Below are positions 1 to 54,008 of a stretch of DNA of 54,008 nt, one piece after another. The notes under the pieces were generated by a model. The model was not told where the DNA came from. It ran no database searches and saw only the letters and a list, made by a program, of their open reading frames with translations. Made by a program: the position numbers and the translations under genes. The DNA lies in NCBI GenBank assembly GCA_964407105.1, contig CAYOUG010000001.1, forward strand, positions 230,273-284,280, in the 5' to 3' direction. Numbering within the stretch: the first letter of the stretch is position 1; every line of letters begins with the position of its first letter. This stretch comes from an uncultured Candidatus Saccharibacteria bacterium (GTDB lineage: Bacteria > Patescibacteriota > Minisyncoccia > Phycocordibacterales > CALRHW01).

Positions 1-85
1 GAGGCATTGGCCCCGCGCCAACTACAGCAGCAAGCTCTGAGCTTACGTTAAGTGGCTTCATAAATGCAGAATTCTTTTTTTCCAT
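1..85 (-). CDS. SWIB/MDM2-domain protein (N-terminal part; runs off the window edge)
   Basis: Not in ORF track; manual minus-strand translation from ATG at 85 gives MEKKNSAFMKPLNVSSELAAVVGAGPMP, the typical start of bacterial stand-alone SWIB proteins. Confidence 0.85.
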   Translation of the reverse strand, partial: MEKKNSAFMKPLNVSSELAAVVGAGPMP

Positions 86-204
86 ATATATTTATTAATC
101 TGTTAAGACTCGGGCTCTATTGTACCAGAAGATTGTTTTTATGTCTTCTAGGAGAGAAAGGTGCTGGGGAGATTTTTTTGGATTCAAAATGCGATTTCGA
201 ATTT

Positions 205-294
205 TGGCGGAGGAGGTGAGATTCGAACTCACGGGACCCTTACGAGCCCTCTAGTTTTCAAGACTAGTGCATTCGACCACTCTGCCACTCCTCC
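205..294 (-). tRNA. tRNA-Ser(UGA)
   Basis: Reverse complement GGAGGAGTGGCAGAGTGGTCG...CTAGT-CTTGAAA-ACTAG...long variable arm...GTTCGAATC...CTCCTCCGCCA; encoded CCA. Confidence 0.97.
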
Positions 295-341
295 AAAACG
301 TTTTGCAACGTTGGTCTTTGTTGTTGAATCGAAACAGTATT

Positions 342-590
342 TTAAAGCGATTTATCTTCTGTTTCAGACACCACTGTATATTTTTTTGCGATGAAATACA
401 AGTAAATAATGTCTAAAATACCAATAGTATTAAGAACGAGAATGATAATAAACCAGCGAGTGTGCGAGAGGCGAGCGGCTTTCCATAGTGCCAAACCCTT
501 CCAAAAAAGTGTCCAAACAATAAATATTATAAACACAACCGGATGATTGTTGAGAAAATTTTGTATTTGTGCGAAGTTTTCGTTGATCAT
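342..590 (-). CDS. DUF5652-family small membrane protein
   Basis: Motif WTLFWKGLALWKAAR...WFIIILVLNTIGILDIIYL. Confidence 0.8.
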   Translation of the reverse strand: MINENFAQIQNFLNNHPVVFIIFIVWTLFWKGLALWKAARLSHTRWFIIILVLNTIGILDIIYLYFIAKKYTVVSETEDKSL

Positions 591-665
591 AGTTTAGATA
601 TTATAACAAAAAGCATAATTAAGAACTAATGCAATAGGCCCACTCCTATGGTACGCTAAAAAGTA

Positions 666-1136
666 ATGAGATATATGGGTATTGATTATGGTAAGAAACG
701 TGTGGGCGTAGCTCTTTCAAATGAGAGTAATGAATTTGCTTTGCCGCATAGCATTATTCAAAATAATGTTGGCATGTCGACACTTGTGGAAAAAGTATGC
801 GAGATTTGTCGGAGGGAACATGTGACTGATGTGGTGATAGGAGAATCGAAAGATTATTCCGGAAAAGAAAATCCAATTATGAAAGACATTTGGGTGTTTG
901 CTGATGCGCTTGAGGTGGCGCTTTCAGAAGAATCTTTAAATGGTGAGCGAGTAAAGATACATTATGAGCCAGAATTTATGACAAGTGCGGAGGCGGAGCG
1001 TGTGGTGTTTCGACGTCAAGATAAAAATATGGAACGCACAGGAGTGAAACCAAACAATAAAGAAGTGAAAAACGAAATGCTCGACGCGTCGGCGGCAGCA
1101 CTTATTTTGAAACATTTTTTGGAACGAAAGAAATAA
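666..1136 (+). CDS. ruvX: YqgF/RuvX family nuclease (putative pre-16S rRNA nuclease / Holliday junction resolvase-like)
   Basis: MGIDYGKKRVGVALS, VVIGES, EPEFMTS, DASAAALIL motifs. Confidence 0.93.
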   Translation: MRYMGIDYGKKRVGVALSNESNEFALPHSIIQNNVGMSTLVEKVCEICRREHVTDVVIGESKDYSGKENPIMKDIWVFADALEVALSEESLNGERVKIHYEPEFMTSAEAERVVFRRQDKNMERTGVKPNNKEVKNEMLDASAAALILKHFLERKK

Positions 1137-1162
1137 CCGAGTAAAAAAAGAAATATAAATAT

Positions 1163-1522
1163 ATGGAAGAACAAAAAGAAAGTGTAGTGCGCAATATAAT
1201 TGGTATCGATGATGTAAAAAAAGTAGAAATGACTGCGGGGAAAATTTTAAGTGCAGAAAAAATTCCTGATACGGATAAACTTTTACGACTTATGGTGGAT
1301 GTGGGGGAGGGCGCGCCGCGGCAGATAGTGTCCGGTATTGCACTCCACTTTCCGGACGCCGCGGCGCTAACAGGCAAGACATGTATGTTTTTTACAAACC
1401 TAGAACCACGCACCATAAAAGGTTTTGAAAGTAACGGTATGATTGTGGCGCTTTCCACAGACACAGCTTTTTCTCTTCTCGAATTACCAGATTCTATTGC
1501 GCCTGGTACAAAAGCGAAATAA
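1163..1522 (+). CDS. Stand-alone tRNA-binding OB-fold protein (MetRS C-terminal/Trbp111/CsaA-like)
   Basis: GKILSAEKIPDTDKLLRLMVDVG, RQIVSGIA, NLEPRTIKGFESNGMI. Confidence 0.92.
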   Translation: MEEQKESVVRNIIGIDDVKKVEMTAGKILSAEKIPDTDKLLRLMVDVGEGAPRQIVSGIALHFPDAAALTGKTCMFFTNLEPRTIKGFESNGMIVALSTDTAFSLLELPDSIAPGTKAK

Positions 1523-1565
1523 AAGACTTTCACTTGCTGCGCTGCGTGGTGTATAATAAAGCTCA

Positions 1566-2525
1566 ATGAGCAAGAGTTTTTTTGATTTTTTTCCTCCACC
1601 ACGATTTTTACAAATGCCGTCAGTGGGTTTTTCTGTGTCGGACACACATTTACGTTTTGTGTCTCTTGAAAAACACGGCGAGAGTTTTGTGCTTGGTACT
1701 CATATAGAACGTGAATTGCCCGCACAAGTTGTAAGTGCTGGTTATGTGCATCAACCCGAGCAAATTATTGCAATTCTCGTTGAACTTAAGAAAGCTCACA
1801 AGCTTCAGTTTGTGAAAGCAACAATTCCTGAAGAAAAGGCTTTTGTTTTTCGTACGCAAATTCCAGAGGTGGCGCCAGAAGAAATGCGAAGCAGTATTGA
1901 ATTCACTATTGAAGAAAATGTGCCGATGAAATTAGAAGATGTTGAATTTGATTTTACCGTTGTTCCAAACAAAAATTCTGAACAAGGACATATTGATGTT
2001 GCTGTTTCTGTGGTGCCAAAAAAAGTTGTGGAAACATATTTAGAACTTTTTACTAAAGCAGGACTCACTGTTTTATCTTTTGAACTCGAGTCTCAGGCTA
2101 TTGCTCGTGCGGTTGTTGAGAAAAATGACACTGATTCATACCTCGTCTTAAACTTAGAGCGTGCAAAAACAGGTTTTTATATCACTACTGGAGACGCGGT
2201 GCAATTTACTTCAACAATGACAATAACCCCAGACGACATGACTAGTTTGTGTGAAGAGATAACCAAAATATATTGGCACGCTCATGGAGAAAAGAAAGAA
2301 AAAAATGGACTAACCATTTCAAAAATTTTGCTGTGTGGTGAGGGTGCAACAAAAGAGGGTGTAAGAGAGGGGATTTCAAATACTGTTGGTATTGAGGTTG
2401 AGATCGCGAATGTGTGGAAAAATGTATTTGTTTTTGATAAATATGTTCCAGATATAACCCTTAAAGAATCATTTGGTTTTGCTGCGGCGATTGGTTTAGT
2501 GTTACCTTCACGTAAAGAATTATGA
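1566..2525 (+). CDS. pilM: PilM-like type IV pilus assembly protein
   Basis: VGFSVSDTHLRFV, SIEFTIEENVPM..EDVEFDF, LELESQAIARA, ILLCGEGA, AAIGLVL; first gene of a pilMNO-like block. Confidence 0.85.
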   Translation: MSKSFFDFFPPPRFLQMPSVGFSVSDTHLRFVSLEKHGESFVLGTHIERELPAQVVSAGYVHQPEQIIAILVELKKAHKLQFVKATIPEEKAFVFRTQIPEVAPEEMRSSIEFTIEENVPMKLEDVEFDFTVVPNKNSEQGHIDVAVSVVPKKVVETYLELFTKAGLTVLSFELESQAIARAVVEKNDTDSYLVLNLERAKTGFYITTGDAVQFTSTMTITPDDMTSLCEEITKIYWHAHGEKKEKNGLTISKILLCGEGATKEGVREGISNTVGIEVEIANVWKNVFVFDKYVPDITLKESFGFAAAIGLVLPSRKEL

Positions 2526-3076
2526 CAAATTTATTACCACAACAAGAGCAAGTAAATATTAAAAAAGAGTATAAACACCGACGCCTCGTGGTGATTTTTT
2601 CTGCGTTGGTGGTGATGTTTGTGGTGTCGGCTGGTTTTTTGGTTCCGTCATTCATGCTTTCAAATGTTAAGTTGCGAGAAGTTTCTTTTGATGCAGAACA
2701 AGCTCGTAGAGCAAGTGAAGATTTACAAAAAACAAAAAGCGTTTCGAGCGCTCTTTTGAAAGATGCAGAAAAAAAACTCTCACTTCTTATTGTTGATAAA
2801 AATAAGAATAAAAATGATGCAAGTGATGTAATTCGTCTTGTAACAGATAATAAAAGCGATCGTGTTCGTATTCAGTCAATAACCTATGAAATGGGAAAAG
2901 ATAAAATTGCGGGTAAAATGACGGTTGCTGGTATTGCAAAAGATCGTGATAGTCTTACGGAATTTGTAAAAATACTAGAATCTCAAAAATTATTTACAAA
3001 GGTCGATTTGCCGGTTTCAAATTTTGCAAAAGACAAAGATATTAATTTTTCAATTAGTATTTCTGGCACATTTTAA
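2522..3076 (+). CDS. pilN: PilN-like protein
   Basis: MTNLLP start, single TM, coiled coil, C-terminal VAGIAKDRDSLTEFVKILE...VDLPVSN; overlaps pilM stop. Confidence 0.75.
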   Translation: MTNLLPQQEQVNIKKEYKHRRLVVIFSALVVMFVVSAGFLVPSFMLSNVKLREVSFDAEQARRASEDLQKTKSVSSALLKDAEKKLSLLIVDKNKNKNDASDVIRLVTDNKSDRVRIQSITYEMGKDKIAGKMTVAGIAKDRDSLTEFVKILESQKLFTKVDLPVSNFAKDKDINFSISISGTF

Positions 3077-3079
3077 TTT

Positions 3080-3649
3080 ATGAAAATTTCAATTAAAAAA
3101 TCTTTTTTGATCTCAGCTGTTGTTGTTTTGTTTGTTATTTCTGGTTACGTCACTTTCTTTTTGATAATAAAACATAAAAATGAACAAGTGTCTCTTTTTT
3201 CACAAGAAATAGAGTTGTATACAAATCGTGAAAACTCTATACGCAATGCAGACAAGATCGCCGAAGATTTTAAAGAAGACATTGAAAAACTTAATTCATA
3301 TTTTTTAACAGAAGATAATGTAGTTTCTTTTATTGAAACAATAGAAGATTTTGGTCAAAAAAGTGATGTAGAAATAAAAATAGGGTCGGTAGATGTGGCT
3401 CAACCAAATTCTAAAAAATCAACCGACTCAACACTTACCTTGCGTGTTGATGCAAAGGGTTCGTGGAGTAGCGTTCTTACTTTTATGGAATATATTGAAA
3501 ACACCACCTACAGTATTGATTTAAACAAAGTGGCCCTCAGTAGCGTTTCATCGGTAGTACCGTTTTTTGGAACAAAAGATGTATCAATATCAAAAGACAC
3601 GCCACAATGGAATGCGTCTTTTGAATTGAGTGTCTTCACAATTCAATAA
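3080..3649 (+). CDS. PilO-like protein
   Basis: N-terminal TM, coiled coil, LRVDAKGSWSSVLTFMEYIEN ferredoxin-like signature; follows pilN. Confidence 0.7.
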   Translation: MKISIKKSFLISAVVVLFVISGYVTFFLIIKHKNEQVSLFSQEIELYTNRENSIRNADKIAEDFKEDIEKLNSYFLTEDNVVSFIETIEDFGQKSDVEIKIGSVDVAQPNSKKSTDSTLTLRVDAKGSWSSVLTFMEYIENTTYSIDLNKVALSSVSSVVPFFGTKDVSISKDTPQWNASFELSVFTIQ

Positions 3650-3659
3650 TATAAATTAT

Positions 3660-3986
3660 ATGAAAATTCCTCTTTCAAAATTATTTAAAAAAGTAACTGC
3701 AAAAAAACACCGTGTTGCGCATGGTTTGTATAATCCGGTCCATGATTGGAAAATAGTTCTTATATTTTTTGTTTTTATTGCAATTATTCTTGCTGGTTTG
3801 AGTGGATATTTGTTTTTGAAAATCAATAGAGGCGAGATTTTTATTACTCAAAAACATGATACTCAAACGGTAAGTGTTTTGAATGTAAAATTATTGGAAA
3901 AAACGGTCGGTGAGTTTGAAGAAAAAAAAGCACATCTCCTTGAGCTTGAAACAGAAAAGGTAATAGCGTCTGACCCATCAATATAA
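3660..3986 (+). CDS. Single-TM hypothetical protein closing the pilMNO-like operon
   Basis: ORF with one hydrophobic segment (WKIVLIFFVFIAIILAGLSGYLFL); start placed at the non-overlapping ATG 3660. Confidence 0.65.
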   Translation: MKIPLSKLFKKVTAKKHRVAHGLYNPVHDWKIVLIFFVFIAIILAGLSGYLFLKINRGEIFITQKHDTQTVSVLNVKLLEKTVGEFEEKKAHLLELETEKVIASDPSI

Positions 3987-4018
3987 AACCCCGCTTTTTT
4001 AAGCGGAGTTTGTTTTTT
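3986..4018 (+). terminator. Intrinsic terminator after pil operon
   Basis: AAACCCCGC-TTTTTTAA-GCGGAGTTT followed by T-rich run, between convergent genes. Confidence 0.7.
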
Positions 4019-4033
4019 GATAACCAACGAAAT

Positions 4034-4387
4034 CTAATCGGCGTCACCAGCTTCTCCACTAGCGCCACCATAAGATGTTCTGTGTTTGGTTGCGCCGTTG
4101 TGTTCTACAAACATTGTTATGTTTTGTGTGTGAGTTAGGGTGTGTTCACCACTTTTTGGATGGTGACTGTTCATCGAACACAATTTTCCTCCCTGTACAC
4201 AGTCTGGACAAAAGGCGTGATTTTGTTTGACGGTGATATGACGAGCCGCGATCACTCTCTGGCAACCACAACAAGCTATCGCCTCAAAACGGATAAGCGC
4301 GCCAGTTTCTTCAAATCCGTCTCTTTCTGGACTCCATGGGTTTTCCGTCGTTTCGTTTTGCATTGTTCGGTGGAGATGTGTGGACAC
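4034..4387 (-). CDS. Hypothetical protein with two CxxC pairs (putative Zn finger)
   Basis: CCGC and CPDC motifs; GTG start preceded by AGAAAGTGAGG; preferred over overlapping + strand ORF 4142..4459. Confidence 0.5.
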   Translation of the reverse strand: MSTHLHRTMQNETTENPWSPERDGFEETGALIRFEAIACCGCQRVIAARHITVKQNHAFCPDCVQGGKLCSMNSHHPKSGEHTLTHTQNITMFVEHNGATKHRTSYGGASGEAGDAD

Positions 4388-4512
4388 GTTGCCTCACTTT
4401 CTTTGACTGGTGTTTGGGTGGATGCGAATCTAGTAATTGATATTATGCTTATGAAATGAAAAAGCAAGGAACAATTGGAATATTTTCAAATTTCCAGTAC
4501 TATGACATCTAT

Positions 4513-4584
4513 GCTCTTGTAGTTCAATGGATAGAACACCGGACTTCTAAGCCGGTTATGTAGGTTCGATTCCTACCAGGAGCA
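4513..4584 (+). tRNA. tRNA-Arg(UCU)
   Basis: GCTCTTG...CCGGA-CTTCTAA-GCCGG...GGTTCGATTCC...CAGGAGC-A; CCA not encoded. Confidence 0.95.
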
Positions 4585-4599
4585 CATTGGAAAAGTCTT

Positions 4600-4675
4600 T
4601 GGTGCGCGATGAGGGACTCGAACCCCCGACCTTATCAGTGTAAATGATCTGCTCTACCAACTGAGCTAATCGCGC
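4600..4675 (-). tRNA. tRNA-Val(UAC)
   Basis: Reverse complement GCGCGATTAGCTCAGTTGGTAGAGC...ATCA-TTTACAC-TGAT...GGTTCGAGTCC...ATCGCGCACCA. Confidence 0.96.
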
Positions 4676-4812
4676 ATATCACGATCGTTCGTGTATGGGG
4701 CTAAGAATAAACTATTCAAACGTTTTTTTCAACTTTTTAAGCAAATCGGCGTTGTGTTATGATGCTTATTAAGAAAACATATTATTAGTCCATACATTTA
4801 ACCCATATTTAT

Positions 4813-5130
4813 ATGTCAGATATAGCAGGAAAGGTTAGGGATTTAACTAGAGAATTGCAGCAACATCAATCGCAGGTAATGCAGTCGGATCAGCTTTTAC
4901 GAGAACTTGAAGAAAAAACACGAACATTGCCACGTGAAATTGAAGAAATGAAACGCACACTTAATTCAAAAGAACGTGAACTTCGAGATATTGAAAACCA
5001 AAAACGAAAAGTAGAAGAAGAAAAGAAAAAAGCGGAGCGTGAAGAAAAAGAAATAGAACGAGAGCTTGATGATTTCAAGCGACAGCTTGAAAATATGGAA
5101 AAAGAAAATCGACACAAAAAATCTATTTAA
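4813..5130 (+). CDS. Charged coiled-coil hypothetical protein
   Basis: 105 aa almost entirely E/K/R/Q heptads. Confidence 0.65.
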   Translation: MSDIAGKVRDLTRELQQHQSQVMQSDQLLRELEEKTRTLPREIEEMKRTLNSKERELRDIENQKRKVEEEKKKAEREEKEIERELDDFKRQLENMEKENRHKKSI

Positions 5131-5151
5131 AATTGCAGAAAAATTCTGATT

Positions 5152-5901
5152 ATGAATCTTCCAATAATTTTTCAAAATAAAAACTACGTCATTGTAAACA
5201 AGCCCGCCGGGCTTGTTGTGCATTATGATGGAAAAACAAAAGAGCCTAATGTTACAGATTGGGTAATTGAGAATTTTCCGCAAGCATCTGAAGTAGGAGA
5301 GCCAACTACACTTTCTTCTGGGGAAATTATTAAACGTCCCGGAATTGTGCATCGTATTGATCGAGATACGTCTGGAGCTCTTGTGATCGCTCTTACACAG
5401 GAAGCATTTTTACATCTAAAAACACATTTTCAATCTCGTGAAGTAAAAAAAACATATCATGCGTTTGTGTATGGAAATGTAAAAAAAGATGAAGATACAA
5501 TTGATCGTCCGATTGGGCGAAGCAAAAAAGATTTTCGTTTGTGGTCGGCACAACGTTTTGCTCGTGGTGAACTTCGTGAGGCGATAACAGATTTTACGGT
5601 ACTTGCTCGTGGGCGGGGAAGTGTTGGTACACCAAAACCAGGCGATGAAGTGACTTTTTTGGAAGCAAAACCTCACACTGGCCGAACACACCAAATTCGC
5701 GTGCACTTTAAAGCAATAAACCATCCAGTAATTTGCGACAAGCTTTATGCTCCAAAACGTGATTCACTTTTGGGTTTCAAACGTCTCGCTCTGCATGCGC
5801 GATCTATTGAATTCAAAGATTTAGATGGCAAAGTAATTTCTGCAATCGCTCTATATCCAGAGGATTTTGAACGAGCAGTTAAATTGCTTGCTAAAGCGTA
5901 G
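5152..5901 (+). CDS. RluA/RluD-family pseudouridine synthase
   Basis: VNKPAGLVVH, catalytic HRIDRDTSG, TGRTHQIRVH, LALHA motifs; no S4 domain. Confidence 0.95.
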   Translation: MNLPIIFQNKNYVIVNKPAGLVVHYDGKTKEPNVTDWVIENFPQASEVGEPTTLSSGEIIKRPGIVHRIDRDTSGALVIALTQEAFLHLKTHFQSREVKKTYHAFVYGNVKKDEDTIDRPIGRSKKDFRLWSAQRFARGELREAITDFTVLARGRGSVGTPKPGDEVTFLEAKPHTGRTHQIRVHFKAINHPVICDKLYAPKRDSLLGFKRLALHARSIEFKDLDGKVISAIALYPEDFERAVKLLAKA

Positions 5902-5926
5902 CCTGTGTGCTACATTAATCGCTACT

Positions 5927-6364
5927 ATGAATAGTCACAATATGACAGTTTCTCCGGTTGTTGCCGAGCGAAAAAAGCTTGATGTGCGATCAGGAGATAC
6001 AGTAAAAGTTTGGCAGAAAATTCAAGAAAAAGGTAAAACCCGTCTTCAGGTGTTTGATGGTATTGTGCTTGCTGTAAAACACGGAAAAGAAGCTGGTGGT
6101 ACTTTTACAGTACGAAAAGTTGCATCGGGTGTGGGTGTTGAGAAAATTTTTCCAATCTATTCTCCAATGATAGATAAAATTGAAGTGATAAAACGAGTAA
6201 AGGTAAGAAGTAGCAAGCTTTATCATATTCGAGAACAGGCAGCAAAAGAAATAAAGCGTCAAATGAGAAACGCTAGGGTGATGAAACCAGAAGCAGAGGA
6301 TGTCGTGGCGGAAGAAGTTTTTTCAGAAGATCTTTCTGTAAAAGCGGTTCCAAATCTTGATTAA
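5927..6364 (+). CDS. rplS: 50S ribosomal protein L19
   Basis: GDTVKVWQKIQEKGKTRLQVFDG, FTVRKVASGVGVEKIFP; start re-set to ATG 5927. Confidence 0.97.
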   Translation: MNSHNMTVSPVVAERKKLDVRSGDTVKVWQKIQEKGKTRLQVFDGIVLAVKHGKEAGGTFTVRKVASGVGVEKIFPIYSPMIDKIEVIKRVKVRSSKLYHIREQAAKEIKRQMRNARVMKPEAEDVVAEEVFSEDLSVKAVPNLD

Positions 6365-6366
6365 TT

Positions 6367-6394
6367 AAAAAAAACGGCACCTAGCCGTTTTTTT
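6367..6394 (+). terminator. Intrinsic terminator after rplS
   Basis: AAAAAAAACGGC-ACCTA-GCCGTTTTTTT. Confidence 0.8.
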
Positions 6395-6478
6395 GTTCAG
6401 GTGTTTTTTATAAATTATACTTGAAAATAAAGGGTAAATACGGCATAATAACGGAACGGTTTTTAGATAAAAACGTAT

Positions 6479-6562
6479 GCGCGGGTGGCGAAACTGGTAG
6501 ACGTTTACGCTTGAGGTGCGTAAGCCCGTAAGGGCGTGGAGGTTCAACTCCTCTCCCGCGCA
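6479..6562 (+). tRNA. tRNA-Leu(GAG)
   Basis: GCGCGGG...TACGC-TTGAGGT-GCGTA, long variable arm, GGTTCAACTCC, CCCGCGC-A. Confidence 0.95.
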
Positions 6563-6592
6563 CAGTGCTCGCATCTGAAAAGATGCGTATAT

Positions 6593-6667
6593 GGTGGCTA
6601 TGGTGTAGCGGTAGCACACGAGCTTGTGGAGCTCTTAGTTCGGGTTCAACTCCCGATAGTCACCCCA
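6593..6667 (+). tRNA. tRNA-His(GUG)
   Basis: G-1 then GTGGCTA...GAGC-TTGTGGA-GCTC...TAGTCAC-C-CCA; C discriminator. Confidence 0.95.
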
Positions 6668-6812
6668 AAATTTGACGTATATACTATTTTACTCTCTAAT
6701 AAAAAGATTAGGTATTTTGAAGTATAATATATTGTGGCTGGCATACTTAAAAGCTGATTTGTTTATCAGCGGTGTGCCTCGCGGTATGTCTTATAGAAAG
6801 TGAGATGTAGTC

Positions 6813-7349
6813 ATGAGTAGTTCATTACAGGAAGAGAAAGTGACTTATCAAAAGTCTACCAAATCTCTTGAGAAGATCAAACAGTTGGTGGCGCAGATTG
6901 ATCTTGGTCCAATCAAGTTCAAGCTCATGGACACCGATGAGGGTGAGGGTTGGTCGCGAGACAAAGTTGAGAGTGTGGAAAAGGCTTATCGGCGTTTCCT
7001 CATTCTTACAACCACCTCTGGTCGTGCCATTATCCCAACGAAGGAGATTGATGCTTTCTGGCATCAGCATATTCTGGACACCCAGAAGTACGCTGAAGAT
7101 TGTCAGCGAGCGTTCGGATTCTTCCTTCATCATTTTCCATACATTGGTTTGAGGGGAAATGAGGATCGTTTGATGCTCGGACGCCTTTTCAAAGAGACGA
7201 GCGAGCTCTACGAGAAGATGTTTGGTGAACCCTATGGCGCCGATGCTCAGGATTGCGAGAACTGTGGAAATTGCACAGCTTCGTGTGGTGTTGGTGATCA
7301 CAGCTCCAGGGATCGGATCCGTCCGACTGTGCAGCCACTTGCAGTCTGA
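6813..7349 (+). CDS. Glycine-rich-domain-containing-protein-like (GRDP-like) protein with Cys-rich C-terminal tail
   Basis: YRRFLIL...IIPTKEIDAFWHQHILDTQKYAEDC...HHFP signature; tail CENCGNCTASC. Confidence 0.75.
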   Translation: MSSSLQEEKVTYQKSTKSLEKIKQLVAQIDLGPIKFKLMDTDEGEGWSRDKVESVEKAYRRFLILTTTSGRAIIPTKEIDAFWHQHILDTQKYAEDCQRAFGFFLHHFPYIGLRGNEDRLMLGRLFKETSELYEKMFGEPYGADAQDCENCGNCTASCGVGDHSSRDRIRPTVQPLAV

Positions 7350-7375
7350 TAGTTACAGGTGGCCAGCACTATTAC

Positions 7376-7411
7376 ACAGGTACTTCTCTTCGGAGCGGTA
7401 CCTGTTTTTTT
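7376..7411 (+). terminator. Intrinsic terminator
   Basis: ACAGGTAC...TTCG...GTACCTGT + T run. Confidence 0.8.
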
Positions 7412-7488
7412 ATATAGATATAGTTCACTTAAATATTATTGATTGCTATAATAATTTCATAGTAGTTTATCAATAATTTTATTGGATT

Positions 7489-7851
7489 ATGTCAAATGAA
7501 AAAAAGATAGAGTGGATTTTAAGAATAGGTGTGGCAGGTGAATTTTTGGGTCATGGAATGTTTGCGATAGCGGGCAAGGCAGATTGGATTAAGTGGGTCC
7601 AAGAACTTTCAGGGCTCAGTTTATCATCAGCAACAACCGCTATTCTTGTTATTGGTGTTATGGATGTTTTGCTCGCAATCCTTGTGTTGGTAAAACCAAT
7701 GCGCCCACTTTTCCTTTGGATGGCATTTTGGGGATTTTGGACAGCTCTCGTGCGCCCACTTGTAGGTCAACCGATTTGGGATTTTGTTGAAAGATGGGCA
7801 AATTGGGCAGCGCCTCTAGCGCTTTATTTCTTGTTTAAGTCACAAAAGTAG
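7489..7851 (+). CDS. DoxX-like multi-pass membrane protein
   Basis: WILRIGVAGEFLGHG start, several TM segments, ERWANWAAPLAL. Confidence 0.6.
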   Translation: MSNEKKIEWILRIGVAGEFLGHGMFAIAGKADWIKWVQELSGLSLSSATTAILVIGVMDVLLAILVLVKPMRPLFLWMAFWGFWTALVRPLVGQPIWDFVERWANWAAPLALYFLFKSQK

Positions 7852-7860
7852 AAAAATTGA

Positions 7861-7902
7861 AAAAAACCTGTTATCGACACACTGTCGATAACAGGTTTTT
7901 TT
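7861..7902. terminator. Perfect-stem (bidirectional-type) terminator
   Basis: AAAAAACCTGTTATCGACA-CAC-TGTCGATAACAGGTTTTTT. Confidence 0.85.
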
Positions 7903-7966
7903 CTTTTCTGAGTACTGTATAATATATGCAGTAACAATTTAAATCACAGGTTAATTTTAAAAAATT

Positions 7967-8899
7967 ATGAATTATTCAAAAACATATTTTAATATTATTT
8001 TGGTTGTTTTGGTGATGGTGTGTACTATTCCTGCATTTGCTCAAGCAGAATCTTCCTCGTGTGATTTTTCTAGAGATTTAGAGGTTGGTGCGGTTGGTGA
8101 AGACGTGCGTTGTATGCAAAAGTATCTAAACAATCAAGGATTCAAAATTGCTGAAACAGGTATAGGTTCTCCTGGAAACGAAACAAATATGTTTGGTGAA
8201 CTTACAAAAGAGGCTGTAAAAAAATGGCAGGCCGCAAACTCAATAAACACAACTGGTAATTTCGGTCCACTTTCTCGGGCAAAATTTCTAGAAAAAATAG
8301 CCGCTGCGCTTACATCTCAAATCTCCTCAATGGGAGGTAGTGTGCTCGGTGCTTCTACTGTTTCTGTGTCAGCTACACCAACAATTGTTATCCCAACTGT
8401 TTCTAATGAAGAAAAAGAAGCACGATCAAGTATTTCAGAAGCACTTGATAAACTTGAGGAAGCACAAAACGCAGTAGATGACACAGACGATCAAAATCTT
8501 GCTGAAGATGGACAAGACACTATTGATGACGCAAAAAAAGATTTATTTAAAGCGTTTCAAGCATACGTCGATAAAGATTTTGTTGAAATGAAAAAGCGCG
8601 CAGAAGATGCGATTGATTCTTTAAAAGAAGTAATTTCTGATATCAGTGGAAATGAAGATGACGCGCAAGAAGCAATTGATGATGCTCAAAAAACTATTAA
8701 TGATGCAGAAGATGAAATCAATAGCGCTGACGATGACGGAGATGATGTACATGATGCCAACGACCTTCTTGATGATGCGAAAGACAAACTTGATGATGCA
8801 GAAAACGCTTTTGATGATGGAGAATACGACAAAGCAGAAAGTCTTGCAAAACAGGCAGAAAATTTGGCAGATGATGCGGTAGATGCTATCGGCAACTAA
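7967..8899 (+). CDS. Secreted peptidoglycan-binding-domain protein with Asp/Glu-rich helical C-terminus
   Basis: Signal peptide (AFA/Q), FSRDLEVGAVGEDVRCMQKYLN...FGELTKEAVKKWQ...TGNFGPLSRAK PG-binding pattern, S/T linker, acidic repeats. Confidence 0.8.
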   Translation: MNYSKTYFNIILVVLVMVCTIPAFAQAESSSCDFSRDLEVGAVGEDVRCMQKYLNNQGFKIAETGIGSPGNETNMFGELTKEAVKKWQAANSINTTGNFGPLSRAKFLEKIAAALTSQISSMGGSVLGASTVSVSATPTIVIPTVSNEEKEARSSISEALDKLEEAQNAVDDTDDQNLAEDGQDTIDDAKKDLFKAFQAYVDKDFVEMKKRAEDAIDSLKEVISDISGNEDDAQEAIDDAQKTINDAEDEINSADDDGDDVHDANDLLDDAKDKLDDAENAFDDGEYDKAESLAKQAENLADDAVDAIGN

Positions 8900-8957
8900 C
8901 TTTTTAGTGAGAGGTTGGTTTACTTGACAGAATGTTTTATGGGTGTAGGGTTGTGTC

Positions 8958-9057
8958 AGATCTCCCTATTTCTCCTCCTTGTTCCTCTCTGAGTCGCCAA
9001 CACATCATTTTTGGGTGATAGAGTTCCACCCAGAAATGCTCTGTGTTGGCGATTTTT
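8958..9057 (+). ncRNA. Candidate small RNA (CU-rich 5' half plus long terminator hairpin)
   Basis: TTGACA (8924) N16 TAGGGT upstream; TCTCCCTATTTCTCCTCCTTGTTCCTCTCT then TCGCCAACACA...TGTGTTGGCGA-TTTTT; boundaries approximate. Confidence 0.3.
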
Positions 9058-9093
9058 CTATATATTTTTTTGCTTTTTTTGTATACTGTCGCT

Positions 9094-10011
9094 ATGACAA
9101 CACACATTACTTTAATAACAAAACCTCAAAAAGACTATGAGCTCATAGATTGTGGTGATGGTGAAAAACTCGAACGATACGGGAATTTTTTACTTGCGCG
9201 ACCAGATCCGCAGGCTCTTTGGAATAAAAACAAACCAAAGATGTGGGTTGGTGTTGATGGTGTTTTTATACGAAATGCACAAAAAGCATCTTGGAAAATA
9301 AAAGATGGTGTACCGGAAAGTTGGAAAATAAATCTCGCTGATCTTTTTTTTGTTATTTCTCCCACAGCTTTTAAACACACCGGTGTTTTTCCAGAACAGG
9401 AAAGTAATTGGAGGTGGTTGGGTGAACAAATTGAACAAGAACAAAAGCTGCGCAACAAAAAAAAAGCAACTGATGCAAGTGTCGTTGTGGCGCCCGTCTC
9501 AGTCCTAAATCTTTTTGGATATACTGGAGGCGCTACTTTAGCTTCTGCACGCGCCGGAGCACACGTGGTTCATGTAGATAGTTCAAAAAGCGCAATTTCA
9601 TGGGCGCGAGACAACGCCACAGCTTCCGGCCTTTCTGATAAACCTATTCGTTGGATTTTGGACGATGTGCGAAAATTTGTTGCGCGTGAAATTAAGCGTG
9701 GTAGTCGATATGACGGTATTATTTTAGATCCACCGTCTTTTGGTCACGGTACAAAAAAGGAATTGTGGAAAATTGAAAAAGATTTACAGGAACTTCTTTT
9801 GATGTGTAAAAAAATTCTTTCAGATAAACCGCTTTTTTTTCTTATGAATGGATATGCTGCTGGTTATTCAGCTACTACGTATGGCAACAATATTTCAGAT
9901 ATTATGAAAGATTATGATGGAAAAATGGAAATTGGTGAACTTGCAATTGAAGAATCACAAACGGGGCGTTTGTTGCCGTGTGGTATTTTTGCTCGATGGT
10001 CTAAATTTTAG
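9094..10011 (+). CDS. Class I SAM-dependent methyltransferase (RlmI/COG1092-like, no PUA domain)
   Basis: DCGDGEKLERYG..ARPDPQALW, VLNLFGYTGGAT, HVDSSK, YDGIILDPPSFG. Confidence 0.9.
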   Translation: MTTHITLITKPQKDYELIDCGDGEKLERYGNFLLARPDPQALWNKNKPKMWVGVDGVFIRNAQKASWKIKDGVPESWKINLADLFFVISPTAFKHTGVFPEQESNWRWLGEQIEQEQKLRNKKKATDASVVVAPVSVLNLFGYTGGATLASARAGAHVVHVDSSKSAISWARDNATASGLSDKPIRWILDDVRKFVAREIKRGSRYDGIILDPPSFGHGTKKELWKIEKDLQELLLMCKKILSDKPLFFLMNGYAAGYSATTYGNNISDIMKDYDGKMEIGELAIEESQTGRLLPCGIFARWSKF

Positions 10012-10038
10012 TCATTTTGTGCGTGATATAATAGCTCC

Positions 10039-10545
10039 ATGAGTATTAAAACAGCTATTATTATTTTTGTTGTTGCATGTTTGGTTCTTGTTGGTTCGGT
10101 CACCATGTTTATATTTCGCGTTCCAAAAGAAAATACAGAGTATCGTAGCGCAATGGAGACAACTGTTTCTCAAGAGGTCGCCACTCAGGCACAACAAAAA
10201 GAAAAAGATTTAAACAAAACAACAAAAACAGAAAATATTTCTGCGACAAACAAAGCGTTATGTGCGCAACAAGAAAAAGAAAAAACATTGGCGCAAGGTG
10301 TGGATTATGAAAAGGGATCGATTCTTGTTTCTTTTTCTTTGCAAACAAATTTTGATGAAGCGAAAGCGGTGATAGATGAGTATAAACTTAAGATTGCGGA
10401 GAATGCGGCGGGTACTTTTGCTACGAGCCGATGGTTTCGCGTTATTGTGGAAAAAGAAAAAGAATTTGATTGGATGTGTACATTAAAAGCAGATGTTCGT
10501 GTAAAATATGCCACAATAGATCCGATTTTGTATTTGAATCAATAG
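10039..10545 (+). CDS. Single-TM protein with C-terminal subtilase-prodomain-like fold (tentative)
   Basis: N-terminal TM; GSILVSF...VIVEKEKE...LKADVRVKYATID resembles I9/fervidolysin-type prodomains. Confidence 0.5.
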   Translation: MSIKTAIIIFVVACLVLVGSVTMFIFRVPKENTEYRSAMETTVSQEVATQAQQKEKDLNKTTKTENISATNKALCAQQEKEKTLAQGVDYEKGSILVSFSLQTNFDEAKAVIDEYKLKIAENAAGTFATSRWFRVIVEKEKEFDWMCTLKADVRVKYATIDPILYLNQ

Positions 10546-10590
10546 TTTGAAATATTTGACTCGGTGTTATTTATTTTTACAATATTATAT

Positions 10591-10812
10591 ATGAATATAT
10601 TACGATGCAGTGATGTAACCAATGAACCATGTGATTATGTCGCCGAAGGAGATGATATGGGTGATATTAAAGATGATTTAATGGATCATTTTGCTCAAGA
10701 ACATCGCACACTTTGGGAGATGACTTCGAAAGTTGATCGTGAAGAAATGATGGAGACGATTGAGTCTTTGCTTACTAATCAGACTAAAACAGAAGATGAA
10801 ACAGATAATTAA
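10591..10812 (+). CDS. DUF1059-domain protein
   Basis: MNILRCSDV...CDYVAEG...MDHFAQEH pattern (C, C, H, H). Confidence 0.75.
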
Positions 10813-11251
10813 TGAATTTAAGATTTTTGCATTAAGGGGTAATGTAATTGATCTTGCGATTGGTATTATTGTTGGTGCAGGATTTGGTCAAATTGTAAAC
10901 TCACTTGTGTACGACATTATTATGCCGCCAATAGGTTTTTTGCTTGGTAAGGTAGATTTTTCTGGGTTGTATATAAATTTGAGCCGCGCCGAATACGATA
11001 GTCTTGCTGCCGCGAAAGCTGCCGGCGCGGCGACCATAAATTATGGCGCATTCATTAACACGTGTATTAGTTTTATAATCACAGCTTTTGTAGTATTTGT
11101 TGTGATTCGAATGATTAATAAAATGAAAAATACACACAAGGAAATGGAGCACGTTCTTCCAAATACAAAAATTTGTACATTTTGTACTAATAATATTCCT
11201 CTTCATGCTACACGTTGTCCGTTTTGTACGTCTATGCTTGAGAATAAATGA
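10796..11251 (+). CDS. mscL: Large-conductance mechanosensitive channel with C-terminal Cys4 ribbon
   Basis: [44 protein letters not shown]; tail CTFC...RCPFC. Confidence 0.95.
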
Positions 11252-11901
11252 TTATGCGTAAATCCCCATTATTTATTTTTTCTTTTTTGTTGTTTGTTTG
11301 TTGCGTCATGTTGGGTTATTTTATTTTGCACAACGGCACATTTGTTGTTGATACCCGTGTCGAATCTTTTGTTTTAAGTATTCGGTCTGATGCACTCACA
11401 AATATAATGTTTTTTGCTACTGCACTTGGTGGGCCGTATGTTTTGTCTTTTATAACAATTATTGTTTCAGTTGTGTTTATTGTAAGGCGGCATATTACAT
11501 ATGCCGCCATCTTCGTTTCTTCACTTGCTCTCGGTGTGATGTCAAATCTTATATTGAAATCTTTTTTAAAGATAAACAGACCACCAGACGGAGTTGTTGA
11601 TGTTTTTGGTTGGAGTTATCCAAGCGGGCACACCACAATGGCAACAATAATTTTTTTACTCATTGCGCTTTTTGTGGCACATAAAATTGGTGGAATTTAT
11701 AAAGATGATATGGTGTGGCATAGAAGGTGGTTTGGAATTTTTGCAGGAATTATAGCTTTTATTTTAATAATTCTTGTGGCTTCAAGCAGAGTATATCTGA
11801 GTGCTCATTTTTTAAGTGATGTTGTGGGTGGAATTTGTCTTGGTTTGAGTGTTGTTTTTCTTGCTGTTGCGGTTTTACGGAATTTGCAAAAAACAAAATA
11901 G
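11248..11901 (+). CDS. PAP2-family membrane phosphatase
   Basis: [24 protein letters not shown] motifs. Confidence 0.92.
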
Positions 11902-11916
11902 TGATACCATAGCCGC

Positions 11917-12729
11917 ATGGCTATATTACTAAATGGAAAAGTGGCTCGCGACAGTCTCACAAAAGAGCTTGTTTTTTCAATACAAAAACTTTCATACAAA
12001 CCACACCTCGCCATTATTCAGATTGGTGATAAAAAAGAATCTAATACATACATTCGTCAAAAAAAGATTTTTGGTGAAAAAATTGGTGCACAAATTTCAC
12101 ACATCATTTTTCCTGTTGATGTTTCTCTAAAAGAGGTGACTGATAAAATTACACATCTCAACACAGATCCATGTGTGCACGGTATTATTGTGCAACTTCC
12201 GTTACCAGAAAACTTTTCTAAGTCTAAAATAATTGAAACAATTACGCCCCAAAAAGATGTAGACGGACTAACTTCGTCACACATTCATACACCGGCGACC
12301 GCAAGAGGTATCATTTCTCTTCTTGATTTTTATAATATTAAAATTGACGGCAAGAAAGTGGTTGTGGTGGGGCGTTCGGATTTGGTGGGTAAACCCACAG
12401 CTTTGGCACTTCAAAAACGCAGAGCGATGGTCACCATATGTCATAGCGGTACTTTAGATCTTGTTTCAGAAACCAAACAAGCGGAAATTATTGTTGTTGC
12501 TGTTGGTAGACCAAATCTTATTACAGCCAAACATGTCTCTGGGGGACAGGTGATTGTGGATGTTGGAATAAATACTATGGAAGATTCAAAAATAACAGGT
12601 GACGTTGCGTTCAATGAAGTAGAGCCAATAGTGCAATCTATTTCTCCAGTTCCCGGTGGTGTGGGTCCTATGACCGTTTTATCTCTTTTCCAAAATTTGC
12701 TCGATGCGTGTATGATACAGGTGGAGTAA
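11917..12729 (+). CDS. folD: Bifunctional methylene-THF dehydrogenase/cyclohydrolase
   Basis: YIRQK, HGIIVQLPLP, KDVDG, VVVGRSDLVGKP, SPVPGGVGPMT. Confidence 0.96.
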   Translation: MAILLNGKVARDSLTKELVFSIQKLSYKPHLAIIQIGDKKESNTYIRQKKIFGEKIGAQISHIIFPVDVSLKEVTDKITHLNTDPCVHGIIVQLPLPENFSKSKIIETITPQKDVDGLTSSHIHTPATARGIISLLDFYNIKIDGKKVVVVGRSDLVGKPTALALQKRRAMVTICHSGTLDLVSETKQAEIIVVAVGRPNLITAKHVSGGQVIVDVGINTMEDSKITGDVAFNEVEPIVQSISPVPGGVGPMTVLSLFQNLLDACMIQVE

Positions 12730-12803
12730 AAAGCTGTGTAATGTTTATAAGGAATTGTCCGTCTTATATCATGAACATACATTATTAATATTTTTATATA
12801 AAC

Positions 12804-13604
12804 ATGTTTAACAACGATACTGTAGAGGGGAAAAGAATAAATAAAATTTTGGTAATTCTTGGGGTTGTGCTTATTGTTTTTTTGGTGATGCGCATCTTCG
12901 GTGGCTTTGGTTGGCGTGATCATATGAATTTTGCGGGTGAAATAAAAAACACAATTTCTGTGTCTGGTACGGGTGAGGTTGTGGCTATTCCAGACATTGC
13001 TACGGTGAGTTTTGCTGTAGTAGAGCAAGCAAAAAGCGTTGCTGAAGCACAAACCTTAGTAACCAAAAAAATGGATTCAGTACTTTCTGCAATCAAAAAA
13101 CTTGGTATTGAAGACAAGGATATAAAGACGGCAGATTATAGTGCATATCCTCGTTATGAATATTTCAATCAGCCATGTACTCAATACAGCTGTCCTCCTA
13201 GTCGTCAAACAGTAACGGGTTATGAGGTGCGACAAAGTGTGTTTGTAAAAATTCGAAAAATAGAAGACGCTGGAAAAGTTCTTGGTAATGTTGGTGAAGC
13301 GGGAGTTTCAGATATAAGTGGTATTGATTTTGTTGTTGATAATCAAGAAGCAAAAACACGTGAAGCGCGACAGATTGCTATTACAGATGCAAAAGAACAA
13401 GCAAAACAACTAGCAAAAGATCTTGGAGTAAAGCTTGGAGACATTGTAAGTTTTAGCGAAACAGGAAATTATCCCCAGCCTATTTATATGAAAGGAGTAG
13501 CTATGGGCCTTGGTGGTTCTGCTGATTCAGTTTCTACTCCACAGATTCCAACAGGGGAGAACAAGATTGTTTCCAATGTGATGATTGTGTATGAGATAAA
13601 ATAA
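12804..13604 (+). CDS. SIMPL (DUF541) domain protein
   Basis: TISVSGTGEVVAIPDIA, AREARQIAITDAKEQAKQLAKDLGVKLG, IPTGENKIVSNV. Confidence 0.92.
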   Translation: MFNNDTVEGKRINKILVILGVVLIVFLVMRIFGGFGWRDHMNFAGEIKNTISVSGTGEVVAIPDIATVSFAVVEQAKSVAEAQTLVTKKMDSVLSAIKKLGIEDKDIKTADYSAYPRYEYFNQPCTQYSCPPSRQTVTGYEVRQSVFVKIRKIEDAGKVLGNVGEAGVSDISGIDFVVDNQEAKTREARQIAITDAKEQAKQLAKDLGVKLGDIVSFSETGNYPQPIYMKGVAMGLGGSADSVSTPQIPTGENKIVSNVMIVYEIK

Positions 13605-13615
13605 ATAGAAGTCTT

Positions 13616-13732
13616 AGCACATAAAACAAAATAGCTCTGGAAGGGTACGGAATTTTTACAAGCTGAAATTCCTGAAGCTCTCGCGCCGTCGCGCTCGAGA
13701 CCCCCTTCCAGAGCTATTTTGTTTTATGTGCT
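13616..13732 (-). repeat. Palindromic dispersed element, copy 1 (63-bp variant core in 27-bp perfect IR)
   Basis: AGCACATAAAACAAAATAGCTCTGGAA [core 13643-13705] TTCCAGAGCTATTTTGTTTTATGTGCT. Confidence 0.93.
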
Positions 13733-13763
13733 GTATCACCACTTTTTCGCTATACATTTCTGC

Positions 13764-13792
13764 TTGACTTATACACAATAATATGCTATTAT
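13764..13792 (+). promoter_or_regulatory. Sigma70-type promoter of ORFan 13878
   Basis: TTGACT-N17-TATTAT with TGn extension. Confidence 0.65.
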
Positions 13793-13877
13793 TAAATAAG
13801 AAATCGCTGGTTACTCTGGGGTTCCTAGAGTGGCGAAAAAGAATCTCTTCTGGTTGCGCAAGCGACAAGGAGCAGTC

Positions 13878-14381
13878 ATGCTTGATCTTTGTCTTGAATC
13901 GTTGCCAATTTATTCTCTCGTGCCCCCTACTGGAACAGAATTACCAAAGTCTGAGTGGTCTCAGTGGAAGTGGGTCAAGATGTCTGATCTTGTTGCGGCA
14001 GCGCAACAGCTTCAGCCCGAAAGGAATTGGGAAGCAAAAACTCTCGGTCAGGCCTTCGAAAGTATCAACAAGTCATCAAGTTTCTGGTACTTTCATGAGG
14101 GAAGCGCTCAGCCCGTGTTTGCTGATATTGTGATATCAGATCACAACCGCCCTCGTCGTGGCCATTGGAGTTGGTGGGGAAGTTGGACTTGGGGGGAAAG
14201 AATTCCCTTCGCAAGCCCCAACCTCTTGGTGCCTAGCGTCTGGGCAGAGCACGTGCTAACTCTCGTTAAGTGGGGAGCGGTCGAGATCGTTGTTGAGGAT
14301 ACTGGTGTGGCGCATTTCAACGTACGTGCCATCAACGGTCAGGGAGGACGCGGCAGCGTGCACGACATTCTCAAGAAGTAG
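13878..14381 (+). CDS. Trp-rich hypothetical protein (ORFan)
   Basis: ORF 13830..14381; start placed at ATG 13878 behind AAGGAG; own promoter and terminator. Confidence 0.6.
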   Translation: MLDLCLESLPIYSLVPPTGTELPKSEWSQWKWVKMSDLVAAAQQLQPERNWEAKTLGQAFESINKSSSFWYFHEGSAQPVFADIVISDHNRPRRGHWSWWGSWTWGERIPFASPNLLVPSVWAEHVLTLVKWGAVEIVVEDTGVAHFNVRAINGQGGRGSVHDILKK

Positions 14382-14390
14382 GATACACAT

Positions 14391-14436
14391 CCGCCTCAGT
14401 ACAGAAGACCGCTTCTGTACGGGGCGGTTTTCTTTT
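14391..14436 (+). terminator. Intrinsic terminator
   Basis: CCGCCTC-AGTACAGAAG...CTTCTGTAC-GGGGCGG-TTTT. Confidence 0.8.
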
Positions 14437-14524
14437 GTTTCAATTTACTATTGACACCACGTAAAAAAAGAGTATTATTGTTTTTGTTAGCGCCCTCGGG
14501 CGTTTTTTAGTAACCAAAAAAACT

Positions 14525-14704
14525 ATGAAAATTATTGATTACATCAAGGATACACGAGGAGAACTCAAGCATGTAAGCTGGCCGACACGTCGTCAAACTA
14601 TTATTTTTACTGCTATTGTGATCTTTATTTCTATTGCGACGGCACTTTTTTTAGGTTTTTTTGATTTTATCTTTACTCAAATATTACAAAAGTTTGTCAT
14701 CTAA
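14525..14704 (+). CDS. secE: Preprotein translocase subunit SecE (missing from ORF track, 59 aa)
   Basis: Manual translation MKIIDYIKDTRGELKHVSWPTRRQTIIFTAIVI...GFFDFIF; immediately upstream of nusG. Confidence 0.95.
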   Translation: MKIIDYIKDTRGELKHVSWPTRRQTIIFTAIVIFISIATALFLGFFDFIFTQILQKFVI

Positions 14705-14725
14705 ATTATTTTATATTTTAAAATT

Positions 14726-15271
14726 ATGGCACGACAAAAAATAGAGGAGGGCCGAAATTGGTATGTGATTCACACATACGCAGGATACGAAAATGCGGTG
14801 ATGCGAAACCTCAAACAACGCATCGAGTCTTTGGGCATGGAAGACAAAATTTTTAATGTTATCGTTCCTACCGAAAAGAAAATTAAAATTAAAGGGGGCA
14901 AGCGAGTAGAAGAAGAAGAGAAAATTTATCCAGGATACATTCTTGTGGATATGCTTGTAACAGACGACTCATGGTATGTCGTGCGAAACACTCCTCGCGT
15001 AACAGGCTTCGTGGGCTCCGGTGTGTATCCTGTACCTATTGATAAAAAAGAAGTTGAAGATCTTTTTAAACGAATGAATGCAGATACTGCAAAACACAAT
15101 ATCGATCTTTCTACCGAAGATACAGTGAAAATTGTAGACGGCCCATTTAAAGATCTTGAAGGAAAGGTAAGTGCAGTGGATAACGAACGTGGCAAGGTAA
15201 AGGTACTTGTGGCTATGTTTGGTCGCGAAACTCCAGTCGAGCTCGATTTCTTGCAAGTAAAGAAGATTTAA
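14726..15271 (+). CDS. nusG: Transcription termination/antitermination factor NusG
   Basis: WYVIHTYAGYE, KIYPGYILV, VVRNTPRVTGFVG, KOW VKIVDGPF, MFGRETPVEL. Confidence 0.98.
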   Translation: MARQKIEEGRNWYVIHTYAGYENAVMRNLKQRIESLGMEDKIFNVIVPTEKKIKIKGGKRVEEEEKIYPGYILVDMLVTDDSWYVVRNTPRVTGFVGSGVYPVPIDKKEVEDLFKRMNADTAKHNIDLSTEDTVKIVDGPFKDLEGKVSAVDNERGKVKVLVAMFGRETPVELDFLQVKKI

Positions 15272-15290
15272 GGTAAGGTAATTCACACAT

Positions 15291-15716
15291 ATGGCAAAGA
15301 AAATAACCAAAAAACTAAAGCTCGTTATTCCAGCAGGTAAAGCAAATCCAGCACCTCCAGTGGGTCCTGCGCTCGGACAAGCCGGTGTAAATATCGGAGA
15401 GTTTGTTAAGCGTTTTAATGATGAGACAAAAGACAAAATGGGAGACGTAATCCCAGTTGAGATTTCAGTATACGAAGACCGAACATTCTCTTTTGTTCTA
15501 AAAACTCCTCCAGCTACAAATCTTATCCTCAAAGCAATCGGTATTGAAAAAGGTTCTGGAACAAACAAAGCTAAAAAAGCCGGAAAAATCTCTAAGGCAA
15601 AAATTCGAGAGATCGCAGAAAAGAAAATGGTTGATCTTAATGCTCATGATGTGGAGGCGGCAATGAAAATTATTGCTGGGTCTGCACGGTCAATGGGTGT
15701 GGAGGTTGTTGACTAG
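15291..15716 (+). CDS. rplK: 50S ribosomal protein L11
   Basis: [36 protein letters not shown]. Confidence 0.98.
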
Positions 15717-15723
15717 GTGAAGT

Positions 15724-15840
15724 ACAAAACTCCTGTGCTATATTCCGAAAACCACGCGTCAATCGCTGGTGCGATTGCTGCTACGCTCGGCGCCGTCGCG
15801 CCTGCGCGATGCTTTTCGTAACATAGCACAGGAGTTTTGT
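15724..15840. repeat. Palindromic element, related type (18-bp perfect IR around multi-hairpin GC core)
   Basis: ACAAAACTCCTGTGCTAT...ATAGCACAGGAGTTTTGT enclosing CAATCGC-TGGT-GCGATTG and GGCGC-CGTC-GCGCC; between convergent rplK and dfr. Confidence 0.85.
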
Positions 15841-15841
15841 T

Positions 15842-16363
15842 TTACCTGCTTAAATCTACCCACAAATAACTCGGTGAAGATTCTGGGTGATCTTCTCGCC
15901 AGATTTCTTTTTTAAACTCTGCATAATCTGGGAAAAAGGCGTCGGCTTCTTTGTCGCCATCAATGAGAGTGAGATGGAGAACGTCCGCAAAAGGGAGCGC
16001 TTGATTGTAAATTTCCGCGCCACCGATGATAAAAATTTTTTGCTCGGCACCATCATTTTTTTCTTCAGCATGTTGCGTTTCAATACTTCGCGCTCGATCA
16101 AGTGCGTCTTCAAGTGACGTCGTTACAACACACCCCGGCGCCGCATAGTCTGCATTTCTAGTGATAACAATATTTGTGCGGTTGGGAAGCGGGCAGCCAA
16201 TAGATTCGTATGTTTTGCGTCCCATGATAATAGGGTGTCCGGTAGTGAGCGCTTTAAAACGCTTTAAATCCTCCGGAATTTTCCAGAGTAATTCATTGTG
16301 AAAACCAAGTCCTCGATTGTTTTTTTGAATAGCGGCAATAATATGAATTTTTGGCAATGACAT
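15842..16363 (-). CDS. folA: Dihydrofolate reductase
   Basis: GLGFHNELLWKIPEDLKRFK, IIMGRKTYESIG..LPNRTNIVITR, IFIIGGAEIY; start 16363 (alt. 16405). Confidence 0.96.
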   Translation of the reverse strand: MSLPKIHIIAAIQKNNRGLGFHNELLWKIPEDLKRFKALTTGHPIIMGRKTYESIGCPLPNRTNIVITRNADYAAPGCVVTTSLEDALDRARSIETQHAEEKNDGAEQKIFIIGGAEIYNQALPFADVLHLTLIDGDKEADAFFPDYAEFKKEIWREDHPESSPSYLWVDLSR

Positions 16364-16437
16364 TTTTGGTTTTGGTTGTAATTTGACCCACCGTAACCCC
16401 TTCATTATACTTAGGGCAATTAATAAAACCAAACCGC

Positions 16438-17031
16438 ATGTCGCATATTCTTGTAAAAAAAATTCTTGGTCCAGAGACACATTTAAAAGAGCGTTTTATT
16501 CCGGATTTTTCTACACTTTCAAAAATACTCGCCGATCTTCGAAAACAGGGAAAGAAAATTGTGCTCACGCAAGGTGTGTATGATCTCATTCACGAAGGTC
16601 ACGCACTGTATTTAGAAAAAGCAAAAGCATACGGTGATGTGCTTGTGGTGGGCGTGGATTCAGATGAGCTCACACGTGCTCGCAAGGGTCCAAACAGACC
16701 AATAGTGCCGGAGTCGGAGCGTGTCAAAATGCTTGTGCATTTGCGTCACGTAGATATTGTGACGATTCGCGAACTTAAACATGATCTTGGCGACCTCATT
16801 CGTCTGGTGAAGCCGGATGTGCTCATTACATCTTTTAGTACTGCAGATTTTACGACTGAAATGAAAAAAATGTACAAAGATTATTGCAAAAAAATTGTGA
16901 CACTTGCGCCACAGGCCACCACGTCTACCACTGCGCGCATTCGCAATCTCACGATAGAAGGTGCCGAAGAGCTTGCAAAAGAAGTACTCAAACTTACCAA
17001 CGGTTTTTTGAAAAAAATTAGAAAGATGTAA
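16438..17031 (+). CDS. Cytidylyl/adenylyltransferase family protein (RfaE-II/TagD-like)
   Basis: QGVYDLIHEGH (HxGH), LVVGVDSD, KGPNRP, C-terminal TSTT. Confidence 0.9.
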   Translation: MSHILVKKILGPETHLKERFIPDFSTLSKILADLRKQGKKIVLTQGVYDLIHEGHALYLEKAKAYGDVLVVGVDSDELTRARKGPNRPIVPESERVKMLVHLRHVDIVTIRELKHDLGDLIRLVKPDVLITSFSTADFTTEMKKMYKDYCKKIVTLAPQATTSTTARIRNLTIEGAEELAKEVLKLTNGFLKKIRKM

Positions 17032-17061
17032 CGCGGAGTAATAATTGCGAAGAATAATATA

Positions 17062-17955
17062 ATGACTAAAACTCTCATTGCATATATCCCCGCACTTCAT
17101 AGTGGCTATGTTAATTTTTTTAAAAAGTATGCGGGCGAGACTTTGTATATTTTAGATTTAAGTTTGGTGCGAGAAATTCCAAGGCTTGAGCGTGACATTC
17201 GCGCGCTTGAAGCGGGGGATATGAAAAAGCTCATTGGTGCGCTTGGAATTTTTTCACGCGTGGGGGTGGTGACGAAAGAAAATATGGCCGAGTTTTTGAT
17301 GGAGGCGCAGGGTGATACAAGAGATTCTGGCGCAAAAAATACTAACACGATCGTGATGCCGGATGAAGATGTGAGTCATATTTTTGCTGAAACATATTTA
17401 ACGGGAAAAGATATGTTTGGCGCGACAAAAGAAATTGAATATGTCTCTGTGTTTTTGCGATGGGACAGACTTGCCGCACTTAAAACTGATGTACCAACAA
17501 ACCCAGACAGAATCATTTCTCGCGACGCATTCGACAAAGAAATAATGGCTCGTGCATTTGCTGATGCACAAAAAAGTTCAGATTGGTGGCGACAGGTGGG
17601 TGCGGTGGTAGTGAAAGACGGCAAGGTGCTTTTTATAGGACACAATCATCCGTTGCCGTCTGATCAGACACACAATGTCACCGGCGATCCACGTAGCAAC
17701 TTTGACGCCGGTGTGAGTATCGAACTTTCAAAATTTTTACATGCTGAAGCGGGCATTATTGCCGAGGCTGCAAAGCGGGGCGTGACGCTCGATGGTGCCT
17801 CTATATATGTCACAACATTTCCATGTCCGGTGTGTGCAAAATCTATTGCCACTGCGGGTTTTAAAAAAGTGTATTACTGCGAAGGCTATTCGCTTCTCGA
17901 TGCGGAGGATATTTTAAAGGGGTTTGGGGTTGAGCTTATTCAGGTCGAGAGGTAA
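17062..17955 (+). CDS. dCMP deaminase/ComEB-like protein with long N-terminal extra domain
   Basis: C-terminal RQVGAVVV, HAE, PCPVC Zn motifs; N-terminal ~150 aa beginning IAYIPALHSGY. Confidence 0.9.
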   Translation: MTKTLIAYIPALHSGYVNFFKKYAGETLYILDLSLVREIPRLERDIRALEAGDMKKLIGALGIFSRVGVVTKENMAEFLMEAQGDTRDSGAKNTNTIVMPDEDVSHIFAETYLTGKDMFGATKEIEYVSVFLRWDRLAALKTDVPTNPDRIISRDAFDKEIMARAFADAQKSSDWWRQVGAVVVKDGKVLFIGHNHPLPSDQTHNVTGDPRSNFDAGVSIELSKFLHAEAGIIAEAAKRGVTLDGASIYVTTFPCPVCAKSIATAGFKKVYYCEGYSLLDAEDILKGFGVELIQVER

Positions 17956-18092
17956 AGACATGTTTGACAATATTTTTTCTTTATGTTATGAATTTATATG
18001 GAACAAGCAAGAATTTTCTTGGAACTGATACGGCAGATTTCCGAAAGTGTATGGTGGGTCTCGCACACCAACAACAAAAGAAAGGAAAAAAG

Positions 18093-18662
18093 ATGAAACC
18101 AGTAATCCTTGATGTAGAAGGGAAAGTTGTCCCTAAAGGAGACAAAAAAAATAGGAGGTTTACACGGGTGTGGGACGGAGGCATCTTCACTGTGCCTCAT
18201 TACTACCATCACCAAAACGGATTCGCTGATTTTAGGATGGCGAATCCCAATCCGCTTTTCCGTGAGAACAAGTTGAGCATCCACGATGATCTCAATGATG
18301 ATCTCATCGAGCCAAGTTATATTCTGAGATCAGGCGTCAGGCTTCACGTAACGGTGTTCAGTCAAGTGGCGCAAAGAACCACTTTAGAAAAACGCCTAGA
18401 ATTTCTCGATGAGCAGGGGGCTGTTTATCCTGGCGCGCGGATTTTTCCTCTTATTTACCACCATTTGCCAAAATTCAGATCGTACGATTCGATCGATAGA
18501 AAGGGTCATCTCACAATCGGTTGTGATGGTTATCCTCTGGTGGCGACGTTGCGTTGTGGGGATCGAAGTGGAAACTTTGTTTTTGGTTTTGAGGAATGCA
18601 ATGGTGTATGGGGGCCCGACGATACCTTCAACCTATTACTTTGTTTCCGTGAGATCAAATAA
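18093..18662 (+). CDS. Hypothetical protein (ORFan; resembles a family expanded in Parcubacteria, tentative)
   Basis: ORF 17964..18662; start placed at ATG 18093 behind AGAAAGGA; C-terminal RLEFLDEQGA...FVFGFEE..W....LLLCF. Confidence 0.55.
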   Translation: MKPVILDVEGKVVPKGDKKNRRFTRVWDGGIFTVPHYYHHQNGFADFRMANPNPLFRENKLSIHDDLNDDLIEPSYILRSGVRLHVTVFSQVAQRTTLEKRLEFLDEQGAVYPGARIFPLIYHHLPKFRSYDSIDRKGHLTIGCDGYPLVATLRCGDRSGNFVFGFEECNGVWGPDDTFNLLLCFREIK

Positions 18663-18718
18663 AAAGGTGCACCTTCAACCTCTTGGGCCCCAGGCTTTAT
18701 CACCTGCGGTCCATTTTT

Positions 18719-19165
18719 TTACCCAATTCTTGCCACCACCGGCTCGTATCCCGTCTCTGTAGGGTCACTTGAAACAAGCTGTGCATGCAAATGTGCGACA
18801 CTTGCGCCGGTATATTTCGTATCTCCAAAACGCATAAAATATGTTGCGCCCGGAATATTGAATTCTTTTATTGCCCAGTTGATAAGCTCAAGTAGACCGA
18901 GTTGTGCCTCGGCAGAGATATCTTGCGTATGTTCAATATGATTTTTATGAATCAAGACAAAATGATTTTTAGTATTTTTATATGGATACATATTGCAGGT
19001 AATGAGCCAGTGGTCGTTTTCATGCAAGATCGGATTTTTGTGATAGAGCGCAAGTTGCTCTGGACAAAATGGACATACCTTATCTTCTTGAATTTTTTCA
19101 AGTACTTTTTTGTATTTGTCATTTTCACGATCTTGTGAATTATTTGGGTTTACAAAATTGGTCAT
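18719..19165 (-). CDS. HIT-superfamily protein, HxHxQ (GalT/Ap4A phosphorylase-like) type
   Basis: CPFC, NMYPY, GASVAHLHAQLV; start re-set to ATG 19165. Confidence 0.85.
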   Translation of the reverse strand: MTNFVNPNNSQDRENDKYKKVLEKIQEDKVCPFCPEQLALYHKNPILHENDHWLITCNMYPYKNTKNHFVLIHKNHIEHTQDISAEAQLGLLELINWAIKEFNIPGATYFMRFGDTKYTGASVAHLHAQLVSSDPTETGYEPVVARIG

Positions 19166-19211
19166 GGTGTGAAATGGAAAGCGTGTAAAAATATGTAATC
19201 GTTTTTGATAA

Positions 19212-20132
19212 TTAAATAGGGGTAGGAATGAGCATTTTTGGATGTGGGTCATAATCAGTGAGCACAAAATGTTCTGGTTTAAATTCAAAAATATCTGTGG
19301 TGTCGGTGTTGAGAGTAACAGTCGGCAATTTTTTCGGTTCGCGTTTTAGAAGCTCTTCTACTTTTTCATACTGACTTTCATAAATATGCGCATCGGAAAA
19401 TGTGTACACGATTTCTTTAAATGTGTAGCCGAGAATTTGTGCAATCATTGCACCAAACGCTGCGTACTGCACCATGTTGAATGGCACGCCAACAGGGAAG
19501 TCGCCTGAGCGCTGGAAGTGGTGAATCGACACTTCTTTTGATTCTGGAAATGCGAGCACGTGAATCCATCCGTGACACGGCGCTACCACGACACGACGCT
19601 TGAGATCTGAATGTTGAATTGTGTATTGTGGAATCCATGGAGAAATAAAATGTGTGCGAAGGTATGGTCGCTCTTTTATTTGCTTTATAACATTTTCAAT
19701 CTGATTAAACGGTGCACCTTCTGCGGTAGGGAATGTTGCCCACGCGGCACCGTATGATCCATCACCAAGATCTCCTTCAGGAAGTCCAAAGATATCACAT
19801 TTTTCTTTTGTCACCCATTTTTTCCACCAGTTGCATCCATATTTTTCAAGCTCGGCTTGTGTGCGAGCGCCGTGGAGAAATGCAAAATGTTCGGCAAGCG
19901 CGCCCGTAAAAAAGGTTCCAGATAAATCTCGCTCACCAATCACAGGAAAACCATTTTCAATCTGATAGCGAAGCTGAAGCCCCACAATCATTTTCGCTTT
20001 TTCGCCTTGCTTGTTACCCGCTAGTGTTCCATGAATGGGAATAATCTCGCGTCCTTCGCGTAAAATTTTTCGCAACGCATCTTGGTACTGTGAATCAATC
20101 GTTCGTTCTGAAATCGGTTTGAAATTCATCAT
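19212..20132 (-). CDS. thyA: Thymidylate synthase (divergent)
   Basis: APCH catalytic Cys, QRSGD, VPFN, DAHIY, C-terminal YDPHP...PTPI. Confidence 0.93.
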   Translation of the reverse strand: MMNFKPISERTIDSQYQDALRKILREGREIIPIHGTLAGNKQGEKAKMIVGLQLRYQIENGFPVIGERDLSGTFFTGALAEHFAFLHGARTQAELEKYGCNWWKKWVTKEKCDIFGLPEGDLGDGSYGAAWATFPTAEGAPFNQIENVIKQIKERPYLRTHFISPWIPQYTIQHSDLKRRVVVAPCHGWIHVLAFPESKEVSIHHFQRSGDFPVGVPFNMVQYAAFGAMIAQILGYTFKEIVYTFSDAHIYESQYEKVEELLKREPKKLPTVTLNTDTTDIFEFKPEHFVLTDYDPHPKMLIPTPI

Positions 20133-20252
20133 GAAAATGGTTTTTCTAGCGCCCTATTAGTAATCCTGTAATTGTACTATTTTTGGATATATAAAAGAAA
20201 TAGTGTGGGTGTGTTACACTATGTGCATATTTATTTGTTACAAAAAACGGCC

Positions 20253-21425
20253 ATGAAAGACAAACAGATTGAGAAATTAATTAAGGCGGAGATGAAACGA
20301 CAAGGAAGTGTTATCAATCTCATTGCGTCGGAAAATTATGTGTCAAAAGACGTGCTTGCGGCACTTGGCTCAGAGCTTACCAACAAATATGCCGAAGGGT
20401 ATCCGGGCAAAAGATATTACGGAGGACAGGCTGTGGTGGATCAAATAGAAATGCTTGCACAATCTCGCGCACTTTCACTTTTTGGTTTGTCGACTAAAAA
20501 TTGGCATGTAAATGTGCAGCCACTTTCTGGTTCTCCTGCAAACGTTGCGGTGTATCTTGCGCTCGTGCCAACACACGGAAAAATTATGGGAATGAGTTTG
20601 GATAGTGGGGGACATCTTACGCATGGACACAAAGTGTCGATGACAGGAAAAATGTGGGAGCAGGTGCCGTTTGAGGTAGATAAAAAGACCGAAGTACTTG
20701 ATTATGTATCACTCAAAAAGCGGGCTGTCGAACAAAAGCCAAACATTATCGTGGCGGGATTTACTGCATATCCACGTATTGTTGATTTCAAAAAATTTCG
20801 AGAAATAGCGGATTCTTGCAGTGCGTATCTTATGGTAGACATGTCGCATTTTGCTGGACTTGTGGCGGGTGGCGCATATCCAACTCCATTTAAATATGCA
20901 GATGTGGTGACGACGACAGTTCACAAAACATTTCGTGGTCCGCGTAGTGCAATGATTTTTGTGAAAAAAGATAAACGTGAACTCGACAAGCTTATAGACA
21001 AAGCTGTGTTTCCAGGCATGCAGGGAGGTCCGCATTTAAATCAAATAGCGGCGGTGGCTGTGGCGCTAAAAGAAGCAGCAACTCCAGCGTTTAAAAAATA
21101 TGCGGCGCAGGTGGTGAAAAATGCACAGGCACTTGCTGGTGAGCTTTCGCGACTTGGTTGGAAAATTATTTCAGGAGGTACAGATAGTCATTTGGTACTT
21201 GTCGATACTTGGATGGGAGGAAAAGGTCTTCCGGGAAAAGAGGCGAGTGCCAAGCTTGAAGCTGCGGGAATTATTGTGAATAAAAATACGATTCCGTACG
21301 AAACACGATCGCCGTTTGATCCATCAGGAATCCGTCTCGGTACTGCTGCAGAAACTACTATGGGCGCAAAAGAAAAAGATATGATTCGTGTTGCTCGGAT
21401 GATTGATACGGTGTTGAGGAAATAA
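20253..21425 (+). CDS. glyA: Serine hydroxymethyltransferase
   Basis: NLIASEN, KYAEGYPGKRYYGG, GGHLTHG, DMSHFAGLVA, TTTVHKTFRGPR. Confidence 0.98.
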   Translation: MKDKQIEKLIKAEMKRQGSVINLIASENYVSKDVLAALGSELTNKYAEGYPGKRYYGGQAVVDQIEMLAQSRALSLFGLSTKNWHVNVQPLSGSPANVAVYLALVPTHGKIMGMSLDSGGHLTHGHKVSMTGKMWEQVPFEVDKKTEVLDYVSLKKRAVEQKPNIIVAGFTAYPRIVDFKKFREIADSCSAYLMVDMSHFAGLVAGGAYPTPFKYADVVTTTVHKTFRGPRSAMIFVKKDKRELDKLIDKAVFPGMQGGPHLNQIAAVAVALKEAATPAFKKYAAQVVKNAQALAGELSRLGWKIISGGTDSHLVLVDTWMGGKGLPGKEASAKLEAAGIIVNKNTIPYETRSPFDPSGIRLGTAAETTMGAKEKDMIRVARMIDTVLRK

Positions 21426-21430
21426 TATAT

Positions 21431-21454
21431 GCGCGCCGTCCGAAGGCGGCGCGC
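21431..21454. repeat. Short GC-rich REP-like hairpin between glyA and dut
   Basis: GCGCGCCG-TCCGAAGG-CGGCGCGC, no T tract. Confidence 0.6.
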
Positions 21455-21461
21455 CACCTAA

Positions 21462-21890
21462 ATGTCACTTACACTTAGAATTAAAAAACTTTCAGCAGAT
21501 GTAACACTTCCACAATACGCGCATCGTGGTGATGCCGCGCTTGATCTGTATGCCAACGTCGCGGTAACATTGCAGCCTGGTGAAAAGACGGCAGTGCCGA
21601 CCGGCATTGCGATGGAAATTCCTGATGGCTACGTGGGCCTCATTTGGGATAAAAGCGGAATTGCGATAAAAGGTGGGCTTAAAACCCTTGGCGGGGTGGT
21701 AGACTCTACATATAGAGGAGAGGTGCTTGTGGGGATTATTAATCTTTCGCAGGAAGTATATACATTTGAACGCGGACACAAAGTAGCGCAGATGATTATT
21801 CAGAAAAAGGAAGACGTCGTGATAGAGGAAGTAAGTGAGCTGTCGGAGACCGCGCGCGGCGAAGGCGGCTTTGGAAGTACCGGCAAATAG
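21462..21890 (+). CDS. dut: dUTP diphosphatase
   Basis: GDAALDL, IWDKSG, GGVVDSTYRGE, VAQMII, RGEGGFGSTG. Confidence 0.98.
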   Translation: MSLTLRIKKLSADVTLPQYAHRGDAALDLYANVAVTLQPGEKTAVPTGIAMEIPDGYVGLIWDKSGIAIKGGLKTLGGVVDSTYRGEVLVGIINLSQEVYTFERGHKVAQMIIQKKEDVVIEEVSELSETARGEGGFGSTGK

Positions 21891-21938
21891 TGGCGCCGCG
21901 CGCAATCAAACCATGATCAAACGCGATTAAAAAAAAGC

Positions 21939-23609
21939 ATGAACAACATACAGCAAATTATAAAAACACAAATTTCAAAACTCGGTTTTGCTCCAGAGAG
22001 TATTGTACTTGCGCGTCCGAAAGATATACAAAATGCCGACTATTCTTTTTTTGTACGAGATCAAAACATTGATCCTGCATCACTTCCACTTGATACGGTG
22101 AAGCATGAATACATTGCATCATGCACAGCCGTGGGCAGATTCATTAACATTTTTCTTTCAGAAACTTTTTTTGTAGAAACTCTTAAAGAAATTCAAACTC
22201 ACGGCACACACTTTGGTGCAAACGAAACATTGTCTGGTAAACAAATGATTTTTGAATATACCGATCCAAATCCATTTAAACAATTCCATATCGGTCACCT
22301 CATGAGCAATGCTATTGGCGAAACACTTTCAAGACTCGCGGCGTTTAGTGGCGCACAGGTGAAGCGGGCAAATTATCAGGGAGATGTGGGACTTCATGTA
22401 GCAAAAGCTATTTGGGGCATGCAAGAGCTTTCAGGAGAAATGCCTCATGCAAAAACAGAGCTTGCAGACAAGGCGGCATTTTTGGGCAAGGCGTATGTGC
22501 ATGGTTCTAGTGCATACGAAGATGACGAAACTGCAAAAAAAGAAATCGACGCCCTCAATAAAATTATTTTTGAAAAATCTGATACAAAAATCCAAGAACT
22601 TTATGATTGGGGTAGAAAAGTGAGTTTGGATTATTTTGAAATTATTTATGCAAAGCTCGGCACTCGTTTTGACTATTATTTCTTTGAAAGTGAAACAGCA
22701 CGTCGTGGTTTGCTTGTGATAGAAGAATTTTTGAAAAAAGGAATTTTTGAAAAAAGCGAAGGCGCTGTGATATTTCGTGGTGAGCAGTATGGCCTGCACA
22801 CACGTGTTTTCGTAAATTCACAAGGTCTTCCTACATACGAAACAAAAGAAATTGGTCTCAATTTAGAAAAATTTGACCGAGGCAATTTTGACGAGTCGGT
22901 CATTATTACTGCAAGCGAACAAAATGAATATTTTTCTGTTGTACTCAAAGCGCTTGAGTTTATAGATTCAAATGTGGTAAATAGGACGCGACATATTGGA
23001 CACGGCATGCTTCGTTTCGCGAGCGGAAAAATGTCATCACGAAAAGGAAATGTGATTACGGGTGAGTCGATGATTGTGGATGTGGAAGCAATGGTGTGGG
23101 AGAAAATTAAAGACAGAGAACAACTTTCTGCCGAACAAAAACGTGAGGTTATGGAACAGGTTGCAGTGGGTGCTATTAAATATTCTATTCTCAAACAATC
23201 TCCGGGCCGAGACATTATTTTCGATATGGAAAAATCGCTTTCGTTTGAAGGCGACTCTGGCCCATACCTGCAGTATGCTCATGCACGCGCGTGTTCTATT
23301 TTAGAAAAAGCAAAAGAAGCGGGGATTATTGCATCGCTTGATACTCCAGAAGCACCAGGAACACTTGAGCGAATGCTTGCAATGTTTCCTGACGTTGTGT
23401 TGCGTGCACAAAACGAACGCGCTCCACAGCTCGTAGCAACATATCTTATAGAACTTGCCGGTGCGTTTAATAGCTACTATGCAAATAATCCGATTGTGGT
23501 TGCAGGTGATCCTGTATCCGCATATCGTGTGGCACTCACTTCTGCCCTTGTGACGGTTATGAAAAACGGTCTTTTTGTGCTCGGTATCCAAGCTCCAGAA
23601 AAGATGTAG
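21939..23609 (+). CDS. argS: Arginine--tRNA ligase
   Basis: EYTDPNPFKQFHIGH, NYQGDVG, KMSSRKG, GDSGPYLQYAHARACSIL. Confidence 0.97.
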   Translation: MNNIQQIIKTQISKLGFAPESIVLARPKDIQNADYSFFVRDQNIDPASLPLDTVKHEYIASCTAVGRFINIFLSETFFVETLKEIQTHGTHFGANETLSGKQMIFEYTDPNPFKQFHIGHLMSNAIGETLSRLAAFSGAQVKRANYQGDVGLHVAKAIWGMQELSGEMPHAKTELADKAAFLGKAYVHGSSAYEDDETAKKEIDALNKIIFEKSDTKIQELYDWGRKVSLDYFEIIYAKLGTRFDYYFFESETARRGLLVIEEFLKKGIFEKSEGAVIFRGEQYGLHTRVFVNSQGLPTYETKEIGLNLEKFDRGNFDESVIITASEQNEYFSVVLKALEFIDSNVVNRTRHIGHGMLRFASGKMSSRKGNVITGESMIVDVEAMVWEKIKDREQLSAEQKREVMEQVAVGAIKYSILKQSPGRDIIFDMEKSLSFEGDSGPYLQYAHARACSILEKAKEAGIIASLDTPEAPGTLERMLAMFPDVVLRAQNERAPQLVATYLIELAGAFNSYYANNPIVVAGDPVSAYRVALTSALVTVMKNGLFVLGIQAPEKM

Positions 23610-23673
23610 AAAGAAGATGGTTTTGGTCCATTTCTTTTTGTAAAAACCCTTAAAAGTGCTAGTATTTTGCTAT

Positions 23674-26600
23674 ATGAACGAACCAGAAAAGAAACCGGTT
23701 TCTAAAAGTCCATCTGCTCAGATTGAAGAAAAAATTCTTGCATCGTGGAAGGAAAATGATATTTTCAAAAAAACCCTTGAAAAGGAAGCTCCTCAAGGGG
23801 ACTTTGTTTTTTACGAAGGTCCTCCTACGGCCAACGGTAAGCCAGGTATTCATCATCTTGAAGCGCGTGCATTCAAAGATATTATTCCGCGATACAAAAC
23901 AATGCGTGGTTTTCATGTGACTCGAAAGGGCGGATGGGATACGCAAGGACTTCCGGTAGAGCTTCAAGTAGAAAAAAAACTAGGTTTGAAGTCTAAAAAA
24001 GAAATTGAAGCGTACGGCGTAGAAAAATTTAATGCACAGTGTAAAGAAAGTGTGTGGGAGTATGTGGATTTGTGGAAGCAATTTACAGATCGTATTGGCT
24101 ATTGGATTGATCAAGAAAATCCGTATGTGACGTATGAAAAAACATACATGGAAAGTGTTTGGAATATTTTGAAAACGGTTTCAGAGCAAAAGGTGGGTGG
24201 CGTGCTTGGTGTGGGTGGTAAGCCAATGCTCTACAAAGATTACAAAGTGGTGCCGTGGTGTCCGCGATGTGGGACGGCGCTTTCATCGCACGAGCTTGCG
24301 CAGGGGTATGAAGATGTAAAAGATTTGTCGGTGTATGTAAAATTTAAGTTGAAAAATCCAACAGAGATTGGATTATCTGGTGACGCATATTTTCTCGCGT
24401 GGACGACAACACCATGGACATTGCCTGGAAATGTAGGACTGGCGGTAGGGGAAGACACTTCATATGTGTTTGTAGAACACGAGAGTCAAATATATATTCT
24501 TGCTGAGTCTTTGTTACAAAAAATATTTAATGAAAAAGATTTTAAAAATATAAAAACTGTTTTAGGAAAAGATTTAGTGGGTTTGCAATACGAACCGCTT
24601 TTTCCATATCTTGTGCAAAAATTTGGTGATAAAAATCCTGAAGCATTTGCGCAGGCATACAAAGTGTATCCAGCGGATTTTGTGACGACGACCGACGGAA
24701 CAGGTATTGTGCACACGGCTGTGATGTATGGTCAGGAAGATTTTGAGCTGGGAACGAAAGTTGGTTTGCCAAAATTTCATCTCGTGCGCGAGGACGGACA
24801 TTTTATTGATGATATGGATTTTCTTTCAGGACGTTTTGTAAAAGAAAAAAATCAAGATGGAAAGCCGACGCTTGATGTAGATATTATTAGTGATTTAAAA
24901 ACAAGAAATCTTTTCTTCGCACAAGAAAATATAAAACATACATATCCGCATTGTTGGCGATGCAAAACGCCGCTCATCTACTACGCGCGCGATTCGTGGT
25001 ACATTCGCATGTCTGCGCTACGCGACAAACTTGTGGCAGAAAATGAAAAAATAAATTGGGAGCCGGGTCATATAAAAGAGGGGCGTTTTGGCGAGTGGTT
25101 GCGTGAGGCGAAAGATTGGGCGATTTCTCGTGAAAGATATTGGGGTACGCCACTTCCTATTTGGACAAATGAAGAAGGTAAAATGATAGTGATCGGCTCT
25201 GTTTCTGATCTTAAGACACACATTCCAAAACGTAATAATTTTATTCTTGTTCGTCATGGACAGTCAGAATCCAATGTCCAGGGTGTTATAAATTGCAATG
25301 TACACACAAAAGATTCTCTTACATCAGATGGTCTTACTCAAGCACAAAAAGCTGGTAAGATTTTGGTTAAAGAAAAAATTGACGTCATTATCACATCACC
25401 ATTTGCTCGCGCGCAAGAAACAGCAAAAATCATTGCACAAGAGATTGGTTTTTCTGGAGATATCATATCTGATGATCGTATTGGCGAACTTCAGGTGGGC
25501 GCGTGGAATGAAAAAACCTGGAGTGAATACGAAACACAATTTAAAAATCTAAAAGAACGCTTTACAAAACATCCACACGCAGAAAAGAGTGAGGGTGGGG
25601 TTGTTGAAAATTGGGAAGATGCGCGTCGACGTGTAGCGGAGTTTATGTATGATATCGACGCGCAATTTGAAGGTAAAAATATACTTTTGGTGGGTCATGG
25701 TGGCACACTTAATCTTATAGCCCTATCTTCTCTTGGATATTCTGTAGAAGAAATTGCTTTCCATTATTATGATAATTCTTTCAGCAATGCAGAGGTACGA
25801 AAAATAGATTGGCGGGCGTTGCCACACAATGCTTTGTATGAAATTGATCTACACAAACCTTTTATTGATTCTGTGGAACTTGTCGATGAAGCGGGAAACA
25901 AACTCACACGTGTAAAAGAAGTTCTTGATGTTTGGTTTGATTCTGGCGCTATGCCTTTTGCACAAAACCATTTTCCTTTTTCGAAAAATACAATGCAGTA
26001 TCCAGCAGATTTTATTTCTGAAGCGGTAGATCAGACTCGCGGATGGTTTTATACCTTACTTGCGATAGGTGTACTTATGGAAAAGGGAAGTGCTTATAAA
26101 AATGTAATTTGTCTCGGACACATTTTAGATGCACAAGGAAAAAAGATGAGTAAGTCGCTTGGAAATATTGTAGATCCTTGGATTATGATTGATAAGTATG
26201 GCGTTGATGCACTTCGACTTTGGATGTATGGCGTTAATCGACCCGGAGATTCTAAAAACTTTGATGAGCAAACTGTAGATGAGATTGTAAAAAAGGTATT
26301 TAATCCGCTCTCAAACATTTTTTCATTTTATGAAATGTATGCTGATAAGAGTGTGACATCGAGGCGCGACAGCACACATGTGCTCGACCGTTGGATATTG
26401 GCGCGCCTCGATGAACTTATTTTGCAAGGCACACGACATCTCGATGAGTTTCAGGTTTTTGAAGCGTCGCGTAGTATACGAGATTTTATTGGAGATTTTT
26501 CTACGTGGTATATTCGTCGATCACGTGACAGATTTAAGTCAGATGACATAGCAGATAAAAAAGCGTCACTTAACACAACCCACTTTGTGCTTCTATCTCT

Positions 26601-27219
26601 TGCTAAATATATGGCGCCGTTTGCACCATTTTTTGCTGAAGAACTTTATCGAAAGATGAATGGTGAGAAAGAAAGTGTACATCTTGATGCTTGGCCAGAA
26701 GTAAATGTGCAAGCTGTGGGCGATGTAATGATTCTTGAAGATATGAAAGAAGTGCGCGAACTTTCGAGTCGTGGACTTGAACTTCGCAATACTGCCGGCA
26801 TAAAAGTGCGTCAACCTCTTTCAAAATTTACAATTAAAAGTGCGCGTCTAGAAGGCCGAAATGATCTACTTTCTCTTGTTGCAGAAGAGTTGAATGTTAA
26901 AGAGGTAGTATTTGATGCTTCACTTGAAAATGAAGCACAACTCGACACCACTCTTACTGAAGCACTTAAAACAGAAGGACGATATCGTGAGGTTGTGCGA
27001 GCGGTACAGGATTTGCGCAAAAAAACAGGTTTAGAACCTCATGATTCTGCTAGGCTTCTAGTGAAAACCAACGCCGAAGGTAAATCATTAATTGAGCAAT
27101 ACAAAAAAGATCTTTCTTCAACATCTCTTCTAAAAGAAATTGTGTATCAAGAAGTAGGGGGGGATACATTTTCTGTTGATAATCTCTCGTTTGTATTTGT
27201 TGTTGAAAAAATAGTTTAA
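23674..27219 (+). CDS. ileS: Isoleucine--tRNA ligase (type 2) with inserted histidine-phosphatase domain
   Basis: EGPPTANGKPGIHH, GWDTQGLPVE, AWTTTPWTLPGN, DWAISRERYWGTP, DQTRGWF, KMSKS; extra RHG...GHGG domain ~25231-25830. Confidence 0.96.
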   Translation: MNEPEKKPVSKSPSAQIEEKILASWKENDIFKKTLEKEAPQGDFVFYEGPPTANGKPGIHHLEARAFKDIIPRYKTMRGFHVTRKGGWDTQGLPVELQVEKKLGLKSKKEIEAYGVEKFNAQCKESVWEYVDLWKQFTDRIGYWIDQENPYVTYEKTYMESVWNILKTVSEQKVGGVLGVGGKPMLYKDYKVVPWCPRCGTALSSHELAQGYEDVKDLSVYVKFKLKNPTEIGLSGDAYFLAWTTTPWTLPGNVGLAVGEDTSYVFVEHESQIYILAESLLQKIFNEKDFKNIKTVLGKDLVGLQYEPLFPYLVQKFGDKNPEAFAQAYKVYPADFVTTTDGTGIVHTAVMYGQEDFELGTKVGLPKFHLVREDGHFIDDMDFLSGRFVKEKNQDGKPTLDVDIISDLKTRNLFFAQENIKHTYPHCWRCKTPLIYYARDSWYIRMSALRDKLVAENEKINWEPGHIKEGRFGEWLREAKDWAISRERYWGTPLPIWTNEEGKMIVIGSVSDLKTHIPKRNNFILVRHGQSESNVQGVINCNVHTKDSLTSDGLTQAQKAGKILVKEKIDVIITSPFARAQETAKIIAQEIGFSGDIISDDRIGELQVGAWNEKTWSEYETQFKNLKERFTKHPHAEKSEGGVVENWEDARRRVAEFMYDIDAQFEGKNILLVGHGGTLNLIALSSLGYSVEEIAFHYYDNSFSNAEVRKIDWRALPHNALYEIDLHKPFIDSVELVDEAGNKLTRVKEVLDVWFDSGAMPFAQNHFPFSKNTMQYPADFISEAVDQTRGWFYTLLAIGVLMEKGSAYKNVICLGHILDAQGKKMSKSLGNIVDPWIMIDKYGVDALRLWMYGVNRPGDSKNFDEQTVDEIVKKVFNPLSNIFSFYEMYADKSVTSRRDSTHVLDRWILARLDELILQGTRHLDEFQVFEASRSIRDFIGDFSTWYIRRSRDRFKSDDIADKKASLNTTHFVLLSLAKYMAPFAPFFAEELYRKMNGEKESVHLDAWPEVNVQAVGDVMILEDMKEVRELSSRGLELRNTAGIKVRQPLSKFTIKSARLEGRNDLLSLVAEELNVKEVVFDASLENEAQLDTTLTEALKTEGRYREVVRAVQDLRKKTGLEPHDSARLLVKTNAEGKSLIEQYKKDLSSTSLLKEIVYQEVGGDTFSVDNLSFVFVVEKIV

Positions 27220-27238
27220 TTTTTGTTCATGTGTTTTT

Positions 27239-27832
27239 ATGTCTCATCATATTTATACGACAGAAGCTTTTGTGATTGATAGTACACCCTTTGGCGAGGC
27301 AAATTCATTTATACATTTATTTACACGCAATTTAGGATTTATCTCTGCGAGCGCACGAAGTGTGCGGGTGGTGAAATCAAAATTGCGCTATGGTTTACAA
27401 GACTTCTCACATTCAACGGTTGCTCTTGTTCGTGGAAAATATGAATGGAAAATTACAAATGTTGTACCGCACGATAATGTGTACTATACAAACAAAAATG
27501 ATCACAACGTGCTTGCTGTTTGTACACACGCACTAGCCCTTATTAAAAAACTTGTGGTTGGAGAAGAAAAAAATGAAATACTTTTTGATATTATTTTAAA
27601 CGCCTTTTCTTTTTTGCAATCACATACACTTACTTCTAAAGAACTTTTTAATGCTGAATGCATATTAATGCTTCGTCTTATCGAAAATCTTGGCTATTTA
27701 CGTGCTGATATTTTGCTTAAACAGTTTACAAAAGACACACACTGGAATATTGAACTTATAACTGATATGGCGCAACACCAAAGACATGCAGTTGTAGAAA
27801 TTAACAATGCTATAAAAGAAAGTCAGTTATAG
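27239..27832 (+). CDS. recO: DNA repair protein RecO-like
   Basis: N-terminal OB (EANSFIHLFTRNLGFISASARSVRVVKSKLR) plus helical C-terminus. Confidence 0.8.
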   Translation: MSHHIYTTEAFVIDSTPFGEANSFIHLFTRNLGFISASARSVRVVKSKLRYGLQDFSHSTVALVRGKYEWKITNVVPHDNVYYTNKNDHNVLAVCTHALALIKKLVVGEEKNEILFDIILNAFSFLQSHTLTSKELFNAECILMLRLIENLGYLRADILLKQFTKDTHWNIELITDMAQHQRHAVVEINNAIKESQL

Positions 27833-27858
27833 CTCACGTTTGTGGTATACTTTTTCAT

Positions 27859-29811
27859 ATGGCTTTTTCTCATGAAGAGGGGAATATAGACCGAGCAGAG
27901 CGTGATTTGTATTCGCGTAATGCACCACCACGTACTGAACCACCCCGCAGTACGTTTACACCACATTCTTATAATGTTTCAAATGAACCCAAACAAGATC
28001 CATTTTCGAACGCTCTTAAACGTGAATTAGAACCAGAGGAGCATATTCCAAAACAGCCGTGGGGATTTTTTAAGAAGTTTTTTATTGGATCGATTATATT
28101 TTTTTCACTAGCGGTGATTTTGTTTGTGTATATGTCATTTGGAGGTTTCAATACTGTCTCATCAAAAAATGTAGATATTTCAGTGCGCGGTCCTGTGGCG
28201 GTGGGTGGTGGTGAAGAACTCATTTTAGATATAATCGTAACAAACAACAATAGTGTATCTCTCGAAGGTGCGGAGCTTTCGATTGAATATCCAAGCGGTA
28301 CACGCGAAGCATCAGATCTAAATATAGAGCTTGTTCGTCAAAAAGTATCGATTGGAGATATTGGTGAAAAAGAAAGTGTTACCAAAACAGTAAAAGCTGT
28401 GCTTTTTGGTGAAAAAAATAGTATTAAAAATATTAAAGTAACTATAGATTACAAAGCGAAAGGTGCAAACGCAAAATTTTCAAAAGAGAAAAATTATGAA
28501 ATTGCTATAAAATCCTCGCCAATACTTTTATCTGTAGAATATCCGAAAGAGGTTAATAGTAATCAACCGATGGATTTTAAGGTAACCGTTGTTTCAAATT
28601 CAAATACCGTCACCCAAAATGTACTTTTGCGTATTGATTATCCTTTTGGTTTTAGTTTTAATAATGCGACGCCAAAACCATCTTTCGATAATAATGTGTG
28701 GAGCATTGGAGACCTTAATCCAAAAGAAATTCGTACTATAAGTATTGCTGGAAAAATGGAAGGACAAAATGATGAAGAAAAAACATTCAGATTTACTGCT
28801 GGTACATCTGATCTTAATGATGAAAAAGTTGTTGGAGTAGATTTTATTTCAATTGCAGAATCCGTGGCTATTCGTAAGCCTTTTTTTGATATAAAACTTT
28901 CATTAGAGGGGGATAGTAGTAAAGATCCAATTTCTTCAAAAATAGGTCAGGTTATCGACGGAAAACTTACCTGGACAAACAATTTAGCTACAAGTATAAA
29001 TGACGTTGTGGTAGAAGTAACGCTCAGTGGAAATGCATTAAATCGTGATGAGGTTTCAGCAAGTCAGCAAGGATTTTATCAATCAGTAAATAATAGAATT
29101 ACTTGGGATAAACGCGTATTTCCTAAATTTTCTCAGGTAGACCCCGGTCAAACAGGTGATCTTGATTTTCAATTTGAAACACTTAAGCCGACATCACAAG
29201 TTTTAGCTGCATTACGAAATCCAAAAGTTGGTTTGGATGTTCTTATCACAGGTATTCGTTTTTCTGAAACACAACCTCCAGAAAAAATTTCTTATGCTTT
29301 TTCTCGTGAACTTAAAGTAAATACTGAAACAATATTTAATCCGCGTATGATATATTCTACCGGTCCCTTTGATAATACTGGGCCAATTCCACCAAAAGCT
29401 GAAAAGACAACAACCTATACTGTCTTTTGGACAATAAGTAATTCTTTTAATGATATTGGCAATACAACTATCACAGCAGCCCTTCCTCCAAACGTGAAAT
29501 GGGTTGGTACAAAAAGTCCTCTTACTGAAAAAATAATGTACAACGAAGCTAGTAACAAAGTAATTTGGGAACCTGGAGAAATAAAGGCTGGTGTCGGGTT
29601 TACGGGTTCTCCTCGTGAGGTGGCATTTCAAGTTTCTTTTTTACCATCCCTTGGTCAGGTGGGAGATACACCAGATATTATTGAAGCTATGATATTTACA
29701 GCCCTAGATCGATTTACAGGTAAGGAAATAACAATCAACAAACCCGCTCTTAATACACGCATCAGTACTGATCCAGAATTCAATTTTGGAGATGATGTGG
29801 TTGTAAAGTAA
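27859..29811 (+). CDS. Large membrane-anchored protein with tandem Ig-like/DUF11-like domains
   Basis: One TM at ~aa 73-95 then repeated beta-rich units (e.g. VLLRIDYPFGFSF...WSIGDL; ITAALPPNVKW...WEPGEI). Confidence 0.7.
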   Translation: MAFSHEEGNIDRAERDLYSRNAPPRTEPPRSTFTPHSYNVSNEPKQDPFSNALKRELEPEEHIPKQPWGFFKKFFIGSIIFFSLAVILFVYMSFGGFNTVSSKNVDISVRGPVAVGGGEELILDIIVTNNNSVSLEGAELSIEYPSGTREASDLNIELVRQKVSIGDIGEKESVTKTVKAVLFGEKNSIKNIKVTIDYKAKGANAKFSKEKNYEIAIKSSPILLSVEYPKEVNSNQPMDFKVTVVSNSNTVTQNVLLRIDYPFGFSFNNATPKPSFDNNVWSIGDLNPKEIRTISIAGKMEGQNDEEKTFRFTAGTSDLNDEKVVGVDFISIAESVAIRKPFFDIKLSLEGDSSKDPISSKIGQVIDGKLTWTNNLATSINDVVVEVTLSGNALNRDEVSASQQGFYQSVNNRITWDKRVFPKFSQVDPGQTGDLDFQFETLKPTSQVLAALRNPKVGLDVLITGIRFSETQPPEKISYAFSRELKVNTETIFNPRMIYSTGPFDNTGPIPPKAEKTTTYTVFWTISNSFNDIGNTTITAALPPNVKWVGTKSPLTEKIMYNEASNKVIWEPGEIKAGVGFTGSPREVAFQVSFLPSLGQVGDTPDIIEAMIFTALDRFTGKEITINKPALNTRISTDPEFNFGDDVVVK

Positions 29812-29835
29812 ACAGAAGCACAGTAAAGTAAAGCA

Positions 29836-31143
29836 ATGAAAAAAGGTGAAAATGACACAATGGAGAAAATAGTATCGCTTTGTAAAAGACGTGGTTTTAT
29901 ATACCAAGGTTCTGAAATATATGGTGGTCTTGCTGGTACGTGGGATTATGGTCCGCTTGGTGTGGCACTTAAAAATAATATTAAAAATCTTTGGTGGAAG
30001 AAATTTGTAACTGACCGTATCGATATGTATGGTGTAGACACAGCTCTTCTTATGAATCAGGCTGTATGGAAAGCGAGTGGTCATGTGGGTGGTTTTTCTG
30101 ATCCACTTATTGAGTGTAAAAAATGTAAAAAACGTTTTCGCACAGATCATCTTGAAGATAAAAAGAAATGTCCTGAATGTGGCGGTGAGCTTGGAGAGGA
30201 GCGTCAATTTAACATGATGTTTAAAACTCAGGTGGGTGCGACTGAAGACGAAAGCTCGGTATCTTATTTTCGTCCAGAAACAGCACAGGGTATGTTTGTA
30301 AATTTTAAAAATGTACTTGATTCTTTCCATCCAAAACTTCCTTTCGGTTTAGCACAAATAGGAAAGGCGTTTCGAAATGAAATCGCTCCACGTGATTTTA
30401 TTTTTCGTGCACGCGAGTTTGAACTAATGGAAATAGAATATTTCGTGCGCGAAAAAGATTGGGAAATGGAGTTTGAGTATTGGCGAAAAGAAATGCTTGA
30501 ATGGATTAAACTTATGGGTCTTTCAGAAAACAAGGTCCATGAGCTTGAAGTGGAAACAAAAGATCTTGCTCATTATTCAAAACGAACGATTGATTTTGAA
30601 TATGAATTTCCTTTTGGCAAAAAAGAGCTTTACGGTCTTGCTTATCGTACGGATTTTGATTTGCAAAAACACACTTCTGCAAGCGGCGTAGATATTACAT
30701 ATTTTGACGAAGAAACAAAAGAACATTTTACACCACACGTAATAGAACCAACTTTTGGAATTGAACGCACAGTGCTTGCCGTAATTGCTGAAGCGTATAC
30801 AGAAGATGAAATGGGTGGGGAATTGAGAACATATCTTAAACTTCCATCACATCTTGCACCAATAAAAATTGCCGTTTTCCCACTTCTTAAAAATAAGCCA
30901 CAGCTTGTAGAAAAAGCGAAAGAGGTTTTTGTGGCATTGAAGAAAAAATATGAAAATGTTGTGTTTGATGATAATGGAAATATTGGTAAAAGATATCGAA
31001 GACAAGATGAGATAGGTACACCGTTTTGCGTTACTGTTGATTTTGATACTCTTGAAGATGACACGGTGACTGTGCGAAATAGAGATACGGGGGAGCAGGA
31101 GCGGGTAGCGGTTGCGGATTTATTAAAAACACTTGTAATATAA
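29836..31143 (+). CDS. glyQS: Glycine--tRNA ligase (homodimeric GlyRS-1)
   Basis: EIYGGLAGTWDYGPLG, RPETAQG, GKAFRNEI, RTDFDL, IGKRYRRQDEIGTPFC. Confidence 0.97.
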   Translation: MKKGENDTMEKIVSLCKRRGFIYQGSEIYGGLAGTWDYGPLGVALKNNIKNLWWKKFVTDRIDMYGVDTALLMNQAVWKASGHVGGFSDPLIECKKCKKRFRTDHLEDKKKCPECGGELGEERQFNMMFKTQVGATEDESSVSYFRPETAQGMFVNFKNVLDSFHPKLPFGLAQIGKAFRNEIAPRDFIFRAREFELMEIEYFVREKDWEMEFEYWRKEMLEWIKLMGLSENKVHELEVETKDLAHYSKRTIDFEYEFPFGKKELYGLAYRTDFDLQKHTSASGVDITYFDEETKEHFTPHVIEPTFGIERTVLAVIAEAYTEDEMGGELRTYLKLPSHLAPIKIAVFPLLKNKPQLVEKAKEVFVALKKKYENVVFDDNGNIGKRYRRQDEIGTPFCVTVDFDTLEDDTVTVRNRDTGEQERVAVADLLKTLVI

Positions 31144-31256
31144 AAACATTTGAAATTTGTCTTTCGGAGGGGGTCTCGAGCGCGACGGCGCGAGAGCTTC
31201 AGGATTTTTTAAGCTTCAAAAAATCCGTACCCGGAGAAAGACAAATTTCAAATGTT
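31144..31256 (+). repeat. Palindromic dispersed element, copy 2 (64-bp core in 20-bp IR)
   Basis: AAACATTTGAAATTTGTCTT [core 31169-31232] AAGACAAATTTCAAATGTTT. Confidence 0.95.
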
Positions 31257-31267
31257 TCTCAAAATAC

Positions 31268-32533
31268 ATGAACTTCAAACGAACAATTCTTGAAAACGGT
31301 TTGCGTGTTATTACTGCACCAGTAAAAGACAGTCCGGCCGTAACGGTGCTTGTAATGGTAGAGGCTGGATCAAAATATGAGACCAAAGATATCAGTGGAC
31401 TTTCACATTTTCTTGAACATATGTGTTTTAAAGGCACAACAAAGCGTCCTCATGCTATAGATATTAGTAGAGAACTTGACAGTATCGGTGCGCATTACAA
31501 CGCTTTTACTTCTCAAGAATACACTGGCTATTATGCAAAAGTTCACCCCCAACACATCGACAAAGCTCTCGATGTTATTTCGGACATGTATCTTAATCCC
31601 ATCTTTGATGAAAAGGAAATTGAAAAAGAAAAGGGTGTGATTATTGAAGAAATAAATATGTACGAAGATATGCCACATCGACATGTGCAAGATGTTTTTA
31701 CAGAACTTCTTTATGGTGATCAGCCGGCGGGATGGAACGTTGCTGGTACAAAAGATGTTGTTGCGTCAATGACGCGTCAACATTTTATTGATTATCGAGC
31801 TAAACACTATGTGGCCAATGGAACGATTGTTATTGTTGCTGGAAATATTGATGAAAAAACGGTGATTGAAAAAGTGGGTAAACTTTTTACTGTAGATGCA
31901 GGAGAAAAACACGGAAAAATTTCTGTGAAAGAAGAGCAGGGTGCGCCACGTATTTACGCTAAACAAAAAAAGACTGATCAGGTTCATCTTGTACTGGGTG
32001 TTCGTGCGTTTGATGTGCATCACCCTGATTCTGCAACACTGCGCGTACTCAATGCTGTGCTTGGTGGGGGAATGAGTTCGCGTCTTTTTCAAAAACTTCG
32101 CGATGAAATGGGTGTTGGATATTATGTGCGTTCTGGTGTAGATGAGCTTACTGATCACGGTGTGCTTGCGGTGTCTACTGGTGTAGATACCAAGCGTGTG
32201 AGCGAGGTGGTGGTGGCGATTATTGATGAATTTAAAAAACTTCGCGATGTACCCGTAACCGATTCAGAACTTCAAAAAGCAAAAGATTATCTTACTGGAA
32301 GTTTATATCTTGAACTTGAAACATCTGATGCTCTTGCTGGATTTTATGGTGCACAAGATGTGTTGCGAGAGAAAAAAATAAAAACACCAGACGAACTTTC
32401 ATTGAGTATCCAAAAAGTTACGTCCGAAGACGTACAGCGTGTTTCGAGACAGATTTTTGTAAACAAAGGATTAAATCTAGCCCTTGTGGGTTTGTGTAAT
32501 GAGGAAGAATTGCAAAAGGTTCTAAAATTATAA
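31268..32533 (+). CDS. M16 family (pitrilysin-like) zinc peptidase
   Basis: HFLEHMCFKG inverted HxxEH, NAFTSQEYTGY, LGGGMSSRLF; start re-set to ATG 31268. Confidence 0.95.
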   Translation: MNFKRTILENGLRVITAPVKDSPAVTVLVMVEAGSKYETKDISGLSHFLEHMCFKGTTKRPHAIDISRELDSIGAHYNAFTSQEYTGYYAKVHPQHIDKALDVISDMYLNPIFDEKEIEKEKGVIIEEINMYEDMPHRHVQDVFTELLYGDQPAGWNVAGTKDVVASMTRQHFIDYRAKHYVANGTIVIVAGNIDEKTVIEKVGKLFTVDAGEKHGKISVKEEQGAPRIYAKQKKTDQVHLVLGVRAFDVHHPDSATLRVLNAVLGGGMSSRLFQKLRDEMGVGYYVRSGVDELTDHGVLAVSTGVDTKRVSEVVVAIIDEFKKLRDVPVTDSELQKAKDYLTGSLYLELETSDALAGFYGAQDVLREKKIKTPDELSLSIQKVTSEDVQRVSRQIFVNKGLNLALVGLCNEEELQKVLKL

Positions 32534-32572
32534 TTGGTTTTTGTTCGATAGATTTAGTGGTATCATAGACGT

Positions 32573-33640
32573 ATGGCAAAAGAGCGTGAAGCTATGACAC
32601 TTCATATAAGTACAGGAAGTATCATTAAAACGATCGTTATTATTCTATTGTTTGTTGGTTTTTTTATTCTTCGTGATTTGATACTTGTAATATTGGCCGC
32701 TATTGTGGTTGCTTCTTCTATTGAACCAATTACCAAATGGTTTCTTGCTCGTCGTATTCCTCGTTTGCCGTCGGTCTTAATTGTTTATTTTTTTCTTGCT
32801 GTAATACTTGTCGGATCTTTCTATTTTCTTATTTTACCGCTTCTAAATGAAAGCTCGGGTTTTCTCGAGGATTTACCGGGTTATCTTGATCAAGGTTCAA
32901 GTTCAATTCAAAAAAATAAATTTATCCAATCAGAGCCACTTCTCAAAAGTATTTCAACCAATTTTTCGCTTGTAGATTTTGCTTCACAAGCAAACGCTGT
33001 GATTGCCAATTTTTCTGGTGGTTTTTGGAATACAGTAAGTACAGTTTCTGGTGGTTTGATAAGCTTTGTTCTGATTATTGTTTTATCTTTTTATCTTGCT
33101 GTACAAGACGATGGAGTAGGAAAATTTTTACGTATTATTAGTCCACGAAAACACGAAGAATACATAATTAATCTTTGGAAAAGGGTGGAGCTGAAAATTG
33201 GTTTGTGGATGCAGGGGCAACTTCTTCTTGCTGTAATTATTGCTGTTTTGGTATATCTCGGTCTTGCTCTTTTTGGTATTCGGCACGCACTTTTACTTGC
33301 CGTTTTGGCGGGTATTTTCGAGCTAATCCCGCTTTTTGGTCCAATTCTTGCCGCTGTACCAGCTGTTTTAGTTGGCTTTGTTGATGGAGGAATTACCACC
33401 GCACTTTTTGTTGCTGGTTTTTATCTCATTATTCAACAATTTGAAAACCAACTCATTTACCCACTAGTGGTAAAAAAAGTAGTTGGCGTTTCTCCAATTC
33501 TTGTTATTATAGCCCTTATTGCTGGAGCAAAACTTGCTGGTTTTCTTGGTTTATTGTTGTCGGTGCCTGTTGCGGCAGTGATAATGGAGTTTATAAACGA
33601 TCTTGAGCAACAGCGAATTCCAGAAAAAACAGATAAATAA
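32573..33640 (+). CDS. AI-2E family transporter
   Basis: Multi-TM; IPLFGP, QQFENQLIYP, GAKLAGFLGLLLSVP. Confidence 0.93.
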   Translation: MAKEREAMTLHISTGSIIKTIVIILLFVGFFILRDLILVILAAIVVASSIEPITKWFLARRIPRLPSVLIVYFFLAVILVGSFYFLILPLLNESSGFLEDLPGYLDQGSSSIQKNKFIQSEPLLKSISTNFSLVDFASQANAVIANFSGGFWNTVSTVSGGLISFVLIIVLSFYLAVQDDGVGKFLRIISPRKHEEYIINLWKRVELKIGLWMQGQLLLAVIIAVLVYLGLALFGIRHALLLAVLAGIFELIPLFGPILAAVPAVLVGFVDGGITTALFVAGFYLIIQQFENQLIYPLVVKKVVGVSPILVIIALIAGAKLAGFLGLLLSVPVAAVIMEFINDLEQQRIPEKTDK

Positions 33641-33646
33641 TTTGTT

Positions 33647-35125
33647 ATGAATACAGATGATCAAAATTCGCGTAAGAATATATACATTACGACAACACTT
33701 CCTTATGTAAATGCTGAACCGCATATTGGTTTTGCACTTGAAATAGTACATGCTGATATTTTTGCTCGATACAAAAAAATTCTCGGGCATGAAGTTTTTT
33801 TTAATACAGGTACAGATGAGCACGGGCTTAAGATTTATCGAAAAGCGCAGGAGCAGGGAATGAACACTCAAGAATATGTTGATGGATATGCAGAAAAATT
33901 TAAAGGTCTTGTGCCTGCGCTCGGTTTACTTCCTGATATTAATTTTATTCGCACAACAGATAAGCACCATATATCTTCAGCTCAGGCTTTTTGGAAAAAG
34001 TGTAATGATAATGGATATATTTATAAAAAAGCATATAGCATAAAATATTGTGTTGGTTGTGAACTTGAAAAAACAGACTCTGAGCTTGTGAATGATAAAT
34101 GTCCGATTCATCCAAATCTCGATCTAGAATTTATTGAAGAAGAAAATTATTTTTTTAAGTTTAGTGCATTTGGTGATAAACTTATCGCGCTTTATGAAAA
34201 CAGAGATGGTAAACATCCAAACTTTGTAGTGCCCGAATCTCGTTTCAATGAAATTAAAGCATTTGTGGAGCGTGGTCTAGAAGATTTTAGTATTTCACGT
34301 TTAGCTTCAAAAATGCCGTGGGGAGTGCCGGTGCCAGATGATGATACTCAAGTAATGTATGTGTGGTTTGATGCGCTTGTAAACTATGTTTCTGCTATAG
34401 GTTGGCCAAGCGACATGCAGAAGTTTGAGAAATATTGGCCAGTAATTCAATTTGCAGGTAAAGATAATCTTCGTCAACAATCTGCAATGTGGCAAGCAAT
34501 GCTTATAGCTGCGGATGTTGAACCGTCAAAGCAAATTGTTATTCATGGTTTTATCACAAGCGGCGGACAAAAAATGAGTAAATCGCTTGGCAATGTGATT
34601 AATCCGTACGATATTGTGACAGAATATGGCACTGACGCATTACGATATTTTCTTATTCGAGAAGCACATTCATTTGAAGATAGTGATTTTACTATGGAGC
34701 GTTTTAAGGAAAGTTATAATGCGAATCTCGCCAACGGCATCGGCAATTTAACGAGTCGTATTATGAAAATGGCGGAAACACATTTGTTGATGCCGGTTGC
34801 GTTAGAAGAAATTCCACCGGGATTTATGGCGGGTGCGCACGAAGATTTTTATTTGCACCTTGAACAGTTTGAAATTCAAAAAGCTGCAAATGTTGTGTGG
34901 AAAAATATTGGCGAGCTCGATACATTTATTCAGGAGACTGAACCATTTAAGCTTGTAAAAGTAGATAAAGAAAAAGCGTTGCCGATAATCGAAAGAATGG
35001 TGAAACAACTATACAGCATCGCCTGCATGCTTGATCCGATTATTCCTGAAACAGCAGAGAAAATAAAAAATGCAGTGAAAGCAAACAAAATGCCGGAGTC
35101 ACCACTTTTTGCTCGAAAAGATTAA
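33647..35125 (+). CDS. metG: Methionine--tRNA ligase (short form, no C-terminal OB domain)
   Basis: YVNAEPHIG, GTDEHG, YVWFDALVNY, KMSKS, LANGIGNL. Confidence 0.97.
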   Translation: MNTDDQNSRKNIYITTTLPYVNAEPHIGFALEIVHADIFARYKKILGHEVFFNTGTDEHGLKIYRKAQEQGMNTQEYVDGYAEKFKGLVPALGLLPDINFIRTTDKHHISSAQAFWKKCNDNGYIYKKAYSIKYCVGCELEKTDSELVNDKCPIHPNLDLEFIEEENYFFKFSAFGDKLIALYENRDGKHPNFVVPESRFNEIKAFVERGLEDFSISRLASKMPWGVPVPDDDTQVMYVWFDALVNYVSAIGWPSDMQKFEKYWPVIQFAGKDNLRQQSAMWQAMLIAADVEPSKQIVIHGFITSGGQKMSKSLGNVINPYDIVTEYGTDALRYFLIREAHSFEDSDFTMERFKESYNANLANGIGNLTSRIMKMAETHLLMPVALEEIPPGFMAGAHEDFYLHLEQFEIQKAANVVWKNIGELDTFIQETEPFKLVKVDKEKALPIIERMVKQLYSIACMLDPIIPETAEKIKNAVKANKMPESPLFARKD

Positions 35126-35148
35126 TATTTTGTTTTGCAAAAAACATT

Positions 35149-35970
35149 ATGCCAGAATTTATAGATATTCACGCTCACGTCAATTTTGAAGCCTATCTAG
35201 CTGATCGTGATGAGGTAATAAAAAGAACACTGAAGGCAAATACGTGGATGATAAATGTGGGAACAGAGCAAAGCACATCGCTTTCTGCGGTAAAACTTGC
35301 TCATCAATATGAAAAAGGGGTGTATGCGATTGTGGGTCTTCACCCTGTGCACACCGCGCAATCATATTATGATAAATCAGAATTTTCTGAAGATAAAAAA
35401 GAATTTACCGAGCACGGTGAAAATTTTGATTATTATTTTTATAAAAAACTTACTGCTGATCCAAAAGTGGTGGCGATAGGCGAGTGTGGTTTAGATTATT
35501 TTCGTGCTGATGTAGACACCGTAACGCTACAAAAAGAAAATTTTGAAAAACAAATAATGTTGAGCAAAGAGACAGGCAAGCCACTTATGCTTCATGTCAG
35601 AAATGCATATAAAGACGCTCACGATATTTTAAAAAATCATTCTGGAGTGAGAGGAGACGTTCATTTTTTTGCGGGCACCATAGAAGAAGCAAAATTATTC
35701 CTTGATTTAGGTTTTACATTGTCGTTTACTGGGGTGATTACTTTTACCAAAGACTACGATGATGTTATCAAATACGTTCCACTTGATCGTATTTTGTCAG
35801 AAACAGACTGTCCATATGTTACCCCAGCCCCACATAGAGGCAAACGCAATGAACCATTATTTGTACAAGAGGTAGTCAAAAAAATAGCTGAAATAAAGGG
35901 TTTACCACTCGAAGAAGTTAAAAAAGCCTTAATTTACAACGCTTTTTCGCTCTTTGGGTTATCTGTTTGA
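35149..35970 (+). CDS. TatD family hydrolase
   Basis: IDIHAH, GLHP, IGECGLDY, LHVR, VHFF, SETDCPY. Confidence 0.96.
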   Translation: MPEFIDIHAHVNFEAYLADRDEVIKRTLKANTWMINVGTEQSTSLSAVKLAHQYEKGVYAIVGLHPVHTAQSYYDKSEFSEDKKEFTEHGENFDYYFYKKLTADPKVVAIGECGLDYFRADVDTVTLQKENFEKQIMLSKETGKPLMLHVRNAYKDAHDILKNHSGVRGDVHFFAGTIEEAKLFLDLGFTLSFTGVITFTKDYDDVIKYVPLDRILSETDCPYVTPAPHRGKRNEPLFVQEVVKKIAEIKGLPLEEVKKALIYNAFSLFGLSV

Positions 35971-36044
35971 TTTTAACTTTTCTTTAAGGATTCTTTAACC
36001 TATATATGTTGCAATATATGGGTATGTATGATAATCTTTGCGAC

Positions 36045-36548
36045 ATGTCTACAGAAGTAAAAGATACATATAGTGAAGCAAAAGAATCTCTTGTGATATA
36101 TGAGGTGGGCTATTTGCTCCTTCCTACGCTTCCTGAAGAAAAGCTCGAGGGTGTAATAGCAAAACTTAAGGCTGTGCTTGCTGATAAAAAAGCAATTATT
36201 ATTGACGAAGAAGCTCCAAAAATGCGCGCTCTTGCTTATATAATGGATAAAATAATTGAGACAAAGCGTCAAAAATTTGATCATGCATACTTTGGTTGGA
36301 TAAAGTTTGAGGTGGAAGCTTCAGAAATAGCATCTATTAAAAAGAATATTGAGGTGATCGATGAAATACTCAGATGTCTTTTTGTGAAGACGATTCGTGA
36401 AAATACGCTTATATCACAAAAAATACAACCCAAAGAAGAGGAAATAAAAATAGAAGGGGTTGCACCTGAAATAGTGGCAGAAGTTTTAGAGGTTAAAGCG
36501 GACACAGAAGATATTGATAAAAGCATCGACGCTCTCGTAATGAATTAA
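36045..36548 (+). CDS. rpsF: 30S ribosomal protein S6 with acidic C-terminal extension
   Basis: YEVGYLLLP, LAYIM, DEILRCL; upstream of ssb-rpsR. Confidence 0.9.
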   Translation: MSTEVKDTYSEAKESLVIYEVGYLLLPTLPEEKLEGVIAKLKAVLADKKAIIIDEEAPKMRALAYIMDKIIETKRQKFDHAYFGWIKFEVEASEIASIKKNIEVIDEILRCLFVKTIRENTLISQKIQPKEEEIKIEGVAPEIVAEVLEVKADTEDIDKSIDALVMN

Positions 36549-36554
36549 TAAATT

Positions 36555-37007
36555 ATGTATTTAAATAAAGCACTCATTATAGGTAATCTTACGCGCGATC
36601 CAGAATTAAAATCATTACCATCAGGAATTCAGGTCGCTACGTTTAGTGTTGCAACAAATCGTGTTTGGAAAGATAAAAATGGTGCAAAACAAGAAAGTGC
36701 GGATTATCATAACGTTGTGGTGTTTGGAAGACAAGCAGAAATAGTCGGTCAGTATTTAAGAAAGGGAAGTTCGGCGCTTGTGGAAGGACGAATGCAGACC
36801 AGAAGTTGGGACGCTCAGGATGGTAGTAAAAAGTATCGTACTGAAATAGTTGCTGACCGCATTCAGTTTGGTCCTCGTCGTGAAGGTGGTGGTGGAGCTG
36901 TTGGGGGTTCTGTTCCAAAAGATGTTCCACAAGATTCACCAAAAGAAGCAATTGACACGATAGAGTATCCATCAGAAGAAATTAACCCAGACGATATACC
37001 ATTTTAA
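36555..37007 (+). CDS. ssb: Single-stranded DNA-binding protein
   Basis: NKALIIGNLTRDPE, EGRMQTRSW, C-terminal DDIPF. Confidence 0.98.
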   Translation: MYLNKALIIGNLTRDPELKSLPSGIQVATFSVATNRVWKDKNGAKQESADYHNVVVFGRQAEIVGQYLRKGSSALVEGRMQTRSWDAQDGSKKYRTEIVADRIQFGPRREGGGGAVGGSVPKDVPQDSPKEAIDTIEYPSEEINPDDIPF

Positions 37008-37018
37008 TTAATAAAATT

Positions 37019-37222
37019 ATGCAGAAACAATGTTTTTTCACTCAGAATAATATTAAGCAAATCGATTATAAAGATGTCGATATTCTTAAGAAATTCCTAA
37101 ATCCTCATGCTCGAATCATGTCAAAGAAAAAGACAGGTGTGAGTTCAAAGTACCAACGCCAACTCGCTCTCGCTGTAAAACGTGCTAGATTTATGGGACT
37201 TCTTCCGTTTGTTGCTAGATAA
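37019..37222 (+). CDS. rpsR: 30S ribosomal protein S18
   Basis: IDYKDVDILKKF, QRQLALAVKRARFMGLLPF. Confidence 0.97.
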   Translation: MQKQCFFTQNNIKQIDYKDVDILKKFLNPHARIMSKKKTGVSSKYQRQLALAVKRARFMGLLPFVAR

Positions 37223-37231
37223 AATAAAAAT

Positions 37232-37337
37232 AAAACAAAAACACCTTGGAAAGGGGGTCTCGAGCGCGACGGCGCGAGAGCTTCAGGATTTTTTAAGCTT
37301 CAAAAAATCCGTACCCTTTCCAAGGTGTTTTTGTTTT
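37232..37337 (+). repeat. Palindromic dispersed element, copy 3 (64-bp core in 21-bp IR)
   Basis: AAAACAAAAACACCTTGGAAA [core 37253-37316] TTTCCAAGGTGTTTTTGTTTT; between convergent rpsR and efp. Confidence 0.95.
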
Positions 37338-37339
37338 TT

Positions 37340-37906
37340 CTAACTATTTAATCGATCTGTATACTCACCAGTTTCAGTGTTGATGCGTAGAATATCTCCT
37401 TCTTTTACAAACATTGGCACAGTGACCATAGCTCCAGTTTCTACTTTTACTTGTTTGTTGCCACCCTTTGCCGTATCTCCTTTTACAGCAGGAAAAGCCT
37501 CAATAACCTTTAGATCTACCTTGATTGGAATTTTTACACCAATTATTTTTTCATCAAAAATAAGTGCTGACACAATTGAATTTGTTTTTAGGAACTGAGC
37601 TCCAGAGCCTATTATATTTTCTGCAATTTCAAAACGTTTGCTCGGATCATTCACCTCACAAAACCAAAAAGCATCTTTGTTGGTGTAAAGATATTTTATA
37701 TCTCTACTCGACATATCTGCCTCCTCGACTTTATCTGAAACATGAAATGACACTTCTGCCACTTTTCCAGTAATCAGATTTTTCATTTTTACAGCATTTA
37801 CTGGTTTGCGTTGTTGTTTTCGAAACACATGAGAGTGAATCACCTCATATGGCGCGCCTTCATACACTATAAATTTTCGTTCTACTACTTCGTTATATTC
37901 CAACAT
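37340..37906 (-). CDS. efp: Elongation factor P
   Basis: MKNLITGK, YLY, PAVKGDT..GGNKQVKVETGAMVTVPMFVKEGD...TETGEY. Confidence 0.95.
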   Translation of the reverse strand: MLEYNEVVERKFIVYEGAPYEVIHSHVFRKQQRKPVNAVKMKNLITGKVAEVSFHVSDKVEEADMSSRDIKYLYTNKDAFWFCEVNDPSKRFEIAENIIGSGAQFLKTNSIVSALIFDEKIIGVKIPIKVDLKVIEAFPAVKGDTAKGGNKQVKVETGAMVTVPMFVKEGDILRINTETGEYTDRLNS

Positions 37907-37968
37907 AATACCAAGGAGTCTAACCCAGTAAAGAGAAAAAGTCTACTGTAAATGCCTAATTTAAAGGT

Positions 37969-38979
37969 TTATACAACTTCTTTAAGCTTTGTGTGAATTT
38001 GAGCTAAAATTTCATCAGTTATTTTAGGATTCTCTTTCAAGAATTGTCGCGTTGCATCATATCCACGACCAAGTTTTACTTCTCCATATGCGTAGCTTGA
38101 ACCAACCTTACTAATGAGTCCGTGTTTTTCACCAAGAGCAATAATTTCTCCCTCCTTTGAAATACCTTCGTTGTACATAAGGTCGAATTCTGTTTGCTTA
38201 AATGGAGCTGCTACTTTATTTTTTACCACTTTTGCTCTGATGCGTGAACCCATCACTTCTTCACCTTTTTTTATTTGAGCGATACGACGAATATCGATGC
38301 GTACCGAAGTGTAAAATTTCAAAGCTTTTCCACCGGGTGTTGTTTCTGGATTACCAAACATTACACCAATCTGCATACGTATTTGATTGATAAAAATCAC
38401 AATAGTTTTACTTTTCGCTACGATTGCGGTGAGTTTGCGTAACGCTTGTGACATTAGTCTGGCTTGTTTTCCTACATGATGTGCGCCCATATCTCCCTCT
38501 ATTTCATCTTTTGGGGTAAGGGCGGCGACAGAGTCTATTACGATTACATCAATTTTTCCTGAACGAACAAGGCTCTCGGTAATTTCAAGCGCTTGTTCTC
38601 CGTTGTCTGGTTGAGAAATAAGCAATTCGTCTATTTTTACACCGAGTTTTTTTGAATATTCTGGATCCATTGCGTGTTCTGCGTCAATAAAAGCACACAC
38701 GCCACCTTTCTTTTGTGCTTCAGCTATTATGTGCAACGAAAGGGTGGTTTTTCCTGATGACTCTGGGCCAAATATTTCAACAATTCTTCCACGAGGCACT
38801 CCTCCTACACCGAGCGCTGCGTCCAAACCTATTGATCCGGTGGGAACGGCATCAATATCTACTCTCGGTTTTTCGCCGAGTTTCATAATCGAATCATCTC
38901 CAAACTTGTTTTTTATTTCTCTAAGTGCGTCCTCAATTTTCAAACCATGTTCTTTTGGTGCTGTAATTTTTTTTGCCAT
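37969..38979 (-). CDS. recA: Recombinase A
   Basis: [36 protein letters not shown]. Confidence 0.99.
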
Positions 38980-38982
38980 ATA

Positions 38983-39372
38983 TTAATTTAATTCTTCCTG
39001 CGATTCTGTTAACACAAGAGGCTCGTGTTCGGTGAGCACGAGTTCAAGTTTTTTTTCTTTCAACCGACCAAATTTGTCGGCGACAGTTAGTTTGATGATG
39101 TTGTATCCAGGGGAGAGAAGCATTTTTTCGCTGAAAACACCTTTGTTGTCTACGGTAATTTTTCTATCGTTTAAGCTAATAGATGAAATGTTACGAGCCA
39201 AACCCTTTATTTCTATGAGTGCGGTATCAGTAGCCGAACCATCAAGGGGTGAAAAAATTTCAATAACCGGTCCAATAATTAGATTTCGCGATTCGTACAA
39301 TGAATAGCTAGCAATAAATACGATTATAAGGGTAATCGTTGCTATTTTTATAATGGGTTTAATCATTCTCAT
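38983..39372 (-). CDS. Single-TM protein with Ig-like beta-sandwich domain
   Basis: TM then GPVIEIFSP...IKGLA...LND...GVFSEKMLLSPGYNIIKL; start re-set to ATG 39372. Confidence 0.7.
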   Translation of the reverse strand: MRMIKPIIKIATITLIIVFIASYSLYESRNLIIGPVIEIFSPLDGSATDTALIEIKGLARNISSISLNDRKITVDNKGVFSEKMLLSPGYNIIKLTVADKFGRLKEKKLELVLTEHEPLVLTESQEELN

Positions 39373-39388
39373 AGATGTATTTAGTATA

Positions 39389-41602
39389 CTACAGGTGTTC
39401 TTCGGGTGTTTCTTCTTGTGTATCAGCGTTTTCACTATTTATATTGGTTTCTGCACCCATCACGTCACGAGGTTTTGCACCAGATCCTGGACTTACCACA
39501 CCACGTTCTTCTAACATATCTATAAGTCTTGCTGCACGAGCGTATCCTACACGAAGTTTTCTTTGAAGATATGATGTGGAAGCTTTTCCTGCGTGTATTA
39601 CAATTTCTCGCGCTTCTTCATATAGTTCATCATCATCTTCATCTCCACCGCCAATACCAGATTCAAAAATCGCATTTTTACCATTCTGTCCATCGAGATC
39701 TATTTCCTCGGGAATCTCATCTTTAAATTGATCTGAGAGATACTTTACAACACTTTTTACTTCATTTTCTGAAATGAAAGCAGACTGAATACGTTGTGGT
39801 TGAGACATGTCTCCAGAGATATAAAGCATATCGCCGGCGCCAAGGAGTTTTTCTGCACCACCAGTATCCAAAATTGTGCGAGAGTCTATTTGAGAAGATA
39901 CCTGAAGAGCTATACGAGCTGGAATATTCGCTTTAATAAGCCCAGTAATGACGTTTACCGATGGTCTTTGTGTTGAAAGGATAAGATGTATACCTACAGC
40001 TCGACTCATTTGAGCAAGGCGCACAACAGCAGACTCAAGTTCTCTTGGATAAGCCTGCATTATGTCTGCGAGTTCGTCTATTATAATTACGATAAACGGC
40101 ATAGTTTCAGGAAGTTTTGTTTCACCATTTTCGTCTTTCGGAAGTTTATCTTCTCGCATTTTTTTAAGTTCTGGCTCGAGTATGTTTTTGTGATATGAAT
40201 CAATGTCGCGTACAGATTCAGACTCAAGAAGGTCGTAGCGTCTTTCCATTTCTTTTGCCGCCCACTTTAGAGCTATGATCGTTTTCTTTGGATCAGTGAT
40301 TACTGGAGTGAGAAGGTGGGGGATTTTGTTGTACAAAGTAAGCTCCACGCGTTTTGGGTCGATCATTATAAATTTAAGGTGTTCTGGAGAATTTCGATAT
40401 AAAAGAGACGTGATGATTGCGTGAATGGTTACAGATTTTCCAGAACCAGTAGCTCCAGCGATGAGTAGGTGGGGCATTTTAGAAAGATTTGCAAAACGAG
40501 ATGAGCCGGTGATGACTTTTCCAAGACCAACAAGGAGAGATTTTTCGGATTTTTGATACTCGTCTGCAGAAAGTAATGTACCCAAACCAACGGTGGTTTT
40601 GGTAGTGTTTGGTATTTCAATACCCACAAGTGATTTGCCTGGTATTGGTGCTTCTATACGAAGTGGATGAGCCGCTAGAGCAAGGGAGAGGTCGTTTTGA
40701 AGCGCTATGATACGTGAAAGTTTTACACCCTCTGCTGGTTTTAGAGCATATCTGGTGACGGACGGACCTATGGAAATTTCATCCATTTCTACATCTATAC
40801 CGAAATTCATAAGGGTGCGTTTTATAATATTTGCATTTGCTTTTATATCGCCCACTTCTGGTTTACCTTTGTCACGTTCTAGAAGAGAAAGTGGGGGAGG
40901 AGCAAAAACTTTTCCAACAGTAGAATTCATTGGTCGGAAGCCACCAAACTCATTTTCTTCCGATTCCGGTTTTGTGGGTTTCTTTACTACTGAGCGTTCG
41001 TCGGAAGTTTGTTTTGTTGCATCCAACCCCTTGTCTTCTGTTTGTTGTGCAATTTTTACATCTACTTCTTCGAACTCTTTTTTCTCATCTTCTTTTTTGC
41101 CAAAAAATTTGTTCCATAATGCTGGCAAAAATGGAATACGAAGCGTGGTATCAAAAACAACAAGTATTGATATGAGGAGTACGGCGATCAAAATAACATA
41201 TGAAGCTGTGTAGTCGAAGAGTTTTACAAATGGGAAAGCAACCATTTTTCCAAGAAAGCCGCCCCGGGTTGGAAATGTAAGATCAATAATACCGAGTGCT
41301 GAACACAGCAAAGCTAACGAACCTATTGTTTGGGTGAGGGCCAAGTTTCGTTTTAATGACATTAAAAACGAAATGCCAAGAATGATAAGTACTATTGGTA
41401 AAAGGAAATAACCGATTCCTAAAAGCATACCAAGGGTTTTGTATGTAAATACACCCACTGGGCCAGCTTTTGCAAGCGCTGAAAGACCCAAAAATAATGC
41501 GACCACAAAAAGAGCAACGGCGAGTATGGCTTGTACGGTATCTTCTTTCAGATTCTTTAATGGATTAAATTGTTTTTTTTCTTTGTTCGGTTTTCTACCC
41601 AT
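39389..41602 (-). CDS. ftsK: FtsK/SpoIIIE DNA translocase
   Basis: N-terminal TMs, PHLLIAGATGSGKS, MIDPKRVEL, IIIDELAD, gamma domain RKLRVGYARAARL; start re-set to ATG 41602. Confidence 0.97.
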   Translation of the reverse strand: MGRKPNKEKKQFNPLKNLKEDTVQAILAVALFVVALFLGLSALAKAGPVGVFTYKTLGMLLGIGYFLLPIVLIILGISFLMSLKRNLALTQTIGSLALLCSALGIIDLTFPTRGGFLGKMVAFPFVKLFDYTASYVILIAVLLISILVVFDTTLRIPFLPALWNKFFGKKEDEKKEFEEVDVKIAQQTEDKGLDATKQTSDERSVVKKPTKPESEENEFGGFRPMNSTVGKVFAPPPLSLLERDKGKPEVGDIKANANIIKRTLMNFGIDVEMDEISIGPSVTRYALKPAEGVKLSRIIALQNDLSLALAAHPLRIEAPIPGKSLVGIEIPNTTKTTVGLGTLLSADEYQKSEKSLLVGLGKVITGSSRFANLSKMPHLLIAGATGSGKSVTIHAIITSLLYRNSPEHLKFIMIDPKRVELTLYNKIPHLLTPVITDPKKTIIALKWAAKEMERRYDLLESESVRDIDSYHKNILEPELKKMREDKLPKDENGETKLPETMPFIVIIIDELADIMQAYPRELESAVVRLAQMSRAVGIHLILSTQRPSVNVITGLIKANIPARIALQVSSQIDSRTILDTGGAEKLLGAGDMLYISGDMSQPQRIQSAFISENEVKSVVKYLSDQFKDEIPEEIDLDGQNGKNAIFESGIGGGDEDDDELYEEAREIVIHAGKASTSYLQRKLRVGYARAARLIDMLEERGVVSPGSGAKPRDVMGAETNINSENADTQEETPEEHL

Positions 41603-41750
41603 AACGATGTGTAAATAACGGCAATAATATGCATATATAGTAACACATAATGATAATGCACTTTTTTGCATACATATAAAAATACACGTGAGCAGTTCAA
41701 GAACCTATAAAGAAAAGTTAAAGTGTGTCGCAGTGAGTAAATTGAGGATA

Positions 41751-41900
41751 AAGGACTTTACAATTGTCCCTTTACGTTCTATAATGGACATATTCAAAAT
41801 CTTTAAAAAGTCCTTGATATATAACAGACATTAAATCAGGGACAATAAAAGACAAAAACATGGACGAAAAAATAGATAAAAATACCAATTCAGGACAAGA
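41751..41900. promoter_or_regulatory. Array of (G/A)GAC(A/T)-core motifs in both orientations in the ftsK / HTH-gene divergent spacer
   Basis: AAGGACTT, TTGTCCCT, TGGACAT, AAGTCCTT, CAGACAT, AGGGACAA, AAGACAA, TGGACGA, AGGACAA within ~150 bp. Confidence 0.5.
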
Positions 41901-42756
41901 GAAAAGCTCTAATTCTGGAAAAGAACTAGATAATACAAACCTTTTTAGTCATCTTGGTATATCAGACAAAAACTTTCTATTTCAGTATAAAAAGACAGAA
42001 AAGATACTTGCGGCACTTTATCTTGTTACAAATTTTTTACCAAACCAAGAACCCTTGAGATGGGAAGTACGTGAGTTGGGATTGAATCTTCTTTCGAGTG
42101 TAATGTCTTTGAAAGATGCATTACCATCACAAAAAGATGAGTTGTGCACAATGATCAAAACAATTGTTCTTGAGATGATTTCTTTGTTAGAAATTGCATA
42201 TTTTGCTGGTTTTATTTCTGCGATGAATTTCGAGGTTCTTAAAGGAGAATTTGTTGTTTTACTTGGATCTGTTTCTGTTACAAAACAATCGCTTGAATCA
42301 TTTGTATTACCCAATAATTTCTTTGTTGATAACACTTCTATATCTGGAGGCAATTCGATATCTACTGATTATTCACGTGCACCACTTGCGGATAATTTTG
42401 ACCGATCAATACGTGCCAACAATATAAAAGACAATTCATTTATTGGTGTATCAACATTATCAAAAAATAATTCTTCACAAAATTTTCATAAAGGACAGAA
42501 TAATAAAAAAACGGCCACCCCCAATATCTTTTCAGAAAAGAAAACATACGGCTCTGTTCTTATAAAAAAGACCAGTAGACAGACGGTTATTATTGATCTT
42601 TTAAAAAAGAAAAAAGAGATCATGATAAAGGACGTTTCTGCTGTTATAAAAAACTGTAGTGAGAAAACACTACAACGCGAACTTCTTTCTATGGTAGAAC
42701 AGGGTATCCTAAAAAAAGAAGGTGAGCGTCGTTGGAGCAAGTATTCTCTTGCATAA
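41860..42756 (+). CDS. Hypothetical protein: N-terminal helical bundle, low-complexity linker, C-terminal DeoR-like winged HTH
   Basis: RQTVIIDLLKKKKEIMIKDVSAVIKNCSEKTLQRELLSMVEQGILKKEGERRWSKY. Confidence 0.8.
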   Translation: MDEKIDKNTNSGQEKSSNSGKELDNTNLFSHLGISDKNFLFQYKKTEKILAALYLVTNFLPNQEPLRWEVRELGLNLLSSVMSLKDALPSQKDELCTMIKTIVLEMISLLEIAYFAGFISAMNFEVLKGEFVVLLGSVSVTKQSLESFVLPNNFFVDNTSISGGNSISTDYSRAPLADNFDRSIRANNIKDNSFIGVSTLSKNNSSQNFHKGQNNKKTATPNIFSEKKTYGSVLIKKTSRQTVIIDLLKKKKEIMIKDVSAVIKNCSEKTLQRELLSMVEQGILKKEGERRWSKYSLA

Positions 42757-42759
42757 TCG

Positions 42760-42789
42760 TTGACTTTTAGCCTATTTTTAGCATATAAT
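42760..42789 (+). promoter_or_regulatory. Near-consensus sigma70 promoter heading the long S-layer leader
   Basis: TTGACT-N18-TATAAT. Confidence 0.6.
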
Positions 42790-43340
42790 CGCTTGGCCTG
42801 GTTGGAGATAGCTTAGGTTATCCCCAGCCGTTGTTTTGCAGGTTATTTAAGGAAAAGGTACTATGTACATTATACGTAACCAGTAGTGTTGACATAGTGT
42901 CAAATACTACTGATTGTGTATGTTTCCGAGTGTAAGAATAACGGCTGTTTTGCGTCTCATTACAGGAAGACAGACCAGGTATTGATCGTTGACAATTTCA
43001 TATACAAAAAAGAGAGATTTATGTGCGTATAGGATGCTGTACGACTTTTTACTTATATGGAAGTATGACTGAAAATCAGACCAAATTTCTATAACTAGCC
43101 CGCCGCCTTGCGTCGGTTTACCTCCGAGTCTACTTTGTTGGACGAAGAGTCTAAATTAAGGTGGTGGTTAGTGGAAGGATTCATAAACAAGAAATTGTTT
43201 ATGAATCAAACACTTGTATTAATAAACGTTAATTAATACGAATATTAATACAAGTGTGTGCATTACATTATAAAAAATAATTTCTTTTCCTGAATACATT
43301 ATTAATAATTAAGGAAAAGATGTTCATTATTAAATACAAT

Positions 43341-45323
43341 ATGTTTAAAACATCAAAAACTGCACGAGTTTTTGCAGGAGTTGTTGGTATCGCGATGGTT
43401 GTTGTTGCTTTTGGCGCATTTGTTGCACCAGTAAAGGCAGAAACGACTGATCTCGCAGCACTTCAAGCACTAGTTGCTTCATTGCAAGCTCAGATTGCAG
43501 CATTATCAGGCGGATCAAGTTCTACAGTTTCTGGATCAGCTCCTATGTCTCCCCTTACAGAAGGAAGCTCAGGTGCTGAAGTTACAAAACTTCAGAATTT
43601 CTTGATCTCAAAAGGCTTTGGCATTTCAGCTGGAGCTACAGGATTCTTTGGTGGTCAAACAAAGGCGGCTCTTGCGGCTTTCCAAGCAGCAAACGGAGTT
43701 TCACCTGCAGTTGGTTACTACGGTTCAGTTACAATGGCTAAAGTTGCATCAATGATGACAACTACAACCACTACAACTACAACCACAACTACAACCACAC
43801 CAGGTCCTACAACACTTGAAGGAACAGATGGTTCAATTTCTGACGTAAATGTTCTTTCACAATACTCAAACGAGGAAGTGGGAGATGCAGAATCAGATGT
43901 AAAAGTTGCTGGATTTGAAGTTGAAGCTTCAAAAGATGGAGACATTATGTTGAAATCTGTAAAACTTCATTTTGCTGGAGCATCAAATTCTGGCTCAACA
44001 AAATTGGCTGATTATGTAGATTCAGTATCTGTATGGATGGGATCAACAAAGATCGCTACTGTAGATGTATCTGACTTCAACAAAGACAGTACAGGAGTAT
44101 ACACAAAAACAGCTACATTAAAGAGTGGTGTTGTTGTAAAAGCTGATACCACAGAAAAGTTTTACATTACTGTAGATGCTATTAGTAATCTCGATTCAAA
44201 TGATATTACTGGAGATGCATGGACCGTTGATGTTGACAATATCCGATACGAAGATGGATCAGGTGTAACAACAACTGATACTGATTCAGGAGATGTTAAC
44301 GCTATGAACGTTTCGATAAACTTTGTAAGCTTCTCAACATCTGCTAACACAGAATTGAAGTTCTCTACAGATTCATCAAACAATCCTGATGCTGGTGTTA
44401 TCGTTGTCGATGATACAGACAATACAGACGGAGTTGTTCTAATGGCTGGTAAGATCAAAGTGGAAGGAACATCAGATGTGTGGATGGATGCATTACCAGT
44501 TACCTTTGTAACTACCGGTGGTGCAAATCTTTCTGCTGTTACTGGATCAGTAACATTGAATATCGGTGGTGAAGAATATTCAGAGACCACTGGCGCAAAC
44601 TGTAGTCCAACTTGTGCTTCAAACACAACAGCTACAGTAACATTCGATAATCTTGATTTCACAATGGATGCTGGAAAAACTGTAAGTTTTACAGTTTCTG
44701 CTGACATCAATGATATTGACGCTGGAAATCTTGATGAAGGAGATACTTTGGCTGCTTCTATTACTACAAACAACCGAAATTACATTGATGCGGAAAATTC
44801 AGAGGGTGATCAGTTGTCTGATTCTACAGAGAAATCTGGAACAGTTACTGGTAATGCTCAAATATTCCGAACAAGTGGAATTCAGTTGGAGTTTGTTGAT
44901 GCAACTGAAGATGCTACTGTTGGTACAAGTGCAAATGATGACGTGGGATTGTTTACAATCAAATTTAAAGTAACAGCTATTGGAGACACAGTTTATATTG
45001 CTTCAGCTGTTGCAAACGGTGCTACTTATTCTGTTGACAAGAGTGGAACAGCTACAACTGCAAACTCAATTACAGCAGCATTTGTAAATAATTCTGACAC
45101 TGATTTGACAACTACATACGGTCTATGGGAGATCGAAGAAGGTTCAAGTGAAACACTTACACTTTCTGTAAGCGTTCCATTGGGAGCAGGAGGTACATCA
45201 GGACAGTATCGCGCAGCTCTTACGGGAGTATTGTGGGGTACAAATTCTGCTGATGCTCAACCAGACAATACTTACTCATCAAATCTCGATACGTTCAAGA
45301 CCTCTTACATGGTTCTTAACTAA
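43341..45323 (+). CDS. S-layer-like secreted protein with peptidoglycan-binding domain and poly-Thr linker
   Basis: Signal peptide (VKA/E), LQALVASLQAQIAAL coil, LTEGSSGAEVTKLQNFL...FFGGQTKAALAAFQ PG-binding domain, Thr14, then T/S/D/V-rich beta domains. Confidence 0.8.
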   Translation: MFKTSKTARVFAGVVGIAMVVVAFGAFVAPVKAETTDLAALQALVASLQAQIAALSGGSSSTVSGSAPMSPLTEGSSGAEVTKLQNFLISKGFGISAGATGFFGGQTKAALAAFQAANGVSPAVGYYGSVTMAKVASMMTTTTTTTTTTTTTTPGPTTLEGTDGSISDVNVLSQYSNEEVGDAESDVKVAGFEVEASKDGDIMLKSVKLHFAGASNSGSTKLADYVDSVSVWMGSTKIATVDVSDFNKDSTGVYTKTATLKSGVVVKADTTEKFYITVDAISNLDSNDITGDAWTVDVDNIRYEDGSGVTTTDTDSGDVNAMNVSINFVSFSTSANTELKFSTDSSNNPDAGVIVVDDTDNTDGVVLMAGKIKVEGTSDVWMDALPVTFVTTGGANLSAVTGSVTLNIGGEEYSETTGANCSPTCASNTTATVTFDNLDFTMDAGKTVSFTVSADINDIDAGNLDEGDTLAASITTNNRNYIDAENSEGDQLSDSTEKSGTVTGNAQIFRTSGIQLEFVDATEDATVGTSANDDVGLFTIKFKVTAIGDTVYIASAVANGATYSVDKSGTATTANSITAAFVNNSDTDLTTTYGLWEIEEGSSETLTLSVSVPLGAGGTSGQYRAALTGVLWGTNSADAQPDNTYSSNLDTFKTSYMVLN

Positions 45324-45352
45324 TCTTGGTTTGACAGCGTAAGCTGTTGACT

Positions 45353-45390
45353 AAAACAAAAACCGCCCTTTATGGGGCGGTTTTTGTTTT
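45353..45390 (+). terminator. Strong intrinsic terminator
   Basis: AAAACAAAAACCGCCC-TTTATG-GGGCGGTTTTTGTTTT. Confidence 0.88.
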
Positions 45391-45428
45391 GCTTGAAAAA
45401 CTCATACATTTGAGATAATCTGTAGCAT

Positions 45429-47426
45429 ATGAATAAAGATATTAAACAGTCGTGGTTTTCACAAATTGCTCAATACGTGATGTACGTTTTTTTTGTTTTA
45501 TTTCCTTTTACTAATACCTCATATTTTTTGTATGGAGGCACCTCCGTAAGATCTATTGCACTGATATTGATAATGGACATTTTAATGGTTCTTTTTGCCG
45601 TGTGGATATTTAAAAAAGATCAAAACATAACTATTCCAAAATCATGGATTTTTTTGTCTTTGGTTATTTATTTTGTTTCCATGACGATATCTAGTTTTTT
45701 TGGTTTAAATTTTTCTGTCTCATTTTGGTCCGCGGTTACTCGCACATCTGGGCTATGGTATCTTTTTCATCTCGGTGCATTTTTGTATGTGTTGTGGATT
45801 CTTTTATCAAATCCAAAAAGACACAACACTTTTATTTTGCTAATTATTGCTTCAACATCATTATTTTCATTACTAGCCTTTTTTGGTCCAGAGGGTTTGG
45901 GTTGGCTTTTTAAGGGTTATAAAAGTGATGGATTTACTTTTGGAAACTCTTCTTTTGCGGCGATGTATATTTTCGGTGCATTTCTCTTGTCTCTTTATTA
46001 TATTTTTCAAGCCGAAAGTAAAAAGTGGTGGATGTATGTTTTCCCTTTGTTACTAATTATTAATCCATATGTAATAGATAACCATATTTGGTTTGGAGAT
46101 TTTTCTAGAATTATAGGAGAAGCTAGACTTTCTACTTTTGTAATGGTTTTAGCGACAGTTGGGCTTTTGATGTTTTGGCTCATTTCTAAAATAAAAAATA
46201 AAAAAACATTTTCTAAAGTATCTTACGGTGTTTTTGGTGTTTATGTAATTGGTGTGGTAATTTGTTCTATTTCACTGCTTTCTTCTGATGGTTTTTTAAG
46301 AAAAGAATATTTGAATCAAGCTACCGCGGCGCGTCCACTCGTGTGGGCAATTTCTGAAAAAGCAATTTCAGATCGTCCACTTTTGGGTTGGGGATCAGAT
46401 AATTTTGAGCGAGTATTTGAAAAATATTACGATAATCGTTTGCTTGAAGAAACGTATGGAAGTGAGGCGTGGTTTGATAGATCACACAATATTTTTCTAG
46501 AACAAATAGTTAACAATGGATTTATTGGCCTCACTTTCTATTTATTGGTGTATATTGTTATTTTAATTTCTCTTTTGTATGTTTTTGTAAACACAACAGA
46601 TAAAAAAGATAGAATTTTTGCTTCAATACTTTTTGTATATTTTTCCCTTCATCTTGCTGAATTACAAACTGTATTTGATACAACGATTTCTTATACCATG
46701 CTTGGCTTTATGTTTGTGTCGGCTGTGGTTTTGTATGGGCGTACACGTGCACAAAAAACAGGTAAATCACAAGAAATAGTTATCGGTGGCATACCGAAAT
46801 ATATAATTTCTGTTGCGGTAATCTTTTTTTGCTTTTGGTCACTTGTGTGGGGAGTAATTCCATTTGTTCGCGCACAAAATGTAAATGGGTATATTAGAAC
46901 TATTGGTTTTGCAGAAAAACGTATACCTTTTTATCCCGTATTGTTTTCTTCCCCCGTCGATTTACATGCTTTCTTGTGGAGAACTTCTACAGATTTTGAG
47001 CGTGGGATATCAGAGAATCCAAAAATATTAACAGACGGCACAAAGGTTACAAACTTAAAAAAAGAGGTGCTGATTTTTGAAAATGAGTACCGCCTTTTTG
47101 TAGCAAATAACCCAACACACTTTAGAGCAAAATTAAGTTTTGCAGATATTCTTATATACCAAGCTCTTTTTGGAGAAAATAAACTAGAGGAAGCACAAAA
47201 GGTTCTTGATGAAGCCATTGTTCTTGTGCCCACAAGTCCACAGCCATATTGGATGAAAGCGGTAGCTTATCTTTATATGAAAAAATTTGATTTGGCGAAG
47301 GAAAATGCTAAAAAAGGTTTAGCTATAAATCCAAACATAGAATATAGCAAGATGATACTAGAATATGTTGAATCATCAATCAAAACATTTCCAGAAATTA
47401 ATCTGTTCTTTTTCAGACTTATTTAA
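45429..47426 (+). CDS. O-antigen-ligase-like (Wzy_C / O-oligosaccharyltransferase-like) membrane protein with C-terminal TPR
   Basis: Many TMs; ARPLVWAISEKAISDRPLLGWGSDNF, FDRSHNIFLEQIVNNGFIG; TPR-like EEAQKVLDEAIVLVP...YWMKAVAY. Confidence 0.88.
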   Translation: MNKDIKQSWFSQIAQYVMYVFFVLFPFTNTSYFLYGGTSVRSIALILIMDILMVLFAVWIFKKDQNITIPKSWIFLSLVIYFVSMTISSFFGLNFSVSFWSAVTRTSGLWYLFHLGAFLYVLWILLSNPKRHNTFILLIIASTSLFSLLAFFGPEGLGWLFKGYKSDGFTFGNSSFAAMYIFGAFLLSLYYIFQAESKKWWMYVFPLLLIINPYVIDNHIWFGDFSRIIGEARLSTFVMVLATVGLLMFWLISKIKNKKTFSKVSYGVFGVYVIGVVICSISLLSSDGFLRKEYLNQATAARPLVWAISEKAISDRPLLGWGSDNFERVFEKYYDNRLLEETYGSEAWFDRSHNIFLEQIVNNGFIGLTFYLLVYIVILISLLYVFVNTTDKKDRIFASILFVYFSLHLAELQTVFDTTISYTMLGFMFVSAVVLYGRTRAQKTGKSQEIVIGGIPKYIISVAVIFFCFWSLVWGVIPFVRAQNVNGYIRTIGFAEKRIPFYPVLFSSPVDLHAFLWRTSTDFERGISENPKILTDGTKVTNLKKEVLIFENEYRLFVANNPTHFRAKLSFADILIYQALFGENKLEEAQKVLDEAIVLVPTSPQPYWMKAVAYLYMKKFDLAKENAKKGLAINPNIEYSKMILEYVESSIKTFPEINLFFFRLI

Positions 47427-47452
47427 ATATTAAGTCGTGGTAAAGTATATAT

Positions 47453-47674
47453 ATGCTTAAATACTTCGATAAAACATTCTTTAAATTTCTTGTTGGTTTT
47501 GTGAGTGTGCTTGCTATTAGTTTTTCTATTATGATCATTACCAATTATCTTGCAAAATATTATTATCAAGATTTAAGTGCAAATTCTGCTAGTGTTTTTA
47601 ATGATATGTATAGTTCTATAGAATTTTCAGCAGATGATGTAGCGACAGTTCAGAATGCTTCATTGGGACGTTAA
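47453..47674 (+). CDS. Small single-TM hypothetical protein
   Basis: KTFFKFLVGFVSVLAISFSIMII; TGG-TAAAGT 6 nt upstream of ATG. Confidence 0.5.
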   Translation: MLKYFDKTFFKFLVGFVSVLAISFSIMIITNYLAKYYYQDLSANSASVFNDMYSSIEFSADDVATVQNASLGR

Positions 47675-47731
47675 AAAAGTATTACGTTTTTTTGTTGACA
47701 CTAACACCTTCTCCTGATAACATCTCTCTCA

Positions 47732-47786
47732 TAAGGTCAAAGACAATAGGCAAACAATAAGCCCTATCGAGACACTCTTTACCTTG
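47732..47786 (+). promoter_or_regulatory. L10 leader (ribosomal protein autoregulatory RNA)
   Basis: AAGGT...AAAGACAATAGG-CAAACAATAAG-CCCTATCGAGAC...ACCTT upstream of rplJ, matching the AGAC..AGG..CCU..GAGA layout; TTGACA-N17-TAACAT promoter upstream. Confidence 0.6.
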
Positions 47787-47840
47787 TGGGTCGATGTTCG
47801 TTTACTAAGAAATATATACAAGTATTTAGTACTTGATGTT

Positions 47841-48335
47841 ATGGCTATATCAAAACAAAAGAAAAAAGAAGTTCTGGACAATCTCTCAGGGATTGTAAAA
47901 GACTCTGCGTCGGTGGTGTTTGTAAACTTTCACGGCTTGCCGATGAATGATACAACGACACTTCGAAAAGCACTTCACGAAAAAGAAGTAGGGTATACAG
48001 TTGCTAAAAAAACGCTTACTCGAAAAGTTTTTAGTGAAGCGAAAATAGAAGGAGAAATGCCGGAGCTTACGGGGGAGCTTGCTGTGGTGTATGGAAAAGA
48101 TATGGTAGCACCAGCTCGTGAGATCTATGCATTTCAAAAGAAATTTGATAATAAAATATCTATTCTTGGTGGTGTTTTTGAGGGAAAATATATGGACAAA
48201 GCAGGTATGCTTGCTGTTGCACAAATTCCTTCTCTTGATGTACTACGTGGAATGTTTGTAAATATTATCAATTCACCAATTCAAAGATTGGTAGTGTCTC
48301 TATCTGAGATAGCAAAAAAAAGCATAATTAATTAA
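47841..48335 (+). CDS. rplJ: 50S ribosomal protein L10
   Basis: [38 protein letters not shown]. Confidence 0.96.
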
Positions 48336-48349
48336 ATAATTTTATTAAC

Positions 48350-48739
48350 ATGGAAGAAACAAAAGTTGAAGTTCCTGCAAAATTCAAAAGCATTGTAGAA
48401 AATATCGAAACGATGTCTGTTCTTGATTTGCATGAGCTTGTGAAAGTGTTTGAGGCAAAGTTTGGTGTTTCAGCGTCAGCAGTAGCGGCTCCCGCAGCTG
48501 GTGCGGCGGCAGGTGCTGCAGAAGAGAAGTCTTCATTTAATGTACACCTTGTAGACAGCGGTGCTCAAAAGATTGCTGTTATAAAAGTTGTAAAAGAAGT
48601 TCTCGGTCTTGGTCTAAAGGAAGCAAAGGATCTTGTGGATGCGGCTCCTTCTGTACTTAAGGAGGGAATGAAAAAAGAAGATGCCGATGCTTTCAAAAAG
48701 AAAGTTGAAGAGGCTGGTGGAAAGGTGGAGTTGAAATAA
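48350..48739 (+). CDS. rplL: 50S ribosomal protein L7/L12
   Basis: [47 protein letters not shown]. Confidence 0.98.
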
Positions 48740-48749
48740 GGTTATATAG

Positions 48750-48865
48750 AAAACAAAACAAAAACACCTTGGAAAGGGTACGGATTTTTTGAAGCTTAAA
48801 AAATCCTGAAGCTCTCGCGCCGTCGCGCTCGAGACCCCCTTTCCAAGGTGTTTTTGTTTTGTTTT
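48750..48865 (-). repeat. Palindromic dispersed element, copy 4 (inverted, identical to copy 3 over ~105 bp)
   Basis: AAAACAAAACAAAAACACCTTGGAAA [core 48776-48839] TTTCCAAGGTGTTTTTGTTTTGTTTT. Confidence 0.95.
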
Positions 48866-48908
48866 ATTTTGCTTTTCCTTTATTTTCTATGGTATATACT
48901 TATCCATC

Positions 48909-49529
48909 ATGGATATTTTAGAAAAAATTTTTGGCAGTACGACAAAAGTACGTCTTATGCGTTTGTTTATGTTTAATCCAAACAGTATTTTTGATCTTGT
49001 AGAAATTGCTGAACGTACAGACACATCTCCTCGGACCATAAAAAATGAAATATTTAATCTTCACAAAATAGGTCTTATTAAAAGCAGATCCTTTTTAAAG
49101 GAAATTACCTCAAAACAAGGCAAAAAATTGGTGGTTACTAAGAAAAAGACATCCGGCTGGATTTTGGATCCTCGTTTCCAATATCTCAAACCACTTCAAG
49201 ATTTTTTAGTTTACATGAATCCATTTCGTCACAATGAACTTGTAGACAAACTTCGCAAGGTGGGGAATATTAAATTTCTTGTTATTTCTGGTGTGTTTAT
49301 TCAAGAGTGGGAAAGTCGTGCCGATTTATTTATTGTTGGTGATAATTTAAAAAAGAGCCAGCTCGATTCTGTTATTCACTCACTTGAATCAGAGCTCGGA
49401 AAAGAACTTAAATATGTTGCTCTCGAAACCGAAGATTTTCGTTATCGTTTAAATATGTGCGACAAGCTTATAAGTGACGTATTAGATTTTCCTCACGAAA
49501 AAGTGATCAACAGAATAGGTGTCGAATAG
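48909..49529 (+). CDS. Winged-HTH protein fused to a degenerate nucleotidyltransferase-like domain
   Basis: IFGSTTKVRLMRLF...EIAERTD...KNEIFNLHKIGLI; C-terminal FLVISGVF...ADLFIVGD. Confidence 0.65.
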   Translation: MDILEKIFGSTTKVRLMRLFMFNPNSIFDLVEIAERTDTSPRTIKNEIFNLHKIGLIKSRSFLKEITSKQGKKLVVTKKKTSGWILDPRFQYLKPLQDFLVYMNPFRHNELVDKLRKVGNIKFLVISGVFIQEWESRADLFIVGDNLKKSQLDSVIHSLESELGKELKYVALETEDFRYRLNMCDKLISDVLDFPHEKVINRIGVE

Positions 49530-49532
49530 CTG

Positions 49533-49541
49533 TTATCCACA
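49533..49541 (+). promoter_or_regulatory. Single consensus DnaA box
   Basis: TTATCCACA in intergenic DNA upstream of a TGA-TATAAT promoter. Confidence 0.45.
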
Positions 49542-49685
49542 GAATTTTAAAGCTATAGAGAGTTATTCTGAAGTGCGTGATATAATCAGAGAGGACGTAT
49601 TAAAGGTCTTTATTGATTAATTTTAGTAGTTAATGCCGTGCGTAATGCGCACCGCCCGCCTGGAAAGCCAGGCATATGTAAAACC

Positions 49686-50375
49686 ATGACGTTTGATACA
49701 TGGACAACAGGACTCAGTCAGTCATTCTTTAGCTTGTGGAATGGTGTTATAGTTTTTCTACCAAACCTTGTAGTGGCTCTTCTTATTATCATCATTGGAT
49801 GGGTTGTAGGATCATTATTGGGCCGTTTCGTTAGCCAAATTATTAAGTCGATTCGTGTAGACGAAGCACTTGCAAAAGCAGGAGTGGAGGATGTACTTCG
49901 ACGAGGAGGCGTGCGTTTGAATATCGGAAAGTTTATCGGAACACTAATAGAATGGTTTGTTATTCTAGTGTTTCTTATCGCGGCGTTTGACGTACTTGGC
50001 CTTACTCAGGTTAATGTGTTCTTGTACAACGTAGTATTACTCTATTTGCCAAATGTAATCGTGGCAGTACTTGTACTTTTGCTTGCTGCAGTTATTGGTG
50101 ATGTAATGCAAAAAATTGTAGTTACATCAGCTCGCACAGCAGAATTTCGATCAGCACACCTTCTTGGAACAGTAACACGATGGACCATTTGGATTTTCGG
50201 TCTTCTTGTGGCACTTTCTCAGCTTGGTATTGCTCAGTCGTTTATTCAAACAATCTTTACAGGAGTAGTGGTAGCACTTTCTCTTGCACTCGGACTTTCA
50301 TTCGGTCTTGGTGGTCAGGATGCAGCAGCTCGCTTCATTGAAAAGACTCGACAAGAAATTACAAACAAAGACTAA
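49686..50375 (+). CDS. Conserved TM-helix-repeat protein (MscS-associated/CmpX-like)
   Basis: Two repeats FLPNLVVALLIIIIGWVVG and YLPNVIVAVLVLLLAAVIG; end GLSFGLGGQD; start re-set to ATG 49686. Confidence 0.85.
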   Translation: MTFDTWTTGLSQSFFSLWNGVIVFLPNLVVALLIIIIGWVVGSLLGRFVSQIIKSIRVDEALAKAGVEDVLRRGGVRLNIGKFIGTLIEWFVILVFLIAAFDVLGLTQVNVFLYNVVLLYLPNVIVAVLVLLLAAVIGDVMQKIVVTSARTAEFRSAHLLGTVTRWTIWIFGLLVALSQLGIAQSFIQTIFTGVVVALSLALGLSFGLGGQDAAARFIEKTRQEITNKD

Positions 50376-50400
50376 TAAAAGTTTGTTGTGTGATGCAAAA

Positions 50401-50422
50401 GACACCCGAAGGGGTGTTTTTT
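50401..50422 (+). terminator. Intrinsic terminator
   Basis: GACACCC-GAA-GGGGTGTT-TTTT. Confidence 0.75.
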
Positions 50423-50435
50423 GTTGGACTGTAAA

Positions 50436-50532
50436 GTAAAAAATAAAAAGCAAAAGACAAAAAGAGTCTTTCACTAAAGCGCTTCGCTAACCCGTTCAAG
50501 ACTCTTTTTGTCTTTTGCTTTTTATTTTTTAC
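50436..50532. repeat. 35-bp perfect inverted repeat around a 27-bp core
   Basis: GTAAAAAATAAAAAGCAAAAGACAAAAAGAGTCTT [TCACTAAAGCGCTTCGCTAACCCGTTC] AAGACTCTTTTTGTCTTTTGCTTTTTATTTTTTAC. Confidence 0.9.
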
Positions 50533-50666
50533 TCCCCACTTTTCAGTTGTTCACAACTTTTTTAACAAAACTTTAGACTTTCTTGAAGTCATTTTTTTCA
50601 TAATAAACAGAGATGAGTGGCGTGTGCTACTCACATGTTCTTTGGCTATCTCAATAGGAGACGACC

Positions 50667-51734
50667 ATGATTGTTTCTCTCATGTTTTTCGTTGTACAAA
50701 GTGTTTCTGTGGAAGTACCACGTTACACAGTGGTAGATTTGGGGGTGTTGCCAGCTCACTCAAGCTCGCACGCATTTTCTGTGAATGATAATGGTGTGGT
50801 GGTGGGTGAATGTACGCATGATTTTGTGATGCAGACACCGTGCGTGTGGACATACGACGGGCGGGTGTGGAATGTACAAGCTGCTGGTTGTTGTGATGAG
50901 GGAGTGGCGGTGTCGGTAGCTTCGTCACGGTGCACTGTAATGGAATGTGGTGATGGTGCAATGCTTCAAGCGGAAAATACTTGTGTGAATGTGGATGGTT
51001 TGGGTGGACCTTTCAGTGCACCATATGCAGTGAATGCTTTTGGAACCGTTGTGGGGTATTCACTCACAGCACAATACCAGGGTCATGCATTTTTGTGGAA
51101 GAGTGGAGGTGCGACAGGGGGTGCTAAAACGATCGATCTTTTTCCTGATGCGGATTTTAGTATTGCCACAGATATTAATAACGCGGGAATTGTTGTGGGA
51201 TTGTTTCAAAATATTCTTGGCAACAGTGTGGCGTTTGTGCGCGCCGACGACGGTGTGGTGGTAGCACTGCCGACGCTCGGCGGCGCGCATGCATCCGCAT
51301 CTGCGATTAATGTTGGTGGAAATGTGGTGGGTTCGGCGCGCACTTCTGGGGGAAATACACATGCGTGTGTGTGGCGCCGCGCCACCGAGGGTGGGGCTTG
51401 GGCCGTGCATGATCTCGCGGCGCCACCCTCCGCTCCCGTTTTTTATAACACCACAAGTGAGGCGTATGATATCAACGATCGTGACGAAATTATCGGCGCC
51501 GTCGCTGTCGGCGCCTCAATGCACCCCTTCATTTGGACAAGCAGCACAGGAATGTTCGAGCTTCAAAACCTCATTATTCCGGATCCAAAAAACCCCTCAC
51601 TATCACTTGCATCTGTCCGTCTCATTCGGGTCACTTCTATCAACAATCACGGAGAAATTGTGGGCTGGGGTGTTGTTGGTGGGGACCAAACCGAGCACGC
51701 CGTTCTTTTGATTCCCGTTCGAAATATTCAATAA
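50667..51734 (+). CDS. Extracellular HAF-repeat (beta-propeller-like) protein
   Basis: YTVVDLGVL, repeated A..VNxxGxVVG...HAFLW/HACVW/HPFIW units; AGGAG SD. Confidence 0.85.
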   Translation: MIVSLMFFVVQSVSVEVPRYTVVDLGVLPAHSSSHAFSVNDNGVVVGECTHDFVMQTPCVWTYDGRVWNVQAAGCCDEGVAVSVASSRCTVMECGDGAMLQAENTCVNVDGLGGPFSAPYAVNAFGTVVGYSLTAQYQGHAFLWKSGGATGGAKTIDLFPDADFSIATDINNAGIVVGLFQNILGNSVAFVRADDGVVVALPTLGGAHASASAINVGGNVVGSARTSGGNTHACVWRRATEGGAWAVHDLAAPPSAPVFYNTTSEAYDINDRDEIIGAVAVGASMHPFIWTSSTGMFELQNLIIPDPKNPSLSLASVRLIRVTSINNHGEIVGWGVVGGDQTEHAVLLIPVRNIQ

Positions 51735-51812
51735 CTTTTTGAGCCCAACACGTGTTGGGCTTTTATTGTTAAACAAAAGATGTTGTGATATGTTTTTTAT
51801 CGGAGGTTATAT

Positions 51813-52259
51813 ATGTCGCAGAACAAAAAACGAAAATCTTCTTCAGGATCGCAGAAGGATGAGGTCGACAGAGATTCGCAAGCTCCCAAAAACCCACCGT
51901 TTCTCACAGACAAGCAGTATGAAGCAATCGAAAAATTGTTGCCGAGTCTGCTGTATACACCGATGTCTGTGCCGATGGAATCGAACGCATCGTCCACGTT
52001 CTTCAGTCGTCTTCACGATGATCATGAAGGAACGTGGACAGGCTCGCTTGTGGTGGGTACGTCGACAGATGGCGATATGTGGATTCGAACTACGGTACCA
52101 GAAAACGTGCCGTTAGGAATGTTGCGTTTTAGATGTCCACTTAATGGTGGAGGAATGAGTCATCGAACACACGTTGCGCTTCGACTTCTGTATCTTGCGA
52201 TTCTTGAAGATAATCGAACGCACCCTATCGTTGCACCAACTGGAAAGACAATCAAATGA
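51813..52259 (+). CDS. Hypothetical protein (ORFan, possibly phage-derived family)
   Basis: GGAGG SD; motif RLHDD...DGDMW...LRFR...GGGMS.RT..AL..L..AI.EDN. Confidence 0.65.
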   Translation: MSQNKKRKSSSGSQKDEVDRDSQAPKNPPFLTDKQYEAIEKLLPSLLYTPMSVPMESNASSTFFSRLHDDHEGTWTGSLVVGTSTDGDMWIRTTVPENVPLGMLRFRCPLNGGGMSHRTHVALRLLYLAILEDNRTHPIVAPTGKTIK

Positions 52260-52280
52260 ATGTGTGGCAACGACACATTC

Positions 52281-52316
52281 AAAACCGGTACAGTACTCAA
52301 ATGCTGTACCGGTTTT
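52281..52316 (+). terminator. Hairpin/terminator after ORFan
   Basis: AAAACCGGTACAG...CTGTACCGGTTTT. Confidence 0.7.
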
Positions 52317-52369
52317 GTTCTGTTTTTTGCTTCTTTTTTACATCATTTCTTACTCACACTCTATCTTAT

Positions 52370-52397
52370 TTGACAGAAAAATAGATATCTATATACT
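52370..52397 (+). promoter_or_regulatory. Sigma70 promoter upstream of 23S rRNA leader
   Basis: TTGACA-N16-TATACT. Confidence 0.6.
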
Positions 52398-52809
52398 GTT
52401 ATTTATCTCTGATATGTATACATTACTTAATCCTTCAACAAAGCGGAAACGATAACGTTTTTTAAACTGTTGTCGCAAGCCGCCTTCAAGCGGTTTTTTT
52501 GTTAAAATCGCAAAGAATTAAGAAAAGTGCAGAATCAGAAAGTCATTTGTAAAATATCACGACGGTCGTTAGATTTTTGTGATCATGTTATTTCACATCC
52601 GTTTTCTGAGGTCTTAGTGATGTGAAAATAATCGTACGTATTGCGTTGATAGTATCAGCGTGATGCGTGCAGTTTGTTGTGATCGAAAACAGCAAACTTA
52701 AAAACAGAAAAAATCTTTGTTATGTGTGATCTTGATTACATGTAACAGAGTAAAAAGAATTATCGCTCGTTGTAAGCGAGCGATAAAGATTGTGGTTTTT
52801 AAATTTCCT

Positions 52810-54008
<1,199 letters not shown>

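Follow-up and report, generated by a model that had tools for sequence, protein, structure and literature searches.

A family of palindromic repeats at gene ends in Patescibacteria with a conserved core and locus-specific arms

The window (the whole 54-kb stretch of DNA analysed, part of a 284-kb source contig) contains several members of a dispersed family of palindromic elements, in which a nearly invariant core is enclosed by long inverted arms. As the preliminary description of the window had anticipated, the family has many copies, and it was found in many genomes of the ultra-small Patescibacteria (CPR), which were sampled as 8-kb pieces. The reading preferred here, with a probability of about one half, is that these palindromic repeats of Patescibacteria are mobile but non-autonomous, to be compared with REP, ERIC and MITE sequences, and that their copies form bidirectional terminator-like hairpins, in the manner of a 'portable terminator'. 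A conserved centre combined with perfect, locus-specific arms is unusual among bacterial repeats.

Three copies in the window have the same 64-nt core with no mismatches (31169–31232(+), 37253–37316(+) and 48776–48839(-)); the number of matches expected by chance was zero (100 shuffles). The core of copy 1 (13643–13705(-)) is a 63-nt variant that differs solely in hairpin B, where GGAATTT/AAATTCC retains its pairing as a compensated variant, and it scores 82.8 bits with the covariance model. These four copies are all real, as first described, but the count is not complete: the covariance model adds a divergent fifth (15724–15840(-)), with a match at 15742–15822(-) (21.9 bits, E=3.3e-4). The perfect inverted arms around the first four cores are also as described, though they measure 22–30 bp and not 20–27 bp, a length that includes the GGG/CCC previously assigned to the core. 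Copies 3 and 4, which had been said to share their arms, have 116 nt in common at 97% identity. All copies in the window lie 0–11 nt 3' of a stop codon, in line with the placement first reported, and the z-scores of their predicted folds are between -7 and -11, whichever strand is folded. The coordinates are collected in Table 1.

Table 1. Copies of the element in the window, with the parts of copy 3
Feature	Position	Strand	Description	Location
Copy 1	13616..13732	(-)	30-bp perfect arms (13616-13645/13703-13732) around the variant core 13643-13705	between SIMPL/DUF541 gene and ORF 13830-14381
Copy 5	15724..15840	(-)	divergent member; 31-nt arms, 90% complementary; hairpin A = GCAGGCGCGACGGCGCCGAGC; hairpin B = GCAATCGCACCAGCGATTG	between rplK and convergent DHFR gene
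Copy 2	31144..31257	(+)	22-bp perfect arms (31144-31165/31236-31257), GGA/GGA internal loop, core 31169-31232	starts immediately 3' of GlyRS stop codon; upstream of M16 peptidase gene
Copy 3	37232..37337	(+)		between convergent rpsR and efp
Copy 3 left arm (P1, 5' strand)	37232..37255	(+)	24 nt, perfect; pairs with 37314-37337	
Copy 3 hairpin A (P2)	37256..37282	(+)	basal G·U and G-C, bulged U, CUC/GAG	
Copy 3 hairpin A, upper part			tandem G·A (37262-63 x 37276-77), GCGC/GCGC, loop GACG 37268-37271	
Copy 3 hairpin B (P3)	37286..37310	(+)	AU-rich 9-bp stem, loop AAGCUUC 37295-37301	
Copy 3 junction bases			UCA (37283-85) and GUA (37311-13), flanking hairpin B	
Copy 3 right arm (P1, 3' strand)	37314..37337	(+)	followed by T-rich tract	
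Copy 4	48750..48865	(-)	29-bp perfect arms 48750-48778/48837-48865, core 48776-48839	10 nt past rplL stop codon

In the structural model, core and arms together form a three-way junction: a long variable stem; hairpin A, which is GC-rich, contains a tandem G·A and ends in a G(A/U)CG loop; and hairpin B, which is AU-rich with an AGC loop. Variants of hairpin A keep both the GA/AG and the G(A/U)CG loop. Covariation was seen in every helix, alongside conserved non-Watson-Crick features. The observed covariation of the stems was reached by none of 500 shuffles, and 92% of cells pair, compared with 67% after shuffling. The alignment also has conserved flanking bases, GGGG(U) and GU(A/G)CC, with a GT(A/G)C motif beside hairpin B. 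Within subfamilies, the arms have only their proximal 8–12 nt in common (AATGTTTTT.., AAACTTTTT.., CCTTGGAAAGGG), and the outer arms are specific to each locus. Three known classes of junction were considered and rejected: the hammerhead, since CUGAUGA/GAAA is absent; the K-turn, since the tandem G·A forms a symmetric 2x2 loop and no 3-nt bulge lies next to it; and a tRNA-like fold, since hairpin B is 9 bp long and lacks the T-loop consensus.

The two strands of the element are not equivalent. G·U pairs outnumber A·C pairs in the arms by 42:13 (38:13 in unique contexts, p=6e-4), and the excess is found in every gene context. G19·U45 is present in 47 of 54 copies, and the partner of G20 is C in 26 copies and U in 23. 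Together with the G·A mismatches, these G·U pairs mark one strand as the folding strand, an asymmetry that fits a single-stranded form as the one recognised.

A 20-mer from hairpin A matched 99 loci, about three-quarters of them from Patescibacteria and with the same architecture, and the covariance model found 98 copies in 79 loci, with a maximum of five per 8 kb. Dozens of Patescibacteria assemblies have the family, at 1–5 copies per 8 kb where it is present. About 1.5 Mb of related loci is nearly free of it (2 matches over 479 kb and another 9 over 1.02 Mb), and copy numbers are modest, from a handful to tens per genome. The core is almost identical across different orders, with sequence as well as structure conserved in distant lineages. 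Copies are single except for one adjacent inverted pair (L097, 1524–1614 and 1644–1728). Phage contigs had no matches to the hairpin A 20-mer. At one locus (L001) that might have been the end of an insertion sequence, hairpin A is present without the 3' half of the element, and this is a truncated copy. An artefactual or synthetic origin, raised by XhoI, HindIII and BsaI sites in the core, is excluded, since more than 70 independent assemblies have copies that covary. The preliminary description did not recognise a described family, and none was found: Rfam has nothing relevant at gathering or permissive thresholds, with only tRNAs and 23S in the window and, for the element in the permissive search, generic long-hairpin (miRNA-precursor-like) matches far below threshold. 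A literature search with the core sequence and with MITE, REP or REPIN plus Patescibacteria found no description of the element.

The copies in the window differ between strains. The core of copy 2 is inverted in strains X2, X3 and X4; copy 3 lacks 63–66 nt in X2 and X4, leaving a 16-bp solo hairpin (the X2 allele was read from joints in sequencing data); and copy 4 is present in X2. The closest relatives of the window genome have 74–76% protein identity at best, so that, for the copies in the window itself, only sequencing runs gave clean empty sites. The spacer between glyS and the M16 gene is 15–17 nt in L107 and L109, and holds 114 nt of element in the window. Another orthologous site is filled in L229 and empty in L217, L248 and L258, in which the two genes are 2 nt apart with no hairpin. 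Among 72 species with one tail-to-tail gene pair, the spacer is 31 nt or less in 36, and 9–11 have the element exactly between unchanged stop codons. Orthologous loci thus do not all carry the element, and these filled and empty sites, the patchy distribution and the strain polymorphism support the mobility first proposed for it. The bases just outside the element are variable, and there is no consistent target-site duplication among sites, with a TGT repeat possible in L229 relative to the empty sites and a TTTCT-like repeat possible in L186 relative to L185.

Where the element is present in both members of an orthologous species pair, the core is flipped in 7 of 16 pairs. At orthologous sites the flanks are 66–87% identical and the core 94–100%. 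Hairpin B and the arms differ by compensatory substitutions at these sites – the arms diverge yet stay complementary – and a single orthologous site can hold different core subtypes. Other, unrelated palindromic families were found at the same sites as the element. Some orthologous loci retain the element across deep divergence.

The element is nearly always between gene ends, often precisely between two stop codons. The gene context is convergent for 27 copies, co-directional for 44 and divergent for 6. A T tract (at least 6 in 8) follows about 50% of the arm ends, in the one direction as in the other, and is found in 12% of random windows. With T-rich tracts on both sides in about half of the copies, the element would behave as a ready-made bidirectional terminator-like hairpin, and the stable stem past stop codons makes it a candidate bidirectional terminator. 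It resembles the bidirectional intrinsic terminator in being a palindrome of A-tract, stem and T-tract directly after stop codons, and the core-deleted X2 allele of copy 3 is just such a hairpin. It differs in that its AU-rich stems are 20–36 bp long and are capped by a 58-nt junction in place of a loop of 3–8 nt. Where the flanking genes are co-directional, the folding strand lies antisense to them by 33:11, which fits no simple model. The core is also found in metatranscriptome contigs, which are unstranded. Plain palindromes of the bidirectional-terminator type are present in the window genome at 7859–7903, 45353–45390 and 6368–6394.

If the family is mobile, the copied unit would be the Y-shaped core of about 58 nt with the short, subfamily-specific proximal part of the arms. 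Insertion would be into the very short A/T-rich spacers where genes end, in many cases with a stop codon directly on either side, and the inverted arms would fold both DNA and transcript into a long hairpin with the GC-rich three-way junction on top. The core would be read on one strand, as single-stranded DNA or RNA, by a putative partner supplied in trans, which would explain the conserved tandem G·A, the loop, the junction bases and the G·U pairs. After insertion, template switching or recombination within the hairpin may maintain the complementarity of the arms and flip the core.

As first noted, no transposase was found in the window, including those of the Y1/HUH type (Pfam scan, 50/60 predicted ORFs), and no gene, Y1/HUH included, recurs beside the copies in 79 loci (about 600 kb). 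The ORFs at 13830–14381 and 48909–49529, each just downstream of a copy, were rejected as an element gene, as they are unrelated to each other and have no Pfam match. A Cys-rich family of ca. 550-aa proteins, the largest cluster of neighbours, was rejected as a partner because its members are not consistently adjacent to copies. The search for a parent insertion sequence found none, and no clear conserved terminal inverted repeats extend beyond about 10 nt. Together with the lack of a consistent target-site duplication, the modest copy numbers and the antisense bias, these negative results weigh against the mobile reading. In the clustering of proteins, those of the window were singletons.

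Several known systems have some of these features. ERIC/IRU and Correia (CREE) elements are likewise imperfect palindromes of 100–150 bp in transcribed intergenic regions, present or absent at orthologous sites and in either orientation, and they can act as terminators or RNase targets; ERIC has no known transposase. Orthologous presence/absence polymorphism, small size and multiple copies are shared with MITEs. MITE termini, however, are conserved and the interior variable, while in the element it is the centre that is conserved, between outer arms that differ from locus to locus yet match each other perfectly, and neither a TA duplication nor any other consistent one was observed at the target. 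The minute inversions of chloroplast hairpin loops in non-coding DNA also have an arm-flanked loop that is found in both orientations between close relatives, and the T-shaped inverted terminal repeat of AAV, with its flip and flop forms, also has two small hairpins on top of a long stem. These are single-locus hairpins or viral origins nicked by Rep, whereas the element is a dispersed chromosomal family with no known nicking enzyme.

It is somewhat unlikely, though possible, that the element is instead a host-functional, cis-acting RNA module at transcript 3' ends, under selection at each locus and spread mainly by recombination or gene conversion and not by transposition. Its role might be, for example, to nucleate the folding of AU-rich terminator stems or to cap them, to protect 3' ends, or to serve as a processing or protein-binding site. 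A core that is nearly invariant where the flanking genes have diverged, with compensatory changes at orthologous sites, looks like locus-level purifying selection and so like host function; this conservation seems unlike the decay of dead copies and counts against mobility. Retention across deep divergence is not predicted by a selfish-element view alone. Covariation of all helices, the conserved non-Watson-Crick features, the G·U bias on one strand in all contexts, the strict gene-end placement with T tracts, the metatranscriptome contigs and the lack of any transposase found also agree with a host module. However, the element is missing from most related genomes and most orthologous sites, which argues that it is dispensable. 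Its orientation relative to genes flips freely, the folding strand is antisense to mRNA more often than not, unrelated palindromic families occupy the same sites and there is no Rfam relative, all of which are less easily reconciled with such a function.

A more specific form of this mobility, in which the 'portable terminator' makes its own arms, is improbable. A putative Patescibacteria-wide factor would recognise the Y-core on one strand, and the core would be inserted at the apex or centre of an A/T-rich palindrome at a gene end, with one flank copied in inverted form. If so, each copy would gain perfect locus-specific arms on or soon after insertion, amounting to an inverted and not a direct target duplication. 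No such mechanism of transposition or templated repair has been described for bacterial repeats, and through it compact genomes in which tail-to-tail genes otherwise overlap would gain terminators. The preliminary description had offered two origins for the arms. That the element targets terminator loops agrees, anecdotally, with the solo hairpin in X2 and with A/T palindromic spacers at empty sites; that it regenerates symmetric arms agrees, also anecdotally, with L186 compared to L185. The arms in L229 have no counterpart in the empty site, which contradicts both.

Mobilisation of single-stranded DNA by a hairpin-recognising HUH tyrosine transposase (RAYT or the TnpA of IS200/IS605), as for REPs, REPINs and PATEs, is the mechanism that the preliminary description put forward, and it is decidedly doubtful. 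Recognition does appear to be specific to strand and structure, and a small hairpin-based element without family-wide terminal inverted repeats or clear target duplication resembles IS200/IS605 ends and PATEs, which are recognised as one-strand hairpins and lack both features. The conserved GT(A/G)C motif beside hairpin B could also fit. However, no Y1/HUH gene was found in the window or recurring beside copies in about 600 kb of loci. The end hairpins of IS200/605 are alike, as are REPIN halves, while hairpins A and B are unrelated; IS200/605 ends also flank an ORF or its remnant, and these elements insert 3' of a fixed tetranucleotide, neither of which was seen here.

The resemblance to REPs is similarly partial. 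The REP, BIME and REPIN sequences of proteobacteria, mobilised by RAYTs, are generally known as short GC-rich hairpin repeats after genes or between convergent genes, in both orientations, transcribed within 3' UTRs, non-autonomous and with species-dependent copy number (PMC3733652), and the element is like them in these respects. A 2013 survey described palindromes tagged with GTAG or CGTC, and the CGTC REPs are also without a known transposase (PMC3733652), a point in favour of the HUH mechanism. A REP is a single imperfect palindrome of 20–40 nt that has an unpaired GTAG or CGTC at one end, and the RAYT gene is typically flanked by the repeats. In contrast to REPs and REPINs, the element has two unrelated hairpins in a three-way junction within long locus-specific arms, neither of these tags at the foot of a hairpin, no arrangement as inverted doublets and no RAYT in view. 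CGTC is present only inside the hairpin A loop, on the opposite strand. The REP consensus is species-specific, whereas the core is nearly identical across orders.

Known uptake sequences are read as duplex DNA, and DUS/USS pairs sit at terminators in Neisseria and Haemophilus. It is highly improbable that the element is a comparable uptake or recombination tag of pilus-bearing, nucleotide-scavenging bacteria, spread by biased uptake and homologous replacement: the conservation of sequence beyond structure across distant lineages, both orientations, the terminator position, no need of a transposase and the PilM/PilN, RecA and RecO encoded in the window would suit it, but the element is about 60 nt long at about one per 10 kb, compared with 9–12 bp at about one per kb, and G·U pairs, tandem G·A and covariation are single-strand features that a duplex signal does not need.

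Much of bacterial diversity belongs to the Patescibacteria, whose tiny genomes are considered poor in mobile elements and in recognisable regulatory RNAs. A mobile palindromic repeat family in this group would be a marker of recent genome dynamics, with flips, deletions and rearrangements between strains. It also affects assembly – short-read assemblies break at gene ends in the element, and contigs from Logan end within the core. Should the arms be generated on insertion, this would point to a new mechanism, and the element is a candidate ligand for a putative nucleic-acid-binding protein or mobilising enzyme. The element also bears on how transcription units are delimited in Patescibacteria: in many orthologous gene pairs the stop codons overlap, and a terminator is lacking except where such an element occurs.

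In the window, the 64-nt core occurs three times without mismatch, where none would be expected by chance, and the inverted 63-nt variant has both sides of hairpin B altered with pairing kept, all at the places where they had been reported. Every copy starts 0–11 nt after a stop codon, which agrees with the preliminary description. The claim of perfect inverted arms also holds, but their lengths are 30, 22, 24 and 29 bp in copies 1, 2, 3 and 4 rather than 20–27 bp, counting a GGG/CCC that is assignable to arm or core. Copies 3 and 4 have 116 nt in common at 97%. The covariance model that had been proposed for the element was built (R1) and adds a divergent fifth copy.

Positions of the element copies and other features in the window
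Feature	Position	Strand	Context or remark
Copy 1, 63-nt inverted variant core	13643–13705	−	3' of SIMPL/DUF541 gene; differs from 64-nt core in hairpin B only
Copy 2, 64-nt core	31169–31232	+	glyS / M16 peptidase gene spacer
Copy 3, 64-nt core	37253–37316	+	between rpsR and efp, convergent
Copy 4, 64-nt core	48776–48839	−	3' of rplL
Copy 5, divergent member	15742–15822 (arms 15724–15840)	−	covariance model match; 3' of rplK, facing convergent DHFR gene
Plain A-tract/T-tract hairpin	6368–6394
Plain A-tract/T-tract hairpin	7859–7903		21 bp
Plain A-tract/T-tract hairpin	43178–43207		gene end
Plain A-tract/T-tract hairpin	45353–45390		16 bp; has AAAACAAAAAC in common with arms of copies 3 and 4
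Plain A-tract/T-tract hairpin	52280–52317		gene end
36-bp perfect inverted repeat	50435–50533		27-nt loop with small GC hairpin (AGCGCTTCGCT); 3' of MscS-like gene; layout like the element, core unrelated
ORF beside copy 1	13830–14381 (within 13806–14464)		183 aa, no Pfam match
End of GlyRS gene	31128–31143		final ~15 nt differ in X2/X3
Class I tRNA synthetase, IleRS-like	23656–27219		1187 aa; His_Phos_1 histidine-phosphatase domain (residues 530–719) inserted in catalytic domain
GATGATGC-type repeat	8448–8829		21-nt period, inside ORF 7967–8899 (peptidoglycan-binding/DUF4398 protein gene)
23S rRNA gene start	52810–54008		16S rRNA gene absent from 52 kb upstream; rRNA genes appear unlinked

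The hairpin A 20-mer matched 99 stretches in a species-representative genome collection. About three quarters of these are Patescibacteria with the same architecture (assemblies labelled Nomurabacteria, Paceibacterota, Adlerbacteria, Yonathbacteria, Yanofskybacteria and 'Saccharibacteria'), so the family extends well outside the original four copies; the remainder are chance matches in GC-rich genomes. The 20-mer loci have no DNA similarity to the window beyond the element, and the 20-mer was not found in phage contigs. R1 recovered 98 copies in 79 loci (593 kb), many without the exact 20-mer, at a density of up to five per 8 kb. It matched twice in the 479 kb that surround GlyRS genes in relatives, 9 times (mostly weakly) in 1.02 Mb around FtsK genes, and 16 times in 367 kb of Nomurabacteria-like loci: the distribution is patchy. 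An Rfam search gave no matching family and the literature searched holds no description of the element, so that, as first suspected, the family is undescribed within these sources. Two loci of Pyrinomonadaceae (Acidobacteria; L029:4340–4465 and L038:5020–5145) carry a palindromic repeat of another family: its arms are GGAGCGCGGACGGCTCGTCCGC, it recurs several times per 8 kb, and its core starts with the identical hairpin A 20-mer.

Core and arms form a three-way junction on either strand (folding z-scores −7 to −11). P1 is the long arm stem, with its final 2–3 pairs (GG/CC) conserved and a frequent internal loop (AA versus GGC/GAC, or GGA versus GGA). P2, the original hairpin A, starts at its base with G·U and G-C/U pairs together with a bulged U; above these come a stem of 3 bp, the symmetric tandem G·A/A·G, a GC stem of 4 bp and the GACG loop. 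UCA joins it to P3 (hairpin B), an AU-rich 9-bp stem with a conserved AGC in the loop, and GUA closes the junction. Tested on 54 copies aligned with MAFFT, the hand-drawn structure beats 500 of 500 shuffles on every measure. In a model-guided alignment of 57 copies, including divergent ones, double changes occur at 28 of 28 pairs, and 92% of cells pair in this alignment fitted to the model itself, versus 67% when shuffled and 39–60% with the partner slid. The initial gathering by an exact 20-mer inflated the apparent conservation of hairpin A; copies not picked by it have swapped stems (GGCU/AGCC, UGGC..GCCA, CAC/GUG, CGU/ACG, UUU/AAA) and retain the tandem G·A and a G(A/U)CG loop.

Pairs other than Watson-Crick are biased by strand. 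G·U-type mismatches in the arms outnumber A·C-type 42 to 13 (38 to 13 in unique contexts, p = 6e-4), with the same sign in each gene context. Of 54 copies, 47 have G19·U45 in the core, where G20 is paired with C or U about equally often. On the opposite strand all these would be A·C and U·C mismatches. This bias identifies one folding strand, the one on which the core was originally written, which would act either as RNA or as ssDNA; the fold is under selection on that strand. In some variants hairpins A and B are separated by a fourth helix, or the hairpin B loop encloses additional GC hairpins (L016:2–138, L016:3653–3797, L016:978–1108, L011:34–181). Larger ones (L001, L018, L086, L094, L185:11672–11872, L186:10675–10890) carry, outside the arms, a conserved module with imperfect pairing, A(A/C)TCGTCGAAGGC ... 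GCCGAGAAAGA(G/A)T, which suggests a longer composite element.

Three sequencing runs (X2, X3 and X4) contain strains that differ from the window by a few percent, with alleles inferred from contig joints rather than retrieved sequence. In all three, the core of copy 2 is reversed inside the same arms. In copy 3, contigs from X2 (14.7 kb) and X4 join 37247 to 37314 via ACC. Against the flipped copy 4, exactly 63 nt are deleted; ACCCCC, where the flipped core ends, and the inner arm remain, and the product is a simple 16-bp hairpin whose loop is 11 nt long. Since copies 3 and 4 have their whole arms in common and copy 4 is intact in X2, the allele is read as a flipped copy that lost its core secondarily rather than as a site that was never occupied. 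In the stretch from copy 1 to copy 5, the 183-aa ORF is absent or replaced in all three runs, and joints linking copy 1 arms to copy 5 arms suggest rearrangement between both copies. The X2/X3 GlyRS frame appears to enter the element arm and stop there.

Sixteen cross-species locus pairs have the element in each member and both flanks homologous (64–87% nucleotide identity). Same-subtype cores at orthologous sites are 94–100% identical, while arms are 30–90% identical, each arm pair still complementary. The core is flipped relative to its flanks in 7 of the 16 pairs, some sites hold different core subtypes, and in one pair hairpin B has changed in compensatory fashion (GGCGA/UCGCC versus GCCGA/UCGGC). 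Filled and empty orthologous sites, a comparison that had been proposed, were also found: L229 is filled (~145 nt of arms and core), whereas in its orthologs L217, L248 and L258 the genes are 2 nt apart without a hairpin, and the glyS-M16 spacer is 15–17 nt in L107/L109 versus a 114-nt element in the window. At L186 the right distal arm (GCATTTTGTAG) repeats the left flank in inverted orientation, and the empty ortholog L185 has this flank too.

One tail-to-tail gene pair was followed through 72 species. In half of them (36) the spacer is at most 31 nt, and the two stop codons often overlap by 8 nt; 9–11 have the element, in both orientations, exactly between two unchanged stop codons; and ~25 have simple hairpins or other GC-rich multi-hairpin cores in A/T-rich arms. 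The other-family cores (near 3200–3450 in L268, L271, L277, L276, L282, L285, L305, L297, L290, L312, L315, L319 and L288) include CCCTCTCC..GGAGAGGG types and CTGGCGAACAAAACGAAGCCAG types. Gene ends in these genomes are therefore hot spots for several palindromic families, this element among them.

Copies lie between 27 convergent, 44 co-directional and 6 divergent gene pairs, and in co-directional contexts the strand that folds is the antisense strand of the genes, by 33 to 11 (gene calls from simple codon-usage statistics; counts over loci, here as elsewhere, phylogenetically non-independent). At the outer arm end, T makes up six or more of 8 positions in about half of copies, for each direction; among random windows the share is 12%. 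Core-bearing contigs are present in a metatranscriptome, one extending into the downstream gene (unstranded data that may include DNA). The same genome has ordinary core-less A-tract/T-tract terminators, palindromic hairpins at gene ends with perfect stems of 11–21 bp and loops of 3–10 nt.

Patchiness, filled and empty sites, mixed subtypes per site, near-identical intragenomic copies and modest copy numbers speak for a mobile, non-autonomous repeat comparable to REP, ERIC and MITE elements, a reading to which we give about even odds (0.50). A serious rival, about half as probable, is a host RNA function such as a terminator cap, 3'-end protection or protein-binding site: some orthologous sites have kept the element long-term, with compensatory change, and its core is extremely conserved across lineages, both of which count against a purely selfish reading. 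The HUH/RAYT mechanism of the preliminary description is possible, but no positive evidence for it was found, and two family-defining features, when tested, were absent. Consistent with the original view, no transposase, integrase or HUH protein is among the 50 ORFs scanned with Pfam (60 were predicted in the window), which encodes RecA, RecO, RuvX, FtsK, TatD and PilM/N. No recurrent gene family lies beside the copies in the 79 loci; the most frequent in element-bearing loci, a Cys-rich ~550-aa family with repeated CxxC motifs (L012, L013, L016, L021, L023, L024, L040, L057), is inconsistently adjacent. A DNA uptake signal is unlikely.

The conserved one-strand fold implies a specific partner that would read the core as a single strand. 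Flips and the upkeep of perfect arms could come from hairpin-mediated template switching or inter-arm recombination, with no dedicated enzyme needed; precedents are known in E. coli (quasipalindrome correction) and in chloroplast DNA (minute loop inversions). The element creates long, terminator-like hairpins at gene ends; terminator activity, the transcribed strand and the copying mechanism are what we infer. Its kind, the palindromic extragenic repeat, is already known; what is unusual is the conserved branched centre, the locus-specific perfect arms, and the breadth across Patescibacteria.

Follow-up and report, generated by a model that had tools for sequence, protein, structure and literature searches.

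Small non-autonomous intergenic repeats of the Correia, ERIC, RUP and BOX types, which are MITEs, form long hairpins once transcribed, and BOX is in addition modular; members of these families have family-wide terminal inverted repeats and target-site duplications. The ends of IS200/IS605 elements, and PATEs, are recognised as folded single strands and have different hairpins at their two ends, with no terminal inverted repeats and no target duplication. They insert 3' of a fixed tetra- or pentanucleotide, depend on the Y1 transposase TnpA and are strongly biased toward the lagging-strand template. REP elements are single hairpins of 20–40 bp that carry an unpaired tag, GTAG or CGTC, at one end; those with the CGTC tag have no dedicated transposase, and some REP dimers lie within longer palindromes, as do GTAG-15 of Anabaena variabilis, GTAG-23 of Thermomicrobium roseum and CGTC-1 of Halothiobacillus neapolitanus (Di Nocera et al. 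2013, PMC3733652). SPRITE is a terminator-like repeat near the 3' ends of genes that is strongly enriched between convergent genes and is considered parasitic, possibly a co-opted terminator; its repeated part is the 18-bp stem and the U-rich tract themselves (2011, PMC3049150).

The palindrome considered here, at 15724–15840, lies in a 54,008-nucleotide stretch of DNA (the window, C1:230273–284280) of the genome designated G000, which comprises 631 kb in six contigs and has a GC content of 38%. It is one copy of a family, designated B, that consists of a GC-rich, Y-shaped tip of 58–61 nt at the apex of a locus-specific, AT-rich palindrome in the position of a terminator. Two further families of tips, A and C, are present in the same genome. 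The closest published relatives of these hairpin tips are the REPs, including the CGTC class and the palindrome-nested examples, and SPRITE, but in those systems the stem is repeated, whereas in the tips only the apex is. Like REP, BIME and REPIN sequences, the A and B tips belong to short GC-rich intergenic hairpin repeats that lie mostly between tandem or convergent genes and covary throughout the family; they are also multi-copy and enriched behind genes, as is typical of REPs. In contrast to REPs, the A/B unit is a three-way junction of 58–64 nt in which GACG (CGTC on the other strand) is the loop of one arm rather than an end tag, the palindrome around it is unique to its locus, and there is no RAYT. 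The difference from SPRITE is that the stem and U-tract of A, B and C are unique to each locus and the apex alone is the repeated part. As compared with the Correia, ERIC, RUP and BOX elements, the tips have a constant center and variable ends, and unlike IS200/IS605 elements, A and B occur without Y1 in the genus and without a replication-strand bias. Full-text literature searches found no such elements described in Parcubacteria or in the candidate phyla radiation.

The palindrome between rplK and folA

The palindrome begins 7 nt after the stop codon of rplK (15291–15716, plus strand), which encodes ribosomal protein L11, and ends 1 nt from the stop codon of the convergent dihydrofolate reductase gene, folA (15842–16480, minus strand). 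Its outer left arm (15724–15741, ACAAAACTCCTGTGCTAT) and outer right arm (15823–15840, ATAGCACAGGAGTTTTGT) are perfectly complementary over 18 nt; an A-tract forms the outer end of the left arm, and the right arm is followed by a T-tract (TTTTGTTTT, which overlaps the end of the arm). The inner left arm (15742–15751) is imperfect and contains CGAAAA at 15746–15751, facing TTTTCG at 15813–15818 in the inner right arm (15813–15822). Enclosed by these are a first hairpin, CAATCGC (15760–15766)-TGGT-GCGATTG (15771–15777), and a second, GGCGC (15789–15793)-CGTC-GCGCC (15798–15802). The perfect 18-nt inverted repeat and the inner CGAAAA/TTTTCG around two hairpins are thus as the first-pass annotation described them. 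A repeat search gave arms of 31 nt with 90% complementarity, and the two strands of 15724–15840 fold with energies of −71.5 and −74.1 kcal/mol (z = −8.9 and −9.2), values that none of 200 shuffled sequences reached. The arms have no second occurrence in the G000 genome; the GAAAA/UUUUC base formed by the inner arms is common to many family B copies.

The family B core occupies 15752–15812 (GCATCGCGCAGGCGCGACGGCGCCGAGCGTAGCAGCAATCGCACCAGCGATTGACGCGTGG) and is a 61-nt three-way-junction tip in the sense of the minus strand, scoring 85.7 bits with covariance model R1 at G000:C1:246024–246084. Read on that strand, the arm designated P2, which is common to family A, spans 15783–15807 and comprises a proposed lower stem GCGC/GCGU, an internal loop A / GA, an upper stem GGCGC/GCGCC and the loop GACG. 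The arm found in family B only, P3, spans 15756–15781 and has the arrangement GC-AG-CAAUCGC-ACCA-GCGAUUG-AC-GC.

The whole palindrome, bordered by an A-tract at one end and a T-tract at the other, is terminator-like in that a stable stem and a U-tract stand directly behind the stop codon. In five relatives the region 3' of rplK holds plain terminators of the form AAAAACCGCC-loop-GGCGGTTTTT, and the B hairpin is present in G000 only. Within the region of rplK (15291–15844), rplA is not the next gene, rplK converges on folA, and the gene that follows rplK varies among species of the genus. The flagged B element showed no change in strains of X2 and X4. An unstranded metatranscriptome contig runs without mismatch from 15917, in folA, to 15745 and so covers the right arm and the entire core, and a contig from the rplK side, also unstranded, ends at 15730. 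In further RNA contigs, A and B cores are attached to flanking sequence from other copies. The tips therefore occur in RNA; the contigs are unstranded and do not address function.

Tip families and the arm shared by A and B

The families were defined from a listing of all long genomic palindromes and from BLAST searches with the cores. Family A has a core of 64 nt and 12 copies in G000, family B, including its variant B', has a core of 58–61 nt and 13 copies, and family C has a core of 27 nt and about 10 copies. All 25 A and B copies are intergenic. The cores occupy the loops of long palindromes that are perfect in most cases; the arms differ from locus to locus and are rich in A at the 5' side and in T at the 3' side. 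Eight A cores are identical at 64 of 64 positions within unrelated arms, and only a few pairs of copies have the same arms. The ends of the A core are sharp and constant (GGGGG...ACCC), and the bases beside it vary (GGA, GTA, AGG, or none); judged from their sequences, these resemble a structural G-A internal loop more closely than a target site. Because the arms belong to the locus and the core alone is conserved, the 18-nt inverted repeat is not a transposon end; it is not a feature of the family.

Within the window, family A copies are found at 13616–13732 (minus strand, 30-nt locus-specific arms), 31144–31257 (plus strand, 22-nt arms), 37232–37337 (plus strand, 24-nt arms) and 48750–48865 (minus strand, 29-nt arms that are nearly those of the 37232 copy). 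A family C copy at 50435–50533 (minus strand) has the 27-nt tip TCACTAAAGCGCTTCGCTAACCCGTTC on perfect arms of 36 nt, and this tip has a GCGAAGC-type mini-hairpin on the opposite strand. Across G000, 42 long palindromes are empty, with loops of 0–12 nt and a median arm of 14 nt, as compared with 36 filled ones with a median arm of 22.5 nt. One of the empty palindromes, at 7859–7903, has perfect 21-nt arms and a 3-nt loop (GAAAAAAACCTGTTATCGACA-CAC-...) and is a possible recipient site for tips. A short tandem repeat of different appearance at 43758–43811 (ACAACTACAACC...), with a period of 12–15 nt, is probably a Thr-rich coding repeat. Contig C4 of G000 (79.5 kb, 35.9% GC) is devoid of A, B and C and carries sugar and nonulosonic-acid genes that are missing from the relative G002, and therefore it may be an accessory or transferred region.

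The first-pass annotation had taken GCGC-GACG-GCGC to be a functional recognition hairpin shared by modular subfamilies of elements. Counted on both strands, the 12-mer GCGCGACGGCGC is found 5 times in the window (0.01 expected) and 15 times in the 631-kb genome, where base composition predicts about 0.004. All 15 genomic occurrences lie inside intergenic palindromes, 11 of them in family A and 4 in family B. The proposal thus withstands the enrichment test, and the hairpin is a real module common to two families of elements: it is enriched, it is confined to intergenic palindromes, and the P2 arms of A and B are homologous. The view that the remainder of the core is unrelated between the families is correct for the A copies of G000 but does not extend to its relatives, in which A and B are alike over about 30 nt at the hairpin. 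The specific sequence GCGC-GACG-GCGC is not what is conserved. The stems covary freely in both families, and the A copies of the relative G003 mostly have GGCU-GUCG-AGCC instead.

Alignments of copies collected in six species of the genus (51 of A and 47 of B) indicate that both families fold as a three-way junction of a locus-specific stem P1, the arm P2 and a family-specific arm P3. The homology of A and B in P2 has the form UCGCG(C)AGG-stem-G[A/U]CG-stem-CCGAGCG over about 30 nt, and it is clearest where the A copies of relatives have GGCC-GACG-GGCC, which is the stem-loop of the B' variant in G000. The arm is made up of a proposed lower stem of 3–4 bp, a G-A-rich internal loop, a GC stem of 4–5 bp and a G-A/U-C-G loop. 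Its stem takes the forms GCGC/GCGC, GGCC/GGCC, GGCU/AGCC, GCAC/GUGC and GGGGC/GCCCC, and the parts constant in both families are the loop G-N-C-G, with A or U at its second position, the closing G-C pair and the G-A-rich internal loop. In family A, five of the seven P2 pairs show two-sided changes and 99.5% of cells are paired; in family B, P3 shows two-sided changes in five pairs with 98.9% of cells paired. The covariation scores of A and B were reached by none of 500 shuffles. The lower P2 stem covaries in family A, whereas the lower stem proposed for family B is without compensatory changes and has mismatches in several copies; in B, covariation therefore supports the upper P2 stem and P3 only. 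With P2 stems that covary and constancy limited to the loop and the G-A internal loop, what is conserved is a shape together with a few unpaired bases, and not the exact 12-mer.

Purine-rich internal loops recur on the strand that bears the GACG loop: GA/GA in the P2 arm of A, GNA/GNA beside the A core and CGAG/CGAG beside many B cores, as judged by eye in the loops examined. Such G-A internal loops can form tandem sheared G-A pairs, and the opposite strand would have pyrimidine mismatches in their place. The location of these purine loops on the GACG strand is the main evidence that the conserved fold is that of one single strand, either RNA or single-stranded DNA, and on this basis the fold of the strand with the GACG P2 loop appears to be conserved. 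A hand tally of stem mismatches found G-U and A-C about equally often (about half a dozen each) and so lends no independent support to one functional strand. A pseudoknot pairing the A junction AGCUU with the loop AAGCUU was considered and is not supported, as the junction varies; nor is a K-turn reading of the G-A loops, there being no 3-nt bulge. A search of Rfam returned nothing at the gathering score; at E values up to 10 it gave only spurious microRNA-precursor matches to the long stem of 13616–13732, and none on the flagged element.

Distribution of tips and their probable exchange

Orthologous hairpins were compared in G000 and the fully fetched genome G003, the proteins of which have a median identity of 70%. 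At the site of the 13616–13732 A copy, the orthologous hairpin of G003 has a C tip on an identical arm core (AAAATAGCTCT). Other orthologous hairpins carry, in G000 and G003, respectively, A and B, C and A, A and C, or C and a B-like tip, and at one site both have A in opposite orientations. At several filled sites, the other genome has an intergenic gap of about 15 nt and no hairpin. The terminator in front of one element is of the classic type, intact and conserved. The G000 sequence at the 13616 locus has an outer left arm that resembles an inverse copy of the ancestral right flank, which suggests that palindromes grow by templated copying.

Evidence at the level of strains comes from assembled contigs rather than raw reads. 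In a 14.7-kb contig of X4, from an aquatic metagenome and about 97–98% identical, the trinucleotide ACC replaces 37248–37313, the A tip together with the inner left arm; the outer arms stay, leaving an ordinary hairpin with 16-bp arms. Two facts lead us to favor loss of the A tip in X4 over a gain in G000: the A core has ACCC as its 3' end, and the orthologous site of G003 is filled by an A tip. The C element has its central 52 nt (50457–50508) in the inverted orientation in X4 and X5 contigs. As with invertible DNA segments, a stretch between inverted repeats is thus found in both orientations among strains, but for the C element neither a promoter or coding switch nor a dedicated invertase is evident, and its flipping is probably a by-product of the perfect arms. 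There is no direct repeat beside the palindromes, and none in the comparison of filled and empty sites with X4, that would correspond to a target-site duplication. An exact-protein look-up for strain variants returned none on record.

The elements are located at the 3' ends of genes, directly behind stop codons. By position, 37% lie between convergent genes, against a background of 13%, with 53% in tandem and 10% in divergent arrangements. In tandem contexts, 13 copies are in sense and 13 in antisense orientation to the upstream gene. With the origin and terminus placed by GC skew, no replication-strand bias was found, the ratio of leading to lagging copies being 8:8 for A and 5:8 for B. Free flipping between perfect arms would explain the lack of an orientation bias with respect to both transcription and replication.

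Covariance models built from the A and B alignments were used to search 301 sampled genomes of the order. B is present in 106 of these genomes (77 of 190 genera) and A in 57 (43 genera), and the highest copy numbers listed for a genome are at least 18. The distribution is wide but patchy, B being in 35% of genomes. Of the 57 A-positive genomes, 46 are also B-positive (odds ratio 12.8, p = 5e-15, without correction for phylogeny), an association that fits a shared dependency; the two models gave no cross-match in G000 or G003. In distant families, B retains its unpaired stretches (CUCGCGCAGG, CCGAGCGGAGCAG, the loop AGCA and ACGCGUGC) on stems that differ, and A cores are almost identical to those of G000 except for a lower P2 stem of UUC/GAA or UUU/AAA. 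The B elements of three distant genomes (L118, L119 and L115) have GAGCGA-like motifs in direct orientation on both sides of the arms, for example GGAGCGAA-arm...arm-GAGCGAC, which may represent either a target motif or one more layer of nesting.

The genome of G002, which belongs to the same genus and is whole (572 kb, 46% GC), has no A, B or C, and its terminators are exclusively of the classic short GC-rich type. It also lacks a three-gene prepilin-like cluster (C1:148229–152143 in G000) that is common to G000 and G003. No B element was found on viral contigs with a weak 15-base pattern, which in genome and viral contigs gave mostly chance matches in GC-rich genomes; the covariance model gave two weak viral matches of equal score, and the one inspected, L334, looks like coding sequence.

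Candidate movers and interpretation

The screen for transposases was directed at the Y1/HUH class (PF01797, Y1_Tnp). This domain is absent from all eight genomes of the genus and present in 179 of the 301 genomes of the order, in up to 14 copies. Many of the order's Y1_Tnp genes (IS200/RAYT-like) are unusually long open reading frames, of about 220–260 residues, that match only part of the domain. Across the 301 genomes the presence of Y1 is independent of both A and B, with odds ratios of 1.0, and 46 element-positive genomes lack Y1, several of them with 16–18 copies. The genes between pairs of elements encode RNase R, alanine racemase, SMC and a KH protein, and no transposase. Subtraction of the genes of the element-free G002 from those common to G000 and G003 left 28 genes, which include pilin-like, metal-handling and sugar genes, those for folate and thymidylate enzymes, and one for a protein with a NERD nuclease domain. 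The NERD protein, the only one of the 28 related to nucleic acids, was rejected as the mover because it is missing from the element-rich G001 and G005. Reverse transcriptase was rejected as a common factor, being found within the genus in G004 and G005 only.

On balance, A, B and C are probably non-autonomous hairpin-tip cassettes that are exchanged, flipped and lost at the apices of gene-end hairpins, with the fold of one strand conserved. The tips would occupy the apex of a hairpin, replace one another there, flip within it and be deleted from it, and the arms would stay with the locus. Flipping would most likely result when the two perfect arms recombine or a strand switches from one to the other; a tip would most likely be transferred by copying aimed at the hairpin apex, through template switching at stalled hairpins or some host enzyme. 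The sharp, constant ends of the core look more like site-specific insertion than loose template switching, and so count against the latter. It may be the folded single strand, in the form of 3'-UTR RNA or of single-stranded DNA, that a trans-acting factor recognises, and P2, which A and B have in common, would be the best candidate for its contact. The perfect 18-nt inverted repeat, the length of about 117 bp and the intergenic location could also describe an ordinary MITE bounded by that repeat. Such an account is hardly credible, since comparison of copies refutes it: members of one family have wholly different arms around an identical center, no target-site duplication is seen, and no insertion sequence with matching ends was noticed in passing. 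A REP-like or IS200/IS605-like miniature element, moved by an HUH (Y1) transposase that recognises GCGC-GACG-GCGC, would agree with two unlike hairpins near the two ends, with the lack of a terminal inverted repeat belonging to the element and with the frequency of Y1_Tnp in the order, and CGTC REPs without a dedicated transposase are known (PMC3733652). The involvement of an HUH protein, which the first-pass annotation had put forward, is nevertheless very improbable and, for a transposase encoded in the same genome, largely refuted. Y1_Tnp is missing throughout the genus, although those genomes that were searched for tips have many A and B copies (25 in G000), and it does not follow A or B through the order, where element-positive genomes occur without it. 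The copies show no replication-strand bias, GACG is in a loop rather than an unpaired end tag, and the sequence of the hairpin stem is not conserved. An HUH transposase encoded alongside the elements would thus not be the mover.

The main rival to hairpin-tip cassettes is a functional RNA domain in the 3'-untranslated region. The tips would then be structured ends of mRNAs, either a terminator cap that binds protein or blocks nucleases or a small RNA freed by RNase III, and their spread and flipping would be secondary. The conservation of unpaired bases across the order (CUCGCGCAGG, CCGAGCGGAGCAG and the loops AGCA and G-W-C-G) on covarying stems speaks for such a domain, and near-identical cores in different families of the order could equally mean strong selection. 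The tandem G-A motifs occur on one strand only, RNA contigs join tips to the sequence of neighboring genes, and the elements sit directly behind stop codons. However, the random orientation (13 sense and 13 antisense) means that half of the copies would be transcribed as the complement. The tips are also patchy, with 35% of genomes positive and none in G002 of the same genus; the X4 strain has apparently lost one tip and kept the hairpin; one element stands behind a classic terminator that is already complete and conserved; and there is no Rfam match. We consider a functional RNA domain rather unlikely as the primary explanation. The cassette reading can be carried further in a form that we advance only tentatively. 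A, B and C may constitute a class of mobile modules, not recognised before, whose members home to the hairpin apex by structure and have a conserved three-way-junction center, no ends of their own and borrowed terminator arms. Their spread through an order of Parcubacteria would have involved neither an HUH transposase nor, in most of the genus, a reverse transcriptase, and would have depended on a conserved host replication or repair activity, or on an enzyme, that recognises P2 on the folded single strand.

The ultra-small bacteria of the candidate phyla radiation are thought to be poor in mobile elements. About one-third of the sampled genomes of this order hold conserved folded modules, in up to at least 18 copies, at the places where transcription ends and without a matching transposase. 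Annotation pipelines should take the tips into account, as these cause breaks in short-read assemblies and mimic microRNA-like hairpins. If movement guided by structure is true, the tips would exemplify a novel route of DNA spread and readily supply variation in terminators; if they are functional RNAs, they would be a widespread, unannotated class of RNA in these genomes.

What the first reader, a model, noticed from the sequence alone, without database searches (positions are those of the whole stretch)
15842..21890. Thymidylate island with three extra nucleotide-transfer enzymes: possible non-canonical dTMP/salvage pathway
Seen: folA, an HxGH nucleotidyltransferase, a dCMP-deaminase-like gene, an HxHxQ HIT gene, thyA, glyA and dut cluster in 6 kb. 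The HIT gene is directly downstream of thyA, and the transferase is directly upstream of the deaminase. Established: folA/thyA/glyA/dut/dCMP deaminase form the dUMP-to-dTMP cycle; RfaE/TagD-like transferases and GalT/Ap4A-phosphorylase-type HITs are not part of it. Inference: the extra enzymes may make and break nucleotidylated intermediates (dinucleoside polyphosphates or NDP-X) to capture, channel or sanitise host-derived pyrimidine nucleotides in an organism with little de novo synthesis. This is the best protein-level candidate for an undescribed system here.
Basis: partly seen in the sequence, partly recalled or inferred. Interest (0 to 1): 0.8.

Follow-up and report, generated by a model that had tools for sequence, protein, structure and literature searches.

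The report
Conserved CPR thymidylate cluster, unexplained partners
This is the normal gene cluster that a tiny uncultured (Parcubacteria/CPR) bacterium uses to make the DNA building block dTMP. In every relative examined it also carries a nucleotidyltransferase, an extra domain on the dCMP deaminase and a HIT nucleotide hydrolase, and these are sometimes fused to the textbook enzymes although their role is not described anywhere.

Summary
The genes folA, an HxGH nucleotidyltransferase (NTase), a two-domain dCMP deaminase, a HIT protein, thyA, glyA and dut lie at 15842-21890. An unmentioned orphan ORF sits between the deaminase and HIT, and folD lies 3 kb upstream.

- In 80 species-level Parcubacteria loci, NTase and deaminase are adjacent in 80/80.
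- HIT plus thyA follow in 70 of 71 informative loci.
- The median gene gaps are -1 bp and 3.5 bp.
- Fusion proteins exist: NTase::deaminase in 3 divergent clusters and DHFR::HIT in at least 14 loci.

So NTase and HIT are real partners of the deaminase and of ThyA/DHFR.

All catalytic residues of the textbook enzymes are canonical, so dTMP chemistry itself is ordinary. Module-linked ThyA always lacks Arg127. The HIT is Hint-like, not GalT-type. The NTase fits no curated equivalog (HldC, TagD).

What the partners do remains inferred. The most likely role is a make-and-break pair acting on the 5'-phosphate of the pyrimidine deoxynucleotide. No paper describing the module was found. It is a new variant of a known kind.

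The parts
11917..12729 (+). folD (methylene-THF dehydrogenase/cyclohydrolase). A folate one-carbon gene 3 kb upstream; context for the cluster.
   Evidence: Pfam THF_DHG_CYH_C E 1e-54 and THF_DHG_CYH E 4e-29.
14726..15716 (+). nusG and rplK. This is the conserved chromosomal address after which the module sits.
   Evidence: ORFs. nusG and rplK lie upstream of the NTase in 46-47 of the 80 related loci and in the divergent loci L084-L094.
15842..16363 (-). folA, dihydrofolate reductase. The ATG at 16363 is the likely start; the ORF extends to a GTG at 16480.
   Evidence: Pfam DHFR_1 E 8e-48, matching residues 45-191 of the long ORF. The position of folA varies among relatives.
16383..16411 (+). 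Promoter-like site (TTGACC-17-TATACT) 27 nt before the NTase start, in the folA/NTase divergent spacer.
   Evidence: Consensus scan, 10 of 12 matches. This is a consensus match only.
16438..17031 (+). HxGH nucleotidyltransferase (NTase), HldC/RfaE-domain-II-like, 197 aa.
   Evidence: PF01467 58.7 bits and TIGR00125 54.6 bits, both above cut-off. TIGR02199 (rfaE_dom_II) scores 107.8, below its 181.5 cut-off. The best PDB single-domain match is HldC 5x9q at 74 bits. Identity to 80 species is 58-75%, and 68 columns are invariant in 20 sequences.
17062..17511 (+). N-terminal domain of the deaminase (about 130-150 aa). It has alternating beta/alpha elements (Rossmann-like), a PxxHxGY motif, and three invariant Arg.
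   Evidence: No Pfam or PDB sequence match. AF2 gives beta-alpha repeats with pLDDT mostly above 80. Invariant residues are P10, H13, Y16, R44, R47 and R133. hhalign against the NTase is collinear but marginal, P about 0.03. The domain is almost always attached to a deaminase.
17512..17955 (+). dCMP-deaminase catalytic domain (zinc-dependent, HAE / PCxxC).
   Evidence: PF00383 E 5e-19. The best Foldseek hits are dCMP deaminases 5c2o, 2hvv, 1vq2 and 4p9c, E about 3e-9, 28-34% identity. H227, E229, C255 and C258 are invariant in 75 sequences.
18093..18662 (+). ORF4, an orphan ORF (189 aa from the ATG; 232 aa from a TTG at 17964). It is inserted at the tail-to-tail junction of the two operons.
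   Evidence: No hit in Pfam, NCBIfam, PADLOC, PHROGs, PDB, phage records or any of the 80 related loci. In relatives the junction has a median length of 4 bp and is an insertion hot spot.
18719..19165 (-). HIT protein, 148 aa, Hint-like, with a CPFC zinc-type motif and a conserved 30-aa N-terminal extension.
   Evidence: Profile against PDB finds bacterial HIT/Hint proteins. The AF2 model has pLDDT 95.4. Top Foldseek hits are Hint proteins, probability 1.0. C31, C34, H68, H76, R112, H125 and H127 are invariant. The third triad residue is H, Q or N.
19212..20132 (-). thyA, thymidylate synthase. It is canonical except at two phosphate-binding arginine positions.
   Evidence: TIGR03284 scores 160.4, above its 108.35 cut-off. 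PDB ThyA hits reach E 1e-40. The equivalents of C146, R126, R166, S167, D169, N177, Y209, E58 and W80 are invariant in 71 sequences and H207 is kept in 69. R127 is replaced by T in 69 of 71, and R21 is mostly lost.
20250..21425 (+). glyA, serine hydroxymethyltransferase. The ORF runs from a TTG at 20172; the likely ATG start is at 20250.
   Evidence: Pfam SHMT E 4e-159; NF000586 scores 524.9, above its 335 cut-off.
21462..21890 (+). dut, dUTP diphosphatase.
   Evidence: NF001862 scores 149.8, above its 103 cut-off; Pfam dUTPase E 3e-30.

Best explanation
**Shown**
- This is the conserved thymidylate-synthesis cluster of Parcubacteria/Paceibacteria-type CPR bacteria.
- Its core is two convergent, tightly coupled two-gene operons: NTase -> (N-domain)-dCMP deaminase, and thyA -> HIT.
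- folA, glyA and dut lie around the core.
- The textbook enzymes keep their catalytic residues. dTMP is therefore made by the ordinary route: a cytosine deoxynucleotide is converted to a uracil deoxynucleotide and then methylated, with GlyA, FolD and FolA running the folate cycle.
- NTase and HIT are obligate partners. NTase belongs with the deaminase and HIT with ThyA/DHFR.

**Inferred mechanism**
- NTase and HIT form a make-and-break pair on the 5'-phosphate of the pyrimidine deoxynucleotide.
- The NTase is docked to the deaminase, probably through the possibly NTase-derived N-domain.
- It joins a nucleotidyl group to a phosphate. One version transfers dCMP from dCTP onto a phospho-acceptor. 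The other transfers AMP from ATP onto dCMP, as the related NMN and FMN adenylyltransferases do.
- The deaminase acts on that conjugate or on what it releases.
- The Hint-like HIT, beside ThyA/DHFR, cleaves the NMP-P-X bond. This frees dUMP (or dTMP) and recycles the handle.
- The net effect is a gated or channelled feed of cytosine deoxynucleotides into thymidylate synthesis.

**My odds**
- The partners are functionally integrated: about 0.85.
- They act as a make-and-break nucleotidyl pair: about 0.35-0.4.
- Any one specific substrate assignment: 0.15 or less.
For: **Synteny**
- In 80 species-level loci spanning many Parcubacteria lineages (31-62% GC), NTase and deaminase are adjacent in 80/80.
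- HIT and thyA are present in 70 of the 71 loci with enough sequence.
- Median gaps are NTase->deaminase -1 bp (n=74) and thyA->HIT 3.5 bp (n=70), which fits translational coupling.
- The core survives rearranged flanks: folA occupies at least five different positions, and the NTase/deaminase order is swapped in L044.

**Fusions**
- NTase::N-domain::deaminase occurs in three clusters that are only 37-38% identical to each other (P0313, P0391, P0392).
- DHFR::HIT occurs in L043, L084 and 12 metagenome loci, each carrying the full module, at 37-67% GC.

**Enzyme competence**
- NTase keeps invariant HxGH and TSTTARIR motifs and many invariant Arg/Lys.
- HIT keeps an invariant nucleophile pair, H125 and H127.
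- The deaminase keeps invariant HAE and PCxxC.

**Hints that the phosphate end is handled differently**
- Module-linked ThyA always lacks Arg127, giving an R-T/V/I-H signature. This also holds in the divergent loci L081-L084.
- The DCTD allosteric motif G(Y/W)N(A/G) (PMC12088426) has diverged to (G/A/S)(H/Y/F)N(R/K/H).
- The N-domain has three invariant Arg and an HxGY motif at the position of the NTase HxGH.

**Precedents, from my own knowledge of the families**
- NMNAT, FMNAT and cytidylyltransferases share the NTase fold.
- HIT-superfamily enzymes cleave Ap(n)N, NMP-X and CDP-alcohols.
Against: - No experiment or metabolite supports any conjugate.
- Nature normally makes dCMP from dCTP with one simple pyrophosphatase, so a two-enzyme detour needs a reason that is not yet evident.
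- Synteny in these reduced genomes is generally very stable. The unrelated nusG-rplK genes also keep their place beside the module, so adjacency alone overstates linkage.
- The loss of ThyA Arg127 need not change the substrate. L. casei TS mutant entries that align a Thr with the query's Thr rank among the best PDB hits, and from memory Arg179 substitutions are tolerated.
- The NTase donor nucleotide is unresolved. The best single-domain match is an adenylyltransferase (HldC), but cytidylyltransferases score close behind.
- Homology of the N-domain to the NTase is only marginal.
- Whole-genome searches were shut, so no phyletic co-occurrence or missing-enzyme test was possible.
Confidence: 0.4

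Rival explanations
1. Regulatory reading. The N-domain is a dNTP-sensing domain that replaces or supplements the classical dCTP/dTTP allosteric site of dCMP deaminases. NTase and HIT make and destroy a signalling nucleotide, such as a dinucleoside polyphosphate, or simply bind nucleotides. This tunes flux through the deaminase and ThyA rather than handling the pathway intermediates.
For: - Every reported DCTD is allosterically controlled through the G(Y/W)N(A/G) site (PMC12088426). That motif has diverged here.
- The N-domain has a degenerate HxGY in place of HxGH and three invariant Arg, which fits binding without catalysis.
- CDADC1 shows that a fused inactive domain can replace classical allostery.
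- HIT enzymes degrade Ap(n)N (own knowledge).
Against: - NTase and HIT keep complete catalytic motifs across all relatives.
- Pure regulators are rarely translationally coupled and fused to the enzymes in a 1:1 arrangement.
- No sensor or output element is evident.
Confidence: 0.15
2. Passenger reading. NTase and HIT have ordinary, unrelated housekeeping jobs. NTase would be an ADP-heptose, CDP-alcohol or FAD/NAD-type adenylyltransferase and HIT a generic Hint phosphoramidase. They stay beside the thymidylate genes only because gene order in these small genomes is frozen.
For: - The unrelated nusG-rplK, argS and ileS genes also keep their positions in many loci.
- The NTase resembles HldC, ECT and TagD, and the HIT resembles generic Hint proteins.
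- NTase is as conserved as ribosomal protein L11 (median 65% against 63%), as expected for a core housekeeping enzyme.
Against: - There are independent fusions of NTase with the deaminase and of HIT with DHFR.
- Start/stop overlaps are the rule.
- The four-gene core is kept while folA, glyA and dut move around it and the NTase/deaminase order can swap.
- NTase fails the HldC, HldE, TagD and PPAT equivalog cut-offs.
- No heptose or teichoic-acid gene was recognised among the window ORFs scanned against Pfam/NCBIfam.
Confidence: 0.15
3. Full carrier route. The pyrimidine stays attached to a handle (dNMP-P-X) through deamination and methylation. The arginine-depleted ThyA therefore methylates a dUMP conjugate, and HIT releases the thymidine nucleotide at the end, possibly by phosphorolysis.
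For: - ThyA of every module-bearing locus lacks Arg127 and usually Arg21. These are two of the four phosphate ligands, which would suit a less charged phosphodiester.
- HIT is coupled or fused downstream of ThyA/DHFR rather than to the deaminase.
- DCTD-fold enzymes can act above the monophosphate level (PMC12088426).
Against: - The Arg127 substitution is reported to be tolerated in classical TS (own knowledge; TS mutant entries rank high).
- Arg126, Arg166 and Ser167 remain invariant.
- tmk sits next to the module in L071, so a dTMP-kinase bypass is not needed at least there.
- dut is kept.
- There is no direct evidence.
Confidence: 0.15
4. Defence or DNA-modification reading. The long deaminase would be an anti-phage dCTP deaminase, or part of a modified-base pathway.
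For: The deaminase core matches NF041025 (84 bits) and PADLOC dCTPase (83.8 bits).
Against: - The NF041025 score is far below its curated cut-off (84 against 400), and both matches cover only part of the protein, chiefly the catalytic core (PADLOC best stretch residues 219-291).
- There is no kinase-like N-domain.
- The cluster is a fixed core locus in every relative.
- ThyA has Asn177 (uracil type) in 71 of 71 sequences, and folA is present. This fits true thymidylate synthase chemistry.
Confidence: 0.03

Closest known systems
Classical thymidylate-cycle gene sets (bacterial thyA-folA pairs; phage T4 cd-td-frd; the Gram-positive ComEB/dCMP-deaminase route with glyA and dut)
   Same: The enzymes and catalytic residues are the same: ThyA, DHFR, SHMT, dUTPase and a zinc dCMP deaminase. 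They are clustered for co-expression.
   Different: - An HxGH nucleotidyltransferase is always coupled to the deaminase.
- The deaminase has an extra domain of about 130 aa.
- A HIT enzyme is always coupled or fused to ThyA/DHFR.
- ThyA lacks Arg127.
- None of these features belongs to the described clusters, and no paper on them was found.
Human DCTPP1 -> DCTD -> TYMS route (dCTP pyrophosphatase feeding dCMP deaminase; PMC7162842 title and abstract)
   Same: The logic is to bring dCTP down to the monophosphate level to feed deamination and thymidylate synthesis.
   Different: There a single all-alpha pyrophosphatase does the job. Here the candidate parts are a nucleotidyltransferase and a HIT hydrolase, and the reaction is only inferred.
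Nucleotidyltransferase / HIT make-and-break pairs (CdsA/Cdh for CDP-diacylglycerol; aminoacyl-tRNA synthetase/Fhit-Hint for Ap(n)A and aminoacyl-AMP; NMNAT and FMNAT as AMP-to-nucleotide joiners). Named from own knowledge.
   Same: The folds and catalytic motifs are the same: HxGH plus ISSTxxR for the transferase, and HxHxx for the HIT.
   Different: No known pair is embedded in thymidylate synthesis or fused to dCMP deaminase or DHFR. The substrates here are unknown.
CDADC1, the vertebrate two-domain DCTD-like (d)CTP deaminase (PMC12088426)
   Same: A DCTD-fold catalytic domain is preceded by an extra non-catalytic domain. Classical allostery may be replaced, and the substrate may lie above the monophosphate level.
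   Different: The extra domain of CDADC1 is a dead deaminase copy. Here it is an unrelated Rossmann-like domain with an HxGY motif.
Bifunctional DHFR-TS of protists and plants
   Same: Thymidylate-cycle enzymes are fused into one polypeptide.
   Different: Here DHFR is fused to a HIT domain, not to ThyA.

Membership tests
Cytidylyltransferase-like / HxGH nucleotidyltransferase superfamily (PF01467, TIGR00125) | Profile score above the curated cut-off, plus HxGH and ISSTxxR-type motifs. | tested here: met
   PF01467 scores 58.7 (cut-off 21) and TIGR00125 scores 54.6 (cut-off 27.7). H52, G54, H55, T162, T164, R167 and R169 are invariant.
HldC / RfaE domain II (ADP-heptose synthase) | Score at or above the equivalog cut-off (TIGR02199 181.5; NF008454 521). 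| tested here: not met
   Scores are 107.8 and 89.1 bits. The PDB HldC alignment covers only residues 40-132 and leaves out the acceptor-binding part. No heptose-pathway neighbours were seen.
TagD glycerol-3-phosphate cytidylyltransferase | TIGR01518 score at or above 165.4. | tested here: not met
   41.1 bits.
dCMP deaminase (DCTD/ComEB type) | CDA-fold zinc site (H-A-E and P-C-x-x-C), with dCMP deaminases as nearest structures. | tested here: met
   PF00383 scores 68.6 (cut-off 25). H227, E229, C255 and C258 are invariant. Top Foldseek hits are 5c2o, 2hvv, 1vq2 and 4p9c.
dCMP deaminase (DCTD/ComEB type) | Single-domain protomer of about 20 kDa with the G(Y/W)N(A/G) allosteric motif (PMC12088426); ComEB equivalog score at or above 219. 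| tested here: not met
   The protein has an extra N-terminal domain of 130-150 aa. The motif reads (G/A/S)(H/Y/F)N(R/K/H). TIGR02571 scores 59.7.
Anti-phage dCTP deaminase (NF041025 / PADLOC dCTPase) | Equivalog score at or above 400 and an N-terminal kinase-like domain. | tested here: not met
   84.2 bits, best stretch on the deaminase core. The N-domain has no P-loop and no kinase match.
HIT superfamily | HIT fold with an HxHxx nucleophile motif. | tested here: met
   The AF2 model has pLDDT 95.4. Foldseek finds Hint proteins at probability 1.0, target-normalised TM up to 0.74. H125 and H127 are invariant. Pfam HIT scores 20.4, just under its 21.5 cut-off.
GalT / Ap4A-phosphorylase branch of HIT | HxHxQ motif as a family trait, and a duplicated or extended architecture of about 220-350 aa. 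| tested here: not met
   The third triad residue is H in 33, Q in 16 and N in 15 of 66 sequences. The protein is a single 148-aa domain. GalT (1hxp) is only a marginal hit at E 0.96, and Ap4A phosphorylase scores E 0.003, behind about 20 Hint-type hits.
Hint branch of HIT | HxHxHxx motif, a small single domain, and Hint proteins as nearest structures. | tested here: inconclusive
   The nearest sequences and structures are Hint-type. However, the third His is kept in only half of the family. There is also a conserved 30-aa N-terminal extension, and query-normalised TM is only about 0.5.
Thymidylate synthase ThyA (EC 2.1.1.45) | Equivalog score and catalytic residues (C146, R166, S167, D169, N177, H207, Y209, E58; E. 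coli numbering). | tested here: met
   TIGR03284 scores 160.4 (cut-off 108.35). All listed residues are invariant in 71 sequences, except H207, which is Gln in 2.
Thymidylate synthase ThyA (EC 2.1.1.45) | Four-arginine phosphate site (R21, R126', R127', R166). | tested here: not met
   R127 is replaced by T in 69, V in 1 and I in 1 of 71 sequences, followed by His. R21 is kept in only 3 of 71 by MAFFT, and aligns to Lys in the HMMER alignment.
HxGH nucleotidyltransferase fold (for the deaminase N-domain) | Detectable homology to the NTase or to any HUP-class family. | tested here: inconclusive
   hhalign gives a collinear alignment of 59 columns with HxGY on HxGH, but probability is 1.7-2.4% and P about 0.02-0.03. 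There is no Pfam or PDB hit.

The most novel reading that the evidence does not exclude
Patescibacteria may make thymidylate on a handle.
- The NTase would attach the cytosine deoxynucleotide through its 5'-phosphate to a carrier, as dCDP-X or an A-pp-dC-type dinucleotide.
- The N-domain deaminase and the arginine-depleted ThyA would both work on the conjugate.
- The HIT enzyme fused or coupled to ThyA/DHFR would release the thymidine nucleotide.
- Free dCMP, dUMP and dUTP would never accumulate.

This would be a previously unknown architecture for one of the most conserved pathways in biology.
Probability: 0.15. Interest if true: 0.9.

Novelty: new variant of a known kind. Interest (0 to 1): 0.65.

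Why it matters
dTMP synthesis is a textbook pathway and a drug target, generally regarded as fully mapped. Across this large radiation of uncultured bacteria, every related locus examined couples it, and sometimes fuses it, to three parts with no assigned role: a nucleotidyltransferase, a new domain on the deaminase, and a HIT enzyme.

Whatever they do, it is likely to be a missing piece of deoxypyrimidine metabolism or its control in CPR bacteria. The possibilities include substrate feeding from dCTP, channelling that keeps uracil out of DNA, and regulation.

The question is directly testable with four small soluble proteins expressed in E. coli. It would also give functions to two very large orphan families. 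The N-domain family alone has 595 clusters at 50% identity.

Tried and rejected
- **Whole-genome tools.** The genome search and the fetch from genomes were shut. No phyletic profile and no check for tmk, dcd, cmk or a dCTP pyrophosphatase in this genome could be made.
- **N-domain by sequence.** Pfam on 75 members and a profile against PDB gave nothing credible.
- **N-domain against the NTase.** hhalign is only marginal, even with 147- and 63-sequence alignments.
- **N-domain by structure.** Foldseek on the full-length deaminase model returned only deaminase-domain hits.
- **GalT/Ap4A-phosphorylase reading of the HIT.** Rejected.
- **Defence (dCTP deaminase) reading.** Rejected.
- **dCMP-methylating (Asp177) ThyA idea**, raised for other genomes. 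It does not apply here, since Asn177 is present in 71 of 71 sequences.
- **ORF4.** No homologue in any library or related locus.
- **Literature.** Five full-text searches found no description of the module.

Full report
**What is in the window**

- folA lies at 15842-16363(-). The ORF runs on to 16480, but the DHFR match begins at residue 45.
- A 197-aa HxGH nucleotidyltransferase (NTase) lies at 16438-17031(+).
- A 297-aa deaminase lies at 17062-17955(+). Its dCMP-deaminase domain occupies residues about 155-295. Its first 150 residues match nothing.
- A 148-aa HIT protein lies at 18719-19165(-).
- thyA is at 19212-20132(-), glyA at about 20250-21425(+) and dut at 21462-21890(+).

Three details were not in the finding.
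- An orphan ORF (18093-18662, or from a TTG at 17964) sits between the deaminase and HIT.
- folD lies 3 kb upstream, at 11917-12729.
- The cluster follows secE-nusG-rplK and precedes argS-ileS.

A promoter-like site (TTGACC-17-TATACT, 16383-16411) precedes the NTase gene. This is a consensus match only.

**Is the arrangement conserved?**

A scan of one genome per species with an NTase alignment returned 193 relatives, of which the best 80 were kept. All are Parcubacteria/Paceibacteria-type MAGs, variously labelled Sungbacteria, Nealsonbacteria, Taylorbacteria, Kaiserbacteria, Liptonbacteria, Nomurabacteria, Minisyncoccia and others, with 31-62% GC.

tblastn with the window's proteins gave these results.
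- The two-domain deaminase is next to the NTase in 80 of 80 loci.
- HIT and thyA follow in 70 loci.
- Of the 10 loci lacking HIT or thyA, 9 end within 1 kb of the deaminase. Only L005 has 3.6 kb of further sequence without them.

The order is NTase(+) deaminase(+) | HIT(-) thyA(-). The median gaps are as follows.

| Junction | Median gap | n |
|---|---|---|
| NTase stop to deaminase start | -1 bp | 74 |
| thyA stop to HIT start | 3.5 bp | 70 |
| Tail-to-tail junction | 4 bp | 70 |

This is the pattern of two translationally coupled bicistronic operons. The window is looser, with gaps of 30 bp and 46 bp.

The core holds while its surroundings change.
- folA is found upstream of NTase on either strand, beyond thyA on either strand, or elsewhere.
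- glyA and dut move.
- In L044 the deaminase precedes the NTase.

The tail-to-tail junction is an insertion hot spot. Twelve loci carry 0.4-4.8 kb there. The inserts include a second HIT paralogue (L007, L017, L030, L052), HicAB-like pairs and a GIY-YIG gene. The window's ORF4 has no homologue in any locus or library tried. I read it as one more such insertion.

**Caveat on synteny**

Gene order in these genomes is generally stable. The unrelated nusG-rplK genes keep their place beside the module even in distant lineages. Adjacency alone would therefore overstate functional linkage. Fusions give independent evidence.

**Fusion evidence**

A profile of the deaminase N-domain, searched against 1.84 billion representative proteins, found 595 families.
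- Nearly all are N-domain plus deaminase proteins of about 280 aa, or fragments of them.
- One 469-aa protein (P0313) carries NTase, N-domain and deaminase in one chain.

Searching with P0313 found two more such fusions, P0391 (482 aa) and P0392 (493 aa). They are only 37-38% identical to P0313. In its contig (L081, 64% GC) P0391 is one continuous frame, lying divergent to a thyA-folA-HIT operon.

On the other side, HIT is fused to the C-terminus of DHFR in several places.
- L043.
- L084.
- Twelve metagenome contigs, L085-L096, recovered with an alignment of the two fusions.

Every one of these loci, except the short contig L091 (which lacks thyA and the deaminase), carries the whole module. 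Their NTase is only 36-51% identical to the window's, their thyA 38-50%, and their GC ranges from 37% to 67%.

NTase is therefore tied to the deaminase, and HIT to ThyA/DHFR, well beyond the window's own lineage.

**The individual parts**

NTase:
- It passes only the superfamily models (PF01467, TIGR00125).
- It fails the equivalog cut-offs for HldC/HldE, TagD and PPAT.
- Its best single-domain PDB match is Burkholderia HldC (74 bits, residues 40-132). ECT, CCT, an archaeal homologue (3glv) and TagD come next.
- The donor nucleotide is therefore unresolved.
- It is as conserved as ribosomal protein L11 (median identity 65% against 63%). HxGH, TSTTARIR and about ten Arg/Lys are invariant.

Deaminase catalytic domain:
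- It is a dCMP-deaminase-type CDA fold. The best Foldseek hits are 5c2o, 2hvv, 1vq2 and 4p9c, and HAE and PCxxC are invariant.
- The classical allosteric motif G(Y/W)N(A/G) (PMC12088426) reads (G/A/S)(H/Y/F)N(R/K/H) here.
- Matches to the anti-phage dCTP deaminase models are partial, with the best stretch on the catalytic core. The NCBIfam score (84 bits) is far below its curated cut-off of 400.

Deaminase N-domain:
- AF2 predicts alternating strands and helices (five strands, five helices) with good confidence.
- The PxxHxGY motif sits at the first strand-helix junction.
- P10, H13, Y16, R44, R47 and R133 are invariant.
- hhalign against the NTase is collinear, placing HxGY on HxGH and ERDIR on RKGPNRP. 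It is statistically marginal, however (P about 0.03).
- A degenerate NTase copy is plausible but not shown.

HIT:
- AF2 pLDDT is 95.
- It is closest to Hint-type proteins by profile and by fold.
- The third triad residue is H in 33, Q in 16 and N in 15 sequences. The window's HxHxQ is therefore not a GalT-branch signature.
- C31, C34, H68, H76, R112, H125 and H127 are invariant, and a 30-residue N-terminal extension is conserved.

ThyA:
- It is a genuine thymidylate synthase (TIGR03284 above cut-off).
- The equivalents of C146, R126, R166, S167, D169, N177, Y209, E58 and W80 are invariant, and H207 is kept in 69 of 71.
- Arg127 is replaced by Thr (rarely Val or Ile), followed by His, in all 71 module-linked sequences and in the divergent L081-L084 loci. 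Arg21 is usually absent.

**Interpretation**

Several points are shown.
- This is a core, vertically kept thymidylate cluster.
- The textbook chemistry is intact. Asn177 together with DHFR argues for real dUMP methylation.
- NTase and HIT are integrated partners.

The rest is inferred. Both extra enzymes belong to families that form (NTase) or break (HIT) a bond at a nucleotide's alpha-phosphate. NTase is stoichiometrically tied to the enzyme that takes in the cytosine nucleotide. HIT is tied to the enzymes that finish the pathway.

The most economical mechanism is a make-and-break pair.
1. NTase builds an NMP-P-X conjugate. Either dCMP from dCTP is put onto a phospho-acceptor, or AMP from ATP is put onto dCMP, as NMNAT and FMNAT do with their nucleotide acceptors.
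2. The deaminase acts on the conjugate or on what it releases.
3. HIT cleaves the conjugate to deliver dUMP (or dTMP).

I give about 0.85 to functional integration, 0.35-0.4 to this general mechanism, and 0.15 or less to any particular substrate.

The bolder version has ThyA itself working on the conjugate, which the loss of two phosphate-binding arginines would suit. I give it about 0.15.
- Against it, I recall that Arg127-equivalent substitutions are tolerated in L. casei TS, and TS mutant entries that align a Thr with the query's Thr rank among the top PDB hits.
- tmk sits beside the module in L071, so a kinase bypass is not required there.

Rival readings are regulation by a nucleotide-sensing N-domain (0.15), passenger housekeeping genes (0.15), and defence or DNA modification (0.03).

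**Novelty**

Five full-text searches found no description of the module, of the N-domain, or of the fusions.

Earlier notes of this scan, from many other Patescibacteria genomes, describe the same module and reach similar open conclusions. I treated them as leads.
- I re-derived conservation, the DHFR::HIT fusion and the ThyA arginine loss independently here.
- I did not test their report of a variant operon with an APH-fold kinase.

I class the finding as a new variant of a known kind: an ordinary pathway with undescribed, obligate partners.

**Limits**

- Whole-genome searches were shut, so there is no phyletic co-occurrence or missing-enzyme analysis.
- No structure search of the N-domain alone was possible.
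- Substrate identities cannot be obtained by computation.

Noticed in passing
window 23656-27219 (+): The isoleucyl-tRNA synthetase ORF (1187 aa) carries an in-frame insert of about 200 residues. The insert has histidine-phosphatase (phosphoglycerate-mutase family) motifs (…ILVRHGQSESN… and …LLVGHGG…), seen in the translation. An earlier first-reader note (e1-5218195) flags the same feature.
   Followed up: no
window 17964/18093-18662 (+): An orphan ORF (ORF4) is inserted at the deaminase|HIT tail-to-tail junction. It has no homologue in Pfam, NCBIfam, PADLOC, PHROGs, PDB, phage records or the 80 related loci.
   Followed up: partly
L007:7477-7911(-), L017:9464-9943(-), L030:4525-4992(-), L052:3118-3558(-): A second, different HIT paralogue (CPFC … NP..GH.LIIP.RH) sits downstream of the module's HIT in four species. 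HicAB-like pairs (L028, L045) and a GIY-YIG gene (L062) occupy the same junction. The junction is therefore an insertion hot spot.
   Followed up: partly
L081:3167-4711(-): On the 64%-GC contig that carries the NTase::deaminase fusion, the gene after HIT encodes a 514-aa protein. It has a PterinBD-DUF4346 domain (E 1e-15) and a weak thymidylate-synthase-like stretch (E 4.5e-4).
   Followed up: no
L084:10700-12976(+): A 758-aa protein with a Thy1 (ThyX) domain lies directly next to thyA in a locus that also has the DHFR::HIT fusion. Both thymidylate synthase types appear to coexist there.
   Followed up: no
L082:1573-2412(+) and L083: In one lineage the NTase has a 280-aa N-terminal extension with a faint HD-domain match (E 0.008, below cut-off; motif …ICHDWGES…). 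It may be a phosphohydrolase domain fused to the NTase.
   Followed up: partly
   Followed up: partly
window 21431-21454 and 15794-15811: GC-rich hairpins flank the cluster. One (GCGCGCCGCC…GGCGGCGCGC, 8 G-C pairs) lies between glyA and dut. A related one lies between rplK and folA.
   Followed up: no
window 15842-21890 against the whole window: The cluster has 43.3% GC against 39.0% for the window. This is a mild version of the 'GC-rich cassette' that earlier notes report for the module in AT-rich relatives.
   Followed up: partly
L051:9415-10420(-): folA and HIT are adjacent but in different frames. folA ends …ETYLRR*, and the HIT homology starts 37 nt later. This may be a broken or recently separated DHFR::HIT fusion.
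   Followed up: partly

Follow-up and report, generated by a model that had tools for sequence, protein, structure and literature searches.

The ileS gene of an uncultured Candidatus Saccharibacteria bacterium encodes, as judged from its sequence, an intact type-2 IleRS with a histidine phosphatase domain nested inside it, and relatives in the Patescibacteria tie such a phosphatase to IleRS in three ways: as a gene abutting the ileS start, nested in CP3, or as 2-4 copies placed internally. We consider it probable that the phosphatase serves IleRS as a dedicated accessory, with catalytic activity towards something that IleRS binds or makes. The stretch of DNA analysed here in full, which we call the window, comprises 54,008 nt (positions 230,273-284,280 of the forward strand of contig CAYOUG010000001.1, assembly GCA_964407105.1); its relevant features are collected in Table 1.

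Table 1. Features in and around the window's ileS gene (positions counted from the first nucleotide of the window)
Feature	Position	Strand	Basis
argS, conserved upstream neighbour, 556 aa	21939..23609	+	ORF read as ArgRS from its sequence
ileS, 1181-aa type-2 IleRS with nested phosphatase	23674..27219	+	Single ORF, translation, TIGR00392
IleRS N-terminal part, aa 1-520	23674..25233	+	PF00133 match at aa 21-517
Signature motif GIHH, aa 58-61	23845..23856	+	Read from sequence
Nested histidine phosphatase, aa 521-719	25234..25830	+	PF00300 match, structure alignments, flank alignment
RHG motif, R527, H528, G529	25252..25260	+	R527 and H528 invariant in 108-111 relatives
N534, phosphate-pocket residue	25273..25275	+	Invariant in relatives
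R579, second phosphate-pocket arginine (SPxxR motif)	25408..25410	+	Invariant in relatives
E605, predicted general acid/base (proton donor)	25486..25488	+	Conserved in 99% of relatives
H675, second catalytic histidine (HG motif)	25696..25698	+	Invariant in relatives
IleRS C-terminal part, aa 720-1181	25831..27216	+	PF09334, PF08264 and PF19302 matches
KMSKS, aa 824-828	26143-26157	+	Motif position in sequence
recO, conserved downstream neighbour (context only)	27239..27832	+	RecO_N and RecO_C matches

The ileS reading frame is unbroken on the + strand from an ATG at 23674, or an alternative GTG at 23656, to 27219, and the whole protein scores 882 bits against the TIGR00392 ileS equivalog model (cut-off 621). 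Using the subdomain names of PMC7955072 and PMC7191050, the N-terminal part contains the first half of the Rossmann fold, the CP core, the CP1 editing domain, CP2 and the start of CP3, and the C-terminal part contains the rest of CP3, the second half of the Rossmann fold, the anticodon-binding domain and the type-2 C-terminal domain DUF5915. GIHH is the non-canonical G/AXHH form of HIGH, a motif type linked to mupirocin hyper-resistance (Brkic et al. 2023, PMC10485003); KMSKS and DUF5915 are present as well, and CP1 carries TTTPWT (aa 244) and GTGIVH (aa 342), which are editing motifs. The T244-T249 motif and G342, G344 and H347 of GTGIVH are invariant across the family. The MupA and MupB models (NF000257, NF000258) return 735 and 783 bits against 1900, as for a relative and not a member.

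The best matches in the PDB are P. megaterium IleRS2 (8c8v), a yeast IleRS-tRNA complex (8wnd) and T. thermophilus IleRS (1ile), with Foldseek values of E 5e-91 and TM 0.79 (against the target) on bacterial type-2 IleRS structures. Fold and domain order are those of P. megaterium IleRS2 (8c8u/8c8v), T. thermophilus 1ile and the enzymes of PMC10485003, but the window's protein has about 195 extra residues, amounting to a second enzyme in the CP3 loop, and lacks the cysteines of the CP3 zinc knuckle. When residues 522-715 are deleted in silico, the flanks become collinear with residues 436-603 of 1ile, apart from short gaps in the splice-point loop and one 3-residue gap further on, so that the extra piece is a clean insertion. 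It enters a CP3 surface loop between the equivalents of T. thermophilus K482 and P483. An AF2 model of the whole protein (pLDDT 92.3, pTM 0.84) has pLDDT values of 92-96 through both junctions and above 90 over most of the phosphatase, falling to 81-88 around residues 631-650; the model predicts that the domain docks rigidly on IleRS. All four zinc-knuckle cysteines are lost in the window's clade and kept in relatives of the operon type.

An in-frame histidine phosphatase within IleRS is what the original prediction had proposed, and the insert bears this out: it lies within the single ORF, it matches PF00300 (His_Phos_1) at E 3.4e-37 in the full protein and at E 9.4e-39 when the piece 25231-25830 (aa 520-719) is searched alone, and the match covers positions 2-186 of the 194 in the profile. 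Its score of 128-133 bits exceeds the cut-off of 21.7 by far more than chance would allow. The motifs quoted in that prediction are found where it placed them, between RYWGTPLPIW and DLHKPFID (ILVRHGQSESN, TSPFARAQETA, DRIGELQVG and NILLVGHGGT), and both catalytic histidines it listed are accompanied by two arginines, an asparagine and the proton-donor glutamate, which completes the branch-1 catalytic core (two pocket arginines, both histidines and an acidic proton donor). Of the two histidines, H528 is predicted to act as the nucleophile that accepts the phosphate. Among 108-111 fusion proteins of 40-70% identity, R527, H528, N534, S575, R579, E645 and H675 are invariant, E605 and R653 are kept in 99% and G529 in 97%; the pattern RH(G/A)-N-S-R-E-E-R-H recurs in nearly all of 301 domain copies, including those in stand-alone and multi-copy proteins. 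Judged by this conservation, all catalytic positions appear to be under purifying selection over hundreds of species. A catalytic set conserved at 99-100% among over 100 diverged relatives is consistent with an active enzyme, in keeping with the assessment that the domain is 'probably active'.

The domain aligns end to end with, and equals in length, the ~200 aa structures of G. stearothermophilus PhoE (1ebb/1h2e), CobC (6nru, 6e4b), PspA (4ij5) and 9mmh, a 203-aa 'phosphoglycerate mutase', and shares with them the motif set RHG...SPxxR...E...GES...R...HG. It differs from these proteins in not being free-standing, and the Patescibacteria clade to which it belongs is always linked to ileS. The residues of its active site are those common to the PhoE/CobC/GpmB group at large, and none of them favours a nucleotide, an RNA or a protein as substrate; its near-neutral median pI of 6.0 marks it as no typical RNA binder. 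Each specific NCBIfam phosphatase model scored below its own cut-off on the insert: cofactor-dependent phosphoglycerate mutase (TIGR01258, 34 bits against 81.7; NF038349 dPGM_arch, 95 against 225), alpha-ribazole phosphatase CobC (TIGR03162, 94 against 162.9), phosphoserine phosphatase PspA (NF045917, 72.7 against 350) and phosphohistidine phosphatase SixA (TIGR00249, 33.5 against 74.5, with the N-terminal third alone aligning). At the position where dPGMs carry E-R-H-Y-G, E605 and the residues following it read ELQVG.

Such an unusual architecture invites the suspicion of a chimeric assembly, or of an intervening sequence (intron, intein, mobile element) lost again before the enzyme matures, and nothing besides its unusualness speaks for either. 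Both junctions are spanned in two independent metagenome assemblies, once by a 17.5-kb contig that shows 0 differences and once by a contig of another study that covers 24900-26163 with 5 differences. Metatranscriptome contigs (25062-25473 and 25694-25998) cross one junction each, and neither joints nor indels were seen in these contigs; the fused frame is transcribed. A Pfam scan of the protein found no intein or Hint domain, and the G+C content of the insert (0.38-0.42) is similar to that of its flanks. At the level of DNA and RNA, a self-removing intervening sequence is rejected on the missing Pfam splicing domain and the RNA contigs that run through without joints, and misassembly on the independent assemblies, the RNA and the presence of the fusion in at least 278 species genomes. 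The original prediction had itself named a misassembly not seen in relatives as the outcome that would undo it, and this fails against a fusion that is lineage-wide. We therefore give an artefact or a removable element practically no credence.

The nested architecture occurs in at least 278 species-representative genomes, and PF00133 and PF00300 occur together in all 120 of the related clusters listed. Other Paceibacteria have a stand-alone form, a phosphatase gene of ~190 aa abutting the ileS start, with a gap that is mostly -8 to +10 nt and lies within -10 to +10 nt in 36 of 41 cases; these homologues adjoin, on the upstream side, a bona fide IleRS that has no insert (739 bits against TIGR00392 at locus L085, where a 960-aa IleRS follows a 191-aa phosphatase). 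The two forms are mutually exclusive: among 121 genes, 77 have the nested form only, 42 the upstream form only, 2 neither and none both. The IleRS-core tree implies ~10 switches between them, and the association spans both the HXGH and the GXHH groups of IleRS2. Some IleRS hold further phosphatase copies at other internal sites, so that 1-4 copies per protein occupy at least 4 different surface sites; all are internal, with no N-terminal and no C-terminal fusion among 139. The best 150 representatives contained nothing besides IleRS or free-standing proteins. The representatives also include free-standing histidine phosphatases with two domains (~410 aa), which seem to be ordinary GpmB/CobC-type proteins from other bacteria.

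In relatives the stand-alone gene sits between argS and ileS. The cluster arrangement with argS is shared by 112 of 160 related loci, and recO belongs to the cluster at 94 of the 160. Because the argS-ileS-recO neighbourhood is syntenic in the class, part of the adjacency signal reflects shared ancestry. The spacing between argS and the phosphatase is loose (median 47 nt, up to 4 kb), and no fusion of the phosphatase to argS was found among the loci examined. Within the window, a six-frame scan with the phosphatase profile gave no match in argS, MetRS or the class II synthetase, and Pfam scans of the latter two proteins likewise gave no phosphatase match.

The statement in the original prediction that such a domain is absent from canonical IleRS has to be qualified, as a similar interrupted IleRS is already in print: Kantor et al. 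(2013, PMC3812714) remarked in one sentence on an interrupted IleRS with PGM-family domains in candidate phylum SR1, with a nested Nudix domain as well. The kind of nesting within a CPR IleRS is the same, but phylum, copy number and partner domain differ, the window having a single domain, in CP3, in a Paceibacteria-type genome. The stand-alone gene upstream of ileS, the variants with several copies or sites, the CP3 position of the insert and the GIHH motif are additions to the original prediction. Our literature search found no functional study of an IleRS with a histidine phosphatase domain, and searches on CPR synthetases with PGM domains and on HipA with IleS returned nothing relevant. 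A further parallel is the RNase H/CobC-like acid phosphatase (M. tuberculosis Rv2228c type, PRK07238), which likewise joins a nucleic-acid enzyme to a histidine phosphatase; the insert matches its phosphatase half at E 3e-24 (86 bits, far under the cut-off of 326), but the fusion there is terminal and not nested, and the partner enzyme is different. To our knowledge there is no settled reason for the coupling in that case either. The IleRS with an N-acetyltransferase domain described by NF040702 provides a precedent for a second enzyme domain in IleRS, although the window's protein is without GNAT and reaches 326 bits against a cut-off of 1999.

The main competitor to a dedicated accessory is a passenger, that is, an ordinary housekeeping phosphatase ancestrally located beside ileS and repeatedly absorbed into it with no mechanistic link to aminoacylation. 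Such an enzyme might be a short mutase or a phosphatase, whether of broad specificity or acting on phosphoserine or sugar phosphates, and would gain expression from a strongly expressed essential gene. The generic, PhoE-like active site with all specific NCBIfam models below cut-off, the variable insertion sites and copy numbers, the broadly conserved synteny and the weak correlation between phosphatase divergence and IleRS-core divergence (r = 0.21) are all in its favour. So is the company that the domain keeps: one relative (P0205) has GNAT and IS200-like (Y1 transposase) domains nested in its IleRS alongside the histidine phosphatase, and with the Nudix domain of SR1 (PMC3812714) these unrelated insertions suggest that the gene may simply tolerate passengers. 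The passenger reading sits poorly, however, with a stand-alone gene that almost always abuts ileS while its spacing to argS is loose, and with the absence of an argS fusion among the loci examined, the window's own argS included. Loss of a stop codon, giving an N-terminal fusion, would be the simplest neutral route, yet every copy is internal. Selection should remove an insertion from an essential catalytic core if it did any harm, and this domain is, by prediction, kept rigidly docked with high pLDDT at its junctions; the association, with its ~10 form switches, holds across both IleRS2 groups. On balance we regard a passenger as unlikely, though still deserving serious weight.

It is also conceivable that the module is catalytically silent and tunes IleRS, either as a sensor of a phospho-metabolite or as a substitute for the lost CP3 zinc knuckle. 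The missing cysteines of the window's clade would allow the insert to stabilise CP3, and the rigid docking predicted by AF2 would agree with such a role. A pure scaffold, however, needs neither the glutamate nor the nucleophile, so the near-complete conservation of the histidines, arginines, asparagine and glutamate in all forms, extra copies and stand-alone proteins included, counts against it. Moreover, some nested forms (L083, L084) retain the zinc knuckle, and stand-alone forms cannot act as a CP3 scaffold. We find a silent module distinctly improbable.

If the phosphatase is instead an active accessory, it would be supplied in cis in the window's genome, at 1:1 stoichiometry with IleRS, and would work by the usual two-step mechanism: H528 would attack a phosphomonoester, E605 would protonate the leaving group and the phospho-histidine would then be hydrolysed. 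Provided that it does work with IleRS, the leading candidate substrate, at somewhat less than an even chance, is a small monoester of nucleotide type, located at the synthetic site or close to it, AMP foremost. AMP is the product of the IleRS transfer step; once it is removed, product inhibition or reversal would be eased in IleRS2, whose Km(ATP) is high (0.39-3.4 mM; PMC10485003). Under the same proviso, a 2'/3'-phosphate or a pyrophosphate that blocks tRNA(Ile) at A76 is a lesser but appreciable candidate and an inhibitory phosphate on IleRS itself a minor one, with other substrates making up the remaining share. Taken without that proviso, the proposal that the domain, nested here or co-translated in sister lineages, is a third catalytic site of a class Ia synthetase next to those for synthesis and editing, clearing such a block from A76 of the held tRNA(Ile), is speculative and in our view unlikely. 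The block could stem from a metal-independent RNase or from addition by a tRNA-specific toxSAS toxin (CapRel/FaRel2-type), and the cleared tRNA(Ile) would become chargeable. Some observations weigh against an active accessory: a purine auxotroph would waste AMP by hydrolysing it, and the number of surface sites and copies argues against one precise geometry. We also considered detoxification of adenylate-mimic antibiotics and judged it chemically unlikely, since these are of phosphodiester or phosphoramidate types and are not monoesters. The roles suggested in the original prediction, namely repair of 3'-phosphorylated tRNA ends, removal of a phospho-metabolite or inhibitor and dephosphorylation of IleRS, stay the main candidates, next to the passenger reading, which it did not raise.

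Aminoacyl-tRNA synthetases belong to the best-studied enzymes, and the bacterial ones are thought to have at most two catalytic sites, for synthesis and for editing. Here an essential synthetase holds a fully equipped second enzyme inside or beside itself, in hundreds of species that belong to a major uncultured radiation, and nature offers matched cis (nested) and trans (operon) versions of the pair. Action of the phosphatase on a ligand of IleRS, whether AMP, a tRNA end that is blocked or IleRS itself, would represent an unrecognised step in making or protecting Ile-tRNA and would hint at what limits translation in ultra-small, energy-poor symbionts. Should the A76 reading be true, the histidine phosphatase superfamily would gain in this domain its first member directed at nucleic acids, and the cell a built-in defence against toxins of tRNA ends. 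If it is a passenger, it would still be a clear case of reduced genomes nesting whole enzymes in essential genes.

The ileS gene of the window is a single open frame whose product scores 882 bits against the IleRS equivalog model TIGR00392 (cut-off 621) and contains PF00133, PF08264 and type-2 C-terminal DUF5915 matches, together with a His_Phos_1 match at residues 524-713 (E 3.4e-37). The segment assigned to the phosphatase in the original prediction (25231-25830) translates to residues 520-719, which alone cover nearly the full His_Phos_1 profile (E 9.4e-39), and the four motifs quoted there are all found in the protein. When residues 522-715 are deleted, the flanks align collinearly with residues 436-603 of T. 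thermophilus IleRS (1ile), the only gaps being short ones in the splice-point loop and one of 3 residues downstream; the additional residues thus form a clean insertion within a single loop. By the subdomain boundaries of yeast and Candida IleRS structures (PMC7955072, PMC7191050), this loop is part of the connective subdomain CP3. The CP3 zinc-knuckle cysteines (CxxC...CxC), all four replaced in the window (TNEE... and DEAGN), are present in T. thermophilus IleRS, P. megaterium IleRS2 and Paceibacteria IleRS of the operon form (a stand-alone phosphatase gene just upstream of an insert-less ileS), and are retained at two related loci with the nested form, L083 and L084; the window's clade lacks the knuckle, unlike operon-type IleRS. 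CP3 is a variable subdomain, and in T. thermophilus IleRS it holds a zinc knuckle.

Features of the window ileS region and of two related sequences (window coordinates unless stated)
Feature	Position (nt)	Strand	Residues	Remark
dTMP-synthesis block	17062-23609			Just upstream of argS-ileS; dCMP-deaminase-domain protein, thymidylate synthase (- strand), serine hydroxymethyltransferase, dUTPase
ORF	17964-18662	+	232 aa	No Pfam match at E <= 0.001
ileS	23656/23674-27219	+	1187/1181 aa	Length by start used
GIHH	23845-23856		58-61	Class I signature motif (not HxGH)
Lost zinc-knuckle position, CP3	~25165-25180		498-501	
Lost zinc-knuckle position, CP3	~25885-25900		738-740	
KMSKS			824-828	
DUF11-repeat protein	27859-29811	+	650 aa	Next after recO; family in same position in 103/160 related loci
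ORF	41860-42756	+	298 aa	No Pfam match at E <= 0.001
P0205 (related IleRS, 1066 aa), IS200-like Y1 transposase domain			340-461	In frame, N-terminal half
P0205, histidine phosphatase			680-854	In frame
P0205, GNAT acetyltransferase			935-1063	In frame
Second, degenerate IleRS-like gene	L084:7083-10112	+		Directly 3' of normal nested-type ileS

Judged by its motifs, the host enzyme is an intact IleRS. In CP1 it has the editing motifs TTTPWT and GTGIVH; across the family, no variation occurs in the T244-T249 motif or at G342, G344 and H347. The GIHH signature is of the G/AXHH form tied to mupirocin hyper-resistance in IleRS2, enzymes whose Km(ATP) is high, 0.39-3.4 mM (Brkic et al. 2023, PMC10485003); HYGH and G(I/V)HH types are both represented at related loci, each in nested and operon forms. 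An AF2 model (108 relatives) has a mean pLDDT of 92.3, with 92-96 across both junctions, and a pTM of 0.84, and the PDB entries closest to it are P. megaterium IleRS2, the yeast IleRS-tRNA complex and 1ile.

Both junctions are spanned by a 17.5-kb contig with 0 differences and by a contig of a different activated-sludge study with 5, and contigs from wastewater metatranscriptomes extend over 25062-25473 and 25694-25998; these DNA and RNA contigs showed neither joints nor indels. Each of the 120 related protein clusters listed, with regional identities as low as 40%, has PF00133 together with PF00300 (~1120-1220 aa; from NCBI, JGI, ENA and Logan), and the fusion is encoded in at least 278 species-representative genomes, with labels including Paceibacterota, Taylor-, Nomura-, Zambryskii- and Yonath-bacteria and Minisyncoccia. 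The possibility raised originally, that the fusion is a misassembly without relatives, is excluded by the independent contigs, the RNA and these genomes, and RNA-level removal of the insert by the uninterrupted metatranscriptome contigs. A second, unrelated contig (runs X2, X5) matches only 41 nt coding for RYWGTPLP (25111-25151) before diverging, and presumably encodes the IleRS of a different organism from those samples.

The insert aligns end to end with ~200-aa structures including PhoE, CobC and PspA. It matches no specific NCBIfam model (dPGM, CobC, PspA, GpmB, SixA) above its cut-off, so it can be classed as a branch-1 histidine phosphatase and no more narrowly. The domain search suggested in the original prediction gives a PF00300 match with all catalytic residues kept: R527, H528, N534, S575, R579, E645 and H675 are invariant in 108-111 full-length relatives, and E605 and R653 are 99% conserved. 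The insert keeps this set although it has diverged more rapidly than the IleRS core (41.5 against 62.7% mean pairwise identity), which is the signature of selection for catalysis and suggests an active enzyme. By analogy with the superfamily, a two-step mechanism may be inferred in which H528 would take the phosphoryl group from a monoester, E605 would protonate the leaving group, and water would then release phosphate.

Genuine stand-alone phosphatases (~185-195 aa) also exist. In species genomes that bear the labels Nealson-, Wildermuth-, Staskawicz- and Azam-bacteria, Minisyncoccales and others, their gene immediately precedes an insert-less ileS of the same orientation, and this ileS encodes a bona fide IleRS (TIGR00392, 739 bits). 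Among 121 near-complete ileS genes, 77 have the nested domain without an upstream phosphatase gene, 42 have one or two upstream genes without the nested domain, 2 have neither and none has both; because loci were chosen for their similarity to the phosphatase, these counts apply to carriers rather than to the whole class. Two tandem stand-alone genes precede the insert-less ileS at loci L127 and L144. In 36 of 41 cases the stand-alone gene lies -10 to +10 nt from ileS; its distance from argS is only loosely fixed, at a median of 47 nt and reaching 4 kb. On the IleRS-core tree (FastTree, midpoint-rooted) ~10 switches between nested and operon states are needed, both states being found with HXGH and with GXHH motifs. 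Since the stand-alone gene adjoins the ileS start, loss of one stop codon would yield an N-terminal fusion; 0 of 139 proteins show an N- or C-terminal fusion, every copy being internal. No fusion to argS was seen among the loci examined, and scanning all six frames of the window located the domain in ileS alone; argS, MetRS and the class II synthetase are thus without it here.

Searching the insert alone against 1.84 billion representatives, followed by domain mapping of the matches, revealed IleRS proteins with two to four histidine phosphatase domains at several internal sites (P0125, P0147, P0170, P0184, P0190). They are found within CP3 as tandem copies, downstream of the AMPFAQxHYPF segment, between the catalytic domain and the anticodon-binding domain, within the latter and, in one case, close to the CP core. 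The catalytic pattern is preserved in almost all of them, and copies within one protein are often not mutual closest relatives in the domain tree (likewise FastTree, midpoint-rooted). The degenerate gene at L084 scores 320 bits (TIGR00392 cut-off 621), has a shortened N-terminal part, and aligns to the phosphatase profile only from position 23, leaving out the RHG region.

A literature search on IleRS with a histidine phosphatase domain found nothing relevant; the same phenomenon occupies one sentence, without analysis, for another CPR lineage (Kantor et al. 2013, PMC3812714). We found no published account of the single-domain CP3 form, of how widely it occurs, of the alternation between nested and operon states or of the catalytic-residue invariance; IleRS with a nested phosphatase has been noted before and never studied.

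We consider the phosphatase rather likely to be a functional partner of IleRS, the best reading because of the Rosetta-stone fusion pattern, tight gene coupling, mutual exclusion and repeated internal nesting. The main alternative is a housekeeping phosphatase riding as a passenger in a strongly expressed essential gene; this is favoured by its generic active site, the varying insertion sites and copy numbers, the existence of other nested enzymes, a broadly syntenic neighbourhood (argS in 112/160 loci, recO in 94/160) and the weakly correlated divergence of insert and core (r = 0.21). We regard this as unlikely, given that the stand-alone gene tightly adjoins ileS and only loosely argS, that nested and upstream forms never co-occur in the 121 genes and have switched repeatedly, and that terminal fusions are absent from the 139 proteins and fusions to argS from the loci examined.

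The original prediction is partly supported: its in-frame insertion and intact catalytic residues stand, and the roles it suggested are candidates. A blocked tRNA end is a candidate substrate, against which count the domain's non-basic character (pI ~6) and the fact that we know of no nucleic-acid-directed member of the superfamily. This tRNA-repair idea has a real rationale, since tRNA-specific toxSAS toxins pyrophosphorylate the CCA end (bioRxiv 10.1101/2021.04.30.441581; PMC11559606). Dephosphorylation of IleRS itself is possible. The substrate of CobC is a nucleoside 5'-phosphate analogue. The leading candidate is a nucleotide-type monoester, and the phosphatase may serve in local removal of AMP, which is favoured because homology favours small molecules, AMP is the only monoester that IleRS makes, and the Km(ATP) of IleRS2 is high.

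Follow-up and report, generated by a model that had tools for sequence, protein, structure and literature searches.

A conserved, structured 5′ leader with a predicted NusB/S10-binding boxA ahead of a secreted surface-protein gene in an order of ultra-small bacteria

The non-coding stretch at positions 42757-43340 probably comprises a tandem-promoter control region and a cis-acting 5′ leader of ~470 nt for the gene of a major secreted surface protein; judged from sequence comparison, this leader would recruit Nus factors and its hairpins would bind a factor. Elements of known kinds (promoter, DnaA box and boxA) cover roughly the first 250 nt of the stretch (42760-43003). Readings of the RNA as a stand-alone non-coding RNA or as a sensor, and of the stretch as DNA sites only, are less likely than that of a cis-acting leader. 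The suggestion of an earlier note on this DNA, that a structured, non-coding leader precedes a surface (S-layer-like) protein gene, is borne out by comparison, homologous leaders displaying both conservation and covariation. The same note described one structured leader or non-coding RNA of ~550 nt, and the stretch is indeed non-coding, conserved and structured; however, it is not one fold, and approximately its first 110 nt (42760-42866) are mostly promoter DNA.

The window, that is, the whole stretch of 54,008 nucleotides analysed here, corresponds to positions 230273-284280 of contig C1 in the 631-kb genome of an ultra-small bacterium (99.65% complete). The gap between the two genes concerned measures 563-584 nt. 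Upstream lies a winged-helix-turn-helix (wHTH) gene (41860-42756) encoding a protein of 298 amino acids with a weak C-terminal DeoR-type HTH. The downstream gene (43341-45323, + strand) encodes a secreted surface protein with a signal peptide, a coiled segment, a PG_binding_1 domain (PF01471, E = 7.8e-9) and a Thr-rich linker, and is a putative S-layer protein. Alignment with relatives, which begins at M-x-x-K-T-S-K-T-A-K, places the likely true start codon at ATG 43341 and not at 43320.

This arrangement is widespread in the order. The wHTH gene was found in 365 of 401 genomes, and when the DNA downstream of it was read in 67 loci from many families, nearly all displayed a long gap followed by a homologous secreted protein with a common N-terminus. 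Within the genus, all seven other species possess one syntenic copy of the intergenic region at ~70% identity, and in the resulting alignment of eight sequences near-invariant blocks alternate with helices of variable sequence and length. Small open reading frames within the leader were considered and rejected, since the indels are not multiples of three and the frame of the conserved block before the start codon differs between species.

The first promoter-like site, P1, is of sigma-70 type (TTGACT-N18-TATAAT, 42760-42789, + strand) and had already been recognised in the earlier note; it matches the consensus at 11 of 12 positions. Its -10 element (TATAAT, TATAGT or extended TGnTATAGT) is kept in all eight members of the genus and its -35 element in five, the conservation of P1 having been traced within the genus. 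The retention of this -10 throughout the genus suggests tandem promoters; there are probably two, P1 and P2, in line with the multiple promoters that the earlier note mentions for S-layer mRNAs. P2 (42836-42864, + strand) consists of a -35 element TTGCAG (42836-42841), a 17-nt spacer and a -10 element TACTAT (42859-42864). Nine nucleotides upstream of its -35 lies a DnaA-box-like site, TTATCCCCA (42818-42826, + strand), which reads TTATCCACA in relatives. This layout is found across the order: in 61 of 66 syntenic loci from many families, TTATCCACA is followed after 6-8 nt by a -35-like TTGCAG or TTTGCA and, after a further 17-18 nt, by a -10. With at most one mismatch allowed, the box lies 29-33 nt upstream of a -10 in these 61 loci, 52 of which have TTATCCACA without a mismatch. 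Among the 61, 48 have a perfect TATAAT as their -10, and TTGCAG is the commonest -35 (20 loci). A sigma-54-type reading of TTGCA was rejected by eye, as there is no GG element at -24 and TATAAT stands at sigma-70 spacing.

The conserved blocks at 42818-42866 are promoter DNA, and the main transcription start is predicted near 42871, rather than at ~42796 as the earlier description implied. The leader would then extend for ~470 nt, and the median distance from the -10 to the ATG in the order is 464 nt. P1 may also fire, which would place the P2 region in some transcripts. The sequence TTATCCACA is what we take to be the classical DnaA-box consensus, and the 9-mer also occurs beside dnaA at the GC-skew minimum (C1, ~205.5 kb). 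As dnaA and the skew minimum lie ~68 kb away, this locus is not the origin, but the box is plausibly read by DnaA; given that it adjoins the P2 -35, DnaA or another factor of the same specificity probably modulates P2 through TTATCCACA. At an origin, DnaA boxes would be clustered where the GC skew switches, as a rule next to dnaA; oriC was rejected on the grounds that there is a single box here, that no 600-bp window of C1 holds four or more boxes, and that this locus, at 273 kb, lies apart from the skew minimum and dnaA at ~205 kb.

The most conserved block of the leader is an rRNA-type boxA, GAUCGUUGACAAUUUCAUA (42984-43003, + strand), for which binding of NusB/S10 is predicted from its match to the consensus. 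In the window it lies ~110 nt into the leader and ~340 nt upstream of the ATG, on the sense strand and inside the segment covered by an RNA contig (42867-43297). The strict consensus G-w-w-C-n-U-U-G-A-m-A-A-y-n-n-A-A-U-A is present in 58 of 66 leaders, at a median of 101 nt after the conserved -10. At the level of the order the core reads G-w-w-C-n-UUGA-m-AA (GAUCGUUGACAA in the window), and G1, C4, T6, T7, A9 and A11 are each kept unchanged in 47-50 of 50 leaders. The same element is present in the order's 16S leaders: the strict pattern occurs in 21 of 30, or in 28 of 30 with one mismatch, and its logo equals that of the surface-gene leaders. These 16S leaders share even the 3′ extension of boxA (e.g., GAUCUUUGAAAAUUGAAUAG), and the 16S leader of this genome consists of a promoter, a hairpin and then UGUUCUUUGAAAUAUUGAAC. 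Genome-wide, over 631 kb and both strands, the short boxA pattern is not enriched (20 observed, 23.6 expected), and its presence in nearly every leader is hence not due to chance.

The gamma-proteobacterial consensus is GYTCTTTAANA, in which C4 and T6 are functionally critical, and the leader boxA fits it at G1, C4, T6, T7, A9 and A11 (PMC5725501). Relative to the E. coli consensus, it has G for A at position 8 and, in this genus, a further difference at position 5 (G). Many bacteria outside the gamma-proteobacteria have G at position 8. The core of this element had gone unrecognised previously: the second TTGACA that is kept in relatives, at 42990-42995, is the core of boxA, and as a promoter -35 it was rejected, relatives having no -10 at 16-18 nt from it. 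With boxA recognised, the leader gains a concrete candidate mechanism. By tblastn, nusB was located at C2:41058-41447 (E = 2e-17) and nusG at C1:245025-245537 (E = 1e-40), while Rho was not found in this genome by the same search, nor in any of 61 sampled genomes of the order above the Pfam cut-off, with control genomes positive.

Twenty-three nucleotides after boxA, a terminator scan reported a terminator-like hairpin, CGUAUAGGAUGCUGUACG followed by ACUUUUUACU (43026-43053, + strand). The U-rich block (G)ACUUUUUCC is conserved in the genus, the hairpin itself being weaker in relatives.

The likeness to the rRNA leader, where boxA acts with NusB, NusE/S10, NusA, NusG and SuhB (rrnTAC), is one of the same element, with the consensus of the order's own 16S leaders. 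It extends to the context, namely a putatively transcribed region ~100 nt after a strong promoter, with hairpins before and a long, structured, untranslated RNA after, and to the presence of nusB and nusG. The difference is that boxA here belongs to a protein-coding gene, is accompanied by a DnaA-box-like site and by hairpins that are absent from 16S leaders, and occurs in a Rho-less lineage. Outside rRNA operons, boxA is also found upstream of CRISPR arrays. Furthermore, the 5′ UTR of the E. coli suhB mRNA has a BoxA (Baniulyte et al. 2017, PMC5725501), and many more targets have been predicted, among them sites lying over 50 nt away from a start codon (PMC5725501). The suhB case is similar in that a boxA outside rRNA recruits Nus factors, as is predicted here; however, the suhB BoxA adjoins the ribosome-binding site, represses translation and promotes Rho termination (PMC5725501), whereas in the present locus boxA lies far upstream of the ATG of a surface-protein gene in a genome without Rho, and read-through rather than repression would be expected.

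The remainder of the leader is rich in hairpins, several of which are supported by compensatory changes. At the predicted 5′ end, a hairpin with a TTGACA...TGTCAA palindrome (42871-42922, + strand; MFE -20.9 kcal/mol) varies in length between species, and a hairpin of 4-22 bp and differing sequence occupies this position in six of eight genus members. The earlier proposal of a hairpin burying a TTGACA here (42872-42921) was confirmed: in a ~98% identical strain, each of the five substitutions within it maintains a pair, creates one or falls in the loop, and the variant has a folding energy of -25.1 kcal/mol, ~4 kcal/mol better than that of the window. The next part (42931-42975, + strand) contains the genus-conserved blocks UGUAAGAA and CGUCU..UACAGGAAGRCUGAC, identified as conserved columns of the eight-sequence alignment; it includes a small GUCU/AGRC hairpin with a AUACAGGA loop just upstream of boxA, and the blocks are only partly recognisable outside the genus. 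We propose no consensus structure for 42923-43092, because MFE folds computed from single sequences give differing results for the 5′ half from one species to another.

Further downstream, a conserved UCAGACC block (43076-43082, + strand) precedes a hairpin motif at 43093-43176 (+ strand), which we term the GYGUCGAU hairpin. The motif is composed of AACUA, a long stem, UUG(U/C)GUCG(A/G)U, an optional inner hairpin (present in the window copy, at 43117-43157), AUUAA, the second half of the stem and UAGUGGAA. Among the syntenic loci in which it was detected, the shared plan is AACUA, a stem of 10-14 bp and unrelated sequence, UUG(U/C)GUCGAU, an insert of 0-54 nt, AUG or AUUAA, the 3′ half of the stem and UAGUGAAA; in many families, the AACUA flank is preceded at ~15-25 nt by A(A/U)UCAGACYAA. 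The G-U-rich stem CUAGCCCGCCGCCUU/AAGGUGGUGGUUAG with its inner domain (43095-43171), proposed before from the window alone, is well supported, as 9 of its 26 pairs are compensated in the genus (RNAalifold and pair counts). Iterating a covariance model over the syntenic loci detected the hairpin in 28 of 69, from many families, and in these 28 instances 85.7% of cells are paired, as against 67.5% in shuffles and 40-52% in slid-partner controls, in an alignment that was fitted to the model, which favours pairing. Changes on both sides are seen in 16 of its 18 pairs, and independent single-sequence folds show the hairpin in each family. There is one copy per genome. GTGTCGA occurs in 19 of 45 leaders (0.6 expected), while GYGUCGA is absent from the 16S leaders of the order (0 of 30), and the hairpin is therefore not a boxC-like rRNA-leader element.

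Three hairpins follow before the gene. H1 (43177-43207, + strand), of 13-14 bp with a GAAA cap, is present in the window as the earlier note had it, yet it varies between species, its position being taken in relatives by hairpins of unrelated sequence (GCAA or ACAA loops) or by none. H2 (43210-43257, + strand), previously described as a 15-bp hairpin, is by comparison firmly supported, 12 of its 14 pairs being compensated in the genus. Its apical loop is NGUCGAA(A) in relatives and has diverged in the window to AACGUUAAUUAAUACGAA, without GUCGA. In the other leaders all 26 occurrences of NGUCGAA stand at the apex of a hairpin, for the most part 85-215 nt ahead of the ATG, and GTCGAAA is present in 19 of 45 leaders, where 1.4 would be expected. 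Because UCGA is self-complementary, a loop-loop contact between such hairpins, or a common protein partner, is possible. H3 (43284-43319, + strand) is a CUUUUCC/GGAAAAG hairpin just before the start codon, which sequesters a purine tract and holds AUUAUUAAUAA in its loop; one of its eight pairs is compensated in the genus (CUUUCCC/GGGAAAG), and pyrimidine/purine hairpins with a AAAUUAUUA loop recur in other families. The motif AAAUUAUUA (ATTATTA) is found in 31 of 45 leaders (7.2 expected); one copy stands in the loop of H3 and another ahead of the start codon. Finally, the conserved A/U-rich tract AUGUUCAUUAUUAAAUACAAU (43320-43340, + strand) leads to the start codon with no nearby Shine-Dalgarno sequence. 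Here the nucleotide block GUUCAUUAUUA is conserved and its reading frame is not, a stop preceding it in one relative (G004) and the block being out of frame in two others (G001 and G005).

The leader matches no known RNA family. An Rfam scan returned no match in the window at the gathering score, and only chance-level matches at E values up to 10 in 42600-43500; the families covered included riboswitches, 6S, SRP RNA, RNase P, tmRNA, OLE, ROOL, GOLLD, raiA, HEARO and EAR. The failure of the earlier note to assign a riboswitch class is in keeping with this result. A missing housekeeping RNA was likewise rejected: RNase P RNA (C4:14837-15181) and tmRNA (C1:106482-106887) are encoded at other loci, the structure does not resemble 6S, and with neither Ffh nor FtsY present an SRP RNA is not to be expected. 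The SRP RNA and 6S models themselves gave no match in any part of the genome. As far as Rfam 15 and the literature searched show, the GYGUCGAU and GUCGAA-capped hairpins are new.

Evidence of expression comes from a wastewater metatranscriptome, a contig of which covers 42867-43297 at a depth of 6.1, with neighbouring coding pieces at 5-15; this is one low-depth run, kept as contigs, directionless and possibly containing DNA. The contig starts 3 nt after the P2 -10, closer than a typical start, and a coverage gap follows at 43298-43673. The other RNA runs searched do not hold the region. The contig fits, if weakly, a start at P2 and co-expression with the gene. Its end before the coding sequence would suit a reading in which the structured part (~42871-43260) is released or terminated as a stable, trans-acting RNA, such as a protein sponge or scaffold, with the gene expressed separately or by read-through. 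A multi-domain structure with covariation and an rRNA-like boxA, typical of stable RNA genes, point the same way, and since the 6S model finds nothing in the genome, a 6S role is without a detected occupant. However, the terminator scan reports no terminator-like site on the + strand after 43053 and before the gene, and no conserved promoter was seen by eye between the RNA and the open reading frame. Moreover, the element is invariably found immediately upstream of this gene and in its orientation, conservation is unbroken through H3 to the start codon, the depth of the contig does not exceed that of coding sequence, and a 6S-like rod with a central bubble is not what the structure resembles. 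A separate non-coding RNA, the other option raised in the earlier note, is accordingly disfavoured, and we regard it as rather unlikely.

Somewhat less likely again is a sensor role for the leader, as a riboswitch, a thermosensor or an attenuator that depends on a protein; in this case the GYGUCGAU hairpin or that at 43026-43053 would toggle between terminating and read-through folds. The terminator-like hairpin and U-tract after boxA would suit such a device, as would the highly conserved loop nucleotides within otherwise covarying stems and the capacity of H3 to mask a purine tract near the start. Yet no riboswitch model matched even at E values up to 10, the GYGUCGAU hairpin accepts loop inserts of 0-54 nt, which does not resemble a compact ligand pocket, alternative pairings that are conserved were not found, and the MFE folds of the 5′ half differ between species.

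The 563-nt intergenic region as a whole folds at an MFE of -167.7 kcal/mol (z = -6.7 versus shuffles). In the window this fold includes every hairpin of the earlier note, together with the two long-range nested pairings described previously, CCTGGT (42797) with ACCAGG (42974) and CAGCCGTTG (42825) with TAACGGCTG (42939), which led to the picture of one RNA of ~550 nt transcribed from P1 (~42796) and closed by 42797/42974 and 42825/42947. The P1 -10 is indeed conserved in the genus. However, in the seven relatives within the genus the first pairing holds in only 16 of 36 cells (44%) and the second in 19 of 54 (35%), approximately as expected by chance; both straddle P2, so that the segment they enclose is an order-wide promoter, and 42790-42866 has no coverage in the one RNA run. 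Comparison has thus already largely refuted this fold, the correctness of which we hold to be very improbable.

The opposite strand reaches the same z-score, but its fold is weaker (-136.2 kcal/mol), which would be expected were G-U pairs important on the + strand. That the stretch holds only DNA-level sites (operators or an origin-like region with DnaA boxes) and no functional RNA is scarcely credible. In its favour, the first 110 nt are explained by promoter elements and a perfect DnaA-box consensus, and a DNA-binding regulator could come from the conserved wHTH gene next to the stretch. Against it, each locus has a single box, dnaA and the GC-skew minimum are ~68 kb away, strand-specific G-U pairs favour the + strand by 31 kcal/mol, and DNA sites do not explain the extensive compensatory changes in three helices.

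The cis-acting leader can be cast as a sequence of events. Transcription would start from two sigma-70-type promoters, of which the downstream P2 is conserved across the order, and the stem-loop at the 5′ end would probably protect the leader from 5′-end-dependent decay. Once transcribed, the nascent boxA is predicted to bind NusB/S10, giving a processive polymerase resistant to pauses and terminators, as on rRNA operons. The modified polymerase would then read through the hairpin-rich, ribosome-free leader, including the terminator-like hairpin and U-tract, into the gene of ~2 kb. Since Rho is absent from the whole order, the role of boxA would be anti-pausing, anti-intrinsic-termination or assistance to RNA folding rather than anti-Rho, and the likely benefit would be fast, resistant transcription with assisted folding of a long ribosome-free RNA. 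The hairpins with GUCGA loops (43093-43176, and H2 in most relatives) would most likely be docking sites for an RNA-binding factor, or UCGA/UCGA loop-loop partners, and the conserved hairpins as a whole would provide stability and a docking site for a regulator. As H3 pairs the purine tract ahead of an A/U-rich start without a Shine-Dalgarno sequence, control of translation initiation is suggested.

More tentatively, the GYGUCGAU and NGUCGAA hairpins may form a new leader module specific to this order of Patescibacteria, served by a dedicated RNA-binding protein or by UCGA/UCGA kissing, and providing feedback on the synthesis of the surface-layer protein on a Nus-modified, rRNA-like transcription complex; this possibility we put forward with considerable doubt. 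It is more speculative still that the leader may help to deliver to the membrane the mRNA that encodes the main secreted protein, in an order that lacks Ffh, FtsY and SRP RNA.

Long 5′ untranslated leaders (~60-200 nt) and multiple promoters are features of S-layer genes such as slpA of Lactobacillus, slpA of Thermus and vapA of Aeromonas. The present locus shares with them a long leader with a 5′-terminal hairpin ahead of the gene of a putatively abundant surface protein, together with probable tandem promoters. It differs in the length of the leader (~470 nt), its several covarying domains and its boxA, which S-layer gene leaders are, to our knowledge, not known to carry, and in a downstream protein whose S-layer nature is putative. 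EAR, of Bacillus eps operons and represented in Rfam, and put of phage HK022 are processive antitermination RNAs. They are comparable as structured leader RNAs that make polymerase resistant to terminators, and in their association with envelope or exopolysaccharide genes; however, the Rfam scan gave no sequence or structure match, and the signal here is a classical boxA rather than a polymerase-binding fold.

If the proposed reading is true, it would be a clear instance in which the rRNA antitermination signal is reused for a gene that encodes a protein, throughout an order of little-studied, ultra-small bacteria that lack Rho. The usual explanation of boxA outside rRNA, Rho control, cannot apply in an order without Rho, and the Rho-independent functions of the Nus complex (speed, anti-pausing and RNA folding) would become directly testable on an mRNA. 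The locus also contributes an unannotated promoter architecture, with a DnaA-box-like site beside the -35, and a covarying hairpin motif, likewise new, that is suited to inclusion in RNA family libraries. With these elements, the envelope gene whose expression is probably the highest could be annotated in hundreds of genomes from uncultured organisms.

Searches by pattern and by model beyond the syntenic loci added few further examples. A degenerate boxA pattern, which proved too loose, returned ~120 chance matches and one genus member from the genome contigs, and a pattern scan of metagenomes recovered one truncated locus (L026). The first covariance model of the 3′ domain gave one weak match outside the genus, in the same gene context. 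Finally, a covariance-model search of 400 class-level genomes, in which ~11 candidates were scored per genome, yielded one extra match, in a genome of another order (G461).

The nine-nucleotide DnaA box that precedes the leader promoter is not confined to the surface-protein locus. Perfect copies of TTATCCACA also lie close upstream of -35/-10-like elements at several other genes of the genome under study, namely at C1:175841, C1:80745 and C1:112255 (all -), at C4:27788 (-), C4:5916 (+) and C4:37250 (-), and, within the window, at 49533 (C1:279805). The copies stand before a type IV pilin-like gene, secA and genes for membrane proteins and sensor kinases, among others, which suggests a small envelope-related regulon relying on this box. 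The plan of the surface-protein locus recurs outside the order: at a locus of G461, a genome from a different order of the same class, TTATCCACA is followed after 4 nt by TTGACT, a -10 element, a long leader and a gene for a secreted protein. The leader of this locus carries a related long hairpin (loop GUGUUA...), while the gene upstream differs from that found at the loci of the order.

Directly 5' of the leader, the window encodes a 298-aa protein (41860-42756) with a weak DeoR-type HTH at residues 240-286 and the C-terminus ...GERRWSKYSLA. Of the 401 genomes of the order, 365 have this protein, whose gene immediately precedes the leader in nearly all loci read; it is a candidate for a dedicated regulator. 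At the other end of the leader, an upstream ATG at 43320 is in frame with the surface-protein gene in the window. Judging from relatives, the pre-start block (43320-43340) is conserved as nucleotides and not as protein, because the equivalent ATG in two of them (L022 and L023) opens a 9-codon upstream ORF overlapping the real start (ATGA), while in another a stop codon precedes the block.

Searches for two cellular systems were negative. Rho was not detected by tblastn of the whole genome, and Pfam Rho_RNA_bind was above cut-off in none of 61 genomes of the order (this one and 60 others), with nine control genomes positive; on these data, the transcription terminator Rho is missing from all 61. 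Likewise, tblastn and motif searches of the whole genome found no SRP54-type GTPase (Ffh/FtsY), PF00448 gave short P-loop matches only in the 61 genomes (14 of 14 control genomes being positive), and SRP RNA models had no match anywhere in the genome under study, in which SecA was found. The negative GTPase and RNA searches together suggest that the SRP pathway was lost across the whole order.

The 16S and 23S rRNA genes each have a separate sigma-70-type promoter and leader (window 52372-52810 and C6:12150-12406), and therefore appear to be unlinked. The 16S leader shows a hairpin-boxA arrangement; that of the 23S gene has only a weak boxA-like stretch.

A separate observation concerns the spacer that separates the surface-protein gene from the Wzy_C/TPR gene, where a piece of ~40 nt (45352-45392) was matched, in three runs, by several short contigs that run on into unrelated sequence. 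It looks like a short element common to other organisms or loci.
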